Source of the DNA: Candidatus Melainabacteria bacterium
Lineage (GTDB): Bacteria; Cyanobacteriota; Vampirovibrionia; Gastranaerophilales; Gastranaerophilaceae
Reading direction: 5' to 3'
DNA length: 64,000 nt
Assembly (NCBI GenBank): GCA_003258725.1
Contig: QHMG01000005.1
Span: 47,152-111,151 of the forward strand
Shown here: positions 1 to 64,000 of the stretch, piece by piece
Layout of the letters: every line of letters begins with the position of its first letter
How positions within the stretch are numbered: position 1 is the stretch's first letter
Notes under the pieces: generated by a model
Told to the model about the DNA's origin: nothing
The model's database searches: none
Seen by the model: only the letters and a program-made list of their open reading frames with translations
Position numbers and translations under genes: made by a program

Positions 1-824
1 GTAATCTCACGAGCTTGCATATCGCAATCTAAAATCTTAATTAAAATTCCGTCAGCTTCTTCTAGGTTTACTACAATACAAAGTCCGCCAGCACCAACTT
101 TTGCGACTAAATTATCAGAACCTTGCATAATTTTTGTGTCTAATCTGTCTTCACCACCAATGATATACGGGTGATTGCGAAAGGCATTGCGAATTTTTTT
201 GTATTTTTCTGATGTAAATAAGTTTAAGTATCCCTTTAGCATATTTTCTAATGGCATTGAACAAATTGGGACTCCACAGCCGTCTTTTGTAATTGGATAG
301 TCTTCTTCAATTTCACAAAAATCATAAATTCTATTTTTAATTTCTTGTTGAAGCGGGTGTTCTAGTTGGTCATAGGTGTCTAAATCCCAACCATTTTTTT
401 TGCAAATGGCTAACATCATAATGTGTTTACCAACGCAATTATTTTGGAAAATATTAGGTTCTTCACCATTTTTAATCATTTCTTCTAAGGCTGTTTTTGA
501 AATAGGTTTATGAATACCACATCTCAACTTGCTTTCATCAACACCAATTTTATTTAATAGGTGTTTTGCAAGTTCAACGTGACACTTCTCTCCCGCATGA
601 GAAGCGCAACAAATTGCAATTTCTTCTTCTGTAAAATCTAAGTCATAATCAAGTATCAAAGATGCTTGGATAGGTTTTGCGCAAGAACGTAAATAAAACG
701 GATAGCCAAAAGTTTCGCCAAATTCAAATCCAGAAGAAACTACAAAGCCTAAATGTTCTTGTTCAACAAGTCCATCTCTAAAATATTTTACTAATCTTTG
801 TGGTATGTAGCTATCTGGGTACAT
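1..824 (-). CDS. Asparaginase-II family-like protein (partial; the N-terminal 274 aa are in the window and the C-terminus lies beyond the window start)
   Basis: Open frame on the minus strand from ATG at 822-824 to the window edge, with no in-frame stop (checked codon by codon). Motifs CASHAGEKCH and CVGKH resemble the PF06089 asparaginase II family. TAATG start/stop overlap with the upstream gene 824..1594. Missed by the ORF track because it is truncated. Confidence 0.4.
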   Translation of the reverse strand, partial: MYPDSYIPQRLVKYFRDGLVEQEHLGFVVSSGFEFGETFGYPFYLRSCAKPIQASLILDYDLDFTEEEIAICCASHAGEKCHVELAKHLLNKIGVDESKLRCGIHKPISKTALEEMIKNGEEPNIFQNNCVGKHIMMLAICKKNGWDLDTYDQLEHPLQQEIKNRIYDFCEIEEDYPITKDGCGVPICSMPLENMLKGYLNLFTSEKYKKIRNAFRNHPYIIGGEDRLDTKIMQGSDNLVAKVGAGGLCIVVNLEEADGILIKILDCDMQAREI

Positions 825-1594
825 TAATTTTTCTTAAACATTGATAATAACTTAGCTAATTTAGCTTTTAAAAGCATGTTTTGTTTTTTTAATTCTTCAA
901 TTTCAGCAACGTATTTGCTTTCGTTAGCAGTAACACCTTCTGGAATGATAGAAGTATCTAAAATAAATCTTTTTCTAGCTTCTTCTTTGATAGTGATTAA
1001 AGATGCTGTATCTTTTTCTGTAATGTAACCTAAGTCAATCATAACTTGAGCAATCTTAGATTTTTGACCAGCAGCAGTAAGTTCTTTTTGTTTTCTGATA
1101 GTCATTTCTAATTGGTCAACGTTAATTTTGCCAACACGTTTGAAATATTCACCTGTTCTAAATCTACCTGACATAAAACCAGCCATTGCAACGATTTTTA
1201 CAGGAACAGGCGCTTTAATCATATCTGCATCCATTGCAGTCATGAATAATTTACAAACTTCTTCAAGAGTCCAAAAACGGTTCAACGCAATTTCCATGAT
1301 AGAAAGACCTTCGTCTAAATCTTCCATAAACAAGTACATATTTGGCTCGAAACCTTTTTGACGTTCTTCTAATTCAGATTTACCAACATAAGAAAGAATA
1401 GGAACGTACAAATGTAAAAGGTCTTCTTCTTTTCTGTTGATAAAGTCTTCAGAAAGCAATGATTGTAGGTCTTCGTACAAATGTAAGAAGATTACCTGTT
1501 TAATCCAAAGAGGAAACTCTTTTAGCTTTTCTATGAAATTGTTTAATAAATTTTTTTTCAAAATACTCTCCATTAAGTATTCTTTTTTATACAT
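824..1594 (-). CDS. Hypothetical protein with a C-terminal GspE-N-like (T2SS-E N-terminal) domain
   Basis: 256-aa ORF. The C-terminal segment IAQVMIDLGYITEKD...LITIKEEARKRF resembles the GSPII_E_N fold motif. Translationally coupled (TAATG) to the downstream gene. Confidence 0.4.
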   Translation of the reverse strand: MYKKEYLMESILKKNLLNNFIEKLKEFPLWIKQVIFLHLYEDLQSLLSEDFINRKEEDLLHLYVPILSYVGKSELEERQKGFEPNMYLFMEDLDEGLSIMEIALNRFWTLEEVCKLFMTAMDADMIKAPVPVKIVAMAGFMSGRFRTGEYFKRVGKINVDQLEMTIRKQKELTAAGQKSKIAQVMIDLGYITEKDTASLITIKEEARKRFILDTSIIPEGVTANESKYVAEIEELKKQNMLLKAKLAKLLSMFKKN

Positions 1595-1652
1595 TATATA
1601 TTATAATATAAATAAAGGCAAGTTTATTATATAAATATATAAAAGGAAGAAA

Positions 1653-2159
1653 ATGAGCGTAGATGGATTTTCAATGTCGAGTTTGGGACTACCCAAGGAT
1701 ATAACTTCAGCGCAAATGACAGCGAGTACTGAGCAGGCGGTTTTAAATGCTGGTGAAAAGGTTGTTGGCAAAATTGACAGAGCTTTAAATAAAAAGATTG
1801 ATAATAATACAGACGAAGAAAAAGAAAAAAATCAATTTTTTGAAGATGGTTTTCAAAAAGATGACGATGATGATAACGAAGATGAAAACCAAGAGGAAGA
1901 AGCAAAAGGTTTTTCAGTAAATCAAGATGAAATTTTCAATGATGGTATAGCTAGAAAAAAACGTTTTAAACGCTATAAAGCACCAGTAATAAAAGATCCT
2001 GAAAATATAACAATACGTATTAATAATAACTTGAATAATATTGAATTATATAATATAGTAACTAATAAGACTGTTGAGATTATTGATGCGGAAGATTTTG
2101 TTAACATGGTTAATAAGCTGGATTATAATTCTGGAATTTTAGTTAATAAAAATATTTAA
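1653..2159 (+). CDS. flaG: FlaG-like flagellar protein
   Basis: 168 aa, with an acidic low-complexity middle. The C-terminal block ELYNIVTNKTVEIIDAEDFVNMVNKLDYNSGILVNKNI matches the FlaG C-terminal pattern (EVIRQIPPEE..L.....G.lvD.k). Sits immediately upstream of fliS. Confidence 0.45.
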   Translation: MSVDGFSMSSLGLPKDITSAQMTASTEQAVLNAGEKVVGKIDRALNKKIDNNTDEEKEKNQFFEDGFQKDDDDDNEDENQEEEAKGFSVNQDEIFNDGIARKKRFKRYKAPVIKDPENITIRINNNLNNIELYNIVTNKTVEIIDAEDFVNMVNKLDYNSGILVNKNI

Positions 2160-2182
2160 AGAGGTACAATTTAGAGGTTTTT

Positions 2183-2599
2183 ATGAATCCATATTTAAAG
2201 ACATATCAAAAAAATGAAGTTGAGACAGCATCTCCAGAAAAAATTTTAATTTTGCTGTATGACGGAGCTATTCAGTTTTTAAATAAAGCAAAAATTGCGA
2301 TGAAGGACAATAATATTGCTGAGATTCACAATAACATAATGAGTTGTGAAGAAATTATTGAAGAATTCATCAATACAGTAGATGAAGAAAAGGGTGGGGA
2401 GTTTGCAGTAAGAATAAAGGCTTTATATCAATATTTTTATAATACTTTGGTTATGGCGAATATAAAAAAAGACGAGTCTAAAATTGATGAAGTATTGAGA
2501 CATCTAGTAGATTTGCGTGCAACTTGGAAGCAGGCAATTGCAATCGCAAATAGCCAACGTGCCCAATTAAGTTCAGGGGTTTCGGATTACGAAGGTTAA
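2183..2599 (+). CDS. fliS: Flagellar export chaperone FliS
   Basis: 138 aa. Carries the FliS family hallmarks Y....TASPEKLILLLYDGAI.FL..A and GGEFA..I..LY.Y. Confidence 0.85.
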   Translation: MNPYLKTYQKNEVETASPEKILILLYDGAIQFLNKAKIAMKDNNIAEIHNNIMSCEEIIEEFINTVDEEKGGEFAVRIKALYQYFYNTLVMANIKKDESKIDEVLRHLVDLRATWKQAIAIANSQRAQLSSGVSDYEG

Positions 2600-2601
2600 T
2601 T

Positions 2602-2973
2602 ATGACTAAGCAATTTGACCAATTAAAAATGTTATACAAACAGGTTTTAGCGACCTCTGTTGAAGTTAAAAAATTTATAGAAAAAGAAAATTACGACGAG
2701 GCTTTATCAAGAGAAACTCACAAAGCACAATTGATTAGCAAAATTAATATTGTCAAAAATTCTTTTGATTTAACAGATTTTGAGCAATCTACTTTGAGAA
2801 AAATTGTAGAGGATATTCAAAAACAAGAAATGGAAAATATTTCAACTGTAAAAGATTTAAAAGACGATACAGCTTTAAAACTAAAAGCATTAAAGGCAAA
2901 GTCAAAAATTACAAATAAATATTCTGGAGATACAGAACCACAGGAAGGTTCTATACTAGATTTTAATGAGTAA
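2602..2973 (+). CDS. FliT-like helical protein (putative flagellar chaperone)
   Basis: 123-aa all-helical protein directly after fliS, in the position FliT occupies in the flaG-fliD-fliS-fliT arrangement. No strong sequence motif. Confidence 0.3.
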   Translation: MTKQFDQLKMLYKQVLATSVEVKKFIEKENYDEALSRETHKAQLISKINIVKNSFDLTDFEQSTLRKIVEDIQKQEMENISTVKDLKDDTALKLKALKAKSKITNKYSGDTEPQEGSILDFNE

Positions 2974-2976
2974 TTT

Positions 2977-3894
2977 TTGCATTATAATATAACTATGGAA
3001 ATATCAAAAAACGATAAAGCTAAAAAACTTGCAACAACAATTTCAATTTTTTCAAATTGTGTTCTTATTGCTATGAAAATTGTTGCAGGGATTGTGTCAG
3101 GAAGTATCGGGATTATTTCAGAAGCAATACATTCTTTTTCAGACCTGTTAGCTTCTTTTATTGCGTATTTTTCAGTAATAAAATCGGCAAAACCCGCAGA
3201 TGAGGATCATTCTTACGGGCATGGAAAATATGAAGATTTGTCAGGTTTTATTGAGGGGTGGCTAATTGTTTTTGCTGCACTTTATATTGCATACGAAGCG
3301 GTTAAAAAGATTGTATTTCATTCAAATGTTGAAATTAGTGTAGATATTGGTATTTACGTAATGGCACTTTCGGCTGTAATCAACTGTTTTATAAGTTGGT
3401 ACTTATTTCATGTTGCTAAAAAAACAAGTTCTATTGCGGTTTATGCTGATGCTGAACACTTAAGAACAGATATTCTTTCTTCAGCAGGTGTATGTTTAGG
3501 TTTGGTTTTAATCAAAATTACGGATATTCATATTTTAGACCCAATTATAGCTTTAGTTGTTGCAACAATTATCCTAGTTGCAGGGTTAAAAATTTGTAAT
3601 CAAGCGAAAAACAATCTTGTTGACAAATCCTTGAGCGAAAAAGAGGTTGAAAAGATTGAACAAATTGTAGATAGTTTTATTGACGGTTCGGAATTGATTA
3701 CGATTAAAACCCTAAAAACAAGAAAATCGGGCATAAAAAAGAATATTGAACTTGTAATAGAAGCAAATAAAAATATGACTATCGAAAATAGCCATATTCT
3801 TTGTGATAAAATTGAGCGAAGATTAAGTGAAACTATTGGTAATACTGAGGTTTCAATTCATTTAGAGCCGAGTATTGAGCGAGTTCCAGCTTAG
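2977..3894 (+). CDS. Cation diffusion facilitator (CDF) family metal efflux transporter
   Basis: HSFSDLLAS...DEDHSYGHGKYE signature, six TM segments and a C-terminal cytoplasmic domain. The true start may be the downstream Met (MEISKN...). Confidence 0.85.
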   Translation: MHYNITMEISKNDKAKKLATTISIFSNCVLIAMKIVAGIVSGSIGIISEAIHSFSDLLASFIAYFSVIKSAKPADEDHSYGHGKYEDLSGFIEGWLIVFAALYIAYEAVKKIVFHSNVEISVDIGIYVMALSAVINCFISWYLFHVAKKTSSIAVYADAEHLRTDILSSAGVCLGLVLIKITDIHILDPIIALVVATIILVAGLKICNQAKNNLVDKSLSEKEVEKIEQIVDSFIDGSELITIKTLKTRKSGIKKNIELVIEANKNMTIENSHILCDKIERRLSETIGNTEVSIHLEPSIERVPA

Positions 3895-3961
3895 TAAGGC
3901 ACTTGAAAAACCTAAAAAAATACGTTAAACTGAATAATGTTACAAATTATGAGGATAGCTT

Positions 3962-4570
3962 ATGAAAATGTTTCAAAATAAAAAATCTGTTGCCTTCACA
4001 CTTGCTGAGATACTTATGGTAATGGGTATCATTGGCGTTGTTGCGGCGATTACAATTCCAAATTTAAACAAAAATATTGGTGATCAAGAAAGAGTTGCAA
4101 AAGTTCAAACAATGGTCGCTGATGTTGATCAAGCCTATAAAATCGCACTAAAAAAATATGATGATGAATGGACTACAAATTCTTATGGTCCACGAATTTT
4201 AGAGTTTATGCAAACTAAGCTAACTTGTACCACTGCTAATGCATCAAACTGTGCTCCACTTGGTTATAAACGACGAGGTTCTGGGGTTTCAACTGGAATT
4301 CCAAATCAAGGAGTTGCTGCAACATTTAATGATGGTTCAACAATCTTATTTGGTGGTAATATTGCATATATTGACATTGACGGTAAAGGTGGATATCAAA
4401 CTTTGGGAGTTGATGGCTTTTTAATAGGGTTTGGAGAAAGTGGACTTTTGATGAACGGCTCTGAAAATGATTCAAATGTAACCAATTACACTTCTTGGAT
4501 TGTAAAAAATGGAAATGCCGAATATTTACATTGCAATACGGTTAAGAATTCAAATATAACCTGCAAGTAA
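3962..4570 (+). CDS. Prepilin-type N-terminal cleavage/methylation domain protein (type IV pilin-like)
   Basis: Leader MKMFQNKKSVA followed by FTLAEILMVMGIIGVVAAITIPNL. Glu at +5. C-terminal Cys pairs. Ala rather than Gly at -1. Confidence 0.8.
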   Translation: MKMFQNKKSVAFTLAEILMVMGIIGVVAAITIPNLNKNIGDQERVAKVQTMVADVDQAYKIALKKYDDEWTTNSYGPRILEFMQTKLTCTTANASNCAPLGYKRRGSGVSTGIPNQGVAATFNDGSTILFGGNIAYIDIDGKGGYQTLGVDGFLIGFGESGLLMNGSENDSNVTNYTSWIVKNGNAEYLHCNTVKNSNITCK

Positions 4571-4589
4571 TATAAAGTAATAAACATAT

Positions 4590-4629
4590 AAAAAGGCGGT
4601 CTTGAATGAAATTCAAGACCGCCTTTTTC
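4590..4629. terminator. Bidirectional rho-independent terminator between the convergent pilin-like gene and ychF
   Basis: GGCGGTCTTGAA...TTCAAGACCGCC perfect 12-bp stem flanked by A-run and T-run. Confidence 0.75.
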
Positions 4630-4638
4630 GTGTTAAAC

Positions 4639-5742
4639 TTAGTTAGCAAACCTAAAGTGCATGATGTCACCGTCTTGAACAACGTAGTCTTTACCTTCAA
4701 GTCTCATTACACCTTTTTCTTTTGCCATTGCGTAAGAGCCGTTGCAAGCTAAAAAGTCATCATAAGAAATAACTTCTGCTCGAATGAAACCTTTTTCAAA
4801 GTCTGTATGAATTACACCAGCGGCTTGAGGAGCTTTTGTGCCTGCAGTAATTGTCCAAGCCTTAACTTCGATTTCACCAGCTGTAATGTATGTTCTAAGG
4901 TTCAATAAATGGTAAACTGATTGAATCATTTTTTCAATACCAGAGCTTGTGATACCAAGTTCTGCTAAATATTCTTTTGCTTCTTCGTTTGATAATTCTG
5001 CAAGTTCTTCTTCTATTTTTGCAGAAATAATAACCATTTCAGCACCGTGTTGTTTTGCATATTCGCCAACTTGTTTGGTGTATTCATTGCCATTTACAAC
5101 GTCTGTTTCTGAAACATTGGCTGCGTAGATTACAGGCTTGATACTCATTAATTGAGTTTGGCTTGCAAATTTTAATTCGTCTTCATCTTCGAATAAATCG
5201 TTGATGTTGATGAAAGATGCTTCTGAAAGTTTGTCGTAAAGAGTTTGCATTACTTTAACTTCCATTTTGGCTTGTTTATCACCAGAGTTTGCGACTTTAG
5301 AAGTTTTTGCAATTCTCTTTTCAAGTGATGCCATATCAGCAAGAGCAAGCTCTGTGTTGATAATTTCAATATCATCTAGTGGATTAACTTTACCCGATAC
5401 GTGAATTGTATTAGGATCGTCAAAACATCTTACTACTTGAATGATAGCGTCTGTTTCTCTAATATTTGCTAAGAATTGGTTTCCAAGACCTTCGCCTTTG
5501 CTTGCGCCTTTTACAAGACCTGCAATATCAACGAATTCAATTGCAGTTGGCACAACTTTTGCAGCATGAACAAGTGGTTCAAGTTTGTAAAGTCTTTCGT
5601 CTGGAACAGCAACTACACCAACATTAGGCTCAATCGTACAGAATGGATAGTTTGCACTTTGAGCGTTTTTAGCACTAGTTAAAGCATTAAATAGTGTTGA
5701 TTTTCCTACGTTTGGTAAGCCTACAATACCTGTTCTTAACAT
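4639..5742 (-). CDS. ychF: Ribosome-binding ATPase YchF
   Basis: MLRTGIVGLPNVGKSTLFNALT P-loop, Obg-family G domain and TGS domain. 367 aa. Confidence 0.9.
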   Translation of the reverse strand: MLRTGIVGLPNVGKSTLFNALTSAKNAQSANYPFCTIEPNVGVVAVPDERLYKLEPLVHAAKVVPTAIEFVDIAGLVKGASKGEGLGNQFLANIRETDAIIQVVRCFDDPNTIHVSGKVNPLDDIEIINTELALADMASLEKRIAKTSKVANSGDKQAKMEVKVMQTLYDKLSEASFININDLFEDEDELKFASQTQLMSIKPVIYAANVSETDVVNGNEYTKQVGEYAKQHGAEMVIISAKIEEELAELSNEEAKEYLAELGITSSGIEKMIQSVYHLLNLRTYITAGEIEVKAWTITAGTKAPQAAGVIHTDFEKGFIRAEVISYDDFLACNGSYAMAKEKGVMRLEGKDYVVQDGDIMHFRFAN

Positions 5743-5805
5743 TATAATTTTTCCTTTATGTTTGTGTGTACTCGTTAATTATACAACAAACATAAAAGGT
5801 GGATT

Positions 5806-7212
5806 TTAATTTTCTTGTTTATCGCCTTGTTCCACTGTTACAGGAATATGTCGAATTACAAGAACCTTTGTAATCCTTACGCCATCAATTCCTTTAACTT
5901 GTAGTGTCAAATTCTTCCACTCTACAGAATCGTCCATTTGCGCAATTCTGCCTAATAATTTAAGAATTACACCACCAAGTGTATCAACATCTTCTTCTTC
6001 ATATTCTTCTTCGTCTTCACCAAAGAATTCAGCCATTTCATCAAGTCTAAGCATACCATTAGCTTCAAATGTGTTTTCACCAATTTCTTTAATGTCAACT
6101 TCTTCAACTTCATCAAATTCGTCTTGAACTTCGCCAAAGATTTCTTCAAAAACATCTTCTAGTGTAATAATACCAGCTGTTCCGCCGTATTCATCAAATA
6201 CAATAGCCATTTGACCTTGACATTTTTTGAATTCTAAAACGATATTGTCCATTGTAATTGTTTCTGGAACAAACAAAATTGGGCGTTTTAATTTTTCAAT
6301 GTCAAATTTTTCACCTTTTAATGCAGATGAATAAAGGTCTTTAACGTGAATGAAGCCGATAATATGGTCGATATCTTCTTCATAAATTGGATAACGAGTA
6401 TATTGATTTTCGCTTGTAAGTTTGTTCAATTCATCAAGAGTAATATCCTTTGGAATACAAATCATGTCTGTACGTGGAATCATTACTTCTTTTGCTGTCA
6501 AATCAGAGAATTTGAACGCATTATGCAACATTTCCTTTTCGGTTTCGTTTAAAACACCTTCTTTGTAACTTGCATCAACCAACATGTCTAATTCTTCTGT
6601 TGAGTGAGCCAAAGAGCTTTTTGGGTGAGGTATTCTCATCATTTTTAATAACAAATTTCCAAAACCGTTTAACAACCAAATAAATGGGTGAAAAAGTGTT
6701 GAAATTATGCTCATTGGTCTTGCAACAAAAAGAGCAGTCGCTTCTGTGTATTGTAAGGCGATTGACTTTGGAACTAATTCACCAATAGCAACGTGCAAGA
6801 AAGTGATTAAAGCAAAGGCTATTGAGATAGAAATAGTGTGAGTTGCTACACCTTGCGCCAAATGTGGCAAAAAGGCAAAAATGGGTTCAATAAGATGTGC
6901 TAAAGTTGCTTCACCAACCCAACCTAAACCAATACTTGAGATTGTTACACCTAATTGAACAGCGGCTACAAACTTGTCCAAATCGTTAATTTGCTCTAAT
7001 GCAACGTCAGCGGTAGAATTTCCATTTTTTGAAAGTTCTTCCATTTTTGTTTTTCGAACCTTTACCATTGAGAATTCTGATGCTACAAAAAATGCATTCG
7101 ATAATAATAAAAAGCAAATTACAAATAAATTAAATATCGTACTGACTGTCGAATCCATAAATTTTTTTATCCTTTTATTTACTATTTTATAATATATCAT
7201 GGAAAAATGCAA
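5806..7212 (-). CDS. CNNM/CorC-family transporter (DUF21 membrane domain, tandem CBS, CorC_HlyC)
   Basis: N-terminal 4-TM DUF21, a CBS pair, and a C-terminal transporter-associated domain. The real start is probably the downstream Met (MDSTVSTIF...). Confidence 0.85.
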   Translation of the reverse strand: MHFSMIYYKIVNKRIKKFMDSTVSTIFNLFVICFLLLSNAFFVASEFSMVKVRKTKMEELSKNGNSTADVALEQINDLDKFVAAVQLGVTISSIGLGWVGEATLAHLIEPIFAFLPHLAQGVATHTISISIAFALITFLHVAIGELVPKSIALQYTEATALFVARPMSIISTLFHPFIWLLNGFGNLLLKMMRIPHPKSSLAHSTEELDMLVDASYKEGVLNETEKEMLHNAFKFSDLTAKEVMIPRTDMICIPKDITLDELNKLTSENQYTRYPIYEEDIDHIIGFIHVKDLYSSALKGEKFDIEKLKRPILFVPETITMDNIVLEFKKCQGQMAIVFDEYGGTAGIITLEDVFEEIFGEVQDEFDEVEEVDIKEIGENTFEANGMLRLDEMAEFFGEDEEEYEEEDVDTLGGVILKLLGRIAQMDDSVEWKNLTLQVKGIDGVRITKVLVIRHIPVTVEQGDKQEN

Positions 7213-7249
7213 ATATTCATGTTAATATTTTACGGAAAGGGTACGAATT

Positions 7250-7498
7250 TTGAGATTAGACAAGTATTTAAAGGTTTCAAGACTTATAAAACGTAGAACT
7301 GTTGCAAATGAAGTTTCTGATATGGGCAGAGTTTTAGTTAATGAAAATCCTGCAAAACCTTCAAAACAACTTAAAGTTGGTGATATTATTAAGATTGAAT
7401 ATCACAATAGAACAGTTGTTGCAAAAGTATTGATTATCCCTCAAAATAATGTAAGTATTCAAGAGGCAAGCACTTTATATGAATTAATAGAGGAATAA
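7250..7498 (+). CDS. S4-domain RNA-binding protein (Hsp15/YabO-like)
   Basis: 82 aa. LDKYLKVSRLIKRRTVANEVSDMGRVLVN is a typical S4 domain. Confidence 0.7.
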   Translation: MRLDKYLKVSRLIKRRTVANEVSDMGRVLVNENPAKPSKQLKVGDIIKIEYHNRTVVAKVLIIPQNNVSIQEASTLYELIEE

Positions 7499-7499
7499 T

Positions 7500-8147
7500 A
7501 TGCACGAATTATTAGATTTTCACGCAATGATACAATATTTTCAACAATTTGGAACTTGGGGATTAGCCTTAAATTCCTTCATTGAAAGTTTCTTTTTAGT
7601 TCCACCACCAGACTTTTTGTTAATTATTATGGATCTTGCAAAACCTGAAAAAGCCTTATGGTATGCAACAGTTTGTTCGATTGCGTCGATTTTAGGTGGT
7701 ATCATAGGTTATTTAATTGGTTATATCGGTGGTAGACCTGTATTCAATTGGATTTTTAGAAAAAATCCAGAACATTTTGAAAAAGTAGAAGCTCTTTATG
7801 ATAAATACGGTTCAATTGCTGTATTTTTCGCAGGTTTTACTCCAATTCCATACAAGGTATTTACAATCGCAAGTGGTGTTTTGGGTATGAATGTATGGCA
7901 CTTTACCGTTGCAAGTTTCTTCGGTAGAGCTGGAAGATTTTTCCTTGTGAGTGTTGTTTTAATGATTTGCGGAGAATGGGTTAAACAATACTTAGAGCTT
8001 GTCATTCTTGCTGTTTCTGCTGTAATTGTCGTATTCTTCGTTGTTTTATGGCATAAAGGTAAAAAAACAATGAAAAAATCAGCCGAAAACAAAGAAGTTG
8101 CACAAGTTGAAGAAAACAAAGATGAAAACGCAATTCATAATCTATAA
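7500..8147 (+). CDS. DedA/YqaA (VTT-domain) family membrane protein
   Basis: Multi-TM protein with the VTT-domain pattern (GYLIGYIGGRPV...FFAGFTPIPYKVFTIASG). Confidence 0.6.
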   Translation: MHELLDFHAMIQYFQQFGTWGLALNSFIESFFLVPPPDFLLIIMDLAKPEKALWYATVCSIASILGGIIGYLIGYIGGRPVFNWIFRKNPEHFEKVEALYDKYGSIAVFFAGFTPIPYKVFTIASGVLGMNVWHFTVASFFGRAGRFFLVSVVLMICGEWVKQYLELVILAVSAVIVVFFVVLWHKGKKTMKKSAENKEVAQVEENKDENAIHNL

Positions 8148-9200
8148 TTAAACTTTGTCACGTTCAGTTGCAAGCTCTTGAAGTCTTTGATATAGATTAA
8201 TTTCTTCTTGCGAAAGATTTTTAGGAATTTCAATATTTACTGTTACAATCATATCGCCAGTTTTGTCACCTTTAGTTAAACCTAAACCCGCAAGGCGATA
8301 TTTTTGTCCTGAGTTAGTTTTTGGCATAATTTTCATTGAAACATTGCCTGATGAGGTTGGAACATTGATTGTAGTGCCTAAAACCGCTTCAGGCGGTGTG
8401 ATTGGAATAGTAAATAAAACATTTAAGTCGTCATATTTGAAATTAGAATTATTTTCTATGACAACATTTAAGTATAAATCTCCGTTTTTACCACCATAAG
8501 AGCCTTTGTTACCTTCTGACGGAATTCTTATTTTAGAATTTGGTTTAACATTTGCAGGAATTTTTACGGTAATTTTTTTATGTTGTGAAACAACACCTTT
8601 TCCGTCGCAAACAGGGCAATTCATGCCATTTGCAAAAGGTCTGCCATGACAGTTTGTACATTCTTGAGTCGAAAGAATATTGACAGTTTTTGAAACTCCG
8701 CTCATCGCTTCAAGCATTGAGATTACAACATCAGTCGTGATGTTTGAACCGTTTATTGGGCGATGTTCGTTTTTTTGTTTTGGTTTTTGTTGCGGTTGTG
8801 GCTTTGTTTTTAAGCCATCTAAAAATTCATTGAATATGTTTTGAAAATTGTTAGTGTCTTCTTTTTTAGTTGAAGATTGCTGTTTTTCAGCACTTTTAAA
8901 AACTTCTTCTTGCCTTGCTGTTTGTTGATAAGCCTTTTTTGCCTCTTTTTGAGTTGCTCTGTCTGCAGTTGATTTGTTGTAATTAAAAATGCCTAAAAGT
9001 ATGTCATAGCGCTTTCTTTTGGTTTCATCAGAAAGTGTTTCGTAAGCTTCAGTTACTTCTTTAAACTTTTCAACGCTACTTTCACCTGCAATGTCAGGGT
9101 GATATTTACGGGCTAATTTTCTATATGCAGATTTAATCGCATCAATTGATGCGTCTGGTTCTACCCCTAAAATTTCGTAATAATTCTTTTGTTGCGCCAT
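8148..9200 (-). CDS. DnaJ-domain chaperone (J domain plus CxxCxGxG zinc finger and C-terminal substrate-binding domain)
   Basis: YYEILGV...KYHPD J domain. Only two CxxC zinc motifs. DnaJ C-terminal beta domain. Confidence 0.8.
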
Positions 9201-9266
9201 ATTAATATAATAATAGAATTTTCTGAAATGGCAATAGTCCTAAGTTACGTAACAAAGCTATTCAAT

Positions 9267-9806
9267 TTAGAATAACGATTTTAAGGCCAATGTGATTAAA
9301 ATTATCCCTGCAAAGATTTCCAAATACTTTGTTGAAAACCTTTTTAGACAACAGCCAGACCAATAACCGACAAGAGCAAACAAAAATGTTGTACAAGCTA
9401 TTAAGCATGCTGGAACAAGAATAGCTGTTTTTGTCAAGGATATGCTAATGCCAGCTGCAAGTGCATCAATACTTGTTGCAATTGCAATCATAAACAAGCA
9501 TTGAAACGATAAACAAAGCGGAACTTCTTTATTTTTTTCAAATGCTTCTTGAATAAATTTTATACCTAAATACATAAATATTGCGAAAACTAACCATTTA
9601 CTTGCAGGTGCTACGTATTTGTAAATAATTTGAGTTGAAAAATATCCGATAGTTGGCATTATGCCTTGAGCTGCGCCTGTAAAGAGAGCTAACATTAATG
9701 AATTACGTACCTTTTTATCTTGTAAAACAAGTCCATGTGCAAAAGATACAACGCATGCATCAATTGAAAGTGCTATTGCAAGCAATATGATTGTAATTAA
9801 ACTCAT
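9267..9806 (-). CDS. mntP: Manganese efflux pump MntP
   Basis: 179-aa six-TM protein with SIDAC / SIDALAAG repeat motifs (DUF204). Confidence 0.8.
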   Translation of the reverse strand: MSLITIILLAIALSIDACVVSFAHGLVLQDKKVRNSLMLALFTGAAQGIMPTIGYFSTQIIYKYVAPASKWLVFAIFMYLGIKFIQEAFEKNKEVPLCLSFQCLFMIAIATSIDALAAGISISLTKTAILVPACLIACTTFLFALVGYWSGCCLKRFSTKYLEIFAGIILITLALKSLF

Positions 9807-11128
9807 TCTATGCCGACCTCAATTTCAAATAATCTATTCCAAGGATAAGAATATTTTACCTTAAAATTTGCGCCTACAAAGTTTGCTACCCTTTTTTCAA
9901 AATTCTTCATGTCAATTTCACAAGGTTCTGTTAAGGTTTGTCTTACATTTGCTTGGTATGCCCAATCATCTAAAAGTCTTATTGTCTCAAGTTTTTGAAA
10001 GGCTTTATGGTTGTATTTTTTTGCTAAATATTTAACTTTACCTGCGCATAACAAACTGCCTAAAGTATTGGCAGAGGTATTCCAAGCTGAATATCCGTAA
10101 AATTTTTCGTTCATTTTTGAATTGATAAAACATTCAACAAAAGCATTATCTGCGCCATTTGCGTTTCTAACGTCAGCAATCATTATGTTGTCGGCTAACT
10201 TAAAGTTGCCAGAAAAAGGTTCGGTTGGGCGTTTCATAACAATTTCGCCTTGATGTTCTTTGAAATTATTTACGATAAGTTTTAAATCTGCTTGAGAAGG
10301 CTCTACGACCTCAATATTGGCAAGTGAAAGTTGCCCCATTACAGATTTTTCAATAGAAACATCTTCGTAATTTGAAATCAAGTTTTTATATTCAGGTTCT
10401 GTAAATTCAACACAAACCTTCAAATTTCCTTGTATTGCTCTTGCAAAAAGAGTTAGAGAAATTTCATCTGCGCCTGTTTTTGTAAATCCGCCAAGTTTTT
10501 CTAACGCTTGAGCTTCTTGAACATTAAAACCGTATTCAGCGCAGTCATCTTTTGAAAATACTAGAGTGTTGAAAAGTCCTTCTTTTTGCCATTCAAGGTA
10601 TAATTTATTAATCTCAAAATTACGTTTTCTTGTGTTTAAATAATCATCTAAAATATTGTCTGGGATTAAACGCTCGATACAGCTTTCGCACCCTAATTTA
10701 TGAGTTTGATAAGAGTAGTCAAAAATCTTTTTGCCATATTTGTTCCAATATTCTTTTTCTTCTTGATTTACGTTATTGTTTGAAATTCGCATTATACTTG
10801 AAAAAGCGTAAATCTGAGAGTGTTTTTCTTTTAAAATTACTTTCAATTCTTCAACTCTTGCTTTAATTTCATCAAAAGTTTCCGGACATCTTCTTGATGG
10901 AATTAATCCGCCATAAGCAATTGTATCAAGCGATAAAACCATTGCATCAACTTGTGGAACTTGTTTTAACCATTCAAAAAGCCCTTTTATATCCGCACTC
11001 TTGGTTAAATCACCCAATAGTTTTCGCTCTGGAATAAAAAGCTCTAGGCTTTCGTCTATGTCCGCAATGTCTTTAAATAAGTTATAGCAAACGGGTCTGT
11101 TATCAATAGGTATTACACAAATTTTCAT
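9803..11128 (-). CDS. DUF4127-like hypothetical protein
   Basis: 441 aa. The N-terminus MKICVIPIDNRP resembles the DUF4127 family start. 4-nt overlap with mntP. Confidence 0.45.
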   Translation of the reverse strand: MKICVIPIDNRPVCYNLFKDIADIDESLELFIPERKLLGDLTKSADIKGLFEWLKQVPQVDAMVLSLDTIAYGGLIPSRRCPETFDEIKARVEELKVILKEKHSQIYAFSSIMRISNNNVNQEEKEYWNKYGKKIFDYSYQTHKLGCESCIERLIPDNILDDYLNTRKRNFEINKLYLEWQKEGLFNTLVFSKDDCAEYGFNVQEAQALEKLGGFTKTGADEISLTLFARAIQGNLKVCVEFTEPEYKNLISNYEDVSIEKSVMGQLSLANIEVVEPSQADLKLIVNNFKEHQGEIVMKRPTEPFSGNFKLADNIMIADVRNANGADNAFVECFINSKMNEKFYGYSAWNTSANTLGSLLCAGKVKYLAKKYNHKAFQKLETIRLLDDWAYQANVRQTLTEPCEIDMKNFEKRVANFVGANFKVKYSYPWNRLFEIEVGIE

Positions 11129-11194
11129 AAAACCATTATACTAAATAAACTTAATAATGTATGACTTTTTACAAAAATTAAGTATAATTTTGGT

Positions 11195-11830
11195 ATGAAG
11201 AAAATCATTTTGTTAATATTTTCAATGTTTATTTTTTGCGCAAACGCAGGTTATTGCGTTATTGATGCTGCAACAGGTGAAGATATTAAAGGTTATAGGG
11301 GCGAATTGCCAGATTTGACAGAACGCTTTCAACGATATATTCCACAAGTTGCACGTCCTCAATTCAAATCCGTTGATGCATTTAACGTATCAAAAGGCTA
11401 CAAACCTGTTCCTCGAGATAATCCAACCTATGTTAATGTAATTTTGAAAAAAGAAAAAGTTTCTCAATTTGCAAATGACATAAATCAATTATTACCGAAT
11501 ATTGAACGTCTGCTTTACTCTATTGAACACGAAGAAAATGAACAACTTTTTGCTGCACGAGCAAACGATTTGTATGATAATGTAGAATACTTACGCAAAA
11601 AATATCAAGATGCACCAGAACGCTTTTATCCAGCTTATGATGCGTTAATTACCGTTGCAAATAGAGCAAGAGCTGTTGTTGCCATAAGAAACGAAGCAAT
11701 GGTTTACAACAAATATCTTCCATATCAAACAGAAGGCTATATGTACACACCTCAATACATTAGTGAACAATTGACTTATTTACAGCAAGAGCTGACAGAA
11801 ACGATTTCCCTGATGAAGGATGTAAATTAG
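11195..11830 (+). CDS. Hypothetical secreted protein
   Basis: N-terminal signal peptide MKKIILLIFSMFIFCANA. No recognised domain. Confidence 0.4.
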   Translation: MKKIILLIFSMFIFCANAGYCVIDAATGEDIKGYRGELPDLTERFQRYIPQVARPQFKSVDAFNVSKGYKPVPRDNPTYVNVILKKEKVSQFANDINQLLPNIERLLYSIEHEENEQLFAARANDLYDNVEYLRKKYQDAPERFYPAYDALITVANRARAVVAIRNEAMVYNKYLPYQTEGYMYTPQYISEQLTYLQQELTETISLMKDVN

Positions 11831-12153
11831 TCTTTTTCGGGTAAGTATTGAGCCCAATGTTCGTCTAAATTTTTAATAAAGTCATGCGCATTAAGAACGT
11901 CGTCTTTTGATATTGGCGGTAAATCTTCTTTCATTCTTAGTGCAACTTTAGTTTTTTCTTTTTCGCTAATGTCTTCTAAATCAGATACGCCTAAAAATGC
12001 GGTGCCAAAAGTTTTTCCACACTTGTTACAAAAAAGTTTGACAACAAGCATAGAATCTTCTTCTCGAATTACCTTTATTGAGTTTTCATCAAAATCTGTC
12101 TTGCATCTAGAACAGCACAGATTTGTAAACATAGCCCTAATTTTATTTTCCAT
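11827..12153 (-). CDS. Hypothetical zinc-ribbon protein
   Basis: 108 aa with CxxC...CxxC. Convergent with and overlapping the previous gene stop. Confidence 0.35.
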   Translation of the reverse strand: MENKIRAMFTNLCCSRCKTDFDENSIKVIREEDSMLVVKLFCNKCGKTFGTAFLGVSDLEDISEKEKTKVALRMKEDLPPISKDDVLNAHDFIKNLDEHWAQYLPEKD

Positions 12154-12362
12154 AACACGAAGTATTATACTCCAAATGGATAAGTTTAAAAATAGCCCAC
12201 ATGTGGAATTTATATATTGTTAAATAAACAGGAGCTTCACCTATGTTTACACTCTCAGTACTTACTCTCGGATTTATCGTTTATGCCGCTTGCGTAATTA
12301 TTCCAAGCGTATTAGATGAATTAGTACATACTCACTAATTGTATTTATGTTAAAATTCTTGT

Positions 12363-13298
12363 ATGCAAGAATTTAATCATTATACAGTTATGAAAAACGA
12401 AGCCGTTGACGCCTTAAATTGTCAAAACGGCTTAATTTACGTGGACGCTACGCTTGGTGGTGGGGGGCATAGTGAATTAATCTTACAAAGAATTCAACCA
12501 GATGGAAGATTAATTTCTTTTGACATTGATGATGATGCAATCAATTATTCAAGTGAAAAGTTAAAAGATTACAAAAACTTAACAATAGTAAAGGATTCGT
12601 ACACAAATATTAAGAAAGTTTTACAAGACTTAAATATTAAGAAGATAACTGGCGGAATCCTTTTTGATTTGGGCGCTTCGTACCATCAACTAACAAAACA
12701 AGAACGAGGTTTTTCGTTTACAAAAGATGCGCCATTGGATATGAGATTTAATAAAGATGCTGATTTTAGCGCTCGTGATGTCGTGAATGAGTATAGCGAA
12801 GCGGATTTGGTACGTATTTTTAGTGAATACGGAGAAGAACATTTTTCTAAAAGAATTGCCAAAGCAATTGTAGCCAAAAGGCATGTAAAATCAATAGATA
12901 CAACCTTAGAACTAGCACAAATTGTTAAAGATGCAACACCACCAGTAAAGAGTCGTATACACCCTGCTACAAGAGTGTTTCAGGCTATCAGAATTGAAGT
13001 AAATAATGAGTTAAAAAATATTAAAAATACTTTGAATGATGTGTTGGATTTATTAGATTATGGTGCTATAATAAGTGTAATAAGTTTTCATTCACTTGAA
13101 GACAGAATTGTAAAAGAGCAGTTCAAATATTATTCGGCAAAGTGTCACTGCCCCAAAGAACAGTTAATATGCACTTGTGAGCCCCCAAAACTTGAACTAA
13201 TCAACAAAAAACCAATAACTGCAAGTGAAGAAGAATTAAAAATAAACCCACCTTCAAGAAGTGCCAAACTTAGAGTGGCAAGGTTCATTAAAAAGTAA
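12363..13298 (+). CDS. rsmH: 16S rRNA (cytosine1402-N4)-methyltransferase RsmH
   Basis: DATLGGGGHS SAM motif and typical MraW length. First gene of the dcw cluster. Confidence 0.9.
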   Translation: MQEFNHYTVMKNEAVDALNCQNGLIYVDATLGGGGHSELILQRIQPDGRLISFDIDDDAINYSSEKLKDYKNLTIVKDSYTNIKKVLQDLNIKKITGGILFDLGASYHQLTKQERGFSFTKDAPLDMRFNKDADFSARDVVNEYSEADLVRIFSEYGEEHFSKRIAKAIVAKRHVKSIDTTLELAQIVKDATPPVKSRIHPATRVFQAIRIEVNNELKNIKNTLNDVLDLLDYGAIISVISFHSLEDRIVKEQFKYYSAKCHCPKEQLICTCEPPKLELINKKPITASEEELKINPPSRSAKLRVARFIKK

Positions 13299-13355
13299 TA
13301 ATGATGTGAAGATGTGGGAATGTGTATTAGAAATCTCGGGTAGGAAATTAAAAAA

Positions 13356-13805
13356 TTGCAACAAGAAATTTTGCACTTGAATTATAACGAATTTAATGAA
13401 CTTGAAAGCTATGAGTTTGAACTTCCAGAAGAAACCGTAATCGAAGGTGTCTTTGAACAAGAGGACGAAGAAAAACAAATGGCAATCAGAAAATTGAATT
13501 TCACACTATGCATAATGTTAATTGTATTAATTGCAGTTACAACTGTTAGTTATTATTTTGCGACAGCAAATGAAATTACATTAAATCAAATTAGTCGTGA
13601 GACGGTTGTTTTTAATGAAGAAAATGCTGAACTTGAAAATCAATTAGACAGGCTAAAATCATTTAATAACGTTGATAAATCAATGCAAAAAAATAACTTA
13701 CTTTCAAAGGCTAAACAAGTTATAGAAGTTACGGAAGTTGATACTGCAAGTGTTGCAAAAACTGATGCAGATCAAAAAGTTTTAAATTGGGCAATTGGCT
13801 ATTAA
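13356..13805 (+). CDS. FtsL-like cell division protein (single TM plus coiled coil)
   Basis: Sits between rsmH and ftsI. Central TM segment followed by a coiled coil. The N-terminus of this ORF may be over-extended. Confidence 0.5.
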   Translation: MQQEILHLNYNEFNELESYEFELPEETVIEGVFEQEDEEKQMAIRKLNFTLCIMLIVLIAVTTVSYYFATANEITLNQISRETVVFNEENAELENQLDRLKSFNNVDKSMQKNNLLSKAKQVIEVTEVDTASVAKTDADQKVLNWAIGY

Positions 13806-13874
13806 TTTTTAAGTAAATTTTCTTAATGATTTTTATATTTAATTATCCTTATGATACAATTGTTATAAGGGGTT

Positions 13875-15614
13875 TTGACATTGGAACGTAGAAAAATTAC
13901 AAACGATGAAAAATTCAAATCTTTTGATAGGCGCTTAGGTTGTTGGCAAATCGCTTTTGCTGTGTTTGCAGTGCTTTTAATTATTCACTTGTTCTTTTTG
14001 CAAGTGGTTGATTTAAAAAAGCTAAGAATTAAAGCAAAAAAGCAACGTAGTGCGCAAAGTTTTGTCTTGCGTGGTGACATTTACGATAGAAATGGCATTA
14101 AATTAGCATCGGACAAGATTTTGTTTGATATTTATGCTAGAACTCCAGATTATGAGCATACCCCAGAAGAACTGGCAAATATGCTTGCACCCATTTTAAA
14201 AATGCCCAAATCAACTTTGGTAAAGCGTTTAAAGCAAAAAACAATTATGATTTCTCTTAAAAAAGGTGTAGATAGACAAACTCATGACGAGATTGCCAAG
14301 TTGCACTTAAGAGAAATTCCAATGGATAAAAGGAGTATTCGTGTATATCCTCAAGGGGCAATGGCTGCGCATGTTTTAGGATATTATAACTTTGATGCGG
14401 ATATTGCTGCAGGTGTTGAATTAACGGCAGCAGATAGATTAGAGCTTATTGAAGGTAATACACAAATAGAAAAAACACCTAAAGGTGATATTATTTATGA
14501 TTTTACTACAGACCCCTTGGCGACAACTCGCCCTATGAAAGGGAAAGATGTCACTTTAACTATCAACACTGCAATTCAACATGTTTGTGAGCAGGAATTA
14601 TTGAAGGTTGTAAAGAGTAGAAAAGCGTTGAGAGGTACAGTAATTGTCACCAATCCCAGAACAGGTGAAATCTTAGCTTACGCTGTATATCCGTATTACG
14701 ACCCAAACAATTACAAAAAAGCGACATATAATCAAATTAAGAATTGGACTTTAACAGATGTATTCCCTCCTGGGTCAACATTTAAAATTATTACTGTTGC
14801 ATCAGCAATGGAATTGGGTAAACTTAATAAAAACACAAAAATCAATGATACAGGTAAAATTAAAGTTGGTTGGTGGGAAATTGAGAACTATGATTATAAA
14901 AAACGCCCGAATCCTGGTATGATTTCGCTTGTTTATCTGTTTGAGCATTCAAGTAACGTAGGTTCTGTAAAAGTTGCTCAATTAATGACTTCTAAAGAAT
15001 TTTACGATATGTTGAAGAAGTTCGGTTTTGGTGAAAAAACAGGAATTGACCTACCTGGAGAATCTCGAGGTTTGTTAAAGCCAGCCAATAAATGGGACAC
15101 ATCAGACCATGCAACTATGGGTTACGGTTATGGTACATCTGTAACTGCAATGCAAATGGTAGATGCAATTTCTGCGCTTGCAAATAATGGGGTTAGAATT
15201 ACTCCTCACGTAATCAAATACACTCAAGAGGAAGCACAAAACAAAATTCACTATACTCAAGTATTAAAGCCAGAAACGGCAAGAGATGTTACCGAAATAC
15301 TTATGAAAAGTATTAATAACGGAAAATCACAAATTAAAATGGATAAATATAACGTTGCTGCCAAAACAGGTACTTCTAAGAAACCAAAAGACGACGGTAG
15401 CGGTTATACAAAATATTATTATACCTCAACAGTAGGTTATTTCCCAGCGACAGACCCTCAAGTTTTAATTTACATTACAGTTGACTCGGCTCAAGGTGGT
15501 GAAGTTTGGGGTAGTACAATCGCAGCACCTATTTTTAAAGAGGTTGCGTTACAAGTTGCACGTATATTGAACTTGAAACCTGATAAAGTAGGTTCTGAAA
15601 ACATAAAAGACTAA
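13875..15614 (+). CDS. ftsI: Peptidoglycan D,D-transpeptidase FtsI (class B PBP)
   Basis: PBP dimerisation domain plus transpeptidase domain with STFK, SSN and KTG motifs. TTG start. Confidence 0.85.
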   Translation: MTLERRKITNDEKFKSFDRRLGCWQIAFAVFAVLLIIHLFFLQVVDLKKLRIKAKKQRSAQSFVLRGDIYDRNGIKLASDKILFDIYARTPDYEHTPEELANMLAPILKMPKSTLVKRLKQKTIMISLKKGVDRQTHDEIAKLHLREIPMDKRSIRVYPQGAMAAHVLGYYNFDADIAAGVELTAADRLELIEGNTQIEKTPKGDIIYDFTTDPLATTRPMKGKDVTLTINTAIQHVCEQELLKVVKSRKALRGTVIVTNPRTGEILAYAVYPYYDPNNYKKATYNQIKNWTLTDVFPPGSTFKIITVASAMELGKLNKNTKINDTGKIKVGWWEIENYDYKKRPNPGMISLVYLFEHSSNVGSVKVAQLMTSKEFYDMLKKFGFGEKTGIDLPGESRGLLKPANKWDTSDHATMGYGYGTSVTAMQMVDAISALANNGVRITPHVIKYTQEEAQNKIHYTQVLKPETARDVTEILMKSINNGKSQIKMDKYNVAAKTGTSKKPKDDGSGYTKYYYTSTVGYFPATDPQVLIYITVDSAQGGEVWGSTIAAPIFKEVALQVARILNLKPDKVGSENIKD

Positions 15615-15632
15615 AATTAAAGGAGTTATAAA

Positions 15633-17093
15633 ATGGATTTAGATACATTAGTAAAAAATCTTGATTGTGAAAAAATTAATTACCAAAATGTAGAAATAAC
15701 AGGGCTTTCATACAATTCAAAAACAACAGACGAGGGTAACTTATTTATTTGTTTAGTTGGTGAAAATACAGACGGGCATGAATACGCTAAAATGGCTGAA
15801 GAAAAGGGCGCTGTGGCTTTGATGGTAGAAAGAAAATTAGATAGCGATTTACCTCAAATTCTTGTTAAATCTACAAGACATCAAATTGCTGATGTTGCTG
15901 ATGCTTTTTATAATTCACCTTCAAAAGCAATAAATTTAATTGGAGTTACTGGAACAAACGGTAAAACTACTGTAACTCACTTGATTCAAAAAATATTTGA
16001 ACACGATGAAAAACGCTGTGCTTTAATTGGAACATTGGGTTACAAACTTAATTCTAAAGACTTTTATCGTGAGGCAAAACACACAACTCCACAAGCGCCT
16101 GAGTTACAGCGCTTGTTACATCAAATAAAATATGAAAACCATATTGATAATGTTGCAATGGAGGTTAGCTCTCATGCCCTAGAACAAAGACGTGTAGGCA
16201 ATTGTGATTTTAAAGGTGCTGTTCTTACAAACTTGACTCAAGATCACTTAGATTATCATATTACAATGGATAATTATTTTGAAGCGAAGGCTATCTTGTT
16301 TAAAGGCTTGAAGGAAGGTGGATTTGCGGTAATTAATGCTGATGATGAATATGCAGAAAGATTTTTGAGCGTAGTTCCAAGTGGTGTAAGAGTTTTAACT
16401 TATGGTATTAAAAAAGATGCTGATGTAATGGCTCAAAACGTAGAATTTACAACAGATGGCGCAACTTTTACACTAAAAACAAAAAACGAATGTTTCTCTG
16501 TAAAACTTCACATGAACGGAATGTTTAGTGTTTATAATGTTCTTGCAGCGCTTACCGTTGCAATTACTCAAGGATTTGATGTAAAAGACGCTGCTGAAGG
16601 ACTTGCAAACGTAAAAGGAGTTGCAGGCAGATTTGAAATTGTACATAAAAAACCAATGGTAATCGTAGATTATGCACACACTCCAGACGGATTGAAAAAT
16701 GTATTGAAGGCTGGTCGTGAAATTACTCCAGAAGGTGCAAATCTAATTTGCTTATTCGGTTGTGGAGGTGACAGAGATGCAACAAAACGTCCTAAAATGG
16801 CTGCAATTGCGGAAGAACTTTCTGATAAAGTGGTTGTAACAAGCGATAACCCAAGAAGTGAAAATCCAGATCAAATTATAGCTGACATTATGGCAGGTTT
16901 TAAGTCTGTAGATACCGATAAAGTGGTAGTTGAACCAGACAGAGGTAGTGCAATTGCTTTATTAAAGAATATTAGCAATGAAAATGACGTTGTAATTATT
17001 GCTGGTAAAGGTCATGAAGATTATCAAATTCTAAAAGACAAAACAATTCATTTTGACGATAGAGAAGAAGCAGCAAAGGTTTTCGGAAAATAA
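15633..17093 (+). CDS. murE: UDP-N-acetylmuramoyl-L-alanyl-D-glutamate--2,6-diaminopimelate ligase MurE
   Basis: Mur ligase GTNGKTT P-loop. DNPR motif for meso-DAP specificity. Confidence 0.9.
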   Translation: MDLDTLVKNLDCEKINYQNVEITGLSYNSKTTDEGNLFICLVGENTDGHEYAKMAEEKGAVALMVERKLDSDLPQILVKSTRHQIADVADAFYNSPSKAINLIGVTGTNGKTTVTHLIQKIFEHDEKRCALIGTLGYKLNSKDFYREAKHTTPQAPELQRLLHQIKYENHIDNVAMEVSSHALEQRRVGNCDFKGAVLTNLTQDHLDYHITMDNYFEAKAILFKGLKEGGFAVINADDEYAERFLSVVPSGVRVLTYGIKKDADVMAQNVEFTTDGATFTLKTKNECFSVKLHMNGMFSVYNVLAALTVAITQGFDVKDAAEGLANVKGVAGRFEIVHKKPMVIVDYAHTPDGLKNVLKAGREITPEGANLICLFGCGGDRDATKRPKMAAIAEELSDKVVVTSDNPRSENPDQIIADIMAGFKSVDTDKVVVEPDRGSAIALLKNISNENDVVIIAGKGHEDYQILKDKTIHFDDREEAAKVFGK

Positions 17094-18040
17094 TGCAAGA
17101 TTTAAGACAAAGCAATTTATTGATTGAACAACATTTCCATGGTGCTTTTGGGGTGGATTTTTCAGTTTGCTCGGTAGATGAAGTTTTAGTATTGGCTAAA
17201 AAACTTTTGCAACACGGAATTGGCGGATTTTTTCCAACTTTAGTAACTGATACTATTGAAAATGTTAGACGGCAAATTGAAGTATTTAAACAAGCTCAAG
17301 CTAAAATTACTGATGATATGGCTGAATTACTAGGTGTGCATATTGAAGGTATTTTCTTAAATCCAGCTAAAAAAGGTATTCACGATGAAAGGCAGTTTTT
17401 AGATGTTACTGTCGAAAATTATAAAAAAATAGAAGACGATTTGATTAAAATTGTAACTCTAGCACCAGAATTGGACAAAAATGCAGAATTACGCAAATAT
17501 TTGATTTCAAAAGGTGTTAAAGTTCAAGCAGGACATTGTGTTGGCGGAGATTTAGAATATTGTACGGGTGCAACTCATTTATTTAATGCAATGAGTGGAA
17601 TTTCTCACCGTAGCAAATCAACAGCCTTGTCTGCTCTCGTTAATGATGATATTTATACTGAAATTATCGCTGACGGAGTACATTTGAACGACGATACAAT
17701 TAATTTGGTTCTAAAAGCAAAGCCAGAAGGCAAAGTATTATTGGTTTCTGACTGTTTGCCAATTACAGATAGCAACTTAAAACAAATGAAATTTTGTAAC
17801 AAAGATGTTTTTTACGACGGTGAAAAAGCTACTGATGCAAACGGCACAATCGCCGGTAGCACAAGTCTTTTAGATACAATAGTTAAAAGACTCTTGAAAA
17901 AAAATATCAATGCCCTTAAAATAATAAATAACACTTACGACTATCACAATGTCCAAATTAATGGTTCAATTACTTGGAATAGCGATAACGAAATGGTGAA
18001 AATTGAAAAGGACAGCAAGGTAATAAAGGATTTTGATTAA
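17093..18040 (+). CDS. nagA: N-acetylglucosamine-6-phosphate deacetylase-like amidohydrolase (NagA-like, short N-terminus)
   Basis: HFHGAFGVDF metal site, LGVHIEGIFLNPAKKGIH, and AGHCVG...THLFNAM blocks align with NagA. Lacks the N-terminal beta-sandwich. TAATG-coupled to murE. Confidence 0.65.
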   Translation: MQDLRQSNLLIEQHFHGAFGVDFSVCSVDEVLVLAKKLLQHGIGGFFPTLVTDTIENVRRQIEVFKQAQAKITDDMAELLGVHIEGIFLNPAKKGIHDERQFLDVTVENYKKIEDDLIKIVTLAPELDKNAELRKYLISKGVKVQAGHCVGGDLEYCTGATHLFNAMSGISHRSKSTALSALVNDDIYTEIIADGVHLNDDTINLVLKAKPEGKVLLVSDCLPITDSNLKQMKFCNKDVFYDGEKATDANGTIAGSTSLLDTIVKRLLKKNINALKIINNTYDYHNVQINGSITWNSDNEMVKIEKDSKVIKDFD

Positions 18041-18279
18041 TGGCTGAACGTAAAATAGAAAGTGCTAATCCCGCACCAAAACAACCTCAAAAACCAAGCA
18101 TAATAAGCTATACAAAAGAACAATATTATTTATTTTTTACTATCTTAATCTGTTCTTTTGCTTTAATGTTTTGGCTTTGTAATTTTACAATTATGAAAGA
18201 AACCTTCCAAATTATAATGATGTCAGCTCTTTCAATAGCATTAGCCGAATATTTTACAAGAAGATATTTTAAACTTTAA
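18040..18279 (+). CDS. Small membrane protein
   Basis: 79 aa with two TM segments. Coupled to the nagA-like gene. Confidence 0.35.
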   Translation: MAERKIESANPAPKQPQKPSIISYTKEQYYLFFTILICSFALMFWLCNFTIMKETFQIIMMSALSIALAEYFTRRYFKL

Positions 18280-18296
18280 TTTATATAAATATGTGT

Positions 18297-18334
18297 AAAA
18301 AGGGGCGCAGTGCAAAGCACTGCGCCCCTTTTAG
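18297..18334. terminator. Bidirectional rho-independent terminator (dcw fragment / lysS)
   Basis: GGGGCGCAGTGC AAA GCACTGCGCCCC 12-bp GC-rich stem flanked by A and T runs. Confidence 0.8.
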
Positions 18335-18341
18335 TCTAGTT

Positions 18342-19850
18342 CTATTTGTCTAATTTTTTCATTGTTGGGAATGCAATTACATCACGAATTGTTTGAGAGT
18401 CAGTTAATAACATAACTAAACGGTCAATACCCATACCCATACCACCTGTTGGAGGCATACCGTATTCTAATGCTTCAATGAAGTCCTCATCAATTTCCAT
18501 TGCTTCTTCATCACCGTTAGCTTTTGCAACAGCTTGAGCTTCAAATCTAGCTCTTTGGTCGATTGGGTCTGTCAATTCAGAGAATGCATTACAAATTTCC
18601 CAACCGTTTACACGAGTTTCAAAACGCTCAGTTAAACGCTTGTTGTCTCTGTGAACTTTTGCAAGAGGTGAAATGTCTCTTGGGTAGTCAATAATGTGTG
18701 TAGGTTGAATTAAAGAAGGTTCAATTTTTTCTTCAAATACTTTTTCGATAACCTTGCCCCAAGTATCTGTATCTTCAACTTCTACATGAATTGATTTAGC
18801 TAAGTTTCTAGCTTCTTCGTCAGAAAAACATTCGTTAAAATCAATGCCAGTTGCATCTTTTACTGAACCTAACATTGTTTTTCTATCCCATGGTGGAGTT
18901 AAGTCTATTTCGTTTTCACCGTATTTAATTTTTGTTGTGCCAAGAACTTCTTGGGCAACGAAAGCAACCATATTTTCTGTTAATGTCATCATATCGTTGT
19001 AATCAGCGTATGCTTGATATAATTCAATCATAGTAAATTCTGGGTTGTGTCTTGTGTCAATACCTTCATTTCTAAAGCATTTGCCGATTTCAAATACTTT
19101 TTCAGAAACACCACCAACAATTAAGCGTTTCAAATATAATTCAAGAGCGATTCTTAAAGTCATATCCATATCTAGAGCGTTGTGGTGAGTGAAGAATGGT
19201 CTTGCAGAAGCTCCAGAAGCTACTGTTTGCAAGATTGGAGTTTCAACTTCTAAGTAACCTTGTTTGCCTAAAAATTCTCTAATTTTAGAGATAATTTTGC
19301 TTCTTTTTCTGAATGTGTCACGGGTTGTTTCGTTAACGATTAAATCGACATAGCGTTGTCTATACTTTGTTTCAACGTCAGTCAAACCATGAAATTTTTC
19401 AGGTAATGGTAACAAAGCCTTTGTTAAAACGGTGTATTCAGTTGCTTTTATAGAAAGTTCTCCACGAGGAGTTCTTCTGATTGTGCCTTTAAACCCAATG
19501 ATGTCGCCAACATCAACAAGTTTTAACATCTTGAATTTTTCTTCTCCTAAGTTTTGTTTGTGAGAGAAAATTTGAATTTTTCCTGTTTCGTCCATCAAAT
19601 CAATGAACATACCAGTATTACGCATCGCCATAATACGACCAGCTACTGCATATTCATCTTCAGTTTCTTCTCCTGCTGGAAGGTCTTTATATTTTTCTTG
19701 TAATTCAGCTGCGCTAGCTGTTTTTTCGTATTTGTAAGGATATGGATTAATTCCTTTGTCCACAAAGTCTGTTAGTTTTTGAACTCTTGCTTGACGAATG
19801 TTCTCTTTTGGAGAAATCGTTTCTTTGTTTTGATTTTCTTCTTGTGTCAT
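18342..19850 (-). CDS. lysS: Lysine--tRNA ligase (class II)
   Basis: 502 aa. OB anticodon-binding domain plus class II motifs 1-3 (FRNEG, GGMGMGIDRL). Confidence 0.95.
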   Translation of the reverse strand: MTQEENQNKETISPKENIRQARVQKLTDFVDKGINPYPYKYEKTASAAELQEKYKDLPAGEETEDEYAVAGRIMAMRNTGMFIDLMDETGKIQIFSHKQNLGEEKFKMLKLVDVGDIIGFKGTIRRTPRGELSIKATEYTVLTKALLPLPEKFHGLTDVETKYRQRYVDLIVNETTRDTFRKRSKIISKIREFLGKQGYLEVETPILQTVASGASARPFFTHHNALDMDMTLRIALELYLKRLIVGGVSEKVFEIGKCFRNEGIDTRHNPEFTMIELYQAYADYNDMMTLTENMVAFVAQEVLGTTKIKYGENEIDLTPPWDRKTMLGSVKDATGIDFNECFSDEEARNLAKSIHVEVEDTDTWGKVIEKVFEEKIEPSLIQPTHIIDYPRDISPLAKVHRDNKRLTERFETRVNGWEICNAFSELTDPIDQRARFEAQAVAKANGDEEAMEIDEDFIEALEYGMPPTGGMGMGIDRLVMLLTDSQTIRDVIAFPTMKKLDK

Positions 19851-19886
19851 TTTTCTTCCTTTTATTCTTAATTAATTACTTGCTTG

Positions 19887-22052
19887 TTAGAATGGCTTTG
19901 CCATAGGAATAGGAGCTAATTTGCCTGCTTCATCTGATTTTGGAGTTTCGATTTTTACAGGTTTTACTTCAACTTTTGGCGCTGCTGCGTTGTTAATTTC
20001 GTTTTTAACCTTGTTGCTGTTTGAACGAGGCTTGATTACAGGTGTAACTGGTTGTATAACCTCATCATTTATAGCATCAGAAACTTCAGAAGACTCTTGT
20101 TTTTTGTTTTCTTCTGCAGTTTCCTTATCAAATGTTTTTTGTGCTGCATCTGGTGAGATAAACATTGGTGAACCCTTCATTCTGAATGGTTTTAAGGCTA
20201 CAGGCGGATAGTCTGTAAAGTCTTTTGCGCCATAAGGTTCTGTTGCAACTCTCATAACGTCTTTCCAAATAAGGGCTGGAACAGTACCACCTGTTAAGTT
20301 ACCCATTTTTGTATTATCATCGTTACCAACCCAAACACCTGTAACGATGTCAGGAGTGTAACCGAAGAAGGTTGCATCCTTTGAATCATCAGTTGTACCT
20401 GTTTTAACGGCAGCTGGCTTACCAATGTTTGCGGCAACACCAGTACCACTTTGAACAACAGTTTTCATCATGGCTGTCATTGTTGCTGCTGTTTCAATTG
20501 CTAAAACCTTTGTTGATTTTGCTTTTGGTGCAGTGTAAATGACCTTACCTCGAGAAGTTTCAATGCTTTCAACTGCATAAGGTTCTACTTTATAGCCACC
20601 GTTTGAGAATACACCGTAAGCTCTTGTCATTTCAAACAATTTTACACCGTTTGAACCTAAAGCTATTGTGTAGTCATATTCTAAAGGTGTTGAAATACCC
20701 ATTACACGTACTAATTGGATAACAGGTCTAATACCTACGTATTCAATTAATCTAGCTGCACAAACATTTGAAGATACCATTAATGCTGTGTATAAAGGAA
20801 TTTCACCTCTGTATTTGTTACCATAGTTTCTAGGCGCCCAATTACCGATTTTTACAGGTAAATCCTGAATCATATCGTTTGGAGTTAAGCCTTTTTCAAT
20901 AGCAGCGGCATATACAAATGGTTTAAAGGATGATCCTGGCGGTCTTATAGCTTGTGTAACACGGTCATATTGAGATTTTGTGTAATCTTTACCGCCAACG
21001 TATGCTAAAATTTTACCATTTTGAGTGTTGAATGAGAATACAGCGGCTTGTTGCTTGTCGCCTTTTAAGCCCCAACTGTTCATATTTCTTGTAACTGCTT
21101 CATTTGCAGCCATTTGAGTCTTGTAATCAAGTGTAGTTACAATTTTGTAGCCACCTTGTGAAATGTCTGTTTCATCAAAGCCAAGTTTTTCAAGCTCATT
21201 CATTACGTAATCGCAGAAATATGGAGCTTTGTTGAAGGTGTAAAGCTGTGGTAGAGAGCTTAAGACGATTTTTTCGTGTTTTGCAGCTCTGTATTGGTCT
21301 TTTGTAATGTAACGCATTTTGTACATACGTTTCAATACTTGGTTTCTACGTTGTTGAGCTTTTTTTATATCGTTAAATGGTGAATATACAGATGGTGCTT
21401 GAGGAAGACCTGCAATAAGTGCGATTTCACCTAAACTTAACTCGTTGATGTGTTTATTGAAGTATATTTGAGCCGCACCTTCAACACCGTAAGCGCCAGA
21501 GCCTAAATATACATTATTCAAGTACATTTCAAGAATTTTGTCCTTTGAAATAGTTTTTTCAATTCTTGCAGCAATTACAAATTCTTTAATCTTACGGTTG
21601 AAAGTTTTTTCGTTAGATAAGAATAAAATTCTTGAAAGCTGTTGTGTGATAGTACTTGCGCCTTGTACAACGTGTCCAGCCATAATGTTTGCAACGATAG
21701 AACGAGCTAAACCTAATAAATCATAGCCGTCATGGTGATAGAAGTTTTTGTCTTCTGTTGCAATAATAGCTTGGATTAGAGTGTCAGGAATCTCGTCTAA
21801 TTCAACCTTTTTAAAGGTGTAAGCCGTAAAGGTCTTAATAATTTCACCGTCAGATGAATAAAGTTTTGTGATAATATTTGGTCTGAATTGCTCTAAATTG
21901 TTGATTGGTGGTAAAGTGCTTAAGTATAGCTTGAAAGATACAATACCAGCAAAGCATACAGCGATTATAATGCTTATGCCATAAGCGATAGAGGTTCTTA
22001 ACTTCTGGTTTTTAGCTTTTTTAATTTGCTTTGGAACTATAAAATTATACAT
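19887..22052 (-). CDS. mrcA: Class A penicillin-binding protein (PBP1A; glycosyltransferase plus transpeptidase)
   Basis: GT51 motifs EDKNFYHH and RKIKE. Transpeptidase SSFKP, SSN, KTGT. Pro/Lys-rich C-terminal tail. Confidence 0.9.
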   Translation of the reverse strand: MYNFIVPKQIKKAKNQKLRTSIAYGISIIIAVCFAGIVSFKLYLSTLPPINNLEQFRPNIITKLYSSDGEIIKTFTAYTFKKVELDEIPDTLIQAIIATEDKNFYHHDGYDLLGLARSIVANIMAGHVVQGASTITQQLSRILFLSNEKTFNRKIKEFVIAARIEKTISKDKILEMYLNNVYLGSGAYGVEGAAQIYFNKHINELSLGEIALIAGLPQAPSVYSPFNDIKKAQQRRNQVLKRMYKMRYITKDQYRAAKHEKIVLSSLPQLYTFNKAPYFCDYVMNELEKLGFDETDISQGGYKIVTTLDYKTQMAANEAVTRNMNSWGLKGDKQQAAVFSFNTQNGKILAYVGGKDYTKSQYDRVTQAIRPPGSSFKPFVYAAAIEKGLTPNDMIQDLPVKIGNWAPRNYGNKYRGEIPLYTALMVSSNVCAARLIEYVGIRPVIQLVRVMGISTPLEYDYTIALGSNGVKLFEMTRAYGVFSNGGYKVEPYAVESIETSRGKVIYTAPKAKSTKVLAIETAATMTAMMKTVVQSGTGVAANIGKPAAVKTGTTDDSKDATFFGYTPDIVTGVWVGNDDNTKMGNLTGGTVPALIWKDVMRVATEPYGAKDFTDYPPVALKPFRMKGSPMFISPDAAQKTFDKETAEENKKQESSEVSDAINDEVIQPVTPVIKPRSNSNKVKNEINNAAAPKVEVKPVKIETPKSDEAGKLAPIPMAKPF

Positions 22053-22095
22053 TTTTTCCCTTGCCTTATATAATAATTATCCTATAATATAATTA

Positions 22096-22512
22096 TTGTA
22101 TAAAAAACGAAATTGTAAACACATGTTAGATTTTATTGTATCATTTATAAACGAAATCCGCTCATATTTTGTACCCGAAAGGCTTACTTACAAGGTCGTT
22201 GGAGAGTGTAAAAAATGCGGAAAATGCTGTAATCACATGTATAGCTATGATGAGTATACAGAAAAAGAATTTAAATTTATGCAACTTTTATTTCCAGCAT
22301 ACCGTAGATTCTACATTAAAGGAAAAGATGAAGACGGAAAACTAATATTTGCGTGCAAATTAGTATCTCCAGAAGGTTTGTGTACAGTGTATGACAAGCG
22401 TTTGGCGATGTGTAGAAAATATCCTGCAAAACAAATTCGTTTTTATGCAAAAATGCCCGAAGGGTGCGGATATACTGTAATTAAGAAGGATTTTAAAGAT
22501 TATTTAAAATAA
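22096..22512 (+). CDS. YkgJ/UPF0153 family CxxCxxCC protein (FliB-type putative zinc/iron-chelating domain)
   Basis: CKKCGKCC motif with additional conserved Cys. 138 aa. Confidence 0.55.
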   Translation: MYKKRNCKHMLDFIVSFINEIRSYFVPERLTYKVVGECKKCGKCCNHMYSYDEYTEKEFKFMQLLFPAYRRFYIKGKDEDGKLIFACKLVSPEGLCTVYDKRLAMCRKYPAKQIRFYAKMPEGCGYTVIKKDFKDYLK

Positions 22513-22560
22513 TTGCCAAAGCTGAAAAAATGCTTTATAATTTTATTGACAGGAGTAGAT

Positions 22561-23874
22561 GTGGGAAGAATTAAATCAAGTATAATCATAGTTTTAGCGC
22601 TTTTTGCGATGATGATATCGCCAAAAACCTTTGCAGTTGAGCAAATTCTAGATGTAATGCTTCCATCAAGCAGTTTTTTAGATGTTCCTGACAATTATTG
22701 GGCATATACAGAAATATCGGAACTACACCACAAGGGCATTCTAAAGGGGTATCCAAGCCAAAAGTTTTGCCCAGAGGCTTTTATAACCAGAGAAGAATTT
22801 GCAACAGCTGTAATCAAGGCTCTAGGCTTAAATGACGGTGAGGTAATGGATCCATTGGTACTAGATGATGTGTTCCCAGAGGATTGGGCATACCAAAATA
22901 TACAAAATGCCTTCTTTTTCGGACTTTTTTTGCCACCTAGAATGGCAAAGGACGGCGGATATTATTTCTATCCAACTCAAAATATAACAAGAGCTCACGC
23001 TATTACAATAGCTGTAAATTCAATAAAAACAGTGCCAATGACAAAGAAAAAAGCTAAAAGTGTTTTAGAATATACCTATGACGACTTTTTTAAAATTCCA
23101 GATTGGTTTGTAGCACCAGCAGCAAAGGCTCAAATTCTTGATATGCTTGTGATTGACCCAAGAGGAAAGAAAGAAATTGCTTATGACAAGCCAATTACAA
23201 GGGCTGAAACGGCTGTATTGCTTTATAATATGATTGAAGAAGCTCGCAAAAACCCGAATGATAAGATTAAAGCTGCTTTTGAGAAGAAAATTTCAGCTGA
23301 GGGTCACGTAATTCAAGATGCAATTGTAGATGACAGTATAGCTACAATACCTGCAGGAACTGAATTGCCGTTGATTATTACAGGTAAAATAAGCTCTCAG
23401 AAGGCTTGTGAAGGTGAAAAATATGTTGCTTTAGTGCCAAAGAACTTTATTACAGCTAAAAAATATTTGTTAATTCCTTATGGTGCAAGGTTTACAGGTC
23501 ATGTGCAACAAGTTAAAAAAGGTCGTTTTTTGATTAGAAATGCCGTTTTAACACTTCAAAACGACAGTTTAGACGTTCTACATCAGCCATTAACAAGGGT
23601 GAACGCTATTGCAGAGATTAAGACTTCCAAAAGTGACTCTAGATTTAGAAAAATCTTTAAAGGGGAGAAATTGACCGTAGATAGAGGTGAATTTCTATAC
23701 ATTAAGTTGTTAGAGCCAATAAAAGTAGACGTTTCGACTGGTCGACTTCTTGTAAACCCTGAATTAGAGTACAAAAACAACTCTGTAATGGACCCATATC
23801 AACATAAAAATGAGGCAACTAAAAAACAGGTTTTAGATTACATAAAATCTCCTACTGAGGTAGAAGACCTATAA
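22561..23874 (+). CDS. S-layer homology (SLH) domain-containing secreted protein
   Basis: Probable GTG start at 22561 (AGGAG 6 nt upstream), then a signal peptide. Two SLH repeats (DVPDNYWAYTEISELHHKGILKGY...; EDWAYQNIQNAFFFGLF...). C-terminal domain of unknown function. The track ORF starts earlier at 22513. Confidence 0.6.
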   Translation: MGRIKSSIIIVLALFAMMISPKTFAVEQILDVMLPSSSFLDVPDNYWAYTEISELHHKGILKGYPSQKFCPEAFITREEFATAVIKALGLNDGEVMDPLVLDDVFPEDWAYQNIQNAFFFGLFLPPRMAKDGGYYFYPTQNITRAHAITIAVNSIKTVPMTKKKAKSVLEYTYDDFFKIPDWFVAPAAKAQILDMLVIDPRGKKEIAYDKPITRAETAVLLYNMIEEARKNPNDKIKAAFEKKISAEGHVIQDAIVDDSIATIPAGTELPLIITGKISSQKACEGEKYVALVPKNFITAKKYLLIPYGARFTGHVQQVKKGRFLIRNAVLTLQNDSLDVLHQPLTRVNAIAEIKTSKSDSRFRKIFKGEKLTVDRGEFLYIKLLEPIKVDVSTGRLLVNPELEYKNNSVMDPYQHKNEATKKQVLDYIKSPTEVEDL

Positions 23875-23974
23875 ATAAAGTTGTTTAGGCTTGGGTAATT
23901 TCTGTAATTCACTCTATAATAGTCAAAAATGAACAATAAGAAGGTGAAAATATTAAAAACAGGTGAATTTAGGG

Positions 23975-24026
23975 GCACGTGTCCGTAAAAAAGCGTACGT
24001 AAAAATACGTCCGTTTTAAAGCGGTC
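23975..24026. promoter_or_regulatory. Candidate operator: direct repeats GTCCGT-N6-AGCG flanking the palindrome TACGTAAAAATACGT, upstream of tandem plsC
   Basis: Read directly: GTCCGTAAAAAAGCG TACGTAAAAATACGT CCGTTTTAAAGCGG. Confidence 0.3.
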
Positions 24027-24045
24027 AAAATTTTACAGTTAAAAA

Positions 24046-24054
24046 TGGTATAAT
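24046..24054 (+). promoter_or_regulatory. Extended -10 promoter element (TGGTATAAT) for the plsC pair
   Basis: TGnTATAAT consensus about 105 nt upstream of the plsC-1 ATG. Confidence 0.35.
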
Positions 24055-24158
24055 ATTTTCGTTAAATTTTATTGGTTAAAATTTTTTTTTAACTTAAAAC
24101 AAATTCACAAAACTAAAAAAAAGACATGTTTATATTATAATCATGTAAAGGAGGCAAA

Positions 24159-24815
24159 ATGGCAAAGCAAAAAGTAAATTACGCAAGAAGAACTGCGAAA
24201 TATTTCAATTTTATGAGAAAAGTTTTCCAAAGAATTGTTACTAATGTTTGGTACTGCCCTCGTTTTAAGCTAATTTACAAATTGAAAATTGAAGGCAAAG
24301 AGAACATTCCTCATAACAGCGACTTTATTGCTTGTGGCAACCATTTGTCTAATTTAGACCCATATATAATAACTTACATTATGCCAAAACCCGTAGCATT
24401 TATGGCGAAAAAAGAGCTTTTTGAAAAAGCCTTTACTCGTTGGATGTTAGATTGGCAAGGTGCTTTTGCGGTAAACAGAGAAAAATTAGAAGTCTCTACA
24501 ATTAAGACAGCGCTTGAAGTTAAGAATACAGATTGGATTTTAGGCTTGTTTCCACAAGGTACAAGAGCAAAGAGTGGAACTATTGAAAACATTCACAAAG
24601 GTTTTGCAGGTCTTGCTCGTTCAACAAAATGCGGAATTTTACCAATCGGTATTGTTGGGTCAGAAAAAACAACTTGGCTACCATTTAAGGGCAATATCAC
24701 AGTTAAAATTGGTGAATTAATCCCTTATGATGAAGATTTAGACGCAGTAATGGAAAAATGGGCTAGAGCTATTCAAGAGCTTACAGGCTTTACATACATT
24801 CCAAATCCAGCATAA
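24159..24815 (+). CDS. plsC: 1-acyl-sn-glycerol-3-phosphate acyltransferase (LPLAT family), copy 1
   Basis: NHLSNLDP (HX4D) motif, FPQGTR, and an N-terminal TM segment. Confidence 0.8.
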   Translation: MAKQKVNYARRTAKYFNFMRKVFQRIVTNVWYCPRFKLIYKLKIEGKENIPHNSDFIACGNHLSNLDPYIITYIMPKPVAFMAKKELFEKAFTRWMLDWQGAFAVNREKLEVSTIKTALEVKNTDWILGLFPQGTRAKSGTIENIHKGFAGLARSTKCGILPIGIVGSEKTTWLPFKGNITVKIGELIPYDEDLDAVMEKWARAIQELTGFTYIPNPA

Positions 24816-24840
24816 AATAGAATGAGGAATTAAGAATAAA

Positions 24841-25512
24841 ATGACACATGTCGAAAAAAACTATGCAAAACGCACAGCGAAAGATTACCACATATTTAGA
24901 ACTATATTTTTTATGTCCTTCTTGTGGTCAGTCGTTTTACCTGTAACAACATTAATGTACAACCTAAAAGTTAAAGGCAAAGAAAATTTACCTAAAAAAG
25001 GAAATTACATGCTTGCAAGTAACCATGTTTCAGAAATGGATCCACCATTTTTGGCTTGCGCTTGCAATATGCCAATAGCATTTATGGCTAAAAAAGAACT
25101 TTTTGATAAAACAGAACCAAGAAATTGGCTTGTTAAGAAATTAGGCGCTTTTTCTGTTGATAGAGAGCATCCTGGAATTTCTACTTTTAAATCAGCAAAA
25201 GAAATCTTTAAAACAAGTTGGAAATTGGGTATCTTCCCAGAAGGCGGAACTCGTAAAAATAAAAAGATTGAAAATGTGCACAATGGTTTTGTTGCTTTGG
25301 CGAAGGCCGCAAAAGCTGATATTGTACCTGTTTCAATTTCGGGTTTTGACGGATATTCAAAACGACTTTTTGAAAAACATGTAACTGTAACTATTGGAAA
25401 ACCAATTTCTTACCAATTGGAAACTGATGAAATTGTGAGACTTTGGTGTCAAGAAATTTCGAAAAATACAGGTTTTGAAAATTGCATGTTGCAAGAAAAA
25501 AGTTCATGTTAG
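24841..25512 (+). CDS. plsC: 1-acyl-sn-glycerol-3-phosphate acyltransferase (LPLAT family), copy 2 (tandem paralog)
   Basis: NHVSEMDP, FPEGGTR. Collinear with copy 1, including the N-terminal Y.RRTAK motif. Confidence 0.8.
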   Translation: MTHVEKNYAKRTAKDYHIFRTIFFMSFLWSVVLPVTTLMYNLKVKGKENLPKKGNYMLASNHVSEMDPPFLACACNMPIAFMAKKELFDKTEPRNWLVKKLGAFSVDREHPGISTFKSAKEIFKTSWKLGIFPEGGTRKNKKIENVHNGFVALAKAAKADIVPVSISGFDGYSKRLFEKHVTVTIGKPISYQLETDEIVRLWCQEISKNTGFENCMLQEKSSC

Positions 25513-25552
25513 AATACATGTATTATAATTATACAAGATAAGGAAAATAAAA

Positions 25553-25882
25553 ATGAATTCAGTCGTAGTAATTGGTAGAGTAGGACAAGACCCAGAGCTA
25601 AAGTTTTTTGAATCAGGAAAATCAAGAGCTTCTTTTTCAGTGGCAGCAAATCGCTGGGATCCAAAAACTCAATCAGAAGTTACAGACTGGTTCAATGTAG
25701 ATGTTTGGGATAGAACCGCTCAATTCGTTGGTGATTACGTAAAAAAAGGTACGCTTGTGGCTATTGAAGGTCGTATCGCATCTAGCAAATGGAAAGACCA
25801 AACAGGCGAAGAAAGAGAAAGATTTTTAATTGTTGCAAACAACGTAAGACTTCCAGGTTCTAGAAAAGACGACGGACAATAA
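25553..25882 (+). CDS. ssb: Single-stranded DNA-binding protein, short form without the acidic C-terminal tail
   Basis: OB-fold SSB motifs (VVIGRVGQDPELKF, WFNVDVW, LVAIEGRI). Ends ...PGSRKDDGQ with no Gly-rich linker or DDDIPF tail. Confidence 0.8.
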   Translation: MNSVVVIGRVGQDPELKFFESGKSRASFSVAANRWDPKTQSEVTDWFNVDVWDRTAQFVGDYVKKGTLVAIEGRIASSKWKDQTGEERERFLIVANNVRLPGSRKDDGQ

Positions 25883-27207
25883 TGATTATTTCTGATATGG
25901 TCGGAATCGTTGCTGACGATTTGACAGAGGCTAACGAAGCTGCTTTACAATTTCACTTAAGAGGTGCAAACTCTCAAATTCTTTTAGATTTTGAACAAGG
26001 CTCTACTAGAAATGTTAAAAACACTCAAGTTTGGGCTGTTTCAACAGCGACAAGAAATCAAGACCCCGTTTTTGCGCACGATGAGGTTGTAAAAGCTACA
26101 AAATATTTTTTAGATAATTTAAGTCTAGACTATTTCTTTAAAAAGATTTCATCAACTTTAAATGGTAATATTGGCGTTGAAACTTTTGCTATGCTTGAAA
26201 CTTTAGAGTGGGACGCTGCAATTATTATTCCTGCATATCCTTCTGAAAACAAGATTACAGTTGGTGGATATCAGCTAATTAAGGGGCAACCTATTGAAAG
26301 AACTGAGTATGCACGTGATGTAATGAATCAACTGCATGAATCTCATGTTCCAACTTTAATAAAAAGACAGTTAGGAGAAGAAAAGGCTGAACTTGTTGGT
26401 ACGCTAGAACTCCAAACAATTATGAAAGGTGCAGGTCCAGTTCTTCAAAAAATTCATGAACTTGTTAGAATGGGCAAAAAACTTATTGTAGCTGATGCTG
26501 TTTCTATCACAGATATTGAACAAGTCATTTTGGCATGCAAAAAATCTAATTTAAGATTTTTACCTGTTGGAACTTCAGCAACAGCACAAGTTTTAGGGAA
26601 TGTTTGGTTGCCACCTTTAGAAAATCAATTAACAGTTAAGTCAATTCCGCAAATGCCAAAATTGATTTTGTCAGGTACTGGTACGCAAACAACAATTACT
26701 CAACTTGAAGTGCTTGATAAATCAGAAGATTACGACAATACATACTTTATAGAACTTGATATGAACACTGTTTTGGGTGGCGTTCGAGATGATTTTGTAG
26801 AAAGAGTCGTAAATAATTTGGGCGAAAATAATATTGTTGCGGTCACAGCATCAAATTTAATTAAGAATTTTGATGGTTTTTCAGACGATTCTTTAAATGC
26901 CGATATGACAAAGTCTAAGTTGTTAGAACATGTCTCTGCATTTTTGGGTGAATTGACAAACGCTGTAACAAGCAGAAAAGAAGTTATTTTAATTACACTT
27001 GGTGGCGAAACTTCGTTCAAATGTTGCCAAGCGATAAATTCAAATCAATTACAGATAATAGATGAGATTGCACCACTTGTTGCTTTAACATTAGATCACA
27101 AGGCGCAATGGATTGTTTCAAAATCTGGGCATATAGGTAATTCTAACTCTTTAATAGAGATATTGAATTATTTTGAACAACATAAACCCGATGATGAAGA
27201 GAAATAA
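25882..27207 (+). CDS. Four-carbon acid sugar kinase family protein (OtnK/DUF1537-DUF1357-like)
   Basis: N-terminal GIVADDLTEANEAAL matches the DUF1537 nucleotide-binding start. 441 aa. Coupled to ssb (ATGA overlap). Confidence 0.55.
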   Translation: MIISDMVGIVADDLTEANEAALQFHLRGANSQILLDFEQGSTRNVKNTQVWAVSTATRNQDPVFAHDEVVKATKYFLDNLSLDYFFKKISSTLNGNIGVETFAMLETLEWDAAIIIPAYPSENKITVGGYQLIKGQPIERTEYARDVMNQLHESHVPTLIKRQLGEEKAELVGTLELQTIMKGAGPVLQKIHELVRMGKKLIVADAVSITDIEQVILACKKSNLRFLPVGTSATAQVLGNVWLPPLENQLTVKSIPQMPKLILSGTGTQTTITQLEVLDKSEDYDNTYFIELDMNTVLGGVRDDFVERVVNNLGENNIVAVTASNLIKNFDGFSDDSLNADMTKSKLLEHVSAFLGELTNAVTSRKEVILITLGGETSFKCCQAINSNQLQIIDEIAPLVALTLDHKAQWIVSKSGHIGNSNSLIEILNYFEQHKPDDEEK

Positions 27208-27269
27208 ACAAAGTCAAGTTTGTAAACTTTTGTAAAATTATTAATTGTATTATTTACAATTAATAATTT

Positions 27270-27824
27270 TTGTGCTATATTATAAGTGTTATGAACATTA
27301 CTCCAATTAATAAAAATTACACAGCCCCAAAAAGCATGCGCACTTTGAACTTCGGTTCTAAGGTGAGCGCTCAAGTTGGTGAAGCAAACAAAAATTTTTG
27401 CTCAAAAACAATTGTAAAAAACACACTAAAAGAATTTAGCAATTCTAGAGGTCAATATTTGGCAGATATAGATTTATCAGATATCTACATTCCAAATACT
27501 CCTAAAGCAAAAACAGTTGTTCAAACCCCACCAATTGTTTTTGGTAGTGCGGTTAAATGTTTAGCTGACCAACCATTAGCAGATACTTTTGAATTAAGTA
27601 CAAAAAAACAAGACAAGAATTTGCAAATCCCATTTAAGGGTGCTTATCCTCAATACTTGATTGATCAAGATGGTGTTGTTGAAGATTACGAATGTACTTC
27701 AAACGGAATTCAGGATATAGCCTATTCTTCCTACTGTAAGCCCGCGAGCTATTCTTTTAAAGGGAAAGAGGAAAATATTTTACAAAAGATATGCAAAACC
27801 TTAAAAGAATATTTACCATTATAA
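27270..27824 (+). CDS. Hypothetical protein
   Basis: 184-aa ORF with no recognisable domain. Confidence 0.3.
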   Translation: MCYIISVMNITPINKNYTAPKSMRTLNFGSKVSAQVGEANKNFCSKTIVKNTLKEFSNSRGQYLADIDLSDIYIPNTPKAKTVVQTPPIVFGSAVKCLADQPLADTFELSTKKQDKNLQIPFKGAYPQYLIDQDGVVEDYECTSNGIQDIAYSSYCKPASYSFKGKEENILQKICKTLKEYLPL

Positions 27825-27853
27825 TTTCTTAAAAAAGAATAAGCAACCGAGTT

Positions 27854-27890
27854 TCAGACCATTTCAATTTATTTAGGGTCTGATTTTTTG
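27854..27890 (+). terminator. Rho-independent terminator
   Basis: TCAGACC...GGGTCTGA stem followed by TTTTTTG. The loop-stem sequence AATTTATTTAGGGTCT resembles the intergenic palindromic element family. Confidence 0.6.
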
Positions 27891-27968
27891 TATCAATATG
27901 TATTAATTCTTGCTATTTTTGAATACAAAACACTTGCATTTTTAGCGATTGTCTATTAAAATAGCTGT

Positions 27969-28586
27969 ATGAGTGATTTAAGTTTAAACCAAAAAGCAAA
28001 AATATTCTTCGATGGTGAAAATGGCATCGAAATGGAACTGGACTGTTATATCAATAATATTGAAGATGACAGATTGGGATTAGATTATCCGCAAGACGCT
28101 GAGACTTTGAAAAAGTACTTGGAAGAAGGTACTCCGATTGACGTAAAAATCTTTACTCCATCGGGTCTTATGGTCTTTGAATCTGTTGTTATCAATTCTC
28201 CAGATGAAGGTTTCGTTATTGAATATGTAGAAGACGCTGTTGTTATTCAACGTCGTGATTATTCTCGTTCACCGTTGAAAACTAAGTTAGAATTGAAACT
28301 AAGAACTGAAACTTTTGTTGCTAGTACAATTGATATTTCTGGTGGTGGTATAAAATTCTTCTCTAAAGAAGATTTGAACCCAGAAGAAGTCGTTACTGGT
28401 AAGTTATATCTTAAAAATTTCGATGTACCTGCCAGATTTGAAGCTGTTATCCTTGATAACCCTTCTCTTCAACCTGACGAATACACTCTTGCTTTCACAA
28501 ATATTGATGAAAAAGAAAGAGATAAAATTATCAAAACTTGCTTTGCTATTGATATGCAATCAAGACGCAATAGGAATGAAGAATAA
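27969..28586 (+). CDS. PilZ domain protein (YcgR-like N-domain plus PilZ), c-di-GMP receptor
   Basis: RRDYSRSP ... DISGGGIKF matches the PilZ RxxxR / DxSxxG motifs. Confidence 0.7.
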   Translation: MSDLSLNQKAKIFFDGENGIEMELDCYINNIEDDRLGLDYPQDAETLKKYLEEGTPIDVKIFTPSGLMVFESVVINSPDEGFVIEYVEDAVVIQRRDYSRSPLKTKLELKLRTETFVASTIDISGGGIKFFSKEDLNPEEVVTGKLYLKNFDVPARFEAVILDNPSLQPDEYTLAFTNIDEKERDKIIKTCFAIDMQSRRNRNEE

Positions 28587-28601
28587 TTTTATTAAATTAT
28601 C

Positions 28602-30197
28602 ATGAATAAACTTCGAGAAATTGAGAAAAAAATAAATAAAGAAGTTAAAAATGGTCATGTGCAAAACGCTATTGAAGTTTGCCAAGTTGAGTTGCAAAAC
28701 GACCCAACAAACGCAGATTTACACGTTAGACTAGGCGATTTGTATTTGGCTTGGCATTTGGATATTCATAATTCTTATCAATATATTGATGAGGCTATTA
28801 CAGAATATCAAAGAGCGTTGGAAACTTACATTGATTCTGCTGAAATTTATTTTAAAATAGGTCAAGCTCAATATTTTAAAGGTGATTTAGAAAAAGCCAT
28901 TAACTATTTGAATATGGCGACTACTAAAAATAAAAATCTTGCTAAGGCATATTATTTGTTGGCAGAAACATACACTAAAAAGGCGCACTTCTTAGAAGCG
29001 ATGTTTAATGCAAAACATGCAATTAAGTTAGCTCCTTTAACAAGTTCTTCAGCGCATTACTTGCTATACAACCTTTACAAGGTTTCATCTTTTAGAAATC
29101 CGCTTTCTTGGTGGCGTAGCAAATGGCAATTATTATTGGCTATTTTAACATTACCATTTGATAAAATGGCTATCAAGAATGTTCTTCGCTCTTTATCATA
29201 CTTGCAGTTCTTGCCAGTATTAGTTAAAGGGTATTATCAAGTGCAAAAAAGCGGTTTAGCTGGCGCAATTGATTTGTATATTGATGCAATTGAAAAAGCT
29301 CCAGGTTTTGTGCCTTTGTATTGTTTACTAGGTGACATTTACCGCTCAATTGGTCAATACGATGATGCGATTACAGAATATAAAATGGCAATTTGGCTAG
29401 ATAGTTTGAATATTCCTGCTTACCGTCATTTGTGCCAAGCGTATGAAGAACAGGGTGATTACGATAATGCAATTGATATTTATCAAAAATTGATTAGTAT
29501 TTTGCCTACAATGCCGGAATTTCATTCAAATTTGGCTAACTTGTACTACATCAAGGGTGACATTAAAGAGGCTATTTCGCACTATCAATCAGCAATTACG
29601 CTTAACCCTAACAAAAAATGGACAAGTATTATTACTCAAACTCTTGGTTTTGTTTATCAAGAAAATAAAGGTGATTTGGACGCTGCAATTAGTGCTTACC
29701 AAAGTGCGTATTTGTTAACTCCAGAAGATATGGACATTTATGTAAACTTAGGCTCTGCGTTTTACGACAAAGAAGATTTTGAAAACGCTTTGACTGTTTA
29801 TAGAAGCGCCCTAGACCTTGACCCTAACAATGCAAAAATTCATTGTAACTTAGGTTTCTTGTATTGGGGTAAAGGTGATATTGACGAAGCAATTAAAGAA
29901 TATGAACTTGCTATTGAAAACGACCCAATGTATGACATTGCATACAACAATTTGGGTGTAATTTATCTTGATGACTTAGGTAGAGTTCAAAAATCAATCG
30001 AATTATTTAAAAAATCAATTGAATGTAATCCAAATTATGCACTTGCGCACTTTAACTTAGCTAGAGCAATTACCGTTGTTGGCGACAAGATTGAAGCTGC
30101 AAAATTGTATCAAGTTGCTCAAGATATTAATAAGGTTACAAACGAAATTGACCCTCAAGATATTACAAACAAAATTAACAGTTTGTTCCAATCATAA
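28602..30197 (+). CDS. Tetratricopeptide repeat (TPR) protein
   Basis: Multiple TPR units (AxxYxxLGxxYxxxGxxxEAIxxYxxAL). Confidence 0.7.
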   Translation: MNKLREIEKKINKEVKNGHVQNAIEVCQVELQNDPTNADLHVRLGDLYLAWHLDIHNSYQYIDEAITEYQRALETYIDSAEIYFKIGQAQYFKGDLEKAINYLNMATTKNKNLAKAYYLLAETYTKKAHFLEAMFNAKHAIKLAPLTSSSAHYLLYNLYKVSSFRNPLSWWRSKWQLLLAILTLPFDKMAIKNVLRSLSYLQFLPVLVKGYYQVQKSGLAGAIDLYIDAIEKAPGFVPLYCLLGDIYRSIGQYDDAITEYKMAIWLDSLNIPAYRHLCQAYEEQGDYDNAIDIYQKLISILPTMPEFHSNLANLYYIKGDIKEAISHYQSAITLNPNKKWTSIITQTLGFVYQENKGDLDAAISAYQSAYLLTPEDMDIYVNLGSAFYDKEDFENALTVYRSALDLDPNNAKIHCNLGFLYWGKGDIDEAIKEYELAIENDPMYDIAYNNLGVIYLDDLGRVQKSIELFKKSIECNPNYALAHFNLARAITVVGDKIEAAKLYQVAQDINKVTNEIDPQDITNKINSLFQS

Positions 30198-30379
30198 TTA
30201 GGGGTATAGAGGTTTAGAAGTTTAGAGATTGGGCTTTGAGTTGAGTCTTTTTGTGAAGGGTTGTCTTTCAGGGCAACTATACATATATGCGTTCTGTCCA
30301 CATGTCTAATTCTGTTCTTTTTTAGTTGCGGTGTGGTTTTGTCTATGCTACAATTAGCGTAACTAATAGGGAGAATATA

Positions 30380-33172
30380 ATGATTCAATTTTTATTAAAA
30401 CTTATGGGCGATCCAAACGAAAGAAAAGTTAAAGCGATTATGCCTATAATTGAACACATAAACGCTCTTGAGCCTGAATTTGAAAAACTTTCAGATGATG
30501 AATTAAGAGCAAAGACTCAAGAATTTAAAGAAATTCTTAAAAACAGAAGAACTTCTGATAATCCAAAAGCTGATAAAATTTTAGAAAAAGAAGCGTTGGA
30601 CAAAATTTTACCGGAAGCCTTTGCGACAGTTCGTGAAGCAGGAAAGCGTGTTTTAAATATGCGTCACTTCGACGTTCAGCTAATCGGGGGGTACTTCTTA
30701 CATAACGGTCATATCGCTGAAATGAGAACAGGTGAAGGTAAAACTCTTGTTGCAACTTTACCCGCATACTTAAATGCCTTGACTGGCAAGGGTGTTAACG
30801 TAATTACGGTAAACGATTACTTGGCAAAACGTGACAGCGAATGGATGGGTAAAATTTACAAATTCTTAGGTTTAACCGTTGGTGTAATCCTTTCTGGCGG
30901 AAGATCTGCTGATGATTTTGAGCTTAAACGCCAAGCATACGCTTGCGATATCACTTATGGCACAAATAACGAATTTGGTTTTGATTATTTGCGTGATAAT
31001 ATGGCTGGAAGCTTGGACATGCTTGTTCAAAGACCTTACAATTACGCAATTATTGACGAAGTTGACTCAATTTTAATTGATGAAGCTAGAACTCCATTGA
31101 TTATCAGTGGTCGTGTTGAAAAATCTGCTGACACTTACCGTTTAATGGCGAAAGTTGCCCCTCAACTTGAAAAAGTTAGAGATTATGAGGTTGATGAAAA
31201 GAATAAAAATATTATTTTGACTGAAGAAGGTATTGACAGAGCGCAAGAAATTATTGGTTGCAAGGACTTGTTTGATTTGTCTGACAACTACGCTCATCAT
31301 TTGTTACAAGCCTTAAAAGCAAAAGAATTATTCATTAGAGATACAGATTATGTGGTTAAAAATGGAGAAGTTTGTATCGTTGATGAATTTACAGGTCGTT
31401 TGATGGAAGGTCGTCGTTGGTCAGACGGTTTGCACCAAGCAATTGAGGCAAAAGAAGGGGTTAAAATCCAAGACGAAACTCAAACTTTAGCAAGTATCAC
31501 TTTCCAAAACTTGTTCAGATTGTACCCTAAATTATCAGGTATGACTGGTACTGCAATGACTGAAGAAGCTGAATTTGGAAAGATTTACAATCTTGAAGTT
31601 ACAACAATTCCAACAAACAAACCTGATATCAGAATTAACTATCCTGATGTAATTTACAAGACTGAAAAGCAAAAATATTTGTCGGTTGTTGAAGATATTA
31701 TTGAGCAACACAAAAAAGGACGTCCTGTTCTTGTTGGTACAATTAGTATTGAAAAATCAGAATTGTTATCAAAATTATTGAAGGATAGAAATATTCCGCA
31801 TAATGTTTTGAACGCAAAACACCACGCAAAAGAAGCATACATTATTGCTCAAGCAGGTAGAAAAGGTGCAGTTACAATCGCTACAAATATGGCTGGTCGT
31901 GGTACAGATATTCTTTTAGGTGGTAACGCAGAATATTTAGCAAAAGAAAAATTAGAAAACGAAGGTATTACACCAGAAGATCCTAATTACGAAGCAAGAA
32001 AAGACCAATTATTGGCTGAAACTCGTGAGCAAACAGAGAAAGAACATAAAGAGGTTATTAGATTTGGCGGTTTACACGTAATCGGTACGGAAAGACACGA
32101 ATCAAGACGTATCGACAACCAATTAAGAGGTCGTGCTGCTCGTCAAGGTGATCCTGGTTCAACAAGATTCTTCTTATCATTAGAAGACAATTTGATGAGA
32201 ATTTTCGGCGGTGAAAAGATTATTCAACTTATGAATGCGCTTAATGTTGATGAAGATATGGCAATCGAAAACCCTATCATTACAAGACAAATTCAATCTG
32301 CACAAAAGAAAGTTGAAACTTATCACTTCGATATAAGAAAATCAGTTCTTGAATATGACGACGTTATGAATGTTCAAAGGGAAAAATTCTACGAACAAAG
32401 ACGTAAAGTTCTTTCTGGTAAAAACTTGTCAGAAGATATTATTTATATGATTGAAAGAGAAATTGACAGACTTTTAAGTAGTTACATTTCTCCACATATG
32501 GCAGTTGAAGAATACATTGACGAAGACTTAAACACATTAATCAAAGAGCTTCACTCAATTGTTCCACAACTTTCTTACATCACAGTAAACGATATTAAAA
32601 ACTTGCAATACGCTGATATGTATGACAAAATCGTAGATTTAGCTAAACAAAAATATCGTGAACACGAGCAAGAAATGGTAGATTTCTACAACGATGTAAT
32701 TTCTCAATACGAAGAAAATCCAGAAAAACAAGAACCATTTGCTGACAACAATATTGCAAGAAACGTAGAACGTGATATTATGCTACAAGTTGTTGATAAC
32801 AAATGGATTGACCACTTACACAACATTGATATCTTGCGTGACGGTATTGGTTTACGTGCTTACGGTCAAAAAGATCCACTTATTGAGTACAAAAAAGAGG
32901 CTTATGACCTATTCAATAAAATGATGTACGAAATTCAAGGCGAAACCGTTAAACACTTGTTCAGAACTAAATTCGGGGTTCAAATTGTACACCAAGAGCC
33001 TGTTGAAACAAGTCTTTCAAAAGCCGCAGAAGAATTCGACAGTTCAGAAGATAAAGAAGAAATCGAAGTTAAACCAATTCGCAAAGGTGAAAAAATCGGA
33101 AGAAACGACCCATGCCCTTGCGGAAGTGGTAAAAAATACAAAAATTGTTGTATGAACAAAGTTGATGCATAG
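30380..33172 (+). CDS. secA: Preprotein translocase ATPase SecA
   Basis: Full-length SecA with DEAD motor motifs and a C-terminal zinc finger CPCGSGKKYKNCC. ATG at 30380 is preceded by GGGAGA. The track ORF starts at 30326 with an 18-aa extension. Confidence 0.95.
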   Translation: MIQFLLKLMGDPNERKVKAIMPIIEHINALEPEFEKLSDDELRAKTQEFKEILKNRRTSDNPKADKILEKEALDKILPEAFATVREAGKRVLNMRHFDVQLIGGYFLHNGHIAEMRTGEGKTLVATLPAYLNALTGKGVNVITVNDYLAKRDSEWMGKIYKFLGLTVGVILSGGRSADDFELKRQAYACDITYGTNNEFGFDYLRDNMAGSLDMLVQRPYNYAIIDEVDSILIDEARTPLIISGRVEKSADTYRLMAKVAPQLEKVRDYEVDEKNKNIILTEEGIDRAQEIIGCKDLFDLSDNYAHHLLQALKAKELFIRDTDYVVKNGEVCIVDEFTGRLMEGRRWSDGLHQAIEAKEGVKIQDETQTLASITFQNLFRLYPKLSGMTGTAMTEEAEFGKIYNLEVTTIPTNKPDIRINYPDVIYKTEKQKYLSVVEDIIEQHKKGRPVLVGTISIEKSELLSKLLKDRNIPHNVLNAKHHAKEAYIIAQAGRKGAVTIATNMAGRGTDILLGGNAEYLAKEKLENEGITPEDPNYEARKDQLLAETREQTEKEHKEVIRFGGLHVIGTERHESRRIDNQLRGRAARQGDPGSTRFFLSLEDNLMRIFGGEKIIQLMNALNVDEDMAIENPIITRQIQSAQKKVETYHFDIRKSVLEYDDVMNVQREKFYEQRRKVLSGKNLSEDIIYMIEREIDRLLSSYISPHMAVEEYIDEDLNTLIKELHSIVPQLSYITVNDIKNLQYADMYDKIVDLAKQKYREHEQEMVDFYNDVISQYEENPEKQEPFADNNIARNVERDIMLQVVDNKWIDHLHNIDILRDGIGLRAYGQKDPLIEYKKEAYDLFNKMMYEIQGETVKHLFRTKFGVQIVHQEPVETSLSKAAEEFDSSEDKEEIEVKPIRKGEKIGRNDPCPCGSGKKYKNCCMNKVDA

Positions 33173-33176
33173 TTTT

Positions 33177-33229
33177 TAGGGCGGTGAAATTGAAAATTTC
33201 ACCGCCCTTTTTGTCAGGCATTGCCTGAC
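33177..33229 (+). terminator. secA terminator (two hairpins)
   Basis: AGGGCGGTGAAATTGAAAATTTCACCGCCCT followed by TTTTTG, then GTCAGGCATTGCCTGAC. Confidence 0.75.
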
Positions 33230-33256
33230 CTACAAACTTCAACATTATTCAATGAT

Positions 33257-33283
33257 TGTAATTTTATGTCATCCTGAACTTGT
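33257..33283 (+). repeat. Intergenic palindromic element, copy (ATGTCATCCTGAACTTGTTTCAGGATC)
   Basis: Member of the ATGTCAYNCTGAAYTNNTTTCAGNRTC family. A partial copy (TGTCATGCTGAAAC) lies in reverse orientation at about 33392-33408. Confidence 0.6.
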
Positions 33284-33423
33284 TTCAGGATCTTTCTAAC
33301 CTAACGCACTATCGGAAGATTGATAAGATGCTGAATAACTACGTCTTATTTGTAACGCATACATTAAAAGTTTCAGCATGACAAGGAAAAACATAAAAGG
33401 AAGGTGTAACTATAAGCTACTTT

Positions 33424-35334
33424 TTAACCTGCTTTTCTTAGTTCAACTTCAATAAGTTTCACGAATTCGCTTACAAGTGTTGAGTTCCATTTTTTGTTTG
33501 CATCAGCCTTAATTACATCAAGTGCTTCATAAGGTGAAAGAGCTTTTCTGTAAATTCTTGGCTCTGTCAAGGCAAAATATGCGTCAATAATCAAGATAAT
33601 TTGTGATGACAACGGAATATCATTTCCAGCCAATTTGTTTGGATATCCCGAACCGTCCCAATTTTCGTGGTGTTTTTCAATAATTGGGATAATATCTTTT
33701 ACGTTTGAAATCGGTTCTAACAAGTCGTGAGCAGCCAAACGAGGGTGGTTTTCAATATAAGCACGTTCCTCATCTGTCAAAGGTCCGTCTTTTTGCAAAA
33801 TTTCTTGAGGCAACATCAAGTTTCCTACGTCATACAACAACATTGCTACACGAAGTTTATCGGCATCATCTTTTTCAAGTTCAAAACGTCTTGCAAGAGT
33901 TGTCGCCATAATAACTTTTGATTTTGATGAACCAAGTGTATGCAATGGGTTATAAGTTGTTGCAAGTGTGTCTGCAACTGAATATAAAGTGTCTTTTGGA
34001 TTTGAATTTTGTTCAATTGCCATTTGTAATTTTTTTGTTAAATCTTGCTTAACTTCGTCTGAAATGTTAATTCTGCCAGTTGCAAGAATGTCGTTAAAGG
34101 CATTAAGTGCAACCTCTTGCCATGAAACCTCTGAAATCGGAGTGGCAAGCGTAACTTGGTTTCTGCCGTTACGTTTTGAATGATACATAGCTTGGTCAGC
34201 AAGCTCCATCAATTCTTCCACGTTGTTTGCGTGTTCTAAGAAGGTTGCAACACCTAAACTTGCGGTAATTGTACCGACAGTTTCAATCGGAGTTGCTTCA
34301 ATCGCTTTTCTGATACGTTCTGCGGCAATCATTGCACCCTTTGAATCAATACCAGGAAGAAGAACATCAAATTCTTCACCACCAATACGGGCTGGAACGT
34401 CGATAGAACGAGCGTTTTGTTTTAGTACGCTTGCAATTTGTTTAATCGCCAAATCGCCGTAAACGTGTCCATACTTATCGTTTATTTGTTTCAAGTGGTC
34501 TAAGTCAATACCGATAATTGAAAACGGTTGTTTTTGACGATTCGCACGAGTAAATTCTTTTTCAATAGAATCTTCAAAATAACGACGGTTATACAAGGTT
34601 GTCAATGGGTCTGTAACCGCTTGTTCTCTAACCATTTGGAACAAGTCTGCAATTGTGATTGCAAGTTCAATTTGTTGAGCAAAAATGTTCAAGAAATCTA
34701 ATTCCGCTTCAGTTGCCTCAAGTCGTTGAGATAAAACAATTAGGATACCAAAATGGTTCATTTTTGAAAGTGGTACTAACATAAATGAACGACAAGAGGT
34801 TTCGCTAAGAATTTCTTCAACCTTGTCTTCTGTCAAGTCTGGTGCGATAGAATTTAAGCCTGCTCGTAAATCTGTACTTTGTAGAATTTCTTTGTTTCTC
34901 AAAACAGCCTTGATAATTGAGGCTTGCTCGAAATTCATACGTTGAGTGTTTATCGGAGTTTCAAGATGTTGGTTAATTTCGTCAAAAAGATTTCCGTTTG
35001 AACTTGCCATAACGGTAAAATATTCGCCGTTTTCGTCGTTACGACGTTGTAAAATGCAAGAGTGCAAATAACCTAATTCACCTTGAAGGTTGTTTACTGT
35101 TGTGTCGAGGATACTTGAAAGAGGTTTTGATGAATTCATCATTTCCCAAATGTGTTGCAACGTCAACATACGACGGTTAGCTTCATTCAACTCGTTTGTA
35201 CGTTCTTCAATTTCCTGTTCAAGTTGTGCGTTACGTTCATAGATTTCTAAAAAATCTTTTTTACCGCTATATAAGTGGTTTTCTATTTCGCTAACTTGGT
35301 TTGTGAATTCTTTAAATTTGTCAAAAATACCCAT
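33424..35334 (-). CDS. GAF-GGDEF-HD-GYP c-di-GMP turnover protein
   Basis: RIGGEEF GGDEF signature. C-terminal HD-GYP (HHENWDGSGYP). N-terminal coiled coil plus a GAF-like region. Confidence 0.85.
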   Translation of the reverse strand: MGIFDKFKEFTNQVSEIENHLYSGKKDFLEIYERNAQLEQEIEERTNELNEANRRMLTLQHIWEMMNSSKPLSSILDTTVNNLQGELGYLHSCILQRRNDENGEYFTVMASSNGNLFDEINQHLETPINTQRMNFEQASIIKAVLRNKEILQSTDLRAGLNSIAPDLTEDKVEEILSETSCRSFMLVPLSKMNHFGILIVLSQRLEATEAELDFLNIFAQQIELAITIADLFQMVREQAVTDPLTTLYNRRYFEDSIEKEFTRANRQKQPFSIIGIDLDHLKQINDKYGHVYGDLAIKQIASVLKQNARSIDVPARIGGEEFDVLLPGIDSKGAMIAAERIRKAIEATPIETVGTITASLGVATFLEHANNVEELMELADQAMYHSKRNGRNQVTLATPISEVSWQEVALNAFNDILATGRINISDEVKQDLTKKLQMAIEQNSNPKDTLYSVADTLATTYNPLHTLGSSKSKVIMATTLARRFELEKDDADKLRVAMLLYDVGNLMLPQEILQKDGPLTDEERAYIENHPRLAAHDLLEPISNVKDIIPIIEKHHENWDGSGYPNKLAGNDIPLSSQIILIIDAYFALTEPRIYRKALSPYEALDVIKADANKKWNSTLVSEFVKLIEVELRKAG

Positions 35335-35532
35335 AGATTGCCCTCGATATTGTTTCTAAATTATACAACATTTCTTTAAATCCGTAAAATATTTGGTTAA
35401 GTTTGTTTAAATTTTTATGACTTTTTAAAATTTATCATTAAATAAATCATACAGAAATATGAAATTTCAATAAGAGTGTTCATTAAAACGATGTCTATAT
35501 TGTAAAATGTAATTGGAGCGAGGATATATAAA

Positions 35533-37122
35533 TTGTTTGAATCATTAAGAGTTGGTCCACAACTTACACCTAAAAATAATCAAATAATTAAGCGCAACGA
35601 GGACGAGGAAGCTAAAAAGAAAGCAAACGAAGCCGAAGGCGAAGCGAAACAAGGTTCTAACCTTGCTCAAAGTCGTGGCTTGAAATACGTTGAGGATTTA
35701 CAAAACGGTAAACACCCGCATAATCCGAACGTCGGCGGAAATAATTACGCTTATAACAATCAAGTTCAAAATGCGCAAATGGCTCGCCCTATGGCAAGAC
35801 CAATGCAACGCCCTATGAATAATCAAATGGGTGTTGGTATGAACCGTCCAATGGGCGCAGGTCAAATGGCTGGCGCAAGACCAATGGGCGGAGTTCAACA
35901 ACCTGTTCAAGCACAAGGTGCTCAACAAACTCAAGGTGTTTCAAGCTCGTCAGGCAAAATGATTAGCCCTAAAATCAATATTGCTCAAGTAATAGGTGAT
36001 TTTAAAAATACAGCCAAAGCTATTGGAACTCCAGAAGATATTTACGAAGAAGTTGATACTTATCTAGGTTTAGTCGAAAAAACTACTAAAAAAGACACTC
36101 CAAATGTTAAAGCTGTTCAATCAAATTTGCGTAACGCCGCAGGACTTTTGGATAAATATATTTCAGACACTTTAAATAAAGATTCAAAAGTAGTTGAAAA
36201 TTGGGTTGAAGCAATTTTCTTGCAACAAGTTGATTACAAATACAATACAGAAGATGTAAACGAAGCATTTTTAGTTAAAATGCCAGAAGATAACAAAAAA
36301 GCTGAAGGCGCAGAACAAACTCAACCTCAACCTCAACAAGCGCAAAAGGTTGAACCTCAAAAGCCTAAAATGGATAGTGAATTGAAACAACTATTTAAAG
36401 ACGGTAAATCTGCCTCAAAGGCTAAAGACAGCGTTACAGCCCTATCAACTTTCCAAAGAGCAATTAATCGCTCAATTGAACTTGGTGACACTGAATCTCA
36501 AGCAAAAATTACTTTTGAAGTGGCTCAAGTTTACGATTACGATGACGATTTGCCAAGAGCTTTAGAAAATTACAACAAGGCGATTGAAACAACAACAGAC
36601 AACAACGTAAAAGTTAAAGCACACTACTCAATGGCGCAAATTTACGACGATGTAAAACAATTTAAACCCGCAATTGAACACTATATGGCTGCAATTTCTT
36701 TTGCAGGTGAAACTGATAACTTTAAAGCTCAAACTCAATCTTTGACAAAAATCGGAAACATGTATTCAGATAAATATGACAAAGAAGCGTTTAATGTTTA
36801 TGAAGATGCAAAAGTAGTTGCAGAAGAAAGCAAAGACGCATCAGTAAAAGGTTATGTTTCAAGTTCAATCGCAAATGCTTACAATAAATTTAACAAGCCA
36901 GAAAAAGCTATGCGTTACTATTCTGATGCAGTTAAAAACTACAAACAAGCTGGTTCTGATGAAAAAGTTGCTATAAATTATAAAAAAGCAGGCGAATTAA
37001 TGCAGGATTACCAAAGAATGGATAAAGGCAAAAACTTAATTCAAAAAGCTATTCAATACGCTAAAAAAGCAAATAACGAAAATCTTGTAAAAGAATTAGA
37101 AAAAGATTTGCAAGTGGCTTAA
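35533..37122 (+). CDS. Hypothetical protein with an in-frame RPM tandem-repeat region and C-terminal TPR-like repeats
   Basis: TTG start with GAGGA RBS. 12-nt tandem repeats encode MARPMARPMQRPM... Q/P-rich linkers. TPR-like C-terminus. Confidence 0.5.
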   Translation: MFESLRVGPQLTPKNNQIIKRNEDEEAKKKANEAEGEAKQGSNLAQSRGLKYVEDLQNGKHPHNPNVGGNNYAYNNQVQNAQMARPMARPMQRPMNNQMGVGMNRPMGAGQMAGARPMGGVQQPVQAQGAQQTQGVSSSSGKMISPKINIAQVIGDFKNTAKAIGTPEDIYEEVDTYLGLVEKTTKKDTPNVKAVQSNLRNAAGLLDKYISDTLNKDSKVVENWVEAIFLQQVDYKYNTEDVNEAFLVKMPEDNKKAEGAEQTQPQPQQAQKVEPQKPKMDSELKQLFKDGKSASKAKDSVTALSTFQRAINRSIELGDTESQAKITFEVAQVYDYDDDLPRALENYNKAIETTTDNNVKVKAHYSMAQIYDDVKQFKPAIEHYMAAISFAGETDNFKAQTQSLTKIGNMYSDKYDKEAFNVYEDAKVVAEESKDASVKGYVSSSIANAYNKFNKPEKAMRYYSDAVKNYKQAGSDEKVAINYKKAGELMQDYQRMDKGKNLIQKAIQYAKKANNENLVKELEKDLQVA

Positions 37123-37163
37123 TTAGTTTATAAAAAGTTCAAAATAACATAAAATACGCAGAA

Positions 37164-37197
37164 AAACAAACTCTCACATTCTTTGAGAGTTTGTTTT
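37164..37197. terminator. Bidirectional terminator (35533..37122 gene / rpsO)
   Basis: AAACAAACTCTCA CATTCTT TGAGAGTTTGTTTT. Confidence 0.75.
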
Positions 37198-37224
37198 CAG
37201 TTTTATAAACCTTGCGCTTAGAAA

Positions 37225-37494
37225 TTAGCCACGTAATTTTAGTTTTTTAACTAAAGCTCTGTAACCGTCTAAGTTGATATCTTTTAAGTATGCTAATAAT
37301 CTTTTTCTTTTACCTACCATCATTAACAAACCACGTTTTGTAGAGAAATCTTTTTTGTTCAATTTCATGTGTTCTGTTAAATCAGTGATTTTTTTGCTAA
37401 GCATAGCGATTTGAACTTCTGCTGAGCCTGTGTCTTTTTCATTAGCACCGAATTTTTTAACAATTTCTTTTTTGTTTTCTAAGTTAATTGACAT
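37225..37494 (-). CDS. rpsO: 30S ribosomal protein S15
   Basis: 89 aa with the canonical S15 sequence (LSKKITDLTEHMKLNKKDFSTKRGLLMMVGKRKRLLAYL). Confidence 0.9.
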   Translation of the reverse strand: MSINLENKKEIVKKFGANEKDTGSAEVQIAMLSKKITDLTEHMKLNKKDFSTKRGLLMMVGKRKRLLAYLKDINLDGYRALVKKLKLRG

Positions 37495-37600
37495 ATTCCG
37501 ACTTTCCTTTATTTCTAAAAAATCTGTTTCTTAAGTCTATGATAGTATGTCAAGAAAAAAAATCAATATCTAATTTTACGCATGTAACAAAATTTGAAGA

Positions 37601-37984
37601 TTAAGCTAAGTCTAAAATGTTAATTCTGCTAGCTTTGTTTGCGTTATTAGCGTGGAATAAGAATAAATCTAATTGTAAATCTTTTTTGTTTCTGCAAGTT
37701 GTGAATTCTTTTTTAGCTAATTTGAATTCTTTTTCTTTTTGTTCGTATTTAGCATCAGTTTTGTCAACGCTGTTGAATTTAGCTTGTTCCATAATGAATA
37801 CTGATGTTGCTTTGTTGTATGCTTTTAATTGTTCTTTATATTTTGCTTCGTAAATGCTTGCTGTTTCGTTTAATTCTGCACGTCTAGCTTCTTGTTCTTC
37901 TTTCATCTTAGCAATTTTAGCTTCGCCAGGGTTTTCCTTCTTTGCGAATGGATTTGAAGCGTATGATGAAAATTCTAAAGCCAT
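37601..37984 (-). CDS. Hypothetical helical protein
   Basis: 127-aa Lys/Glu-rich helical ORF with no recognised domain. Confidence 0.35.
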   Translation of the reverse strand: MALEFSSYASNPFAKKENPGEAKIAKMKEEQEARRAELNETASIYEAKYKEQLKAYNKATSVFIMEQAKFNSVDKTDAKYEQKEKEFKLAKKEFTTCRNKKDLQLDLFLFHANNANKASRINILDLA

Positions 37985-38036
37985 TTTAATTAATCCTCTT
38001 TACTCTCTGTATATATATAAAGTATTTTTGTGTTAG

Positions 38037-38195
38037 AAAATTGCCAATGTAGTGTTCATGCGGGTTTGAACTATTCGGGTTGTCGGCAGAGTAACGTCTG
38101 ACCGACAACTTACGGGTTGAGTTCGCTTACGCTCACACGGCACCCTACCGAAAGTTCAAAAATTGCCTTTTTAGTATTTATGCGGGTTTGAACTA
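38037..38195. repeat. Intergenic module: about 37-bp direct repeats (AAAATTGCCnnTnTAGTnTTnATGCGGGTTTGAACTA) flanking a GC-rich hairpin
   Basis: Copies at 38037-38073 and 38159-38195. Hairpin GGTTGTCGGCAGA GTAACG TCTGACCGACAAC at 38079-38112. Contains a GAGTTCGCTTACG segment also found near 47565. Confidence 0.45.
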
Positions 38196-38214
38196 ATTTA
38201 TCAAAAGAGATTCT

Positions 38215-38283
38215 GAAACAAGTTCAGAATGACATAAGATTGAATGCTTAACTTTATGTCACCCTGAATTTATTTCAGGGTCT
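38215..38283. repeat. Two copies of the intergenic palindromic element (one reverse partial, one forward)
   Basis: 38215-38234 GAAACAAGTTCAGAATGACAT (reverse). 38255-38283 ATGTCACCCTGAATTTATTTCAGGGTCTC (forward). Confidence 0.55.
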
Positions 38284-38328
38284 CTTATTAAAATATCTGT
38301 TAAATTTTATTCATGTTAAAATAGGTGT

Positions 38329-39615
38329 ATGATTAATCGTTATTGTTTAGATAAAATGAAACAAATTTGGGAGATGCAATCCAAGTTTGAATATTATTTA
38401 AAGGTAGAGCTTGCCGTATGCGAGGCTTATGCTCAAATGGGCGAAATTCCACTTGATGCGCTAGAACAAATTAAGCGTGATGCAAAATTCGACCTAAAGC
38501 GTATCGACGAGATTGAAGCAGAAGTTCATCATGATGTAATTGCGTTTTTAACTTGTGTAAACGAAGGTTTAGGTGAAAATGCTAAATACATGCACAAAGG
38601 TTTAACAAGTTCAGATGTAATTGATACAGCTTACGCACTTCAAATTAAAGACGCCTCACAAATCATTTCAGATGATTTAGTAAAAGTTATAGTAACTTTG
38701 AAAACAATGGCTAAAAAGTATAAAGATACTGTTTGTATTGGTCGTTCTCACGGAATTCATGCAGAGGTTACAACATTTGGTATCAAACTCTTGAATTGGG
38801 TAGATTCTTTAGAAAGAGCTTACAAAAACTTTTTGATTGCAGCAGAAGATATTGAAATGGGGCAAATTTCAGGGCCTGTTGGAACGTATAGCAACGTACC
38901 AATGGAGGTTGAAACACTTACTTGCGAAATTTTAGGGCTAAAGTCAGCTAGAATCTCGACTCAAGTTATATCAAGAGATGTGTATGCAAGATATATGAAC
39001 GAATTGGCTATGATTGCAACAATTGTAGAGCAATTTGCAACAGAGATTAGAAACTTGCAACGTACAGAAATTTTTGAGGTTCAAGAAGGTTTTTCCTCTC
39101 ATCAGAAGGGTTCTTCAGCAATGCCTCACAAGCGAAACCCTGTTTTATGCGAAAACTTATGCGGGCTTGCAAGAGTTGTTAGAGGTAACGCTACAACTGA
39201 AATGCAAAATGTTGTTTTATGGCATGAAAGAGACATTTCTCATAGTTCAGCGGAGCGTATAATATTCCCAGATAGCACAATTTTGGTGGATTTTATTTTA
39301 AATAGATTTAATTCTGTTTTAGAAAACTTGGTTGTCTATGAAAAAAATATGGAGCGTAACACAAAACTTTATGGCGGAGTTGTGTTCTCTCAAAAAGTTA
39401 TGCTAAAACTTACCGAAAAAGGTTTATCACGTGAAGAAGCGTACGAAATTGTTCAAAAAAATGCACTTAAAGCAATTGATGAGAATGGTGATTTTGAACA
39501 AAATCTTCTTATTGATGAAAGAGTTACATCAAAATTAACACCTGCTGAAATAGCGGAATGTTTTGATGTCTCAACATATTTAAAAAATGTAGATGCGATA
39601 TTTGCAAAATTTTAA
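38329..39615 (+). CDS. purB: Adenylosuccinate lyase
   Basis: Fumarate lyase family. SSAMPHKRNP signature. 428 aa. Confidence 0.9.
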   Translation: MINRYCLDKMKQIWEMQSKFEYYLKVELAVCEAYAQMGEIPLDALEQIKRDAKFDLKRIDEIEAEVHHDVIAFLTCVNEGLGENAKYMHKGLTSSDVIDTAYALQIKDASQIISDDLVKVIVTLKTMAKKYKDTVCIGRSHGIHAEVTTFGIKLLNWVDSLERAYKNFLIAAEDIEMGQISGPVGTYSNVPMEVETLTCEILGLKSARISTQVISRDVYARYMNELAMIATIVEQFATEIRNLQRTEIFEVQEGFSSHQKGSSAMPHKRNPVLCENLCGLARVVRGNATTEMQNVVLWHERDISHSSAERIIFPDSTILVDFILNRFNSVLENLVVYEKNMERNTKLYGGVVFSQKVMLKLTEKGLSREEAYEIVQKNALKAIDENGDFEQNLLIDERVTSKLTPAEIAECFDVSTYLKNVDAIFAKF

Positions 39616-39667
39616 ATATGTACTAAAATATATAAATACACGAGTTAAATATAGGTACTGATATAAA

Positions 39668-41860
39668 ATGGATAAATTAAATATTCCAGAACCCGTAAAG
39701 GTTTTTATAACATCAACAAAATTCATTAACGGCGTATTCTTTTTAGTGTTCTGTCTGTTAATGACCCTAATTATTTCGTTTCAAAACTTTTTATTTCAAC
39801 AAGTTGTAGAAAACGGAATTAGTAAAAAAGATATTATTGCACAAAAGACTATTACAGTTGAAGATACAAGAAGAACAGAGCAACGCAGAAAAGAGGTTGC
39901 GCAAAAAGTTGACCCTATTTTGACTGTAACAGAAGATGATTTTATTAAAAATAATTTGTCATCTTTGCAAAATTCTATTATAAAAATTAGACAAAAAAAT
40001 AAAGATATAAATGTTAAACGAGAAGAAATGTCGCTGTTATTTGATGACGAAGACGGTAACAAATCTAACGTTGTTTACTATCTTTTAAAAATTCCAGATG
40101 AAACTTTAAAAACTTTGTTTGATAAATCAAACATAACCTTGATGAATGTTTTAAGCGCAGGTATTGCGGAAAAAGACGTTGAAAGACATGTTCTTAAAAA
40201 TTTAATCAGACATCACTTGCCTTCTGAAACTTCAAGATATCAAGGTACAATGATTACTTCACTTTTAGAACAAGTTATTGTGCCAAACCTTGTAGTTGAT
40301 GAGTTTGCAACAGAAATTGCAAGAAAGAATGCTCAAAATGCAGTTAAACCTTATGAAGTTACTTTTGAAAAAGGCGATAAGATTTTATTTGAAGGTGAAC
40401 CTGTTACAAAGTTAAAAAGAGATGCTTTAAGAGTTGCAGGTTACAACTTGGTTGAATTAAATGGGCTAGGTTTGTTAGGTATCTTTTTAGTTACTGTATT
40501 TTCAACTTTGATTTTTACTGTTTATAAAAATAAATATGCAACAACTCTTACGTATAATCAATTATTGATTGTAGCTATTTTATCTTTAATATTGGCATTT
40601 ATAACGGTTGCCTTGCCAACAGGTTTCTCGCCTTATATTTTGCCATTCCCAGCGTTTATCATAATTGTTTCAATCTTTACAGCGCCAAACATTGCGTTTG
40701 TTGCATCAATGCTAATGTTATCAATCATAACTTTAGGTATGCATTATGATATACAATTTATGACTTCCTTCACTTTATTGAACTTGGTTGCATCAATCTT
40801 TATGTTGAACGTAAACTTTACAAGACGATTTGACTTAATCAAAGCTGGTATTTACATAGCTTGTACAGGTATATTGTTTGTATCAAGTATTTATATGCTT
40901 GAAAAATTCTTGATAGATGTAGAAAATGTATTAATCATTAGAGACGCAAGTTTTGTATTCTTAAACGGTATTTTAAGCAGTATGATTGCATTAGGCTTCT
41001 TGCCTGTTTTAGAAAGTGCTTTCAAGATTGTAACTCCTTATGGTTTGGCAGAACTTGCTGACCATAACCAACCAATTTTAAAACGCTTGCAAATGGAAGC
41101 TCCTGGAACTTATCATCATAGCTTAATGGTTGCAAACTTATGCGAGGCTGCGGCAGAGGCAATCGGTGCAAATCCGATTTTGGCAAAGGTTGGTGCTTAT
41201 TATCACGATATTGGTAAATTAAAAAGACCATTATTCTTTGTCGAAAATCAATCTCAATTTGGTATTGAAAATCCTCATAAAAAATTAAATTCAAGATTAA
41301 GTAAAATGGTGGTTACAGCCCACACAAAAGACGGTGTTGATATTGCCAAGGAATATCATTTACCGCCAATTATCAATGATTTTATTCTTCAACACCATGG
41401 GGATAGTTTAGCAAGTTATTTCTATAATCAAGCTATCAAAGAGGAAGGCGCAGAAAATGTAAAAGAAGAACAATTCCGTTATTCTGGTCCAAAACCTCAA
41501 ACAAAAGAGGCTGCAATTTTGATGATAGCTGATGCTGTTGAGGCCGCCGTAAGAGCAATGAAAGCTAGTACAACAGAAGAAATTGAAGCAATTATCAACA
41601 AAATTATTGATGAACGTGTTAATGACAACCAACTTTCTGAATGTCCTTTGACATTGGCTGATTTAAAAACAATTGCAACAACCTTTACAAGACTATTAAG
41701 AGGTAATCAACACGATAGAATTAAATATCATGAAGACATTGTTGATGAGTTGGATAAATCGCAAGTAATTTTGCCATCTCATATTCATATTATGGATAAA
41801 GAAATGGAAGAAAAAGTTAAAAAATTAGAGCAAGGTAACAATGACAAAACCGACAATTAA
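39668..41860 (+). CDS. pgpH: 7TM receptor with intracellular HD hydrolase (PgpH/YqfF-like)
   Basis: N-terminal extracellular domain, 7TMR-HDED membrane domain, and C-terminal HD domain (HHSLMVANL...YYHDIGK). Confidence 0.8.
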   Translation: MDKLNIPEPVKVFITSTKFINGVFFLVFCLLMTLIISFQNFLFQQVVENGISKKDIIAQKTITVEDTRRTEQRRKEVAQKVDPILTVTEDDFIKNNLSSLQNSIIKIRQKNKDINVKREEMSLLFDDEDGNKSNVVYYLLKIPDETLKTLFDKSNITLMNVLSAGIAEKDVERHVLKNLIRHHLPSETSRYQGTMITSLLEQVIVPNLVVDEFATEIARKNAQNAVKPYEVTFEKGDKILFEGEPVTKLKRDALRVAGYNLVELNGLGLLGIFLVTVFSTLIFTVYKNKYATTLTYNQLLIVAILSLILAFITVALPTGFSPYILPFPAFIIIVSIFTAPNIAFVASMLMLSIITLGMHYDIQFMTSFTLLNLVASIFMLNVNFTRRFDLIKAGIYIACTGILFVSSIYMLEKFLIDVENVLIIRDASFVFLNGILSSMIALGFLPVLESAFKIVTPYGLAELADHNQPILKRLQMEAPGTYHHSLMVANLCEAAAEAIGANPILAKVGAYYHDIGKLKRPLFFVENQSQFGIENPHKKLNSRLSKMVVTAHTKDGVDIAKEYHLPPIINDFILQHHGDSLASYFYNQAIKEEGAENVKEEQFRYSGPKPQTKEAAILMIADAVEAAVRAMKASTTEEIEAIINKIIDERVNDNQLSECPLTLADLKTIATTFTRLLRGNQHDRIKYHEDIVDELDKSQVILPSHIHIMDKEMEEKVKKLEQGNNDKTDN

Positions 41861-42359
41861 TATTTTTAGCGAAAATATATACGAAGGTTGGCAAGTTGAC
41901 GAGGCTAAGCTAATCACAATTGGACGTAAAATCTTAGAATATTACATGTTAAGACCTGACATTTACGAGGGGTCTTGTTTAAAACCTCATATTTACGATA
42001 CAATTTCCTTCGATATTTTGTATTGTGATGGGGCTAAAACTCACGAAATAAACAGGGAATATCGTGATAAAGATTATGTTGCAGACATTATTACTTTTGC
42101 AATTTTTGCTGACACCCCTGTTGAAGAAAGAATTGTTTTTGACGGTGAAATCAATCTTGGTGAAATAATTTTAGCGCTGGATAAAATAACTCAAAGTGCC
42201 AAAGAAAAAGGGGTTACAAAGGAAGAAGAACTTTGCTTCTTGCTTGCACACGGAATAATGCACTTGTTGGGTTATGATCATCAAACAGAAGAAGATTATA
42301 ATTTTGTTGTGGCGGCTCAAAAAATGGCTTTAAACAAGATAAAGGATAAAAATGTCTAA
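41841..42359 (+). CDS. ybeY: rRNA maturation endoribonuclease YbeY
   Basis: HGIMHLLGYDH zinc motif. Confidence 0.9.
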   Translation: MTKPTINIFSENIYEGWQVDEAKLITIGRKILEYYMLRPDIYEGSCLKPHIYDTISFDILYCDGAKTHEINREYRDKDYVADIITFAIFADTPVEERIVFDGEINLGEIILALDKITQSAKEKGVTKEEELCFLLAHGIMHLLGYDHQTEEDYNFVVAAQKMALNKIKDKNV

Positions 42360-42741
42360 GTTTAAATCTCAAGGTTATTTGAATACATTTAAAAATGCAG
42401 GACGTGGCGTTAGGCTTTCTTTAAAAAGTGAAAAAAATATCCGCTTTCATTGTCTTACAGCGTTTTTAGTAATTTTATTTGCTTTACTTTTAAAAATGAG
42501 TTTGACAAAAATTTGTATTTTAATTATTGCAATTTCAAATGTTATGGTTGCAGAATTTATTAATACAGGTCTAGAATTTGGTCTTGATGCAGTCTTTAAG
42601 AACAGGTATTCAAAACTTGTAGGTATGGCAAAAGATATCGCTGCAGGAGCTGTAATTGTTGCCTCAATTTTCAGCGCAATAATTGGGATTTTATTGTTTG
42701 GTTCAGAAATTTTAAAATATTTTGCTATTCAACCTTACTAG
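42352..42741 (+). CDS. dgkA: Diacylglycerol/undecaprenol kinase (DgkA family)
   Basis: Three-TM DAGK_prokar pattern (EFINTGLE...DIAAGAV). Overlaps ybeY by 8 nt. Confidence 0.8.
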   Translation: MSKFKSQGYLNTFKNAGRGVRLSLKSEKNIRFHCLTAFLVILFALLLKMSLTKICILIIAISNVMVAEFINTGLEFGLDAVFKNRYSKLVGMAKDIAAGAVIVASIFSAIIGILLFGSEILKYFAIQPY

Positions 42742-43666
42742 CACCGCACTTTTCAACGGTTAAAGTTCTTATGTCGCAATGAACATTCAAATTATCCCAA
42801 ACTTCTTTTACGGTTTGGTAAATTTTTTCAAGATTATTTTTTTGAGAAAAAATTACGATAGAAGGTCCTGCACCGCTGATTACAGTTCCTAAAACATTTT
42901 CTTCATGTTTTAGAGCTTCTTTAATTTCTTTAAAGCCAGGAACTAATTTTTCTCTGTATGGTTGGTGAAGTCTATCTTCAAGAGCGCTTTTCATTAATTT
43001 TGCATCAACTGTATCAATTGCGTGAATAAGCATTGCAAGTCTGCGTGCATTAAATTTTGCATCTTCCATTGGAACTTTTTCAGGAAGAACTGAGCGTGAA
43101 ATGTTTGTTGCAAGTTCAAAGTCTGGAATACAAACGGTTATGTGCCAATCTTCCGGCCAATCAAGTCGTCTGTAAATTACAGAGCCGTCATCTTCCATTG
43201 AAGACATTACAAGTCCGCCCAAAATTGCAGGTACAACATTATCTGGGTGTCCTTCGGCTTCTGTTGCAATTGATAAAAGCGCAGCTTCATCTGCAGGATT
43301 ACCCAACAAGTCGTTTGCAGCCATTAAGCCACCTACGATTACGGAAGCTGAACTTCCTAAACCTTTTGCGATTGGAATACTTGATTTGATATTGATTTTA
43401 ATCTCGCTAGGGTCTTGTCCTACAAGATTATAAAGTATTTCTACCGCTTTATAAACAATGTTGTCCTTGTCGTTTGGAATACTATCCAATTCTTCAATTA
43501 ATTCAGCATTTTCAAAGTCTTTCATAACATTGACTTCAATGCCTGTGCTTGGCATTACTGTTTCTTCAATAGTTATGATATTATAAATTGGCAAAGCCAA
43601 ACCAAGACAATCAAATCCTGGACCTAAATTTGCTGTTGTTGCTGGTACTCTGTAACTTACTTTCAT
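42725..43666 (-). CDS. thrB: Homoserine kinase
   Basis: GHMP kinase with VPATTANLGPGFDCLGLAL and PIAKGLGSSAS motifs. Confidence 0.9.
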   Translation of the reverse strand: MKVSYRVPATTANLGPGFDCLGLALPIYNIITIEETVMPSTGIEVNVMKDFENAELIEELDSIPNDKDNIVYKAVEILYNLVGQDPSEIKINIKSSIPIAKGLGSSASVIVGGLMAANDLLGNPADEAALLSIATEAEGHPDNVVPAILGGLVMSSMEDDGSVIYRRLDWPEDWHITVCIPDFELATNISRSVLPEKVPMEDAKFNARRLAMLIHAIDTVDAKLMKSALEDRLHQPYREKLVPGFKEIKEALKHEENVLGTVISGAGPSIVIFSQKNNLEKIYQTVKEVWDNLNVHCDIRTLTVEKCGASKVE

Positions 43667-43672
43667 AATTTC

Positions 43673-44503
43673 CTATTTTAACATTGCTACGTTAGTTCTA
43701 CCGAATTTTGCAGACAAATCGTCAATGTGGTGAACGATATAAACTGAAGGTTCTAAATCCTTGCTATTTAAGTCGATTATAGCGCCCCAATCAGCTCTGC
43801 CGTGATGTGCTGCAATCATTCTGGCTACTTCCTTAAAGCCTTTAGTCATACATAATGAATATCCAAATTGAGAGTGTGTCAACCAATCTTTTTTGAATTC
43901 TTCATTATAATCAATCAAACCTGTTTCTGTGTCAACTGTGTATTCATAAATTTTACCGATATCGTGTAAAATACAAGCGGTGTAAACATTGTCTGAGTTA
44001 ATTCTTTGAAAAGATGTTTCAATTATTTTGTCTGCAAGTCGTAAACATTCAACTGTGTGGACTAAAAGTCCGCCGATGAAGTTGTGGTGCATTAATTTTG
44101 CAGCTGGTGCAGTTTTAAATTCTTGCTCGTGAGTAGAAAAATATTCCTTCAAAAAATTTTTCATTTCTTCGTTTTTAATCTTTTCAAAATAAGACGTCAA
44201 TTCTGTATAATATTCATTTGTTTGTTCTTCTGTTAAACCTGTCATAGCTTCTTCAATTAATTCTAATGCTGAAACTAGGCAGTTATTATATTTTTCGTTG
44301 AAGGTTGCAGATACGATTCTAACAATATTTCCACTTCTGAAAATTTTTGAATCAAATCTGTTTAATGTTTCTTCCCACAAAATACAGTTTAATGTTGTGT
44401 TATCTTCTGGGTTTTTAAGTTGTAATTTACCCATTTTTGTACCAGCCTTAGTGTCGCCAATAGAGAAGGTTACAACCTCATAATTAATTTCTGTACTAAA
44501 CAT
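43673..44503 (-). CDS. OB-fold plus HD-domain protein (YhaM-like 3'-5' exoribonuclease family)
   Basis: N-terminal OB fold. HD motif HNFIGGLLVHT...ILHDIGK. Confidence 0.55.
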   Translation of the reverse strand: MFSTEINYEVVTFSIGDTKAGTKMGKLQLKNPEDNTTLNCILWEETLNRFDSKIFRSGNIVRIVSATFNEKYNNCLVSALELIEEAMTGLTEEQTNEYYTELTSYFEKIKNEEMKNFLKEYFSTHEQEFKTAPAAKLMHHNFIGGLLVHTVECLRLADKIIETSFQRINSDNVYTACILHDIGKIYEYTVDTETGLIDYNEEFKKDWLTHSQFGYSLCMTKGFKEVARMIAAHHGRADWGAIIDLNSKDLEPSVYIVHHIDDLSAKFGRTNVAMLK

Positions 44504-44575
44504 ATTTCCCCTTTTTTATGTCATTATACCATAAATAATGGAAATCTGATTTTTAGCATTGAAACATTGTAAATA

Positions 44576-45391
44576 TTGAGTTATTATATAAGTATGAAAA
44601 GAAGCTGGCTAATATTATTGTCAATTTTATTTTTATCTACGGCGAACGGGGTGCAAGCAGTAGAATTTAAGCCTCTTGAAAAACCAAAAGCGCCAGAGGT
44701 TGAAGTTGCACCACTTCCTGTTGAAAAGAAGGAAATTGAAACTCCAAAGGCTTTACTTAATGAAGATGATTATCAATTGAATGGTCGTGTTGAATACGAT
44801 AAAGACGGTATTTTATTCTTAGATGACGATATTCAAAAAATGAAATTGAACATAAAAGAACCAGTTAAAGAAGTTGCGAAAAAGTCCGTTTTAAATGATC
44901 AAAAAGTGTTGACAGAAATTCAAAAAGAGCAACATAGATTATCCCCTCAAGTTAACGAATATTCAATTTCTCCAACCTTTTCATCACTTGAATATAAAGT
45001 AGGAAACTTAACCTATGGTACAACCTTTGGTACAGATTTGGATATCGGTCAGCTAGAATATCGTACAAAAATGTTTGTTCAATATGATACAAAATTTATC
45101 GGTATGATGGCAGGATTTGGTAAAGACCAATACACATCAACCAGTCGTCAATTAGAAAGTATTTATTTAACTCCGTCTTTAAACTTGGGTCACGGCTTTG
45201 TTATAAAAGATGCTTTTAAGGCAAACCCATCAGCAGAAAGACACAAAAACGAAATTGTTTTACAATACAGTCCGTTAATTCATAATACAAGAGAAAATGT
45301 TTCATTAGAAGCAGCAGTTGGTCAAACAACTTATTATAATTCAGGTGAACATATGTATCAATTTAGTTTCTTTACAAAATTTAAATTGTAA
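44576..45391 (+). CDS. Hypothetical secreted protein
   Basis: Signal peptide. Proline/lysine-rich spacer then a beta-rich C-terminal region. Possible outer-membrane protein. Confidence 0.35.
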   Translation: MSYYISMKRSWLILLSILFLSTANGVQAVEFKPLEKPKAPEVEVAPLPVEKKEIETPKALLNEDDYQLNGRVEYDKDGILFLDDDIQKMKLNIKEPVKEVAKKSVLNDQKVLTEIQKEQHRLSPQVNEYSISPTFSSLEYKVGNLTYGTTFGTDLDIGQLEYRTKMFVQYDTKFIGMMAGFGKDQYTSTSRQLESIYLTPSLNLGHGFVIKDAFKANPSAERHKNEIVLQYSPLIHNTRENVSLEAAVGQTTYYNSGEHMYQFSFFTKFKL

Positions 45392-45405
45392 CCTATCAAT
45401 AAATA

Positions 45406-45885
45406 TTGTATTATAATGGGATAATGATGGACAAAGATTTTAACAAAAAAGGTAAAAAGAGAAAAAGTTTTGCAAAATCAAAAATTAAGAGTAATGAAAA
45501 GGTTACAAGTCTTGACTCTGTAAGACAAAAATCAAAACTTAAATCTCAAAAACATAGACAAAATATTAATGTCTATTACTCTTTTTTGACTATTATTCTT
45601 CTGATTTGTCTCGCTCAAATTGGATTTAGTGCCATTTTGAACATTACAAAAACAATCTCTTATCATAATAAAATTGTTAAAATCCAAAAAATTAGAGATG
45701 ATGCTGAAGCTAAAAATAAAAAATTGAAACGAGAAATCAATGGCTTCTCTCAAACTGCTAGTCTAGAGGCTATTGCGAGAAATAATCTTAAAATGGCTGG
45801 CGAAAACGAAGTTTTGGTTATCATTAATGATAATGACAATCAAAAAAATGCACAAAAGAAAAAGAAAAAAGGACTTTTTAAATAA
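45406..45885 (+). CDS. Septum formation initiator (FtsB/DivIC-like)
   Basis: Basic N-terminus, a single TM segment, and a coiled coil ending ...NNLKMAGENEVLVI. Confidence 0.5.
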   Translation: MYYNGIMMDKDFNKKGKKRKSFAKSKIKSNEKVTSLDSVRQKSKLKSQKHRQNINVYYSFLTIILLICLAQIGFSAILNITKTISYHNKIVKIQKIRDDAEAKNKKLKREINGFSQTASLEAIARNNLKMAGENEVLVIINDNDNQKNAQKKKKKGLFK

Positions 45886-47471
45886 TGACTAACAACGAAG
45901 TTTTAGAATATATTACAAAATCTTTTGATTTGAAACGACAAGGGTTCTACAAGCCTGCAATTGAAATGCTTTACAAGGCTTTAAGCATTGAAAATAACAA
46001 TGTGGAAATTCTTTCTCAATTGGGTGAATTGTATTATCTACTTGAAAATAATCAAAGAGCCATAAATTATATTGAAAAAACTTTAGAAATTGATCCGCTT
46101 CACATTGATTGTTTAAAACTTATGAAAACAATTTATATGGCAGAAGAAAAGTATGATGAGGCATTAAAAGCTGTAAATAAGATTTATGAAATTAACCCAA
46201 CAACTGAAAATTTGTTAGACAAAATTGTTGTTTTAAATAAGTTGAACGATTTTGAAGCCATTAAAGAAATTGAAAATCTAAATGTAGATTTTGATGATGC
46301 AATTTATTACAATTTGGCGCAAGCCCATTACAAAAATCAAGATTTTAAACGTGCTATTGAATTATTGGAAAAGGCTTTAGAAAGAAATCCTGAAAATAAA
46401 GATGCAATGATACTTTTGGGTGAAGTTTATTTCTCTGAAAATGATTTAGAAAAATCTAGAGAATTGTTCAAAAAGTTAGAAAATGAAACAGAGAATGCCG
46501 TTGTAAACTCATATTTAGGTTTGTTTAAAATGGAAGATGGAAAGTATGAAGATGCAATAAATTATTTTCATAAGGCAATGAAATTAGATGAAAGAAATTC
46601 AAAATATGTCTATAATCTTGCAAATGCATACTTTTTAAATGGTTGGATTGCAGAGGCGGCAAAATTCTACAATATTGCGATATGTTTAGATGCTGACAAT
46701 GTTGATTATCGCTATTCTTTAGCATATTTGTACACTCAAACACGAGAATATGACAAAGCTGAAAAAGAATTAAGGACTATTTTTGAAAAAGATTCAAATC
46801 ATTTACAGGCAAGAATTTTGTCTGCAAAAATTAAAGATTTAAAGGGCGACCCAGTTAGCGCAAAAGTTACCTTAGATGCGATAGTAAAAGAAAATCCAAA
46901 CGAAGATTATGCCCTTGTTGAATTGGCTCATGTTTGCGTTGAGCTTTCTCAATATGACTTAGCTAAGAAGAACATGGAAATAGCATTAGAGATTAAACCA
47001 AATTCATTGAATTACTTATCAGATTATGCAGATATTTTAATTGAAATGGCTAACTATGGCGAAGCTCAAGAAGTTATCGAAAAAATATTGTCATTAAACG
47101 AAAACTTTATTGAAGGTTATATTTTAGAAGCAAAAAACTACATTCATATAAATGACCTTGAAGGGGCTTATGACGCAGCACAAAAGGTTATTGAGCTTGA
47201 TACAAACAACGCAGAAGGTTACTATTACAATGCGTTAGTATTGTTTGCTCAAGGTGACGTGAATTTTGCGATTGAAACAATGAAGAAAGCGATTTCGCTT
47301 GATTTGAATAATGCAATGTATTATGTTCAAATGAGTGAATTTTATCAAAAATTAGGTAAATACGAAGATGCTTTGGCTTACGTCAGTGAGGCTGCAAGCA
47401 TAGATGGCTCAGCTAAAAATAAAGAACTTTATGCAAATCTAGCGTCAATTGTTCGCAAAAATAGAGGATAA
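45885..47471 (+). CDS. Tetratricopeptide repeat protein
   Basis: 528 aa of TPR units. Coupled to the previous gene. Confidence 0.7.
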   Translation: MTNNEVLEYITKSFDLKRQGFYKPAIEMLYKALSIENNNVEILSQLGELYYLLENNQRAINYIEKTLEIDPLHIDCLKLMKTIYMAEEKYDEALKAVNKIYEINPTTENLLDKIVVLNKLNDFEAIKEIENLNVDFDDAIYYNLAQAHYKNQDFKRAIELLEKALERNPENKDAMILLGEVYFSENDLEKSRELFKKLENETENAVVNSYLGLFKMEDGKYEDAINYFHKAMKLDERNSKYVYNLANAYFLNGWIAEAAKFYNIAICLDADNVDYRYSLAYLYTQTREYDKAEKELRTIFEKDSNHLQARILSAKIKDLKGDPVSAKVTLDAIVKENPNEDYALVELAHVCVELSQYDLAKKNMEIALEIKPNSLNYLSDYADILIEMANYGEAQEVIEKILSLNENFIEGYILEAKNYIHINDLEGAYDAAQKVIELDTNNAEGYYYNALVLFAQGDVNFAIETMKKAISLDLNNAMYYVQMSEFYQKLGKYEDALAYVSEAASIDGSAKNKELYANLASIVRKNRG

Positions 47472-47474
47472 GTT

Positions 47475-47503
47475 ATGTCACCCTTAATTTATTTTAGGGT
47501 CTC
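47475..47503 (+). repeat. Intergenic palindromic element copy (ATGTCACCCTTAATTTATTTTAGGGTCTC), 4 nt after the TPR gene stop
   Basis: Stem ACCCTTAA/TTAGGGT with compensatory changes relative to other copies. Confidence 0.55.
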
Positions 47504-47509
47504 TGCAGT

Positions 47510-47577
47510 ATGAGATGCTGTTACACGTGGGACAGGCTCACAAGGCTTAGGCTTCGCCAGTTCGCTTAGTCAATACA
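47510..47577. repeat. About 60-bp GC-rich repeat shared in inverted orientation with 63073..63130
   Basis: About 52/58 identity to the reverse complement of 63073-63130. Followed by a partial palindromic-element copy (GCTCAGCATGACAG). Confidence 0.5.
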
Positions 47578-47623
47578 AGCTCAGCATGACAGAAGATTAA
47601 GTAACACACAAAGGTTTTTATTT

Positions 47624-47968
47624 ATGAAAAAAAAGATTTATAAATTTTTAGAAAAAGGTGGCTGGATTCCTGTATGTTTGGTGCTAGGATTTGCCTATGT
47701 ATTTATTTTTGAAGATATCATTTTAGAATCATTTTGGAATTATATTTTTGATATAACCTTTGCAAAAAGTGAAAAATTGGTTATTTTGCTTATTCTTCTA
47801 CTATTGGCTATTCAAATTTATGTTATTGGTAGTAGTATTTCAAAACGATGTAAAGTTGATCCAGATTATAAGGCAAAAATTGAGAAAGAACTTAAACCTT
47901 TTTTAATACCTGCTATATTTGTTTTGGTAGTTGCACTAATTTTAATGGGTTCGATACTGTTGGAATAA
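47624..47968 (+). CDS. Small membrane protein
   Basis: 114 aa with three TM segments. Confidence 0.4.
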   Translation: MKKKIYKFLEKGGWIPVCLVLGFAYVFIFEDIILESFWNYIFDITFAKSEKLVILLILLLLAIQIYVIGSSISKRCKVDPDYKAKIEKELKPFLIPAIFVLVVALILMGSILLE

Positions 47969-48022
47969 TTTTGCCAAATAAAAACATAACGACCGTAATG
48001 CGCAAATACGTACTGCGGTTTA

Positions 48023-48949
48023 TTAGATATTACCTGTAGAGCTGTTTCTATCGTCTTCTAAAGATTTCAAGTCGATGTCTTTTGAATCATCATCATAAGT
48101 TAGAGTTCTTGGTGCATCAATTTCAACATCAACATCAGCTTCAACAACTTCAATTTCACCTTTTGGATAATCTTTAATTTTTCCGTCTTCAAGTTTAACT
48201 TGGATTGCATTATTTAAGAAGTGAAGTGCGCAAACCTTACCCAAGCCGTCTGGTGTCATTACTGGCGAACCAATTGGTGGCATACCTTTTGCGGCTTCAA
48301 TATAATTTGAATATTCATAATTCAAACAACATAAAAGTCTTCCGCAAGTGCCTGAAATCTTTCCTGGAGTGATTGGCATACCTTGGTCTTTTGCAAGTTT
48401 TACGTTGATTGAACCAAATTTTTTCAAAAATGAGCAACAGCAAAATTCTTTACCACAAATTCCGCAACCTTCCATAATAGAAGTTTCGTCTCTTACACCG
48501 ATATGACGCAAATCAATTCTTACACGTTTGAAGGTTTGAGTTAAATCCTTCAACAATTCACGAAAATCAACTCTTTCTGGAGCTGTGTAATAGAATGTTA
48601 TTTTCTTTCTATCAAAAGTTATACGGCATTGAACCAAATTCATCACAAGTTTGTGTTTTTCAACTAGAGCTTTGCATTTGAAGTACGCTTCAACTTCTTC
48701 TTTTTGAATTTGCTCAACGGTTTGTTTATCTCGTTCTCCAAGAACTCTGATTACAGGAAATGGATCGGGCTTTTGTTTGCTCTTTTCCCATATTTTAGCG
48801 ATAGCTTCGTTTACACATCTTGCTTTTAGTGCTTCTTCGCCTTTTTCAGTTCTTACAAGAACCATATCTCCGCAATGAATTTCCACATTTTCTGGAACTT
48901 CTAGCGGGTAAAACATATTTTTTAAATATCTTACTGCAAATTTTGTCAT
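48023..48949 (-). CDS. ricT: PSP1-domain protein RicT (YaaT-like)
   Basis: PSP1 C-terminal domain with Cys cluster CGICGKEFCCCSF...CGRLLCCLNYE. Confidence 0.8.
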   Translation of the reverse strand: MTKFAVRYLKNMFYPLEVPENVEIHCGDMVLVRTEKGEEALKARCVNEAIAKIWEKSKQKPDPFPVIRVLGERDKQTVEQIQKEEVEAYFKCKALVEKHKLVMNLVQCRITFDRKKITFYYTAPERVDFRELLKDLTQTFKRVRIDLRHIGVRDETSIMEGCGICGKEFCCCSFLKKFGSINVKLAKDQGMPITPGKISGTCGRLLCCLNYEYSNYIEAAKGMPPIGSPVMTPDGLGKVCALHFLNNAIQVKLEDGKIKDYPKGEIEVVEADVDVEIDAPRTLTYDDDSKDIDLKSLEDDRNSSTGNI

Positions 48950-49947
48950 TAGTATTTTTCTTCTTCTTTTAATTTTCTATTCATCAATTTGTTTAAAATT
49001 TCAATAGGGGTAATATCTGTGTAAAGAGCTTCGTAAATAGCGTTTGAAAGCGGAACTTCAATCTCCATTTTCTTTGCGATTTCGCAAAGTGCTTTCGCTG
49101 TTTTAACACCTTCTGCAACAGAACCCAGTTTACTCAAGATGTTGTCAATTTTTTTGCCTTGAGCAAGCATAGCCCCTACTGTGTGGTTTCTAGATAATGG
49201 GCTTGAACAAGTTGCAATCAAGTCGCCCATACCAGATAAGCCGTACAAAGTTGAAGGATTAGCGCCTAATCTTACACTTACACGAACTATTTCTGCCATA
49301 CCTCTTGTCAAAAGTGAACCCATACAGTTATCGCCCAATTTCATACCGTCTGCAAAGCCTGCGGCAATAGCGATTACGTTCTTCAAACTTCCGCCTAATT
49401 CGACACCGACAACGTCAGAGTTTGTGTATAATCTGAATTTGCTAGGTACATTCAAGTGTTCTTGTACAAAAACTGCTGTTTCGTGGTCTTCGCAAGCTAC
49501 ACAAGCAGCTGTTGGACAGCCCATTAAAACTTCTTTTGCAAGTGTTGGACCTGAAAGAATTGCAAGTTTTTGCTCTGGTAAAACGTCTTTAATTACGTCT
49601 GACATTGTCATCAAAGATGGTAATTCAATACCTTTTGATGCGTTTACTAAAATTTGTTCGGGTTTAATTCCAGATTTTTTCAAGTTTTCACAAACTTCAC
49701 GTGTACCAGAAGTTGCAACAACTGAAAGAATAATATCAGCGTCTTTAATGGCTTCTGGCATGTTTGATGTAACTTGAACTTTATCTTGAAGTTGAATTTC
49801 TAATGGGTGAGAGCAATGTTTGTTGTTTCTCATATCATCAGAAAGGTCTTGTTCTCTAGACCATAGACAAACTTCATCAAAGTTGTCTGTTAAAAGCCAA
49901 GCAAGAGTTGCACCCCAGCAACCTGCACCTAATATTGTTAATTTCAT
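48949..49947 (-). CDS. gpsA: NAD(P)H-dependent glycerol-3-phosphate dehydrogenase
   Basis: [16 protein letters not shown] Rossmann fold plus GpsA C-terminal domain. Stop/start overlaps with both neighbours. Confidence 0.9.
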   Translation of the reverse strand: MKLTILGAGCWGATLAWLLTDNFDEVCLWSREQDLSDDMRNNKHCSHPLEIQLQDKVQVTSNMPEAIKDADIILSVVATSGTREVCENLKKSGIKPEQILVNASKGIELPSLMTMSDVIKDVLPEQKLAILSGPTLAKEVLMGCPTAACVACEDHETAVFVQEHLNVPSKFRLYTNSDVVGVELGGSLKNVIAIAAGFADGMKLGDNCMGSLLTRGMAEIVRVSVRLGANPSTLYGLSGMGDLIATCSSPLSRNHTVGAMLAQGKKIDNILSKLGSVAEGVKTAKALCEIAKKMEIEVPLSNAIYEALYTDITPIEILNKLMNRKLKEEEKY

Positions 49948-50855
49948 TATATTACTTCCTTTTTATTCAATAGCCTTCTTAATACGCCGTTGCAAGTTTT
50001 TAGCTTTTGACGTGCAGTATCAAAATCTATTCCCATTTTTATTGAAACAATTGCTGTTTTGATTTCCCAATTGCAATTTTCTAAAGTTTGAAAAGCGTTT
50101 GCGTGGGTTGTTTCTGCAATTTGTGCAACAATTCTAATTGCTCTATCCTTCAATTTTTCGTTTGTCGGATTAAGGTCTATCATAAAGTTTTCGTAAGTCT
50201 TACCAATCTTAATCATAGAGCCTGTTGTAAGCATATTTAGAACCATTTTTTGAGCAGTTCCTGCTTTCATTCTGCTAGAACCTGCGATAACTTCTGGTCC
50301 AACCTCTACGCAAATTGCAAGAGATGCTTCGTCAATAATTTTTGCTTGTGAATTGCAAGTTAATGCAATTGTTTTTGCGTTAACTTCGTTTGCTTTTTCT
50401 AAAACTCCTAACAAATATTTAGGGTTTCCGCTTGCAGAAATTACAACGGCTACATCTTTGTCTGTAAGAATGTTTGCGTCTTGTTTGCCGGCTTCAAAAT
50501 TATCCTCTGCGCCTTCAACAGGAGTTTTAAACGCTTTGTCGCCACCAGCCATAATACCTTGAACCATTTCGTGTGGTACGCTGAAGGTTGGCGGACATTC
50601 TGAAGCATCTAAAATGCCTAAGCGACCTGATGTGCCAGCGCCAAAGTAAATTAATCTTCCACCTTGCAAAAATTGTTTTGCAATAATATCAATTGCTTTT
50701 GCAATGTTTTCAGTTTCGTTTTCTACCGCAATTGCAACTTGTTTGTCTTCTTCATTAATCTTTTTCACAATTTCAACACTTGGTAACAAATCAATGTTCT
50801 TTGTGTTTTCGTTTCTATATTCTGTAATTATTTCGCTCATAAATTTCCTATACAA
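49947..50855 (-). CDS. murQ: N-acetylmuramic acid 6-phosphate etherase
   Basis: SIS domain (GAGTSGRLG). MurQ length. Confidence 0.85.
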
Positions 50856-51309
50856 GTTTTACTAAGTTTGCCATTTCGATTGCAGATTTTGCAGCATCTG
50901 AGCCTTTATTTCCAGCTTTTGTTCCAGCTCTTTCAATTGCTTGTTCAATGTTGTCTGTTGTTAATACACCAAAGATTACAGGAACACAAGTTTCTAGACT
51001 TACTGATGCAACGCCTTTTGAAACCTCTGCGCAAACATAATCGTAATGAGAGGTTGAACCCTTTATTACAGCACCTAATGTAATGATTGCGTTATATTTT
51101 CCTGATTTTGCTGCTTTTTTTGCAATAATAGGAATTTCAAATGCACCTGGAACCCATATTACATCAATGTTATCCTCGTTTACACCGTGTCTTTTTAGTT
51201 CATCAATAGCTCCAGATAATAATTTTGAACCGATAAATTCATTAAATCTTGAAATAACGATACAAAATTTTTCGCCATTTGTGGTTAATTGTCCTTCTAT
51301 GGTTTTCAT
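50848..51309 (-). CDS. ribH: 6,7-dimethyl-8-ribityllumazine synthase
   Basis: 153-aa lumazine synthase signature ([19 protein letters not shown]). Confidence 0.9.
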
Positions 51310-51351
51310 AAAATTACTCCTTTTTCTCTATTGTACAACGGAATAGCTATA

Positions 51352-52059
51352 TTACAATAGAGATGAGAAAATCTTATAAAAAATATACAACCCAGAAAGA
51401 ACAAGTAGCACACCACAAACTTTGACTAAAACATTTGATATTTTTGCAAATGCAGACATATTTTTTAATGTTGATGTAAATACACCTGCAATTACAAGGA
51501 TTATCCCTTGACCTAAAGCGAACAAGAATAGCATTAACATTGCAATTAGCACATTCTCCATTACTGAAGCAAATGCCATTATGCCTGCCAAAATAGGGGT
51601 TGAACAAGGTGTGCCTGCAAGCGCAAAAACTATACCTAAAATTAGTGGATAAATGAATGCGAATTTACCTTCGTTTTTTGGTAAAGCCTTAATGAACATT
51701 GGAAATTCAAAGTCTAAAACTTCGACTAATTTCAAGCCCATTACAATCAAGAAAGATGCAATGATTAAACCAAAGTAGCTACCTAAAAATGAGATGAAAA
51801 CTCTGCCTGTAACCGCACAAATTATGCCAATTGTTGTGAACACAATGGCTGTACCTAAGATAAACATTAACATTTGAAAAAATGTTTTTAAGGGCTTATC
51901 TTTTGAATATCCTCCAACATAGCCGACAATAATGGGTAACATTGCCAATGAACAAGGGCTTATTGAGGCAATTACACCACCCATAAACGATGCCAATAGC
52001 ATTGCTATTTCAAAATGTTGGTTATTCGGTTGTGCGAAAACGTTTATAATGTCCATCAT
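51352..52059 (-). CDS. ccdA: Cytochrome c-type biogenesis / thiol-disulfide electron transporter CcdA
   Basis: DsbD-beta family: six TM segments with SPCSLAMLP and GTPCSTPILAG Cys motifs. Confidence 0.8.
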   Translation of the reverse strand: MMDIINVFAQPNNQHFEIAMLLASFMGGVIASISPCSLAMLPIIVGYVGGYSKDKPLKTFFQMLMFILGTAIVFTTIGIICAVTGRVFISFLGSYFGLIIASFLIVMGLKLVEVLDFEFPMFIKALPKNEGKFAFIYPLILGIVFALAGTPCSTPILAGIMAFASVMENVLIAMLMLFLFALGQGIILVIAGVFTSTLKNMSAFAKISNVLVKVCGVLLVLSGLYIFYKIFSSLL

Positions 52060-52060
52060 A

Positions 52061-52453
52061 TTAGTTTAGTATTTCTTTCACGTATGCTTCAAATTTGTGT
52101 TTGTCAACATAACCTTCTGTTTTTCTGACAACTTTACCATTTTTGTCAATGTAAATTACTGTTGGAACAAGATTTACATTGTAGGTGTCAATTGCGTTAT
52201 TAATATTTTTGTCATTTTTTTCTATATCGTACTCTATAACTTCAACTGTGCCAGAATATTGTGGCATTACTGTCTCAAATACCCCCTTCATTTTTTTGCA
52301 ATCAGAGCAAAGTTTTGAAGAAAATTTTATAATTTGAGGTTTACCACTAACGTGCTCTTGTGTTGCTGATTCAACCTTTGTGCCTGACAAAACTGCATAA
52401 GCAATTAGAGGAAGTGCAAATATTAGTGAAATAATGATTAGATTTTTTTTCAT
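52061..52453 (-). CDS. Thioredoxin-fold thiol-disulfide oxidoreductase (TlpA/ResA-like, secreted)
   Basis: Signal peptide, CSDCKKM (CxxC) motif, thioredoxin-like length. Immediately upstream of ccdA. Confidence 0.7.
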   Translation of the reverse strand: MKKNLIIISLIFALPLIAYAVLSGTKVESATQEHVSGKPQIIKFSSKLCSDCKKMKGVFETVMPQYSGTVEVIEYDIEKNDKNINNAIDTYNVNLVPTVIYIDKNGKVVRKTEGYVDKHKFEAYVKEILN

Positions 52454-52504
52454 GTTAAAGTTCTCCTTTCCTTCTAAGATACACTAAACAAAATTTATTT
52501 CTAA

Positions 52505-52569
52505 CCCCAATTGGGGGATTTTTTACATGAAAAAGGCGGGATTGCAATTTGCAATCCCGCCTTTTTAAA
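52505..52569. terminator. Terminator pair downstream of family member A
   Basis: GGCGGGATTGCAA TTT GCAATCCCGCC with flanking A/T runs, plus CCCCAATTGGGGG followed by a T-run. Confidence 0.75.
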
Positions 52570-52582
52570 TTCTTTTCGTTTA

Positions 52583-53905
52583 CTAAGAACTGAATGTTTT
52601 GAAGGTTGCTTCGACGTTCTTTTGAATAACGCTCTTTACTGCCTCCATTTCTGTTGAAAGAGCTTTTTGTTCGGTATCAAGTTGCTTCAATCTCAATTCT
52701 AGGGTTCTGTCTTGAACTTGAATTTTTGATGTCTTAGCGTTGATATCTGCTAATTCTTTTTCATAAGCTAAAATATCATAATTATATTGATTCATTGCAT
52801 CATCGTAAGAAGCTGTGTCTGTTGTTTCTTCTGATTTAAGCGCAAAAGATTCACTTGAACTCATAAGTTTAATATTCTTATATCTGCCTGTGCCTGATTT
52901 GTCGTCAAGTCTTGCGTATTCTTGTCTTGTAATATCTTCTTTTTTATGTGTTGCGTAGTATTGATTTAAGTTCTTTTGGTAATCAATTGCTGAAGAAATT
53001 TGATATTTGTCATTTACAGGTGGTTGGTTTGCCAAACCACTTACAATACAATCATTCAATTCAGATTCTGTCGCATAGCAAGTTCTGCCATTCTTTTGAT
53101 ATACCCAAATTTCATTAGGGTTAACGCCTGCTAATTCAGGGAAGTCGTGAATGATTTGGTCATAATCTGCCTTTTGAACTGGGTCAGTCAAATCAAGTCT
53201 TTCAGCATCAGAGTTACCAAGTTTGTAGCTGTAATCCTTGTCTGATACACCATAAACAGGTAAGTCACCTTCTTTGGTTGCAGTTTTATCAATGTTTTCT
53301 AAGTCTTCTTTTTTTGCGTAAATAGCTGGATCTTTTGTCCCATCTGCTTTGTAGAAGTCTTTGATATCATCAATAGTAATCAAACCCTTGCTTTGTAATG
53401 CTTTTAAGTTATCCAAATCTTCTGCTGTACATTCTTTGAATTGTGCAGATGTACCAGCTTGGTCTGTTACGGTGTAAGATTTGTTTGTAGTGTCTTTTAC
53501 AACTTTAACGTTTTGTTCGATACCGTTGTTTGTGTTGTAATTTGTAACTTTTTGAACTTGAGGGTTAGTGTTCTTTTGTTGAATTGCTTTAAACACCTCT
53601 TGGTTGTAGTGGTAAGTTACTTGATAATTATATTTTTCACCTGTTTCAGGATCTGTATAATCAACGTTTTGGTAGCTGTCAATTTCATAGTCGTTAAACC
53701 CATCAGTGAAGGCATATTGTTGAGTTGTGTAATCTGTTGTTTTTGGAGCGGTAGGCACTTGAAGTGCTAACATTCTGTTCCATAGGTTTGCAGATTGGTT
53801 TGCAAGCGCTGTACGTGCTTGGTTAATTTGTTGACCTTCGTATTCAGTGTTTGTTTTTCTGGCAGTAAGACCTAAGTATCTTGCCTGTGAAGCAGCCATA
53901 CCCAT
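52583..53905 (-). CDS. Novel-family protein A (about 440 aa; conserved helical N- and C-termini, divergent core; no signal peptide)
   Basis: Paralog of 59577..60893. The shared start MGMAASQARYLGLTARKTN is preceded by GGAGA-N7. The track ORF extends 27 codons further upstream (to 53986), but the paralog and RBS support a start at 53905. Confidence 0.6.
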   Translation of the reverse strand: MGMAASQARYLGLTARKTNTEYEGQQINQARTALANQSANLWNRMLALQVPTAPKTTDYTTQQYAFTDGFNDYEIDSYQNVDYTDPETGEKYNYQVTYHYNQEVFKAIQQKNTNPQVQKVTNYNTNNGIEQNVKVVKDTTNKSYTVTDQAGTSAQFKECTAEDLDNLKALQSKGLITIDDIKDFYKADGTKDPAIYAKKEDLENIDKTATKEGDLPVYGVSDKDYSYKLGNSDAERLDLTDPVQKADYDQIIHDFPELAGVNPNEIWVYQKNGRTCYATESELNDCIVSGLANQPPVNDKYQISSAIDYQKNLNQYYATHKKEDITRQEYARLDDKSGTGRYKNIKLMSSSESFALKSEETTDTASYDDAMNQYNYDILAYEKELADINAKTSKIQVQDRTLELRLKQLDTEQKALSTEMEAVKSVIQKNVEATFKTFSS

Positions 53906-54059
53906 AAGCGTATCTCCTCTTCTGTGTCCATTTAATCTTATGTAAATGATTATAATAATATTTTTTCGAAAATCAACATTTTCCATGAAATATCAATTGT
54001 TTGGACTATAAAATTTTGCTCAAATCCTCTATTTAGACGTAAATAAGCTCTTTGAATTT

Positions 54060-54233
54060 TTATACATCTTCTGGAATAAAGATTACGCAGTCTTCCAATT
54101 GATTTCTAACCTCCTCGCTTGAACTTCTAATTTTCACGACTCGTTGGTACTCTCTTACAACGCTAATAACGTCGTCTGTCGACATTCTAATTAATCTTCT
54201 TTTACCAGCTTCGTTTTCAATAATTCTAGCCAT
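54060..54233 (-). CDS. Small conserved-looking protein (57 aa), not in the ORF track
   Basis: ATG at 54231-54233 is preceded by AAAAAGGAGAAAACGAC. Product MARIIENEAGKRRLIRMSTDDVISVVREYQRVVKIRSSSEEVRNQLEDCVIFIPEDV. Immediately upstream of family member A. Confidence 0.45.
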   Translation of the reverse strand: MARIIENEAGKRRLIRMSTDDVISVVREYQRVVKIRSSSEEVRNQLEDCVIFIPEDV

Positions 54234-54331
54234 GTCGTTTTCTCCTTTTTAACTTGTAAGTTATTTAACGACAAAAAACGGCTGAACTTTAGTAAATTCA
54301 ACCGTTTTGCTTATAAATTATTGTTCAAATT

Positions 54332-54670
54332 TTAATCATTTAATGAAACTGCAAGACCTTCCATAATATTGAAAAAATCTTCATTAGGAAGTGTTGACAT
54401 AGTTTTTAGTGCATATTTTAAATCGTCGTTTTTGTCATACCAACGACGTTCGTTTACGCTTTGTTGAAACAAGCCCATAACACGTTCTATACCGATGCTT
54501 AATTGCGGTTCTTCTTCCTCTTTATGTAAGTCTTTAATTTGTTTTACAATTTCAATTAAGTCGGCAGACAACCTTCTTTTTTGTTCAGTGTCAAGTTTTT
54601 GCAAAATTTCGAAAGCCTTTAAGGTTTCATTGTGTTCGTCGTACCATCTGCGTTTTAAGTTCATACACAC
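54332..54670 (-). CDS. Hypothetical protein with an internal RRWYD-helix duplication
   Basis: Two copies of (K/E)RRWYD(E/K).....LK.A...(L) spaced about 65 aa apart. 112 aa. Confidence 0.4.
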   Translation of the reverse strand: MCMNLKRRWYDEHNETLKAFEILQKLDTEQKRRLSADLIEIVKQIKDLHKEEEEPQLSIGIERVMGLFQQSVNERRWYDKNDDLKYALKTMSTLPNEDFFNIMEGLAVSLND

Positions 54671-54768
54671 ATTCCTTTTTCTAAAATAATAAACTTTTTT
54701 TTAAGAAAGGTCAACTATTTTTCAAGATGTAAAAAAAATGGTAAAATGTAAAAATAGGTTAGTTATAA

Positions 54769-56754
54769 ATGAAAAAAATAATATATTCTATATTCCTAAT
54801 ATTCCTATTTATAGGCTTTTTGAGTGCGCAATCGGTATTTGCGGACGATAAAATTACGTCTGTAAACTATGATATTTCTGCAAATATGTTATTTTTAACC
54901 TCTGGAAATTTCTCTAATACTGAGAAAAATCCAATAAAATTAGTTAAACTTTCTAACCCTAATAGAGTTTATTTTGATATAGAAAATTCTGTTTTAACTA
55001 CGGCAAAACAAGATTTTCAAGTTACATCTGGCGGAGTTTTGAGGCAAGTTGTCGTTTCTCAAAATAGTACAAATCCAAATGTTGTAAGGGTTGTAATGTA
55101 TTTTGCAGAGGCTTACAATACGTCTAATTTAAAAATAATGCGTTTGAATGGTAACATTATCGTACAAATTAACAACGACGTTTGTGCTCTTGCAAATTAT
55201 ATGCACGAAATTTATAGAGATACAAAATATGATTCAAACGACTATTACTCCTTTGTTTCAATGACCTCTCAACAAGTTAGTGCGAATGATTTACCTCTAA
55301 CCGCAACAGCAAGCAATGCTCCGGAAAAAGTTTTAAATCAAATACAACAAGCCTTTGAAAATTCGACTGTGCCTGTAAGTGTTAAAAGTTCTTATCAAAA
55401 CGCAAATGTTTCTGTTATAAAAAAGAATTTTAAACTTAAATCAAAATATTACTTAACGGGTGTTCAAGCTCGACAAAATGGCATTTTAATTAGTGGTTAC
55501 GGTACATTTACAATTGAAAAACCTATGGTGTTGCCAAATCCAAATAGATTGGTACTAGATTTTGCAAATACTGTTTCAAGTCCCGCAGTCCGTTCAAAAA
55601 CTTTTAAATATGGTGAAGATACAATTCGTGTAGGTCAATTTGAAGCAAACAGAGCAAGAATAGTTATTACAACTCCAAATGCGGATAGATATATTCCTGT
55701 TTATTCAGCTGATGGGCAGTCTGTTTTAATCGCTGATAAAGAAAACTTAAGTCACGATAAATTATCAAATATAACAACTAACCTAGTAAGTACACGAGTT
55801 ACAAAGACAAATGAACAAAATTATGGATTAAATTTATATTTTAGTAAACCTGTTGTTTATTCAGTAAAACGTGATGCAAACAATTTAACTTTATATATGT
55901 TTAATGCTCTTCAATATAACGACCAAGATTTTCGCTCTGTAATTAAAGGAACATCAGTTGAAAATTCAAAAATTTACCTTATGCCAAGAGTTGGTTTGAG
56001 ATATTCGATTCCACTTGACTCACGAGATACTGTTAAAGTTTATACGGGAACAGATGCAAGAACTATTAAAATAGCGTTTAAATCTCCAAGCAAAGCGATA
56101 AAACGACAACCTACGATTGCTGATACGCCAACAACCTTGCCAACAAAGGTTAAAAACGTGGACAAAAATAACGATAAGGTTGAAATGCCAAAGATTACAC
56201 CAAGAAAAAATGGTGAAAGAGTTGTCGTAATAGATCCTGGACATGGCGGAAAAGATTATGGTGCAATTCGTGCAGGCATTAATGAAAAAGACATTACACT
56301 TGATGTTTCAAAACTTGTAGCCGCAATGTTGCGTGCTAAGGGTTACAAGGTGTATATGAGCCATGATACAGATAAATTTGTTCCATTGCAAGGAATTGTA
56401 GATATTGCCGAAGAAGTTAAACCGGATCTTTTTGTAAGTATTCACGTAAATTCCAGCAACGGAACAGAAGCGACAGGTATTGAAACGCACTATTACCACG
56501 AATACAGTATTGGTTTAGCTAAATCAGTACACAATGCTTTAATGGCACAAGTTACAACAACCAAAGACAGAGGTTTGTTTAAATCTAGATTTTATGTTAT
56601 AAATCATACTACAATGCCTGCAATTTTGGTTGAAATTGGATTTATTTCAAACGATAATGAAAGGGCAGAATTAGTTTCTGAAAAACGTAAGCAGGCGACT
56701 GCAAGAGGCATAACAAATGGTATCATCAACTACTACAAGCAACAACAAAAATAA
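54769..56754 (+). CDS. N-acetylmuramoyl-L-alanine amidase with N-terminal AMIN domains (AmiC-like)
   Basis: Signal peptide. Two AMIN-like repeats (NRVYFDIENSV; NRLVLDFANTV). C-terminal Amidase_3 (VVIDPGHGGKD). Confidence 0.8.
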   Translation: MKKIIYSIFLIFLFIGFLSAQSVFADDKITSVNYDISANMLFLTSGNFSNTEKNPIKLVKLSNPNRVYFDIENSVLTTAKQDFQVTSGGVLRQVVVSQNSTNPNVVRVVMYFAEAYNTSNLKIMRLNGNIIVQINNDVCALANYMHEIYRDTKYDSNDYYSFVSMTSQQVSANDLPLTATASNAPEKVLNQIQQAFENSTVPVSVKSSYQNANVSVIKKNFKLKSKYYLTGVQARQNGILISGYGTFTIEKPMVLPNPNRLVLDFANTVSSPAVRSKTFKYGEDTIRVGQFEANRARIVITTPNADRYIPVYSADGQSVLIADKENLSHDKLSNITTNLVSTRVTKTNEQNYGLNLYFSKPVVYSVKRDANNLTLYMFNALQYNDQDFRSVIKGTSVENSKIYLMPRVGLRYSIPLDSRDTVKVYTGTDARTIKIAFKSPSKAIKRQPTIADTPTTLPTKVKNVDKNNDKVEMPKITPRKNGERVVVIDPGHGGKDYGAIRAGINEKDITLDVSKLVAAMLRAKGYKVYMSHDTDKFVPLQGIVDIAEEVKPDLFVSIHVNSSNGTEATGIETHYYHEYSIGLAKSVHNALMAQVTTTKDRGLFKSRFYVINHTTMPAILVEIGFISNDNERAELVSEKRKQATARGITNGIINYYKQQQK

Positions 56755-57535
56755 ACCTATTGCTGTTTTTGATTCGGGCGTAGGCGGATTAACAGTATAT
56801 AAAAAATTAAAAGAACTTTTGCCAAACGAAGATTATATTTATTTTGGCGATTTAAAAAATTGTCCTTACGGTCAAAAATCAAAACAGCAATTAATTGATT
56901 TAACAGCAGATATCTTCAATTATTTTAAATACGAAGATGTTAAGGCGGTTGTTATGGCTTGTAACACAACCTCTGCAAATGTTTACGATGAATACAACAA
57001 TAAATTTGATTATACACTTTATCCTATAATTCAATCTTGTGCAAAAATTATTTCACAATTACCAATTGAACGATTAGGAGTGTTTGCAACCTCTGCAACA
57101 ATTTCATCTGGGGCTTACAAAAGAGAAATTAACAAGTACAACTCAAATGTCAAAGTGTTTGAAATGTCTTGTCCAGGCTGGGTTCAAATTGTAGAAGGTA
57201 ACAAGCAAAATGATGAATTGAGTATTGAGTTAATTAAAGAAAATATGGATAAAATGCTTGAAAACAATCCTGACAAAATTCTTTTAGGTTGTACTCACTA
57301 TCCATTTTTGTTAGATGTTTTATCAACATTTGCGCCTCGTGATATGTTTATTGACCCAGCAGAATATTTTGCAAATTACATAAAAGAAGATTTACAAAGT
57401 CGTGATTTACTCAATGAAAATGGCGGGCATGAAAGATTTTATGTAAGCGCTAATCCAAATGAATTTAAAGTTGCTGCAAGAATGTTCTATGATTTGCACG
57501 AAGAACCTCAATTGATGAATTTTGCAAGAGCATAA
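56717..57535 (+). CDS. murI: Glutamate racemase
   Basis: IAVFDSGVGGLTV and GCTHYP motifs. The 5' end overlaps the amidase gene. Confidence 0.85.
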   Translation: MVSSTTTSNNKNKPIAVFDSGVGGLTVYKKLKELLPNEDYIYFGDLKNCPYGQKSKQQLIDLTADIFNYFKYEDVKAVVMACNTTSANVYDEYNNKFDYTLYPIIQSCAKIISQLPIERLGVFATSATISSGAYKREINKYNSNVKVFEMSCPGWVQIVEGNKQNDELSIELIKENMDKMLENNPDKILLGCTHYPFLLDVLSTFAPRDMFIDPAEYFANYIKEDLQSRDLLNENGGHERFYVSANPNEFKVAARMFYDLHEEPQLMNFARA

Positions 57536-57542
57536 TTACTAA

Positions 57543-57571
57543 AGAGCTTAGCATTTTTAATGCTAAGCTCT
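57543..57571. terminator. Stem-loop between murI and the convergent fadD-like gene
   Basis: AGAGCTTAGCAT TTTTA ATGCTAAGCTCT 12-bp stem. The T-run is weak. Confidence 0.5.
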
Positions 57572-57592
57572 ACATTTTTCTATAAATTCTTT

Positions 57593-59275
57593 CTATAAAT
57601 TCAATAACTGTTTAACTTCTCTACGTTTAACTTTTCTTGTTGTTGTTTTTGGAAGTTCTTTCTTGTAAACGATGATGTTAATTGGTCGTTTATAAGGTGC
57701 TAAATGCGCAGACAAGTGTTTAACTTCTTCTCTTACAATTTTGTTTAATTCTTCATCTGATTTGTCAGCCATATAGCTTTCTTTTGGAACAATTACAGCT
57801 ACGATTTCTTCTGTACCGTCTTTTGTACCACCAGAACGAGATGAACCCATTACACAAACTTCTGCAAAGTTGTTGCTAGATTCAAGAACAGCTTCAACTT
57901 CTTCCGGAAATACTTTTTTACCACCAGAAAGTACAATCATGTTCTTAATTCTGCCTGTAATGTGAATGTGTCCGTCTTTATCTAAATGACCGATATCTCC
58001 TGTATGCAACCAGCCATCTTCGTCAATAGTTTCAGCTGTAAGCTCTGGTTGATTATGATATCCCTTCATTACTGAAGGACCTTTTAATTGAATTTCGCCT
58101 GTTTCTTTGTCAATTCTACATTCAAAACCTGGAAGTGGTTTACCAACTGAAGTATAGTCTTTACGTTTATCGTAGTTTACTGATACAACAGGGCTAGTTT
58201 CTGATAAGCCATAACCTGCATAAACTTTGATACCAATTGTTTCAAAGAAGTTTGCAACATTTTTGTCAATTGGTGCGCCACCAGAAATGCAACCTCTGAA
58301 TTGACCGCCAAAGTTATCATGGATTTTCTTGAAAATCATCTTCTTAATTCTGAATGAAGGAATGAATTTTGCTATATTAAACATGATAGGGAAAACTTTT
58401 TTAGCAATAGGGTTATTGTGAATTTCGTTTTCAATACCAGCTTTCAATAATTTTAAGAAGGCTGGAACAACTACCATGAATTGAACTTGTTTTTCTCTCA
58501 TAATCATCAAAATGTCTTTTGGTTTTAATGATTGAGTGTAATAAACTGATGTTCCTAACAACAAGAAGGTTGAGAAACCAACGGTTAATTCAAACAAGTG
58601 ATTCATAGGTAAGATTGATAAAATTTTTGTATTTTCACCTGCAGGAATAAATTCTGGAACAACTGTGCTAAGAGCGTTTAGTTGTGCAAGCATGTTTCTA
58701 AATGAAATTTCAACGCCTTTAGGATTACCTGTTGTGCCTGAAGTGTAGATGATGAAAGCTGTTGATTTTGAGCTTCTGTGTCTCCATTTGCAGTGAGGTG
58801 TTGAATTTATTGTGTATAAACTTGGAAGTGTCATGTTGTAGCTTGGTTCGTCCATAACGATAATGTGTTTGATTGACGGAACTTCCTTTTGTATTTCTAA
58901 TGCTTTTTCAATGTAAGTTTGTGAAACTAATAAAACTTTTGGCTGGCAATCTGTAAGGATTGAAACAAGTTCAAACTTTGTCAATTTTATATCAAGTGGA
59001 ACTGTTGTTGCGCCTGAAAGAATTGATGCAAAAACGCAAGCGCCGTATTCTGGCTTTGATTCAGATAGAATAGCAACTCTATCATTTTTTTGAACTTCTA
59101 ATTCGTTGATAAGGTAGCTGCCTAATTTTCTTGATAAAAGCCCTAAACCTTTGTATGTAAATTCTTTCCAACCTAAAGCTGTTCTAATACCTAATGCAAC
59201 TCTATCTCCGTATACATCAGTTTTTTCTTCTAACAAAAGAAGAACATTGTTTTTTCTGTATTTCATCTTCCTCAC
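57593..59275 (-). CDS. Long-chain-fatty-acid--CoA ligase (AMP-dependent synthetase family)
   Basis: YTSGTTGNPKGV AMP-binding motif. 560 aa. Confidence 0.8.
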   Translation of the reverse strand: MRKMKYRKNNVLLLLEEKTDVYGDRVALGIRTALGWKEFTYKGLGLLSRKLGSYLINELEVQKNDRVAILSESKPEYGACVFASILSGATTVPLDIKLTKFELVSILTDCQPKVLLVSQTYIEKALEIQKEVPSIKHIIVMDEPSYNMTLPSLYTINSTPHCKWRHRSSKSTAFIIYTSGTTGNPKGVEISFRNMLAQLNALSTVVPEFIPAGENTKILSILPMNHLFELTVGFSTFLLLGTSVYYTQSLKPKDILMIMREKQVQFMVVVPAFLKLLKAGIENEIHNNPIAKKVFPIMFNIAKFIPSFRIKKMIFKKIHDNFGGQFRGCISGGAPIDKNVANFFETIGIKVYAGYGLSETSPVVSVNYDKRKDYTSVGKPLPGFECRIDKETGEIQLKGPSVMKGYHNQPELTAETIDEDGWLHTGDIGHLDKDGHIHITGRIKNMIVLSGGKKVFPEEVEAVLESSNNFAEVCVMGSSRSGGTKDGTEEIVAVIVPKESYMADKSDEELNKIVREEVKHLSAHLAPYKRPINIIVYKKELPKTTTRKVKRREVKQLLNL

Positions 59276-59576
59276 CTATTTATAAGTATTCTTCCATTAA
59301 GAATGTCCTAGTATTATAAACTAAATGAAGTAGCAATGTCAATTTTACTATACATGTAATAATAATATACATGTATGAAATTTTAATATTTGTATACATT
59401 ATAAGGGGGATTTTTGTCATTATTTAATGTAAAAAAATGTAAACATACCGTATAATAACCATGATTATAGTTGACTTTTAGCCAACAGTCATTAAAGACA
59501 AAAAGAAAGTATAAATAGTCGAAATACGAGAGAAAAAGAAGAAAGTAGTTATACAAAAAGATAGGAGAAACCGCTT

Positions 59577-60893
59577 ATGGGTATGGCAGCATCACAGGCA
59601 AGATACTTAGGTCTTACCGCAAGAAAAACAAACGTTGAATATGAAGGTCAACAAATTAACCAAGCTCGTACTGCATTAGGTAACCAATCAGCTACTTTGT
59701 GGAATCAAATGTTAAGTTTGTCAATTCCGACATGTCCTAACACTACTGATTACACAACTGTACAATACTCATTCAGTGATGGTTACAACAAGTACACAAT
59801 TTCTAACGTTCAGTCAGTTGAAAAAGAAATTGACGGCGTTAAGTACAACAAACAAATTACTTATTACTACAATCAAGACACATTCAAGGGTATTCAATCT
59901 AAGAACACTAACCCTCAAGCTCAAAAAATTGATGATTGGTCTGCAACAGTTAATACAGACAATATTGAAGTTATTGATGACGGTGCTGGCGGAGTTAAAT
60001 ACGCTTTGGCAGGTGACAATACAATTGAAGTAACAAGAAATACTGTTGATACAAAATCAGCAGAGTACACAGCTTATTTGAAGGCTAACAAGCTAGATAA
60101 ATTAGATGATGGCGAAGAATTGTATTCATTCAAATATACTGACGCTGACGGCAAAGAACAAACAGTTTACCAACGTGGTAACGATATTGTTAACTTAGAT
60201 GCCGGAAATGTTGGTAAAAAAATGAGTTCAGCAACATTGGCTAACAATCCGTCTTACATGGTTGGTAATTCAAAAGCAACATTATATGATCCAAACGATA
60301 AAGAACAATTAGCAGCTTATGAACAATTAAAACAAGACTTCCCAGAACAAGATTTTGATGCGGATCAAGTTTATGTTTATAAGAAAACAGGCAACCAAAT
60401 GTTCTTTGCTAAGAAATCGGACTTAGATGCTTGTATTGCAAGTGGTCAAGTTGATGTAAAAGATGACAGATTCCAAATTTCATCTCAAATTGATTACCAA
60501 GCTCCATTGAATCAATACTATGCAACAACAATTTCTCAAAAAGTTGAAAACACAGATTACGCAATTATGGACGATTTCTCTGGCTCTGGTCGTTTTTCAA
60601 ATGTAAAATTAAGCACAATGAGTGATACATTTGAAGTTCAATCAGAAGAAATTACTGATGAAAAAGCTTATAATGATGCGATGAATCAATACAACTATGA
60701 TGTTACAAAATACGAAAAATCAATGGCTGATATCAACGCAAAAACATCTGTAATTCAAGAACAAGATAGACAACTTGAATTGAGATTGAAACAGTTAGAA
60801 ACAGAACAAAAAGCGCTTTCAACTGAAATGGACGCTGTTAAAGGTATTATTTCTAAGAATGTTGAATCAACATTCAAAACATTCTCATCATAG
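59577..60893 (+). CDS. Novel-family protein B (438 aa), paralog of 52583..53905
   Basis: Collinear with A. The N-terminal 50 aa and C-terminal about 70 aa are near-identical and the core is divergent. RBS GGAGA-N7-ATG. A roughly 300-bp AT-rich leader lies upstream. Confidence 0.6.
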   Translation: MGMAASQARYLGLTARKTNVEYEGQQINQARTALGNQSATLWNQMLSLSIPTCPNTTDYTTVQYSFSDGYNKYTISNVQSVEKEIDGVKYNKQITYYYNQDTFKGIQSKNTNPQAQKIDDWSATVNTDNIEVIDDGAGGVKYALAGDNTIEVTRNTVDTKSAEYTAYLKANKLDKLDDGEELYSFKYTDADGKEQTVYQRGNDIVNLDAGNVGKKMSSATLANNPSYMVGNSKATLYDPNDKEQLAAYEQLKQDFPEQDFDADQVYVYKKTGNQMFFAKKSDLDACIASGQVDVKDDRFQISSQIDYQAPLNQYYATTISQKVENTDYAIMDDFSGSGRFSNVKLSTMSDTFEVQSEEITDEKAYNDAMNQYNYDVTKYEKSMADINAKTSVIQEQDRQLELRLKQLETEQKALSTEMDAVKGIISKNVESTFKTFSS

Positions 60894-60916
60894 TAAACGA
60901 CTTAATAAGCTTAGAA

Positions 60917-60976
60917 GTGCGTTGCGTTACATATATAAACGCACTTCTAGAGCGGATAGTAGTAACTTATGTAACG
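60917..60976 (+). promoter_or_regulatory. Stem-loop / alternative-pairing element between family B and the downstream Gly-rich gene (putative attenuator)
   Basis: TAGAAGTGCGTT-loop-AACGCACTTCTA 12-bp stem with no T-run. TGCGTTACAT / ATGTAACGCA offers alternative pairing. Confidence 0.4.
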
Positions 60977-61005
60977 CACAACCCCTTAAAACGAGGTAAA
61001 CAATT

Positions 61006-61854
61006 ATGTCATATAAAAATGATAGTTTATTAGTTATAGCAAACAAATTCGGTGCAGCATCAGGCGATGCAAAAGTTCAGTTATACGAAACTTATGACCG
61101 ATTAAGAGACTTGACAGTATCAGGCTCAGCAAGTTCTGGTACAGGTTTTGAGTTGGCTGGTGGTGCGTTGTATAAAGTTGCAAGTTTGTTTGCACCATCG
61201 TCATTTATGACAACATTGGGAGGTACACAATCCTTTAATATCCCTGGTACATCATACTGGTCACCGATTACAGGTTCAACTGCACAAGTTAATGGTACAA
61301 CATCTGCCTTCGGTATTGGTAATTTGGGGAGTTATTCAGGATTCCCAAATGGTGCAGCAGGATTATCCCTAAGTGGATTTGCAACAGGTGGCGCATCATC
61401 AATTACGGATACTTTAAGCGGTTTCGGTACATCAAGTGGTGTTGTAACAGGTGGTGCGTCATCAATTGGTGCAATTGCCGATGTTGCAAGTGCAACAGCT
61501 TACGGTGTTGGTACTGCAAATGGTTACGGTATTGGTCTGCAAAACGTAGTAATGCCTGTAGCTGGTATTTTATCAGGTTGGGGCGGTATCATGACTGCTG
61601 CTGCTCCTTACTTGGGTGAATATGGTTTGCCTGCAATCGTTATGGGTAACTTGATGCAAGGTACTTCATCAGCTGCCTTATCAGCTTATCAAAGTGTATC
61701 TTCAAACATTTTGGCTAATGCTGATACAATCCTTTCTAACAAGGTTAGAAATATTGAAACTGTATGTAAAATGCTTGATACACAAGGTGAAATTGTTAGA
61801 AAAATGTTAAAAGAAGGTATGGATTCTGACTCAAAGGCAATCCAAAACTTATAG
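61006..61854 (+). CDS. Gly/Ser/Thr-rich protein without signal peptide
   Basis: 282 aa. G/S/T/A-rich low-complexity core with a helical C-terminus. Follows family B. Confidence 0.45.
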   Translation: MSYKNDSLLVIANKFGAASGDAKVQLYETYDRLRDLTVSGSASSGTGFELAGGALYKVASLFAPSSFMTTLGGTQSFNIPGTSYWSPITGSTAQVNGTTSAFGIGNLGSYSGFPNGAAGLSLSGFATGGASSITDTLSGFGTSSGVVTGGASSIGAIADVASATAYGVGTANGYGIGLQNVVMPVAGILSGWGGIMTAAAPYLGEYGLPAIVMGNLMQGTSSAALSAYQSVSSNILANADTILSNKVRNIETVCKMLDTQGEIVRKMLKEGMDSDSKAIQNL

Positions 61855-62193
61855 TTGAAGAAATTCGGTAATGGAAACACGTACATATTTAAGAGTAATA
61901 ATTTACAAACTATTTGTAAATAACGTATTTATAAAGATTTTGACCTCTATTGTAAATTTTTATTACAATTTGTGGAGTTTTTTGCCTGCAAAGCTAAAGT
62001 TTAAGAAATCTATGCCGATAACATATTCGGATATGAAGAGAAACATCGTTTTCTTGAGTATCACGGGTGATAAGATAGACTGTACATGATTAAGACATGT
62101 TACAAACTTTTCAAATCATGCTAAAACATAGGCAATTATTGGAAAGAACATGTTTTTAAATATGTGAAGGTCAATCTATAAAGTTAAAAAGGA

Positions 62194-62478
62194 GTGAACG
62201 ATATGTTCCAATCAGAAACTTTACAGACTAACTTCAAAAGACTTATGAACTTCTTTGCTTATACAAGGAACTATTTCGCAAGAAATAATCCTATAAAGGC
62301 AATGACAGACGATATAGTTAATGCGTTAAAAGAGGCTTTAACAGTACGTAAAAAGTTAAAAATGGCGCAATACAGACTAAATTATCATAAGTATCAATTC
62401 AACCGTATGGAAGCCTTGATTGCAGAAAACAATCAACACAACTTCTTGAAAGGCAAGAACTTAAACGAAACCAGATAA
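62194..62478 (+). CDS. Small helical hypothetical protein
   Basis: 94 aa. AGGAG RBS. Confidence 0.35.
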   Translation: MNDMFQSETLQTNFKRLMNFFAYTRNYFARNNPIKAMTDDIVNALKEALTVRKKLKMAQYRLNYHKYQFNRMEALIAENNQHNFLKGKNLNETR

Positions 62479-62490
62479 AGGGATAAAACA

Positions 62491-62817
62491 ATGGGTTTAC
62501 TTACAGCTTCAATGAGAATGTTCACTTTGAACTCACAAAGATTGGATTTGGAATACAAAATTCAACTTGTTTCTCAAGCTAAAGCGGATTTGACAGTGCA
62601 AGATGCACAATTGATTAACGCAGGTACAGACTTGAGTGCTGATAGTCCTGTTCTTAAGCAATTAGAGGCAAGAAAAGAAAGATTACATTTGTTGGAAAAG
62701 AAATTAGATCAGCAAATGATGCAATATCAATCTCAGTTGAAAATGGTTGAAACCGAATTGAAATCTTGTCAGAACCAATTTGATAAGAATGTTGCAACCT
62801 CTTGCGGTTACCAATAG
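62491..62817 (+). CDS. Short member (108 aa) of the novel family: N-terminal motif plus coiled coil only
   Basis: MGLLTASMRMFTLNSQRLDLEYKIQLVSQAK aligns with MGMAASQARYLGLTARKTNVEYEGQQINQAR of A and B. The rest is a predicted coiled coil. Confidence 0.45.
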   Translation: MGLLTASMRMFTLNSQRLDLEYKIQLVSQAKADLTVQDAQLINAGTDLSADSPVLKQLEARKERLHLLEKKLDQQMMQYQSQLKMVETELKSCQNQFDKNVATSCGYQ

Positions 62818-62825
62818 AAAGATTT

Positions 62826-62866
62826 AAAAAAAATGGCGCTTGTCCATAGGACAAGCGCCATTTTTT
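62826..62866 (+). terminator. Rho-independent terminator
   Basis: TGGCGCTTGTCC ATAG GACAAGCGCCA followed by TTTTTT. Confidence 0.8.
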
Positions 62867-62960
62867 CATGCTTGCCTTAATTGACAAAGGTCTAAAAATA
62901 CGATAAAATGGTATATTATAGCAATAAGATGAGAGGAGAAATAATTAACAATAGAATACA

Positions 62961-63069
62961 ATGTCATGCTGAACTCGTTTCAGCATCTCGAGATTATCCA
63001 GACCCTGAACTAAATTCAGGGTGACATCAGAATTGAATATAAAATCTTATGTCATTCTGAACTTGTTTG
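62961..63069. repeat. Cluster of three palindromic-element copies in alternating orientation
   Basis: 62961-62987 ATGTCATGCTGAACTCGTTTCAGCATC (+). 63001-63027 GACCCTGAACTAAATTCAGGGTGACAT (-). 63049-63069 ATGTCATTCTGAACTTGTTTG (+, degenerate). Confidence 0.6.
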
Positions 63070-63072
63070 ACA

Positions 63073-63130
63073 AAGCGAACAGGCGAAGTATGAGCCTTGT
63101 GAGCCTGTCCCCCGTGTGACAGCATCTCAT
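63073..63130. repeat. About 58-bp GC-rich repeat, inverted copy of 47510..47567
   Basis: AAGCGAACAGGCGAAGTATGAGCCTTGTGAGCCTGTCCCCCGTGTGACAGCATCTCAT. Reverse complement about 90% identical to the 47.5 kb copy. Confidence 0.5.
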
Positions 63131-63202
63131 GTTTTAAAATCTAAAACAAAAATATTTACTAAATAAAATAGCCGTGATAAAATGAAGAAAAAGAGGTGAA
63201 AT

Positions 63203-63991
63203 ATGATTAGAAAATTAAAACAAATTTTTAATATACAAAACGAATGTCGTTCTGAACTTGTGGCAGAAACGCATAAAAGATACCGCAACATATTGCAAGC
63301 CTTCACTCTTGCTGAAGTACTAGTTGTAATCGGTATTATTGGTGTTGTATCAGCGCTAACTATTCCAAATTTGCAACAAGGTACAAATTCAAAAGAAGTA
63401 ATTACAAAGGTAACAAAAGCAAAAGCAACAATTGACGAGGCTTATGGTCGTGCTATTGCGACTTATGGTGATCCTTGCCTTTGGACAAAAGGTCAAACAA
63501 CGGCAGCTGCTCAAGCTGCGGTTTGGTATAACCGTATATTTGAAAATTTAAAAGTGGATAAAGATTGTGGACTTGTGGATAATACTAATAGGACTTGTTG
63601 GGATTCAACTTCAAATTTTGGCAATACTTACTATAAAGTTAAATTAGCTGATGGAACATCAATGGCAATGAGTGCAAATACAGGTGTTATTGCATTGGGA
63701 TATAACTGTGGAAGTTATGGCGTTGCATATAGTTTTTCTATTGATATTGATGGACCAAACAAAGGTTCTGGAAATGATTGTGATGATATATACACATTAA
63801 GTTATAATGTAACATCTTTTCTTGGTGATTATTCTGGAAATCTTAAAAAGAACTCAGCCGATTGTGCTGCTTGGGTATTGGATAAAGGCAATGCTGATTT
63901 CTTAAAGGCAACTGCAACTGGTGCAAATACTAGCTTCCAATGTCCAAATGGTAAATACTTAAATTGGTCTAACAACACAACTTGTAACTAA
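63203..63991 (+). CDS. Prepilin-type N-terminal cleavage/methylation domain protein (type IV pilin-like), second copy
   Basis: FTLAEVLVVIGIIGVVSALTIPNL. The track ORF N-terminus (63203-63292) encodes MIRKLKQIFNIQNECRSELVAETHKR and contains a palindromic-element copy at 63244-63270. The likely true start is TTG at 63293 (MQA|FTLAE). Confidence 0.7.
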   Translation: MIRKLKQIFNIQNECRSELVAETHKRYRNILQAFTLAEVLVVIGIIGVVSALTIPNLQQGTNSKEVITKVTKAKATIDEAYGRAIATYGDPCLWTKGQTTAAAQAAVWYNRIFENLKVDKDCGLVDNTNRTCWDSTSNFGNTYYKVKLADGTSMAMSANTGVIALGYNCGSYGVAYSFSIDIDGPNKGSGNDCDDIYTLSYNVTSFLGDYSGNLKKNSADCAAWVLDKGNADFLKATATGANTSFQCPNGKYLNWSNNTTCN

Positions 63992-64000
63992 GAATTTAAT

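Follow-up and report, generated by a model that had tools for sequence, protein, structure and literature searches.

The 64,000-nucleotide stretch of gut bacterial DNA analysed here (the window) carries short palindromes in both orientations, and the question raised by this locus is what these palindromes are and in which molecule they act. The earlier note on this DNA proposed a REP/MITE-like family that doubles as terminators or mRNA-stabilising hairpins, and suggested a search for a RAYT or IS200/IS605 partner. The answer lies outside the window, in published work on the element class (2013) and on its partner enzyme (2025). We conclude that the palindromes are probably CGTC-2 oriented DNA hairpins, single-stranded DNA targets of the nuclease Ssn, with a putative ssn gene elsewhere in the genome that would drive their turnover.

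Searching with the consensus proposed earlier, at up to three mismatches, returned six sites in the window, while none of 100 dinucleotide shuffles gave any match. A covariance model trained on unrelated metagenome hairpins recovered exactly those six sites (E 8e-10 to 2e-4) and found no match over window bases 1-33000; this model is strand-asymmetric, scoring 47 bits on the tagged strand versus 12 bits on the opposite strand. Beyond the six intact copies (33266+, 38235-, 38256+, 47475+, 62961+ and 63027-), the window holds two degenerate and three expanded-loop copies, giving about 11 hairpin copies in four spacers of the 64 kb:

33266-33293, plus strand: intact TGTC-tagged hairpin, ATGTC ATCCTGAA CTTGT TTCAGGAT CT; 46.8 bits, E 7.6e-10
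33327-33384, minus strand: expanded-loop copy, TGTC ATGCTGAA, ~35-nt loop, TTCAGCAT C; outer arms pair, z -2.0
38208-38235, minus strand: intact hairpin with ATTC stem; 44.9 bits
38256-38283, plus strand: intact hairpin with ACCC stem and TTTAT loop, placed upstream of purB in the divergent spacer; 41.5 bits
47475-47502, plus strand: hairpin with a T·T mismatch (ACCCTTAA/TTTAGGGT), left half of a tags-outward (HH) dimer; 26.2 bits, E 2e-4
47510-47592, minus strand: long variant, tag plus ATGCTG arm, ~50-nt GC-rich insert and CAGCAT arm; right half of the same HH dimer
62961-62988, plus strand: intact hairpin with ATGC stem and CTCGT loop, left half of an HH heterodimer; 44.4 bits
63000-63027, minus strand: intact hairpin with ACCC stem, right half of that heterodimer; 32.4 bits
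63049-63132, plus strand: long variant, tag plus left arm, ~50-nt GC-rich insert and right arm (GACAGCATCTC)
63244-63271, plus strand: degenerate copy in a pilin-like ORF (63203-63991); 10.6 bits

The number of full copies given earlier, six, stands, but their list does not: a supposed half-copy at 38215 is in fact complete and perfect, on the minus strand at 38209-38235, and the supposed full copy at 63244 has four mismatches and a broken stem. The starts given as 33257 and 38255 are really 33266 and 38256. The degenerate copy at 63049 and the half-copy at 63120 had been rightly noticed but are one element (63049-63132), a hairpin split by its insert, and the half-copy at 47572 belongs to a similarly split element on the minus strand (47510-47592), which is 89% complementary to 63067-63130. 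The half-copy at 33392 is really 33371-33383, the tag end of the minus-strand copy with the ~35-nt loop. Intergenic placement holds for every copy except 63244, which, as had been claimed, sits at the 5' end of the pilin-like ORF, in its leader-coding part. Some copies are probably dead, the stem at 47475 being mismatched and the long variants disrupted.

In each unit the tag (A)TGTC stays unpaired at the 5' end and is followed by a stem of 8 bp, A[T/C][C/T/G]C[T/C]GAA, by a 5-nt loop and, right after the stem, by a conserved C. TGTC lies directly 5' of the stem in all six intact window copies; the first stem pair is A·T in every copy and the second T·A or C·G, and the conserved C is followed by T and then C or T, versus the CCA consensus tail of CGTC REPs. 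Loop bases 1 and 4 pair, leaving a 2-nt loop and a bulged T, and this ninth pair is C-G in 55 sequences, T-A in 19 and unpaired in none. As DNA, the hairpin at 33266 folds at -6.1 kcal/mol (z -3.9). Amongst 74 distinct hairpins, selected in a manner blind to the variable stem positions, pairing was retained in 95.8% of stem cells versus 85.3% in shuffles (0/500), with double changes at four pairs, and G·T pairs were not above other mismatches (6 versus 25 cells). The earlier claim of compensatory stem changes is correct for ATCC/GGAT, ATTC/GAAT, ATGC/GCAT and ACCC/GGGT, but fails at 47475, where both arms have changed and yet leave a T·T mismatch. Likewise, selection acting on the hairpin rather than the sequence describes only part of the pattern: the stems do covary, but variation is confined to three pairs while the others are invariant, and SsnA activity was abolished when the palindrome sequence was altered with its structure kept (Chenal et al. 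2025, PMC11893778).

This pattern of variation bears on whether the palindromes could instead be operators that a dimeric regulator binds as double-stranded DNA. In favour are their near-palindromic form, their place in spacers close to promoters and, in several related MAGs, their occurrence ahead of pilin-like genes; nevertheless, such a role is highly improbable, as the arms vary yet stay complementary, which serves the fold and not a protein-base code. The element is also asymmetric (tag, bulged T, 3' C), copies lie between convergent genes and past stop codons as well, and the identical sequence recurs across 15 phyla or more; when four stem positions were left free, the 27-mer matched at over 119 loci.

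Several features would suit hairpins whose main role is in RNA, whether they serve as intrinsic terminators or stabilise neighbouring transcripts at the 3' end or in the 5' UTR. The spacers look transcribed: the copy at 47475 begins 4 nt past the stop codon of a TPR gene, and a promoter-like site at 62881-62909 (11/12 match) precedes the 62961-63132 cluster while the pilin-like gene follows it, so that the cluster probably lies in a 5' UTR. One copy, at 38261-38281 in the divergent spacer upstream of purB, passes the terminator scan. It is the only copy to do so, however, and the T tract is missing in five of the six intact copies. Canonical terminators, moreover, stand upstream of the copies, at 33178-33208 (terminator scan) and at ~62826-62866 (read from the sequence and not listed by the scan); the hairpin at 33266, between the convergent secA and GGDEF-HD genes, lies 58 nt beyond secA's own terminator. 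Both orientations occur, mostly as inverted pairs, G·U-type pairs are not favoured, and the ninth pair leaves a 2-nt loop. Loops of 2 nt suit DNA mini-hairpins, not RNA. SsnA, for its part, does not bind the RNA form (PMC11893778). We consequently regard a primary role in RNA, including the terminator role proposed earlier, as improbable, and effects on host transcripts as secondary, if any.

The window elements are instead members of a known pan-bacterial REP superfamily with CGTC or TGTC tags, subtype CGTC-2, also called NTS or SRM. The stem of CGTC REPs is 8-9 bp long and opens with A·T, the loop measures 4-5 nt and a short tail (consensus CCA) follows; the tag is "changed to TGTC ... in many repeats", CCTC being another variant, and HH dimers predominate, in CGTC-2 mostly as heterodimers (Di Nocera, De Gregorio & Rocco 2013, BMC Genomics 14:522). 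CGTC-2 repeats share with the window the 8-bp stem from A·T, the 5-nt loop and what may be a short 3' tail, and the Sulfurovum CGTC-2 peptide RHSELVSGS back-translates to the window hairpin sequence. In both, some units are intragenic and no transposase lies nearby. The window differs in its host, a low-GC uncultured human-gut clade outside the 2013 survey, in its C-T-(C/T) tail where CGTC-2 has CCA, and in some stems that start with AC, not AT. What is new is thus the host and the subtype, and not the kind of element, because a family with Ssn recognition was already known.

NTS/dRS3 of Neisseria and SRM (Chenal et al. 2025, Nat Commun 16:2388) are, like the window elements, oriented intergenic hairpins with a conserved GTC before the palindrome and C after it; the window subtype differs in being AT-rich, with CTGAA arms and a 5-nt loop. 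The published SRM search string, HGTCWYN(0-2)YYVSBRHN(0-5)WNVSBRGN(0-2)RNCYNB, matched nowhere in the window and none of 132 CTGAA-type hairpins adjoining Ssn homologues; it works as an operational pattern for searches, tuned to GC-rich variants, and does not define the motifs by function. The Rickettsia repeats RPE-4 and RPE-6, which correspond to CGTC-4 and CGTC-1 respectively (Di Nocera 2013), belong to the same superfamily and, as hairpin repeats, can likewise sit in frame within protein-coding genes, but their stem and loop sequences are different, as are their hosts.

Tagged hairpins, inverted dimers and intergenic placement are also the form of classical REPs and REPINs mobilised by a RAYT, a Y1 HUH transposase. 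The likeness to the REP/BIME/REPIN elements of E. coli and Pseudomonas extends to short tagged hairpins that act as single-stranded DNA, to an enzyme gene bracketed by its own repeats (a REPtron-like layout) and, in BIMEs, to the pairing of unlike hairpin types in a dimer (Y + Z). The tag of the window family, however, is CGTC or TGTC and not GTAG, and the gene that its hairpins bracket is that of the GIY-YIG nuclease Ssn. RAYT is a tyrosine transposase that cuts and rejoins, whereas Ssn is a hydrolytic nuclease with no known joining activity. In the 2013 survey no transposase was seen between CGTC repeats (Di Nocera 2013); no Y1 transposase recurred among 119 hairpin-selected loci, and none was present among 41 window ORFs scanned against Pfam. 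A RAYT or IS200/IS605 partner is therefore largely refuted, and we give it next to no weight.

The partner of the hairpin family is the small GIY-YIG nuclease Ssn (cd10448), seen for this subtype in other genomes; the Ssn-hairpin link had been reported before (Chenal et al. 2025, Nat Commun 16:2388, PMC11893778). Amongst the 119 hairpin-selected loci, a ~95-aa GIY-YIG gene was found in four, with hairpins on both sides in all four. For the converse sample, we took 80 metagenome loci picked solely by the ~95-aa GIY-YIG protein: 69 of them had a hairpin within 200 nt, and 46 had a plus-strand hairpin upstream and a minus-strand hairpin downstream, with tags usually outward. Spacers flanking the GIY-YIG gene contained a hairpin in 82% of cases versus 10% for other spacers on those contigs (Fisher odds ratio 41, p = 3.6e-29), and the CTGAA type was the commonest hairpin beside Ssn genes in the environmental loci examined. 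GIY-YIG cassettes are bracketed likewise in S. meliloti and Sphingobium, and NTS copies lie around the gene in N. gonorrhoeae. SRM and the window subtype are alike in bracketing Ssn homologues in other genomes; for SRM, at least one lies beside 71% of homologues and both sides are occupied in 42% (Chenal 2025). The GIY-YIG proteins share 42% identity with a Neisseria ssnA-like ORF (hhalign E 1.6e-26), and Ssn proteins are 70-83% identical across five phyla. Ssn nucleases bind hairpins solely as single-stranded DNA and cut just upstream; cutting requires the three bases that precede the palindrome, and binding requires the C that follows it (PMC11893778); these positions, GTC before and C after, are conserved in the window hairpins.

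In characterised relatives, as others have shown, one strand of the element folds into a hairpin once the DNA becomes single-stranded, for instance during replication, repair or transformation. Ssn, a ~95-aa single-domain GIY-YIG protein, binds this hairpin and nicks its strand a few bases to the 5' side of the tag, and is inactive on double-stranded DNA, on RNA and on the opposite strand. Units accumulate in genomes as tags-outward pairs with unlike stems, an arrangement that also brackets ssn genes in the manner of insertion-sequence ends. A putative ssn gene elsewhere in the genome of this gut bacterium would drive hairpin gain and loss and cut single-stranded DNA that carries hairpins.

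Pairing and strain comparison bear on the proposed turnover. Adjacent hairpin pairs across the 119 loci and the window comprised 59 HH, 16 TT and 21 HT arrangements, and the two stems differed in all 59 HH dimers. The window has two HH heterodimers, 62961/63027 (spacer 13 nt; dimer fold z -4.8) and 47475/47592, and one tags-inward (TT) dimer formed by the hairpins at 38208-38235 and 38256 (spacer 20 nt). That the stems of an HH dimer never match would account simply for the "compensatory" stem variation: each hairpin has to fold on itself and not with its partner. Two blocks containing HH dimers vary between strains:

47473-47611, no strand assigned: HH dimer plus 19-nt tail (AAGATTAAGTAACACACAA), a 139-nt block, present or absent between strains
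62961-63048, no strand assigned: 67-nt HH dimer plus 21-nt tail, an 88-nt block, present or absent between strains

The first block is missing from strains L214 and L216, which have a clean 13-nt spacer instead. The second is present in the window and in strain L204 and absent in nine other strains, while the long variant at 63049-63132 is kept in 11/11 strains compared; strain L203 lacks the 38256 hairpin together with ~59 nt. Proteins flanking these sites are identical between strains that differ in dimer units. A dimer with its ~20-nt tail thus behaves as a unit of ~88 nt that is present or absent between strains, and the earlier description of a REP-like family is borne out by oriented hairpins gained or lost as discrete units (two dimer blocks of this ~88-nt kind being variable). 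As for MITE features, the HH hairpins act as inverted ends; no clear target-site duplication was seen at the two polymorphic sites. The direct ATGTCAT repeat that bounds the 62961-63048 block is the tag of the next element, so the block ends exactly at that tag. The strain differences may be deletions rather than insertions.

Should the hairpins have come with an Ssn cassette since lost, they would be inert relics, subject only to decay and deletion with no enzyme acting. No ssn or other GIY-YIG gene was found within the 64-kb window (six-frame HMM search; Pfam scans agree), and this bacterium may lack the enzyme; copies at 47475, 63049, 63244, 33327-33384 and 47510-47592 are degenerate or interrupted, and ~19% of SRM-rich genomes lack an SsnA homologue (Chenal 2025). 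We nonetheless consider this unlikely. The stem is perfect in five copies, and a further one has a single loop change; the dimer differences between close strains amid identical flanking proteins argue for recent turnover, and the strict unlike-stem HH rule (59/59) implies ongoing selection.

Targets of an Ssn still encoded elsewhere in the genome remain the reading we prefer. It is conceivable, though we hold it only tentatively, that the CTGAA dimer with its ~20-nt tail is an actively moving non-autonomous element in a population of human-gut bacteria, driven in trans by Ssn through nick-and-copy with no transposase, and that the Ssn-hairpin cassette passes between phyla; a hydrolytic GIY-YIG nuclease alone cannot join DNA. 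If true, this would be the first population-level evidence of SRM mobility, and the Ssn system would gain a subtype missed by the published search pattern. Clean filled and empty sites of ~88-nt dimers in co-circulating strains bear on whether, and by what route, a hydrolytic nuclease spreads its own target repeats. The window would take the Ssn/SRM system into an uncultured human-gut lineage of low GC and into a subtype rich in AT.

With the covariance model and the tag rule, these repeats can be masked or annotated in gut metagenome assemblies, and the calling of short spurious ORFs, e.g. ...HPELVSGS..., can be avoided. At the pilin leader, where the window has its degenerate copy, strains L206, L207 and L210 carry an intact hairpin plus a second, inverted one, in frame.

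We searched the window with the palindrome consensus of the earlier note, allowing up to three mismatches, and obtained six matches; none of 100 dinucleotide-preserving shuffles of the window contained one. A looser scan added degenerate copies and isolated matches to the tag plus left arm, and three longer copies were also distinguished.

TGTC-tagged palindromic elements in the window
33266, plus strand: consensus match
33327-33384, minus strand: copy with a loop of about 35 nt, from sequence reading
33372-33383, minus strand: tag plus left arm, looser scan (within 33327-33384)
38209-38235, minus strand: consensus match
38256, plus strand: consensus match
47475, plus strand: consensus match
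47510-47592, minus strand: long variant with the structure of 63049-63132, 89% complementary
47580-47591, minus strand: tag plus left arm, looser scan (within 47510-47592)
62961, plus strand: consensus match
63001-63027, minus strand: consensus match
63049, plus strand: degenerate copy, looser scan (within 63049-63132)
63049-63132, plus strand: long variant, hairpin broken by a GC-rich insert of about 50 nt
63244, plus strand: degenerate copy, looser scan

The palindrome family proposed earlier is thus real, with some changes to its membership. Among the starts first given for intact copies, 33257 was off by 9 and 38255 by 1. The supposed half-copy at 38215 is actually a complete, perfect minus-strand copy, 63244, first counted as full, is degenerate, and 63049 and 63120, listed as separate copies, belong to a single element as its opposite ends. 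No copy was found in bases 1-33000, a gap that is not significant given four clusters (p ~1/16). Rfam returned no family at any copy (gathering threshold and E ≤ 5), no tRNA or tmRNA gene was found in the window, and the literal element sequence did not occur in the papers searched.

Each unit consists, in order, of (A)TGTC, a stem A[T/C][C/T/G]C[T/C]GAA, a loop (e.g. CTTGT or TTTAT), the complementary arm and C-T. Folded as single-stranded DNA, the window units form 8-bp hairpins with z from −3.9 to −5.7; the inserts of the long variants, of about 50 nt, showed no significant ssDNA structure (z of −0.7 and +0.6). The claim of compensatory stem changes held for the variants ATCC, ATTC, ATGC and ACCC but not for 47475, where a G to T change in one arm and C to T in the other leave a T·T mismatch. 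For a broader view of covariation, we took all GTC-N5-GAA[CT]TN[AG]TTTC-N5 sites in 80 unrelated metagenome loci, which yielded 74 distinct sequences chosen so that the variable positions carry no bias towards pairing. Standard pairs occupied 95.8% of stem cells compared with 85.3% in shuffles (0 of 500 shuffles that high), and sliding the partner by one column lowered pairing to 35-57%. Three stem pairs vary freely through double changes (T·A/C·G, C·G/G·C/T·A and T·A/C·G), with the remaining five essentially fixed. The first and fourth loop bases covary without exception, as C-G in 55 sequences and as T-A in the other 19, which means that the hairpin really has nine pairs, with a loop of two bases and a single bulged T. 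Two-base loops with a C-G or T-A closing pair are known from DNA mini-hairpins and are disfavoured in RNA. G·T pairs were no commoner than other mismatches (6 versus 25 cells). A covariance model built from the 74 sequences found exactly the six window copies (E from 8e-10 to 2e-4) and scored the tagged strand far above the opposite one.

Scanning bacteria and archaea, one genome per species, for the 27-mer with four stem positions left free gave at least 119 loci. Titles of the matches listed span at least 15 phyla, including Bacteroidota, MAGs of Gastranaerophilales, Melainabacteria and 'Cyanobacteria', Patescibacteria, Spirochaetota, Nitrospirota, Planctomycetota, Alpha- and Gammaproteobacteria, Desulfobacterota, Bacillota, Elusimicrobiota, Caldisericota, Ignavibacteriota, Calditrichota, Dependentiae and Rhodothermota, and the element is therefore not a genome-specific REP. 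Among these listed matches, neighbouring hairpins were paired with tags outward (HH) in 59 cases, tags inward (TT) in 16 and in tandem (HT) in 21, and the stems of the two members differed in all 59 HH pairs. The CGTC-tagged REPs of Di Nocera et al. 2013 have loops of 4-5 nt and a short tail, with HH dimers predominating and heterodimers in CGTC-2 and CGTC-3; the superfamily takes in Neisseria dRS3 and Rickettsia RPE-4 and RPE-6, and those authors stressed that it has no associated transposase. Their supplementary table includes a Sulfurovum CGTC-2 unit lying within a gene and encoding RHSELVSGS. This peptide is the translation of CGTCATTCTGAACTTGTTTCAGGATC. On these features the window elements are CGTC-2 REPs; the initial REP-like reading was right.

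A RAYT or IS200 transposase had been suggested as the partner of such elements. When all ORFs in the hairpin-selected loci were clustered, one small family recurred directly beside hairpins, a GIY-YIG protein of about 95 aa carrying PF01541 only; among the matches listed, its gene was present in four loci of different phyla, with hairpins on both sides in all four. As an independent test, we used 80 metagenome loci picked solely by the GIY-YIG protein. Within 200 nt of the gene, hairpins numbered 5.7 per kb, compared with 0.23 per kb elsewhere, and at least one hairpin lay near it in 69 of the 80 loci. Hairpins stood upstream in plus orientation in 56 loci, downstream in minus orientation in 57 and in both places in 46, with the two flanking stems differing in 39 of these 46. 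On the same contigs, 82% of spacers adjoining the GIY-YIG gene contained a hairpin versus 10% of others (OR 41, p = 3.6e-29). Finished genomes of S. meliloti and Sphingobium have the same bracketed layout with GC-richer stems, and in N. gonorrhoeae NTS/dRS3 copies surround the GIY-YIG gene. The GIY-YIG set shares 42% identity with the Neisseria ssnA-like ORF (hhalign E 1.6e-26), and among solved structures the UPF0213 proteins 1zg2 and 1ywl are closest to it. We rejected the RAYT or IS200 transposase: the partner of the hairpins is the small single-stranded DNA nuclease Ssn, not RAYT. A six-frame GIY-YIG HMM search of all 64 kb found no ssn gene in the window, and neither a Y1 transposase nor ssn appeared among 41 window ORFs scanned against Pfam; by analogy with other genomes, Ssn would also be the partner of the window copies.

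The link between GIY-YIG gene and hairpin is already published (Chenal et al. 2025, PMC11893778), and the present analysis is an independent replication rather than a discovery. In that work, the SsnA of Neisseria, a single-domain GIY-YIG protein of 94 aa (cd10448), binds the NTS hairpin (CGTCATTCCCGCGMAVGCGGGAATCYRG) solely in single-stranded DNA and cleaves a few bases upstream of it; neither double-stranded DNA nor RNA nor the reverse strand serves as a substrate. Cleavage requires the three bases preceding the palindrome, binding depends most on the C that directly follows it, and altering the palindrome sequence while keeping the fold abolishes activity. SsnA reduced transformation by NTS-bearing DNA, an Ssn-related motif (SRM) lay near 71% of ssnA homologues and on both sides of 42%, and the NTS-ssnA-NTS layout was likened to an insertion sequence or a REP-RAYT pair (PMC11893778). 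The published SRM search string matched none of the window copies and, in our sample, 0 of 132 hairpins of the AT-rich CTGAA type beside Ssn homologues, a subtype that falls outside the operational definition of PMC11893778. The window elements are new members, of an AT-rich subtype and in a new host, of a known and recently characterised system.

Ssn-like proteins (P0025, P0121-P0239) share 70-83% identity between a Cyanobacteriota MAG and Ignavibacteria, Nitrospirae, Planctomycetes and Chloroflexi, which points to recent horizontal spread of the cassette between phyla. Phages are not its obvious vehicle, with just 7 pattern matches and one Ssn relative among 2.9 million viral contigs. At locus L035 (7170-7660 and flanks), tandem arrays of 5' half-hairpins (TGTCATCCTGAAC, without the 3' arm) border the ssn gene, and 3'-half arrays come after them; repeated cutting and repair may have left these arrays as scars. 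A conserved motif, CTGTGTCRCAAT, stands some 15 nt ahead of the hairpin in several loci from Planctomycetota, Desulfobacterota and related groups (L001, L037, L071, L087, L105 and L110).

Termination, also proposed for these hairpins, fails as their main function: one hairpin only, upstream of purB, passes a terminator scan, and separate canonical T-tract terminators precede the elements, one at 33178-33208 in the scan and another at about 62826-62866 read from the sequence and absent from the scan output. The terminator idea is weak. The hairpin at 27854, first noted as an unrelated terminator, has a CAGACC/GGTCTG stem with a T run after it (27854-27890) and no TGTC tag, and looks like an ordinary intrinsic terminator. 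The best promoter-like site of the region, at 62881-62909 (TTGACA, 17 nt, TAAAAT), is upstream of the hairpin cluster, so that 62961-63132 would fall in a 5' UTR of the pilin-like gene of about 300-390 nt, made up largely of these repeats; an effect of the cluster on its transcript is possible, without being the family's defining role.

The invasion of this pilin-like ORF by an element was correctly recognised; the hairpin relic lies in the leader, which is 36-42 aa long. Three strains carry an intact hairpin and inverted partner in frame (267 versus 260-261 aa), and all length differences among strains within the ORF are multiples of three. The window has two pilin-like genes, 3962-4570 and 63203-63991, which share the N-terminal FTLAEVL..GIIGV and a 74-nt stretch at 80% identity. 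Homologues with upstream or leader hairpins occur in nine other hairpin-selected loci (L004, L005, L021, L054, L056, L080, L094, L101 and L119), several being Gastranaerophilales MAGs, an arrangement that echoes the clustering of NTS by surface-protein genes in Neisseria.

Proteins identical to those of the window are present on many human-gut metagenome contigs, the genes being carried by hundreds of gut assemblies (195-1154 index blocks), and the strains compared differ in their elements. In two strains the TPR and 114-aa genes are separated by a clean 13-nt spacer; the window and eight others have a block of 139 nt there, consisting of an HH dimer, with the 50-nt insert in one member, and a 19-nt tail. 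Ahead of the pilin-like gene, the window and one other strain have an 88-nt block that is missing from nine; it comprises an HH heterodimer of 67 nt and a tail of 21 nt, and the direct repeat ATGTCAT bounds it, so that its end coincides exactly with the resident element's tag. Less its insert, the 139-nt block measures about 89 nt, so both blocks represent one kind of unit. The third difference lies upstream of purB, where about 59 nt, the 38256 copy included, are absent from one strain.

Other repeats were also observed. The GC-rich insert of about 50 nt (AAGCGAAC.GGCGAAG...GCCTTGTGAGCCTG) interrupts two window hairpins, at 63069-63118 and 47523-47567, and also occurs in a Gastranaerophilales MAG (L005:6521-6557). 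Another GC-rich segment, of about 105 nt, lies between 42-nt direct repeats (38032-38073 and 38154-38195) and had no Rfam match; strains conserve it apart from a single compensatory change (CAGA/TCTG to CGGA/TCCG). The 45-nt core of the segment sits, at 96% identity, in the TGTC-hairpin loop of a Melainabacteria MAG (L072:1852-1952), and the segment looks like a second small element landing in hairpin loops. The repeats in common with L005 and L072, along with the pilin-like genes, tentatively suggest a Gastranaerophilales-like affinity; tblastx against the hairpin-selected loci gave 60-66% orthologues in MAGs. Finally, two paralogous inverted genes, 52583-53986 (minus strand) and 59577-60893 (plus strand), share 71-77% identity over several hundred bases.

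Follow-up and report, generated by a model that had tools for sequence, protein, structure and literature searches.

What are the two long, unannotated paralogs and the small protein resembling their ends that this locus encodes, and do they bear on the partial flagellar gene set that, by reports from 2013-14 onward, most Gastranaerophilales genomes keep and whose purpose is unexplained (Soo 2014; bioRxiv 10.64898/2026.04.24.720558)? Published tables include Gastranaerophilales genomes in which export gate and rod genes are present and those for hook, junction, filament and cap are missing (Soo 2014 supplement; bioRxiv 10.64898/2026.04.24.720558), which leaves an export machine without a known distal substrate. 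In the window, that is, the whole 64,000-nt stretch of DNA that was analyzed, the genes concerned are the following.

52583..53905, minus strand: A, a long family member of 440 aa, a monocistronic paralog with 51% identity to B
54060..54233, minus strand: 57-aa ORF directly upstream of A, its position kept in relatives; a called gene in L001 and L005
54332..54670, minus strand: ORF of 110-112 aa found upstream of A-type paralogs in nine loci, with its own terminator at 54308-54275
59577..60893, plus strand: B, a long member of 438 aa, with an N-helix (2-47), a beta-rich core with a hypervariable tip (48-361) and a C-helix (362-437)
61006..61854, plus strand: N282, Gly/Ser-rich and very strongly conserved, helical at both ends, with a single borderline hydrophobic stretch around residues 181-199
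62203..62478, plus strand: N94, basic (pI 10), about 91 aa, strongly conserved, stopping 12 nt before C108
62491..62817, plus strand: C108, a minimal member identified from alignment, hhalign and profile, with an N-helix, a loop (G-x-D-L-x-x-D-S-P) and a C-helix ending in KN(I/V)xxSFxY

A and B are paralogous over their full length (BLASTP E value of 5e-139), with the conserved ends and divergent middle that the sequence-only reading had described. The ORF of A can be extended to 53986, and the conserved start MGMAAS with its ribosome-binding site lies at 53905; the arrangement around A recurs in L005 and L011. Mean pairwise identity in a 30-sequence alignment is 89% in the N-helix (1-47) and 76% in the C-helix (362-438), 45-47% in the flanking beta segments and 30% in the variable core, which ranges from 147 to 299 residues, is rich in S/T/N/D/Y and in indels, and belongs to proteins that also occur as tandem paralogs. 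The amino acids of residues 1-36 are invariant over 51 distinct DNA sequences, with synonymous sites free to vary, so it is the protein, rather than the DNA, that is constrained, and gene conversion is not the cause. The termini are under protein-level purifying selection.

The module shared across the superfamily consists of an N-terminal helix, MG[ML]xxSQxRxxxLxxR[KQ]xx[LV]E, and a C-terminal helix, ...LELxLxQL(D/E)TEQxAL...VKxVIxKN(I/V)ExTFKTF, with anything from 0 to more than 400 residues inserted between them, and both termini are common to three size classes (mini, mid-size and long). C108 was earlier regarded as a terminus-only member. Its membership is upheld by hhalign, in which residues 1-45 of the C108 family align to residues 1-45 of the A/B family (E value of 7.5e-6), whereas "terminus-only" does not hold: a separate profile, made from small and mid-size members, matched C108 over its full length (E value of 4e-14) and also both termini of A and B (E values of 9e-26 and 3e-24, with Z set to 1e6). 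On these profile matches, A, B and C108 form one superfamily, of which C108 is a true minimal member keeping both termini; it has homologs in 525 cluster representatives and is present in 50 of 82 loci. None of the three proteins matched Pfam or NCBIfam, flagellar families included, at E values of up to 1, and hydrophobic segments are absent from all three (19-residue Kyte-Doolittle maxima of 0.41 or less), in agreement with the earlier view of a real, multiparalog, previously unannotated family lacking signal peptides and transmembrane segments. The superfamily is large, undescribed and so far unannotated, and it is confined to Melainabacteria, counting members that carry a name. Relatives occur well outside the source genome, so that the fallback of an ORFan limited to this genome does not apply.

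B is the first gene of a conserved four-gene cluster, ordered as long member B, 282 aa, 91 aa and 108 aa. N282 is present in 54 of the 82 loci, with a mean column identity of 81% and a Kyte-Doolittle score of 1.53, and its C-terminal helix matched the family profile marginally (E value of 0.031). N94, found in 51 of the 82 loci at a mean column identity of 80%, is called from the ATG at 62203, the mechanical ORF beginning with GTG at 62194. Neither matched anything in Pfam or the PDB, and the two small ORFs upstream of A (54060..54233 and 54332..54670) had no Pfam match. Prepilin-like genes lie close to family genes.

Regulatory elements were found at both the cluster and A, as follows.

52530-52566: hairpin terminator of A
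53976-53949, minus strand: sigma-70-like promoter of A
59448..59499, plus strand: B-type element kept in 41 upstream regions, in which CCGTATAAT is followed by TTGACTTT and, some 10 nt further on, by TCATTAAAG
61995..62021, plus strand: putative sigma-28 (FliA)-type promoter, TAAAGTTT-AAGAAATCTAT-GCCGATAA, read directly, about 180 nt upstream of the N94-C108 pair

The last of these is a perfect sigma-28 consensus (TAAAGTTT-N11-GCCGATAA; general form TAAA-N15/16-GCCGATAA), and the same motif precedes N94 homologs in 15 loci. The motif stood before 13 of 49 N94 homologs versus 2 of 845 control ORFs (Fisher P value of 7e-16), and it was also enriched before divergent A/B genes (Fisher P value for A/B of 2e-5); 20 of the 38 matches in 2.9 Mb lie before genes of the cluster. 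Canonical motifs occur 31-73 nt upstream of the divergent long members L049, L075, L076, L077 and L082 and of the mid-size member L086, and a single mid-size member is preceded by TAAAG-N15-GCCGTATA. Main-group A/B genes, including A and B of the window, have only a variant sigma-28-like box and a sigma-70-like promoter. The B-type upstream element, for which no consensus RNA structure was found, could combine a variant sigma-28 -10 box with a following sigma-70-like promoter. A FliA homolog (L011:14015-14836; E value of 5e-47 against Escherichia coli FliA) lies 2.7 kb from an A-type gene, and no FliA gene was seen within the window. Taken together, these motifs support a tie between the family cluster and the late flagellar (sigma-28) regulon.

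The window contains two further sets of flagellum-related genes.

1653..2973, plus strand: FlaG-like ORF (168 aa), FliS (138 aa) and FliT-like ORF (123 aa), away from any filament or cap gene
27969..28586, plus strand: YcgR-like protein of the flagellar brake type, with PilZNR (24.9 bits) and PilZ (58.9 bits) Pfam matches above the cutoffs

The first is the orphan module already recognized from the sequence, with a strong FliS match at 2183-2599 (Pfam E value of 6e-38) and a weak FliT match (Pfam E value of 3e-3); as an isolated module it recurs in four contigs. A check of whether family homologs adjoin fliS had been proposed; none of the 82 loci has FliS closer than 10 kb to a family gene, and a link between FliS and the family is a guess. 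In 19 of the 28 loci with enough flanking sequence, the cluster is followed at a distance of 2.3-5.4 kb by the flagellar export and MS-ring genes fliE-fliF-fliG-like-fliH(-flhA), an arrangement that could also be inherited gene order among related genomes, and L083, L095 and L096 hold family members in nonflagellar neighborhoods. Some of the "missing" flagellar genes (those for FliF, FliG and FliH) are present in the lineage and had gone unannotated, the FliG-like gene having diverged past the reach of the Pfam FliG model.

The explanation that we favor, tentatively and with confidence a little short of even, is that the family comprises substrates of flagellar type III export that polymerize through their terminal hairpin. 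Lacking Sec signals, the proteins would exit via the flagellar type III export apparatus and assemble outside the cell through the near-invariant hairpin, with the hypervariable beta/alpha domain facing the gut; the mini member, which copies the hairpin, may be an adaptor, cap or base subunit, and N282 and N94 may be accessory or regulatory factors. This explanation draws on the invariant termini around a hypervariable core, the three size classes, as in the flagellar rod/hook/junction family, the absence of signal peptides and transmembrane segments, the sigma-28 promoters, the FliA gene near an A-type gene in L011, the fliE-fliF-fliG-like-fliH synteny, weak Foldseek matches to axial proteins, the published partial flagellum and the FliS, FliT-like, FlaG-like and YcgR-like proteins in the window. 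Counted against it are the absence of axial sequence or fold homology, the nonadjacency of FliS, the nonflagellar neighborhoods, the variant box of main-group A/B genes, the possibly inherited synteny and the canonical flagellins reported for the lineage. The further step, in which the superfamily, N282 and N94 make up a new extracellular appendage on the reduced flagellar export apparatus and rod of gut Gastranaerophilales, replacing the missing hook, junction, filament and cap, is possible and rather doubtful; if true, it would explain the partial flagellum kept by most genomes and imply a hypervariable surface shown to the host.

The same regulon could instead include proteins kept inside the cell, such as coiled-coil scaffolds or regulators (for example, motor- or pole-associated proteins or export-gate partners) in which the hairpin hetero-oligomerizes mini, mid-size and long members. 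We consider this unlikely, as a core whose length runs from 0 to above 400 residues, at roughly 30% identity, rich in S/T/N/D/Y and encoded by tandem paralogs, is what surface-exposed proteins under diversifying selection typically show and would be difficult to account for in a cytoplasmic scaffold. [quoted passage not shown] The regulon and synteny evidence is identical for this case, a conserved N terminus on cargo of differing sizes fits a common export signal, and the variability of the core suits interaction with a host or phage. However, T3SS export signals are not normally invariant over 36 residues or accompanied by a 75-residue C-terminal helix conserved to the same degree, and a cargo-free mini member suits a structural subunit better than an effector, which makes nonpolymerizing export distinctly unlikely in our judgment.

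It is quite improbable that the proteins are true, extremely diverged homologs of FliC, FlgK, FlgL and FliD that supply a flagellum of otherwise ordinary make-up with its filament, junction or cap. Foldseek does place flagellin, junction and cap chains first among PDB matches, if weakly (E values of 4e-3 or worse; TM scores below 0.2), a long protein followed by one of about 280 aa loosely recalls the flgK-flgL order, hhalign aligns the family, weakly, to the corresponding termini of FlgE, FlgK and FliD, and no client is encoded near the FliS, FliT-like and FlaG-like proteins. However, Flagellin_N (PF00669) and Flagellin_C (PF00700) did not match in Pfam or NCBIfam at E values of up to 1, phmmer with Hag and FliC found nothing in the window or the 82 loci, and the A/B alignment reached a probability of 0.3% against E. 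coli FliC in hhalign. Flg_bb_rod (PF00460) and Flg_bbr_C (PF06429), covering the rod, hook and HAP1 proteins FlgB, -C, -E, -F, -G and -K, gave no Pfam match and hhalign probabilities of at most 0.6%; FliD_N (PF02465) and FliD_C (PF07195) gave no Pfam match for A, B or C108, and no E. coli axial protein exceeded 1.5%. Homology to flagellin, FlgK/L, FliD or the rod/hook proteins is not detectable; the lack of flagellin, FlgK/L and FliD signatures had been noted before these searches. The AlphaFold2 model has a single N-helix (2-47) and a single C-helix (362-437), and helices of only 46 and 76 aa are too short for the D0 plus D1 helical core of flagellin (about 250 residues), the bundle for which a check had been proposed; a helical region of D1 length is absent, and the central domain has no PDB neighbor. 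In addition, the family is not just "the" flagellin, since some gut Melainabacteria are reported to have canonical flagellins (Di Rienzi 2013). Of the proposal of a divergent flagellar filament family, the flagellar link endures, through the sigma-28 promoters, the fliE-fliF synteny and FliA, and homology to flagellin is not shown.

A nonflagellar origin, as phage- or mobile-element-derived, S-layer or other surface proteins with coincidental sigma-28-like motifs, is very improbable despite a weak PHROG tape-measure match on the C-helix (E value of 3e-3) and the neighboring prepilin-like genes, given that there are no relatives in IMG/VR, positions are stable on the chromosome amid housekeeping genes, motif enrichment is far above chance, and the proteins have no signal peptide for Sec-dependent S-layer export, leaving the earlier S-layer-like suggestion without support.

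The export-substrate explanation matters because the Gastranaerophilales are a widespread nonphotosynthetic cyanobacterial lineage of the gut, and the sigma-28 promoters, adjoining export genes and lineage specificity among named members make this family a concrete candidate for the export cargo or product of its partial flagellar machinery. If the proteins assemble, they would be axial-type filament subunits with no detectable homology to flagellin or needle proteins and would carry a beta fold not seen before. Should they reach the host, a human-associated bacterium would have in them a major variable surface antigen, probably one that escapes flagellin-based (TLR5) expectations.

Among known systems, EnvC, PcsB, RipC and CT398/HP0958 match the family only as generic coiled-coil hairpins; the family shares no sequence similarity with them and lacks a signal peptide and any LytM, CHAP or zinc-ribbon domain. 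Nonfilament fT3SS cargo such as Campylobacter FlaC, FspA and Cia embodies the same idea, a flagellar export apparatus, perhaps a reduced one, secreting a protein that is not part of the motility filament, and a reduced fT3SS is found in nonflagellated Lysobacter (PMC7688988). However, FlaC, FspA, Cia and the like are flagellin homologs or unrelated effectors, none of which has the terminal module or the three size classes of the family. The helix-loop-helix of C108, with its proline-containing turn (D-P-x-S-P), presumably resembles the T3SS needle and filament subunits (PrgI/MxiH/YscF and EspA), as do, from our reading of the sequences, what we take to be an aromatic, conserved tail at the C terminus (SF.Y or TFKTF) and larger relatives that carry extra domains on the same hairpin. 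C108 gave no match to Pfam T3SS_needle_F (PF09392) at E values of up to 1 and no PDB sequence match, and injectisome genes were not seen. Relative to flagellar axial proteins (FliC; FlgK/FlgL; FliD; FlgB/C/F/G/E), the family has just 46 plus 76 helical residues and lacks a D1 bundle; it also has a central fold unrelated to D2/D3 or any PDB entry, termini far more invariant than those of flagellin and no Flagellin_N/C, Flg_bb_rod, Flg_bbr_C or FliD match. Like them, it has conserved N- and C-terminal helices, with predicted hairpin pairing, around an exposed insert of variable size, small, medium and large members with common termini, several paralogs, sigma-28 promoters, export genes close by and no Sec signal. 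Though not a detectable member of either group, the family would work, we infer, in the manner of flagellar axial or T3SS needle/filament subunits.

Two long members of an uncharacterized protein family, A and B, and a small member, C108, are present where the sequence-only reading had placed three open reading frames, accompanied by two further genes.

52583-53905, minus strand: A, long member, 440 aa
59577-60893, plus strand: B, long member, 438 aa
61006-61854, plus strand: N282, Gly/Ser-rich protein of 282 aa
62203-62478, plus strand: N94, basic protein of about 91 aa
62491-62817, plus strand: C108, mini member of 108 aa with its own conserved family

A and B had been described as collinear paralogs with near-identical termini and a divergent center, and both descriptions hold. 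The two proteins align end to end with 51% identity (E = 5e-139). In a 30-sequence alignment, mean pairwise identity is 89% in the N-terminal helix, 76% in the C-terminal helix, 45 to 47% in the flanking beta segments, and 30% in the variable core. Residues 1 to 36 show essentially no variation there and the final ~75 very little, and the middle contains large insertions and deletions, with whole-protein lengths of 411 to 706 aa. Across 51 distinct DNA sequences, each of codons 1 to 36 occurs in as many as five synonymous forms with the amino acids unchanged; the constraint is therefore on the protein, and such free synonymous variation rules out a DNA element or gene conversion as the cause of the N-terminal invariance. 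The terminal helices are extremely conserved at the protein level, the core is hypervariable and novel, and a Sec signal is absent. Consistent with the earlier claim that signal peptides and transmembrane segments are lacking, a hydrophobic segment was found in none of the three proteins.

Searching a collection of 5.8 billion proteins with B returned more than 4,691 relatives, all of them devoid of a Pfam domain, and those with a source name are "hypothetical proteins" from Candidatus Gastranaerophilaceae or Gastranaerophilales MAGs. With each GTDB species represented by one genome, a scan yielded at least 514 family loci, from Gastranaerophilales/Melainabacteria or else from bins with other labels, which we take as mislabels. 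Nine contigs among the loci fetched from related genomes (L numbers) carry such foreign labels (Anaerovoracaceae, Alistipes, Muribaculaceae, Heliobacteriaceae, Brachyspira, or Gammaproteobacteria; L006, L009, L018, L045, L046, L056, L062, L076, and L078); named family members are otherwise from Melainabacteria only, and bin contamination or mislabeling is the probable explanation. A phage origin was rejected, as the family has no relatives in IMG/VR. We found no published description of the A/B/C108 protein family.

The profile of C108, scanned against all 1.84 billion cluster representatives, gave 525 matches at E ≤ 1e-3, most of them 105 to 115 aa long. Some proteins of 165 to 300 aa match it at both ends, in two separate stretches; these have the same N-terminal motif, MGLASSQARLLLLTARKSDLEY, a shorter insert than the long members, and the C-terminal motif LDLELQQIETQHKAIETEYDSVKKVIEKNIxxTFKIFS. 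A profile made solely from mid-size and small proteins (Z set to 1e6) matches A at both termini (E = 9e-26), B (E = 3e-24), and C108 over its whole length (E = 4e-14), and therefore all three belong to one superfamily. Judged by these profiles, what its members share is two predicted terminal helices, around an insert of anywhere from zero to over 400 residues. The sequence-only reading had regarded C108 as a terminus-only member; its membership stands, but the profile spans its full length, making it a minimal member with two termini rather than one. More than 1,177 proteins fall in the mid-size class alone, and those with names are Gastranaerophilales or Cyanobacteriota; mid-size and mini neighborhoods at L083, L086, L088, L095, and L096 were uninformative. 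The superfamily is thus large, uncharacterized, and lineage specific among its named members.

B, N282, N94, and C108, the last starting 12 nt beyond N94, form in this order a conserved four-gene cluster that has sigma-28-type promoters (sigma-28, or FliA, is the late flagellar sigma factor) and is linked to flagellar export and MS-ring genes. In the main set of 82 loci, N282 is present at 54, N94 at 51, and C108 at 50, and these neighbors are kept even where the long member is only 31% identical to B. N282 and N94, for which no known relatives were found, have ~80% mean column identity, far above the conservation of the long member. At 19 of the 28 loci whose downstream flank is 8 kb or longer, the cluster is followed by fliE, fliF, a diverged fliG-like gene, and fliH, 2.3 to 5.4 kb past the mini member; at L085, a separately fetched locus, flhA is also present with these genes. 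A stands apart from the cluster as a monocistronic paralog; it has a promoter-like site and a terminator of its own and is preceded by conserved open reading frames of 110 and 57 aa.

Several other features recur around family genes. Tandem pairs of long members occur at L035, L040, L046, L075, L076, and L082, in some cases with a canonical sigma-28 promoter ahead of each copy. The cluster is adjoined by proteins with prepilin-type N-methylation motifs (in the window at 63203-63991 and 3962-4570, both plus strand), similar genes occur at 30 of the 82 loci (e.g., L002:17049-18032), and a DUF6613 prepilin-type gene lies directly upstream of fliE in L002 to L004. Outside the window, 31 loci (e.g., L002:13281-13895, minus strand) encode, convergently to the mini member, a conserved coiled-coil protein of ~205 to 213 aa that has only a weak FliD_C-like Pfam match (E = 0.03).

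The upstream regions of these genes contain three candidate regulatory elements.

61995-62021, plus strand: sigma-28 promoter of textbook form, TAAAGTTT-N11-GCCGATAA, ~180 nt upstream of the N94/C108 pair
59448-59499, plus strand: B-type upstream element, (T/G)(A/C)CCGTATAAT, 10-13 nt, TGTTGACTTT, ~9 nt, TCATTATAA, deeply conserved at 41 loci
53976-53949: A-type upstream region, second half of the element only, TGTTGAT(A/T)TT...TCATTATAAT

A strict promoter pattern (TAAA-N15/16-[GAT]CCGA[TC]A[TAC]), searched on both strands of all loci (2.9 Mb), occurs 38 times, of which 15 are ahead of N94 homologs and five directly before long members. When the 250 nt upstream of each class of open reading frame were searched with a slightly looser motif ([GAT][CT]CGA[TC]A[TAC]), it was found in 13 of 49 N94 regions (Fisher p = 7e-16) and 6 of 93 long-member regions (p = 2e-5), versus 2 of 845 controls (other open reading frames of at least 150 aa). 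Sigma-28-type sites also precede two mid-size members, one of them with a correctly spaced -10 variant, GCCGTATA; this variant suggests that the CCGTATAAT box before B-type genes (59448-59456) is also a sigma-28 -10 variant. A sigma-70-like TTGACTTT-N-TATAA element lies 3' of that box, and the B-type element could consist of two promoters in tandem, one sigma-28-variant and one sigma-70, or could serve as an operator. From these patterns we infer that family genes use sigma-28 promoters. A related Melainabacteria MAG encodes a FliA homolog (L011:14015-14836, plus strand; E = 5e-47 versus E. coli FliA), with an A-type family gene 2.7 kb away. The ~180-nt N94 leader (62022-62202, plus strand) keeps the blocks ATTAAGACATGTTA, GCAAT, ATGTTTTTA-TATA, and GAAGGTC...TAAAGTG across distant genomes (alignment A7). 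RNAalifold found no consensus RNA structure in the N94 leader or the B-type element, and we therefore discarded an inverted repeat that the promoter spacer seemed to contain. Rfam had no match in the whole window.

The remainder of the window is housekeeping, except for two further loci.

1653-2973, plus strand: FlaG-like/FliS/FliT-like module, alone amid housekeeping genes (also at L089 to L092)
27969-28586, plus strand: YcgR-like protein of the c-di-GMP flagellar brake type, PilZNR and PilZ above Pfam cutoffs

The module had been called an orphan with no neighboring filament gene, and fliC and fliD are indeed absent within 10 kb on four independent contigs. No sigma-28 motif was found upstream of it, and no canonical flagellin was found near family genes. 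Public assemblies contain this exact FliS sequence in 1,086 indexed blocks, which marks the species as very common. The YcgR-like protein suggests a rotating motor in the organism.

Flagellar genes and canonical flagellins have been reported in some gut Melainabacteria (Di Rienzi et al. 2013), and only a subset of flagellar genes in most Gastranaerophilales (Soo et al. 2014). The table of the latter study gives FlgB/C/F/G, FlhA/B, and FliE/I/J/P/R as present, none of FlgD/E/H/I/K/L, FliC, FliD, FliK, FliM/N, MotA/B, and FliS/T, and FliF, FliG, and FliH as absent. At family loci FliF and FliH are clear Pfam matches, so the reported "partial flagellum" is in part an annotation gap. The gene of ~340 aa between fliF and fliH (L002:20343-21407, L027:18744-19757, and L085:17960-18970) is missed by Pfam FliG models and has only a weak MgtE_N match; it is presumably fliG, and by these matches sequence divergence also contributes to its reported absence. 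A 2026 preprint (bioRxiv 10.64898/2026.04.24.720558) estimates a complete flagellar set in only ~25% of genomes and raises secretion as a possible role for the remainder.

Pfam, NCBIfam, and PHROGs contained no significant match to A, B, C108, N282, or N94, in agreement with the earlier statement that flagellin, FlgK/L, and FliD signatures are lacking. PDB searches with profiles A1 (the A/B family), A2 (the C108 family), A5, and A6, covering all four cluster proteins, gave no match, and hhalign against 14 E. coli flagellar proteins (FlgB/C/E/F/G/K/L/M and FliA/C/D/E/S/T) gave probabilities of at most 1.5%; by these tests the family is not a member of the flagellin, rod/hook, junction, or cap families. 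In the AlphaFold2 model of B (pLDDT 82), helices at 2-47 and 362-437 flank a beta-rich core of very long strands with a small alpha/beta region. In a Foldseek search of this model against the PDB, flagellar chains ranked at the top (Geovibrio flagellin, and Salmonella and Campylobacter junction and cap-filament complexes), but with E values of 4e-3 or worse and TM scores below 0.2.

Our preferred reading, held tentatively at a little short of an even chance, is that the family proteins would leave the cell via the flagellar type III export system and assemble through their terminal hairpin, like axial or needle subunits, with the variable core facing outside and the mini member serving as an adaptor, cap, or base. 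Against it count the occurrence of some family members in nonflagellar neighborhoods and the position of FliS, which was never adjacent to a family gene in the searched loci; synteny with flagellar genes may also reflect shared ancestry. The proteins could instead form an intracellular coiled-coil scaffold belonging to the flagellar regulon, which we consider unlikely, or be exported as variable proteins that do not polymerize, which seems quite unlikely. That they are true flagellin, hook-associated, or cap homologs diverged past recognition is improbable, and a family unrelated to flagella is highly improbable. In a bolder and doubtful reading, the family would be a new appendage that gut Melainabacteria build on their reduced flagellar apparatus. 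By the profile searches the family is outside every known family; in its organization and regulation, it is like the flagellar axial proteins.
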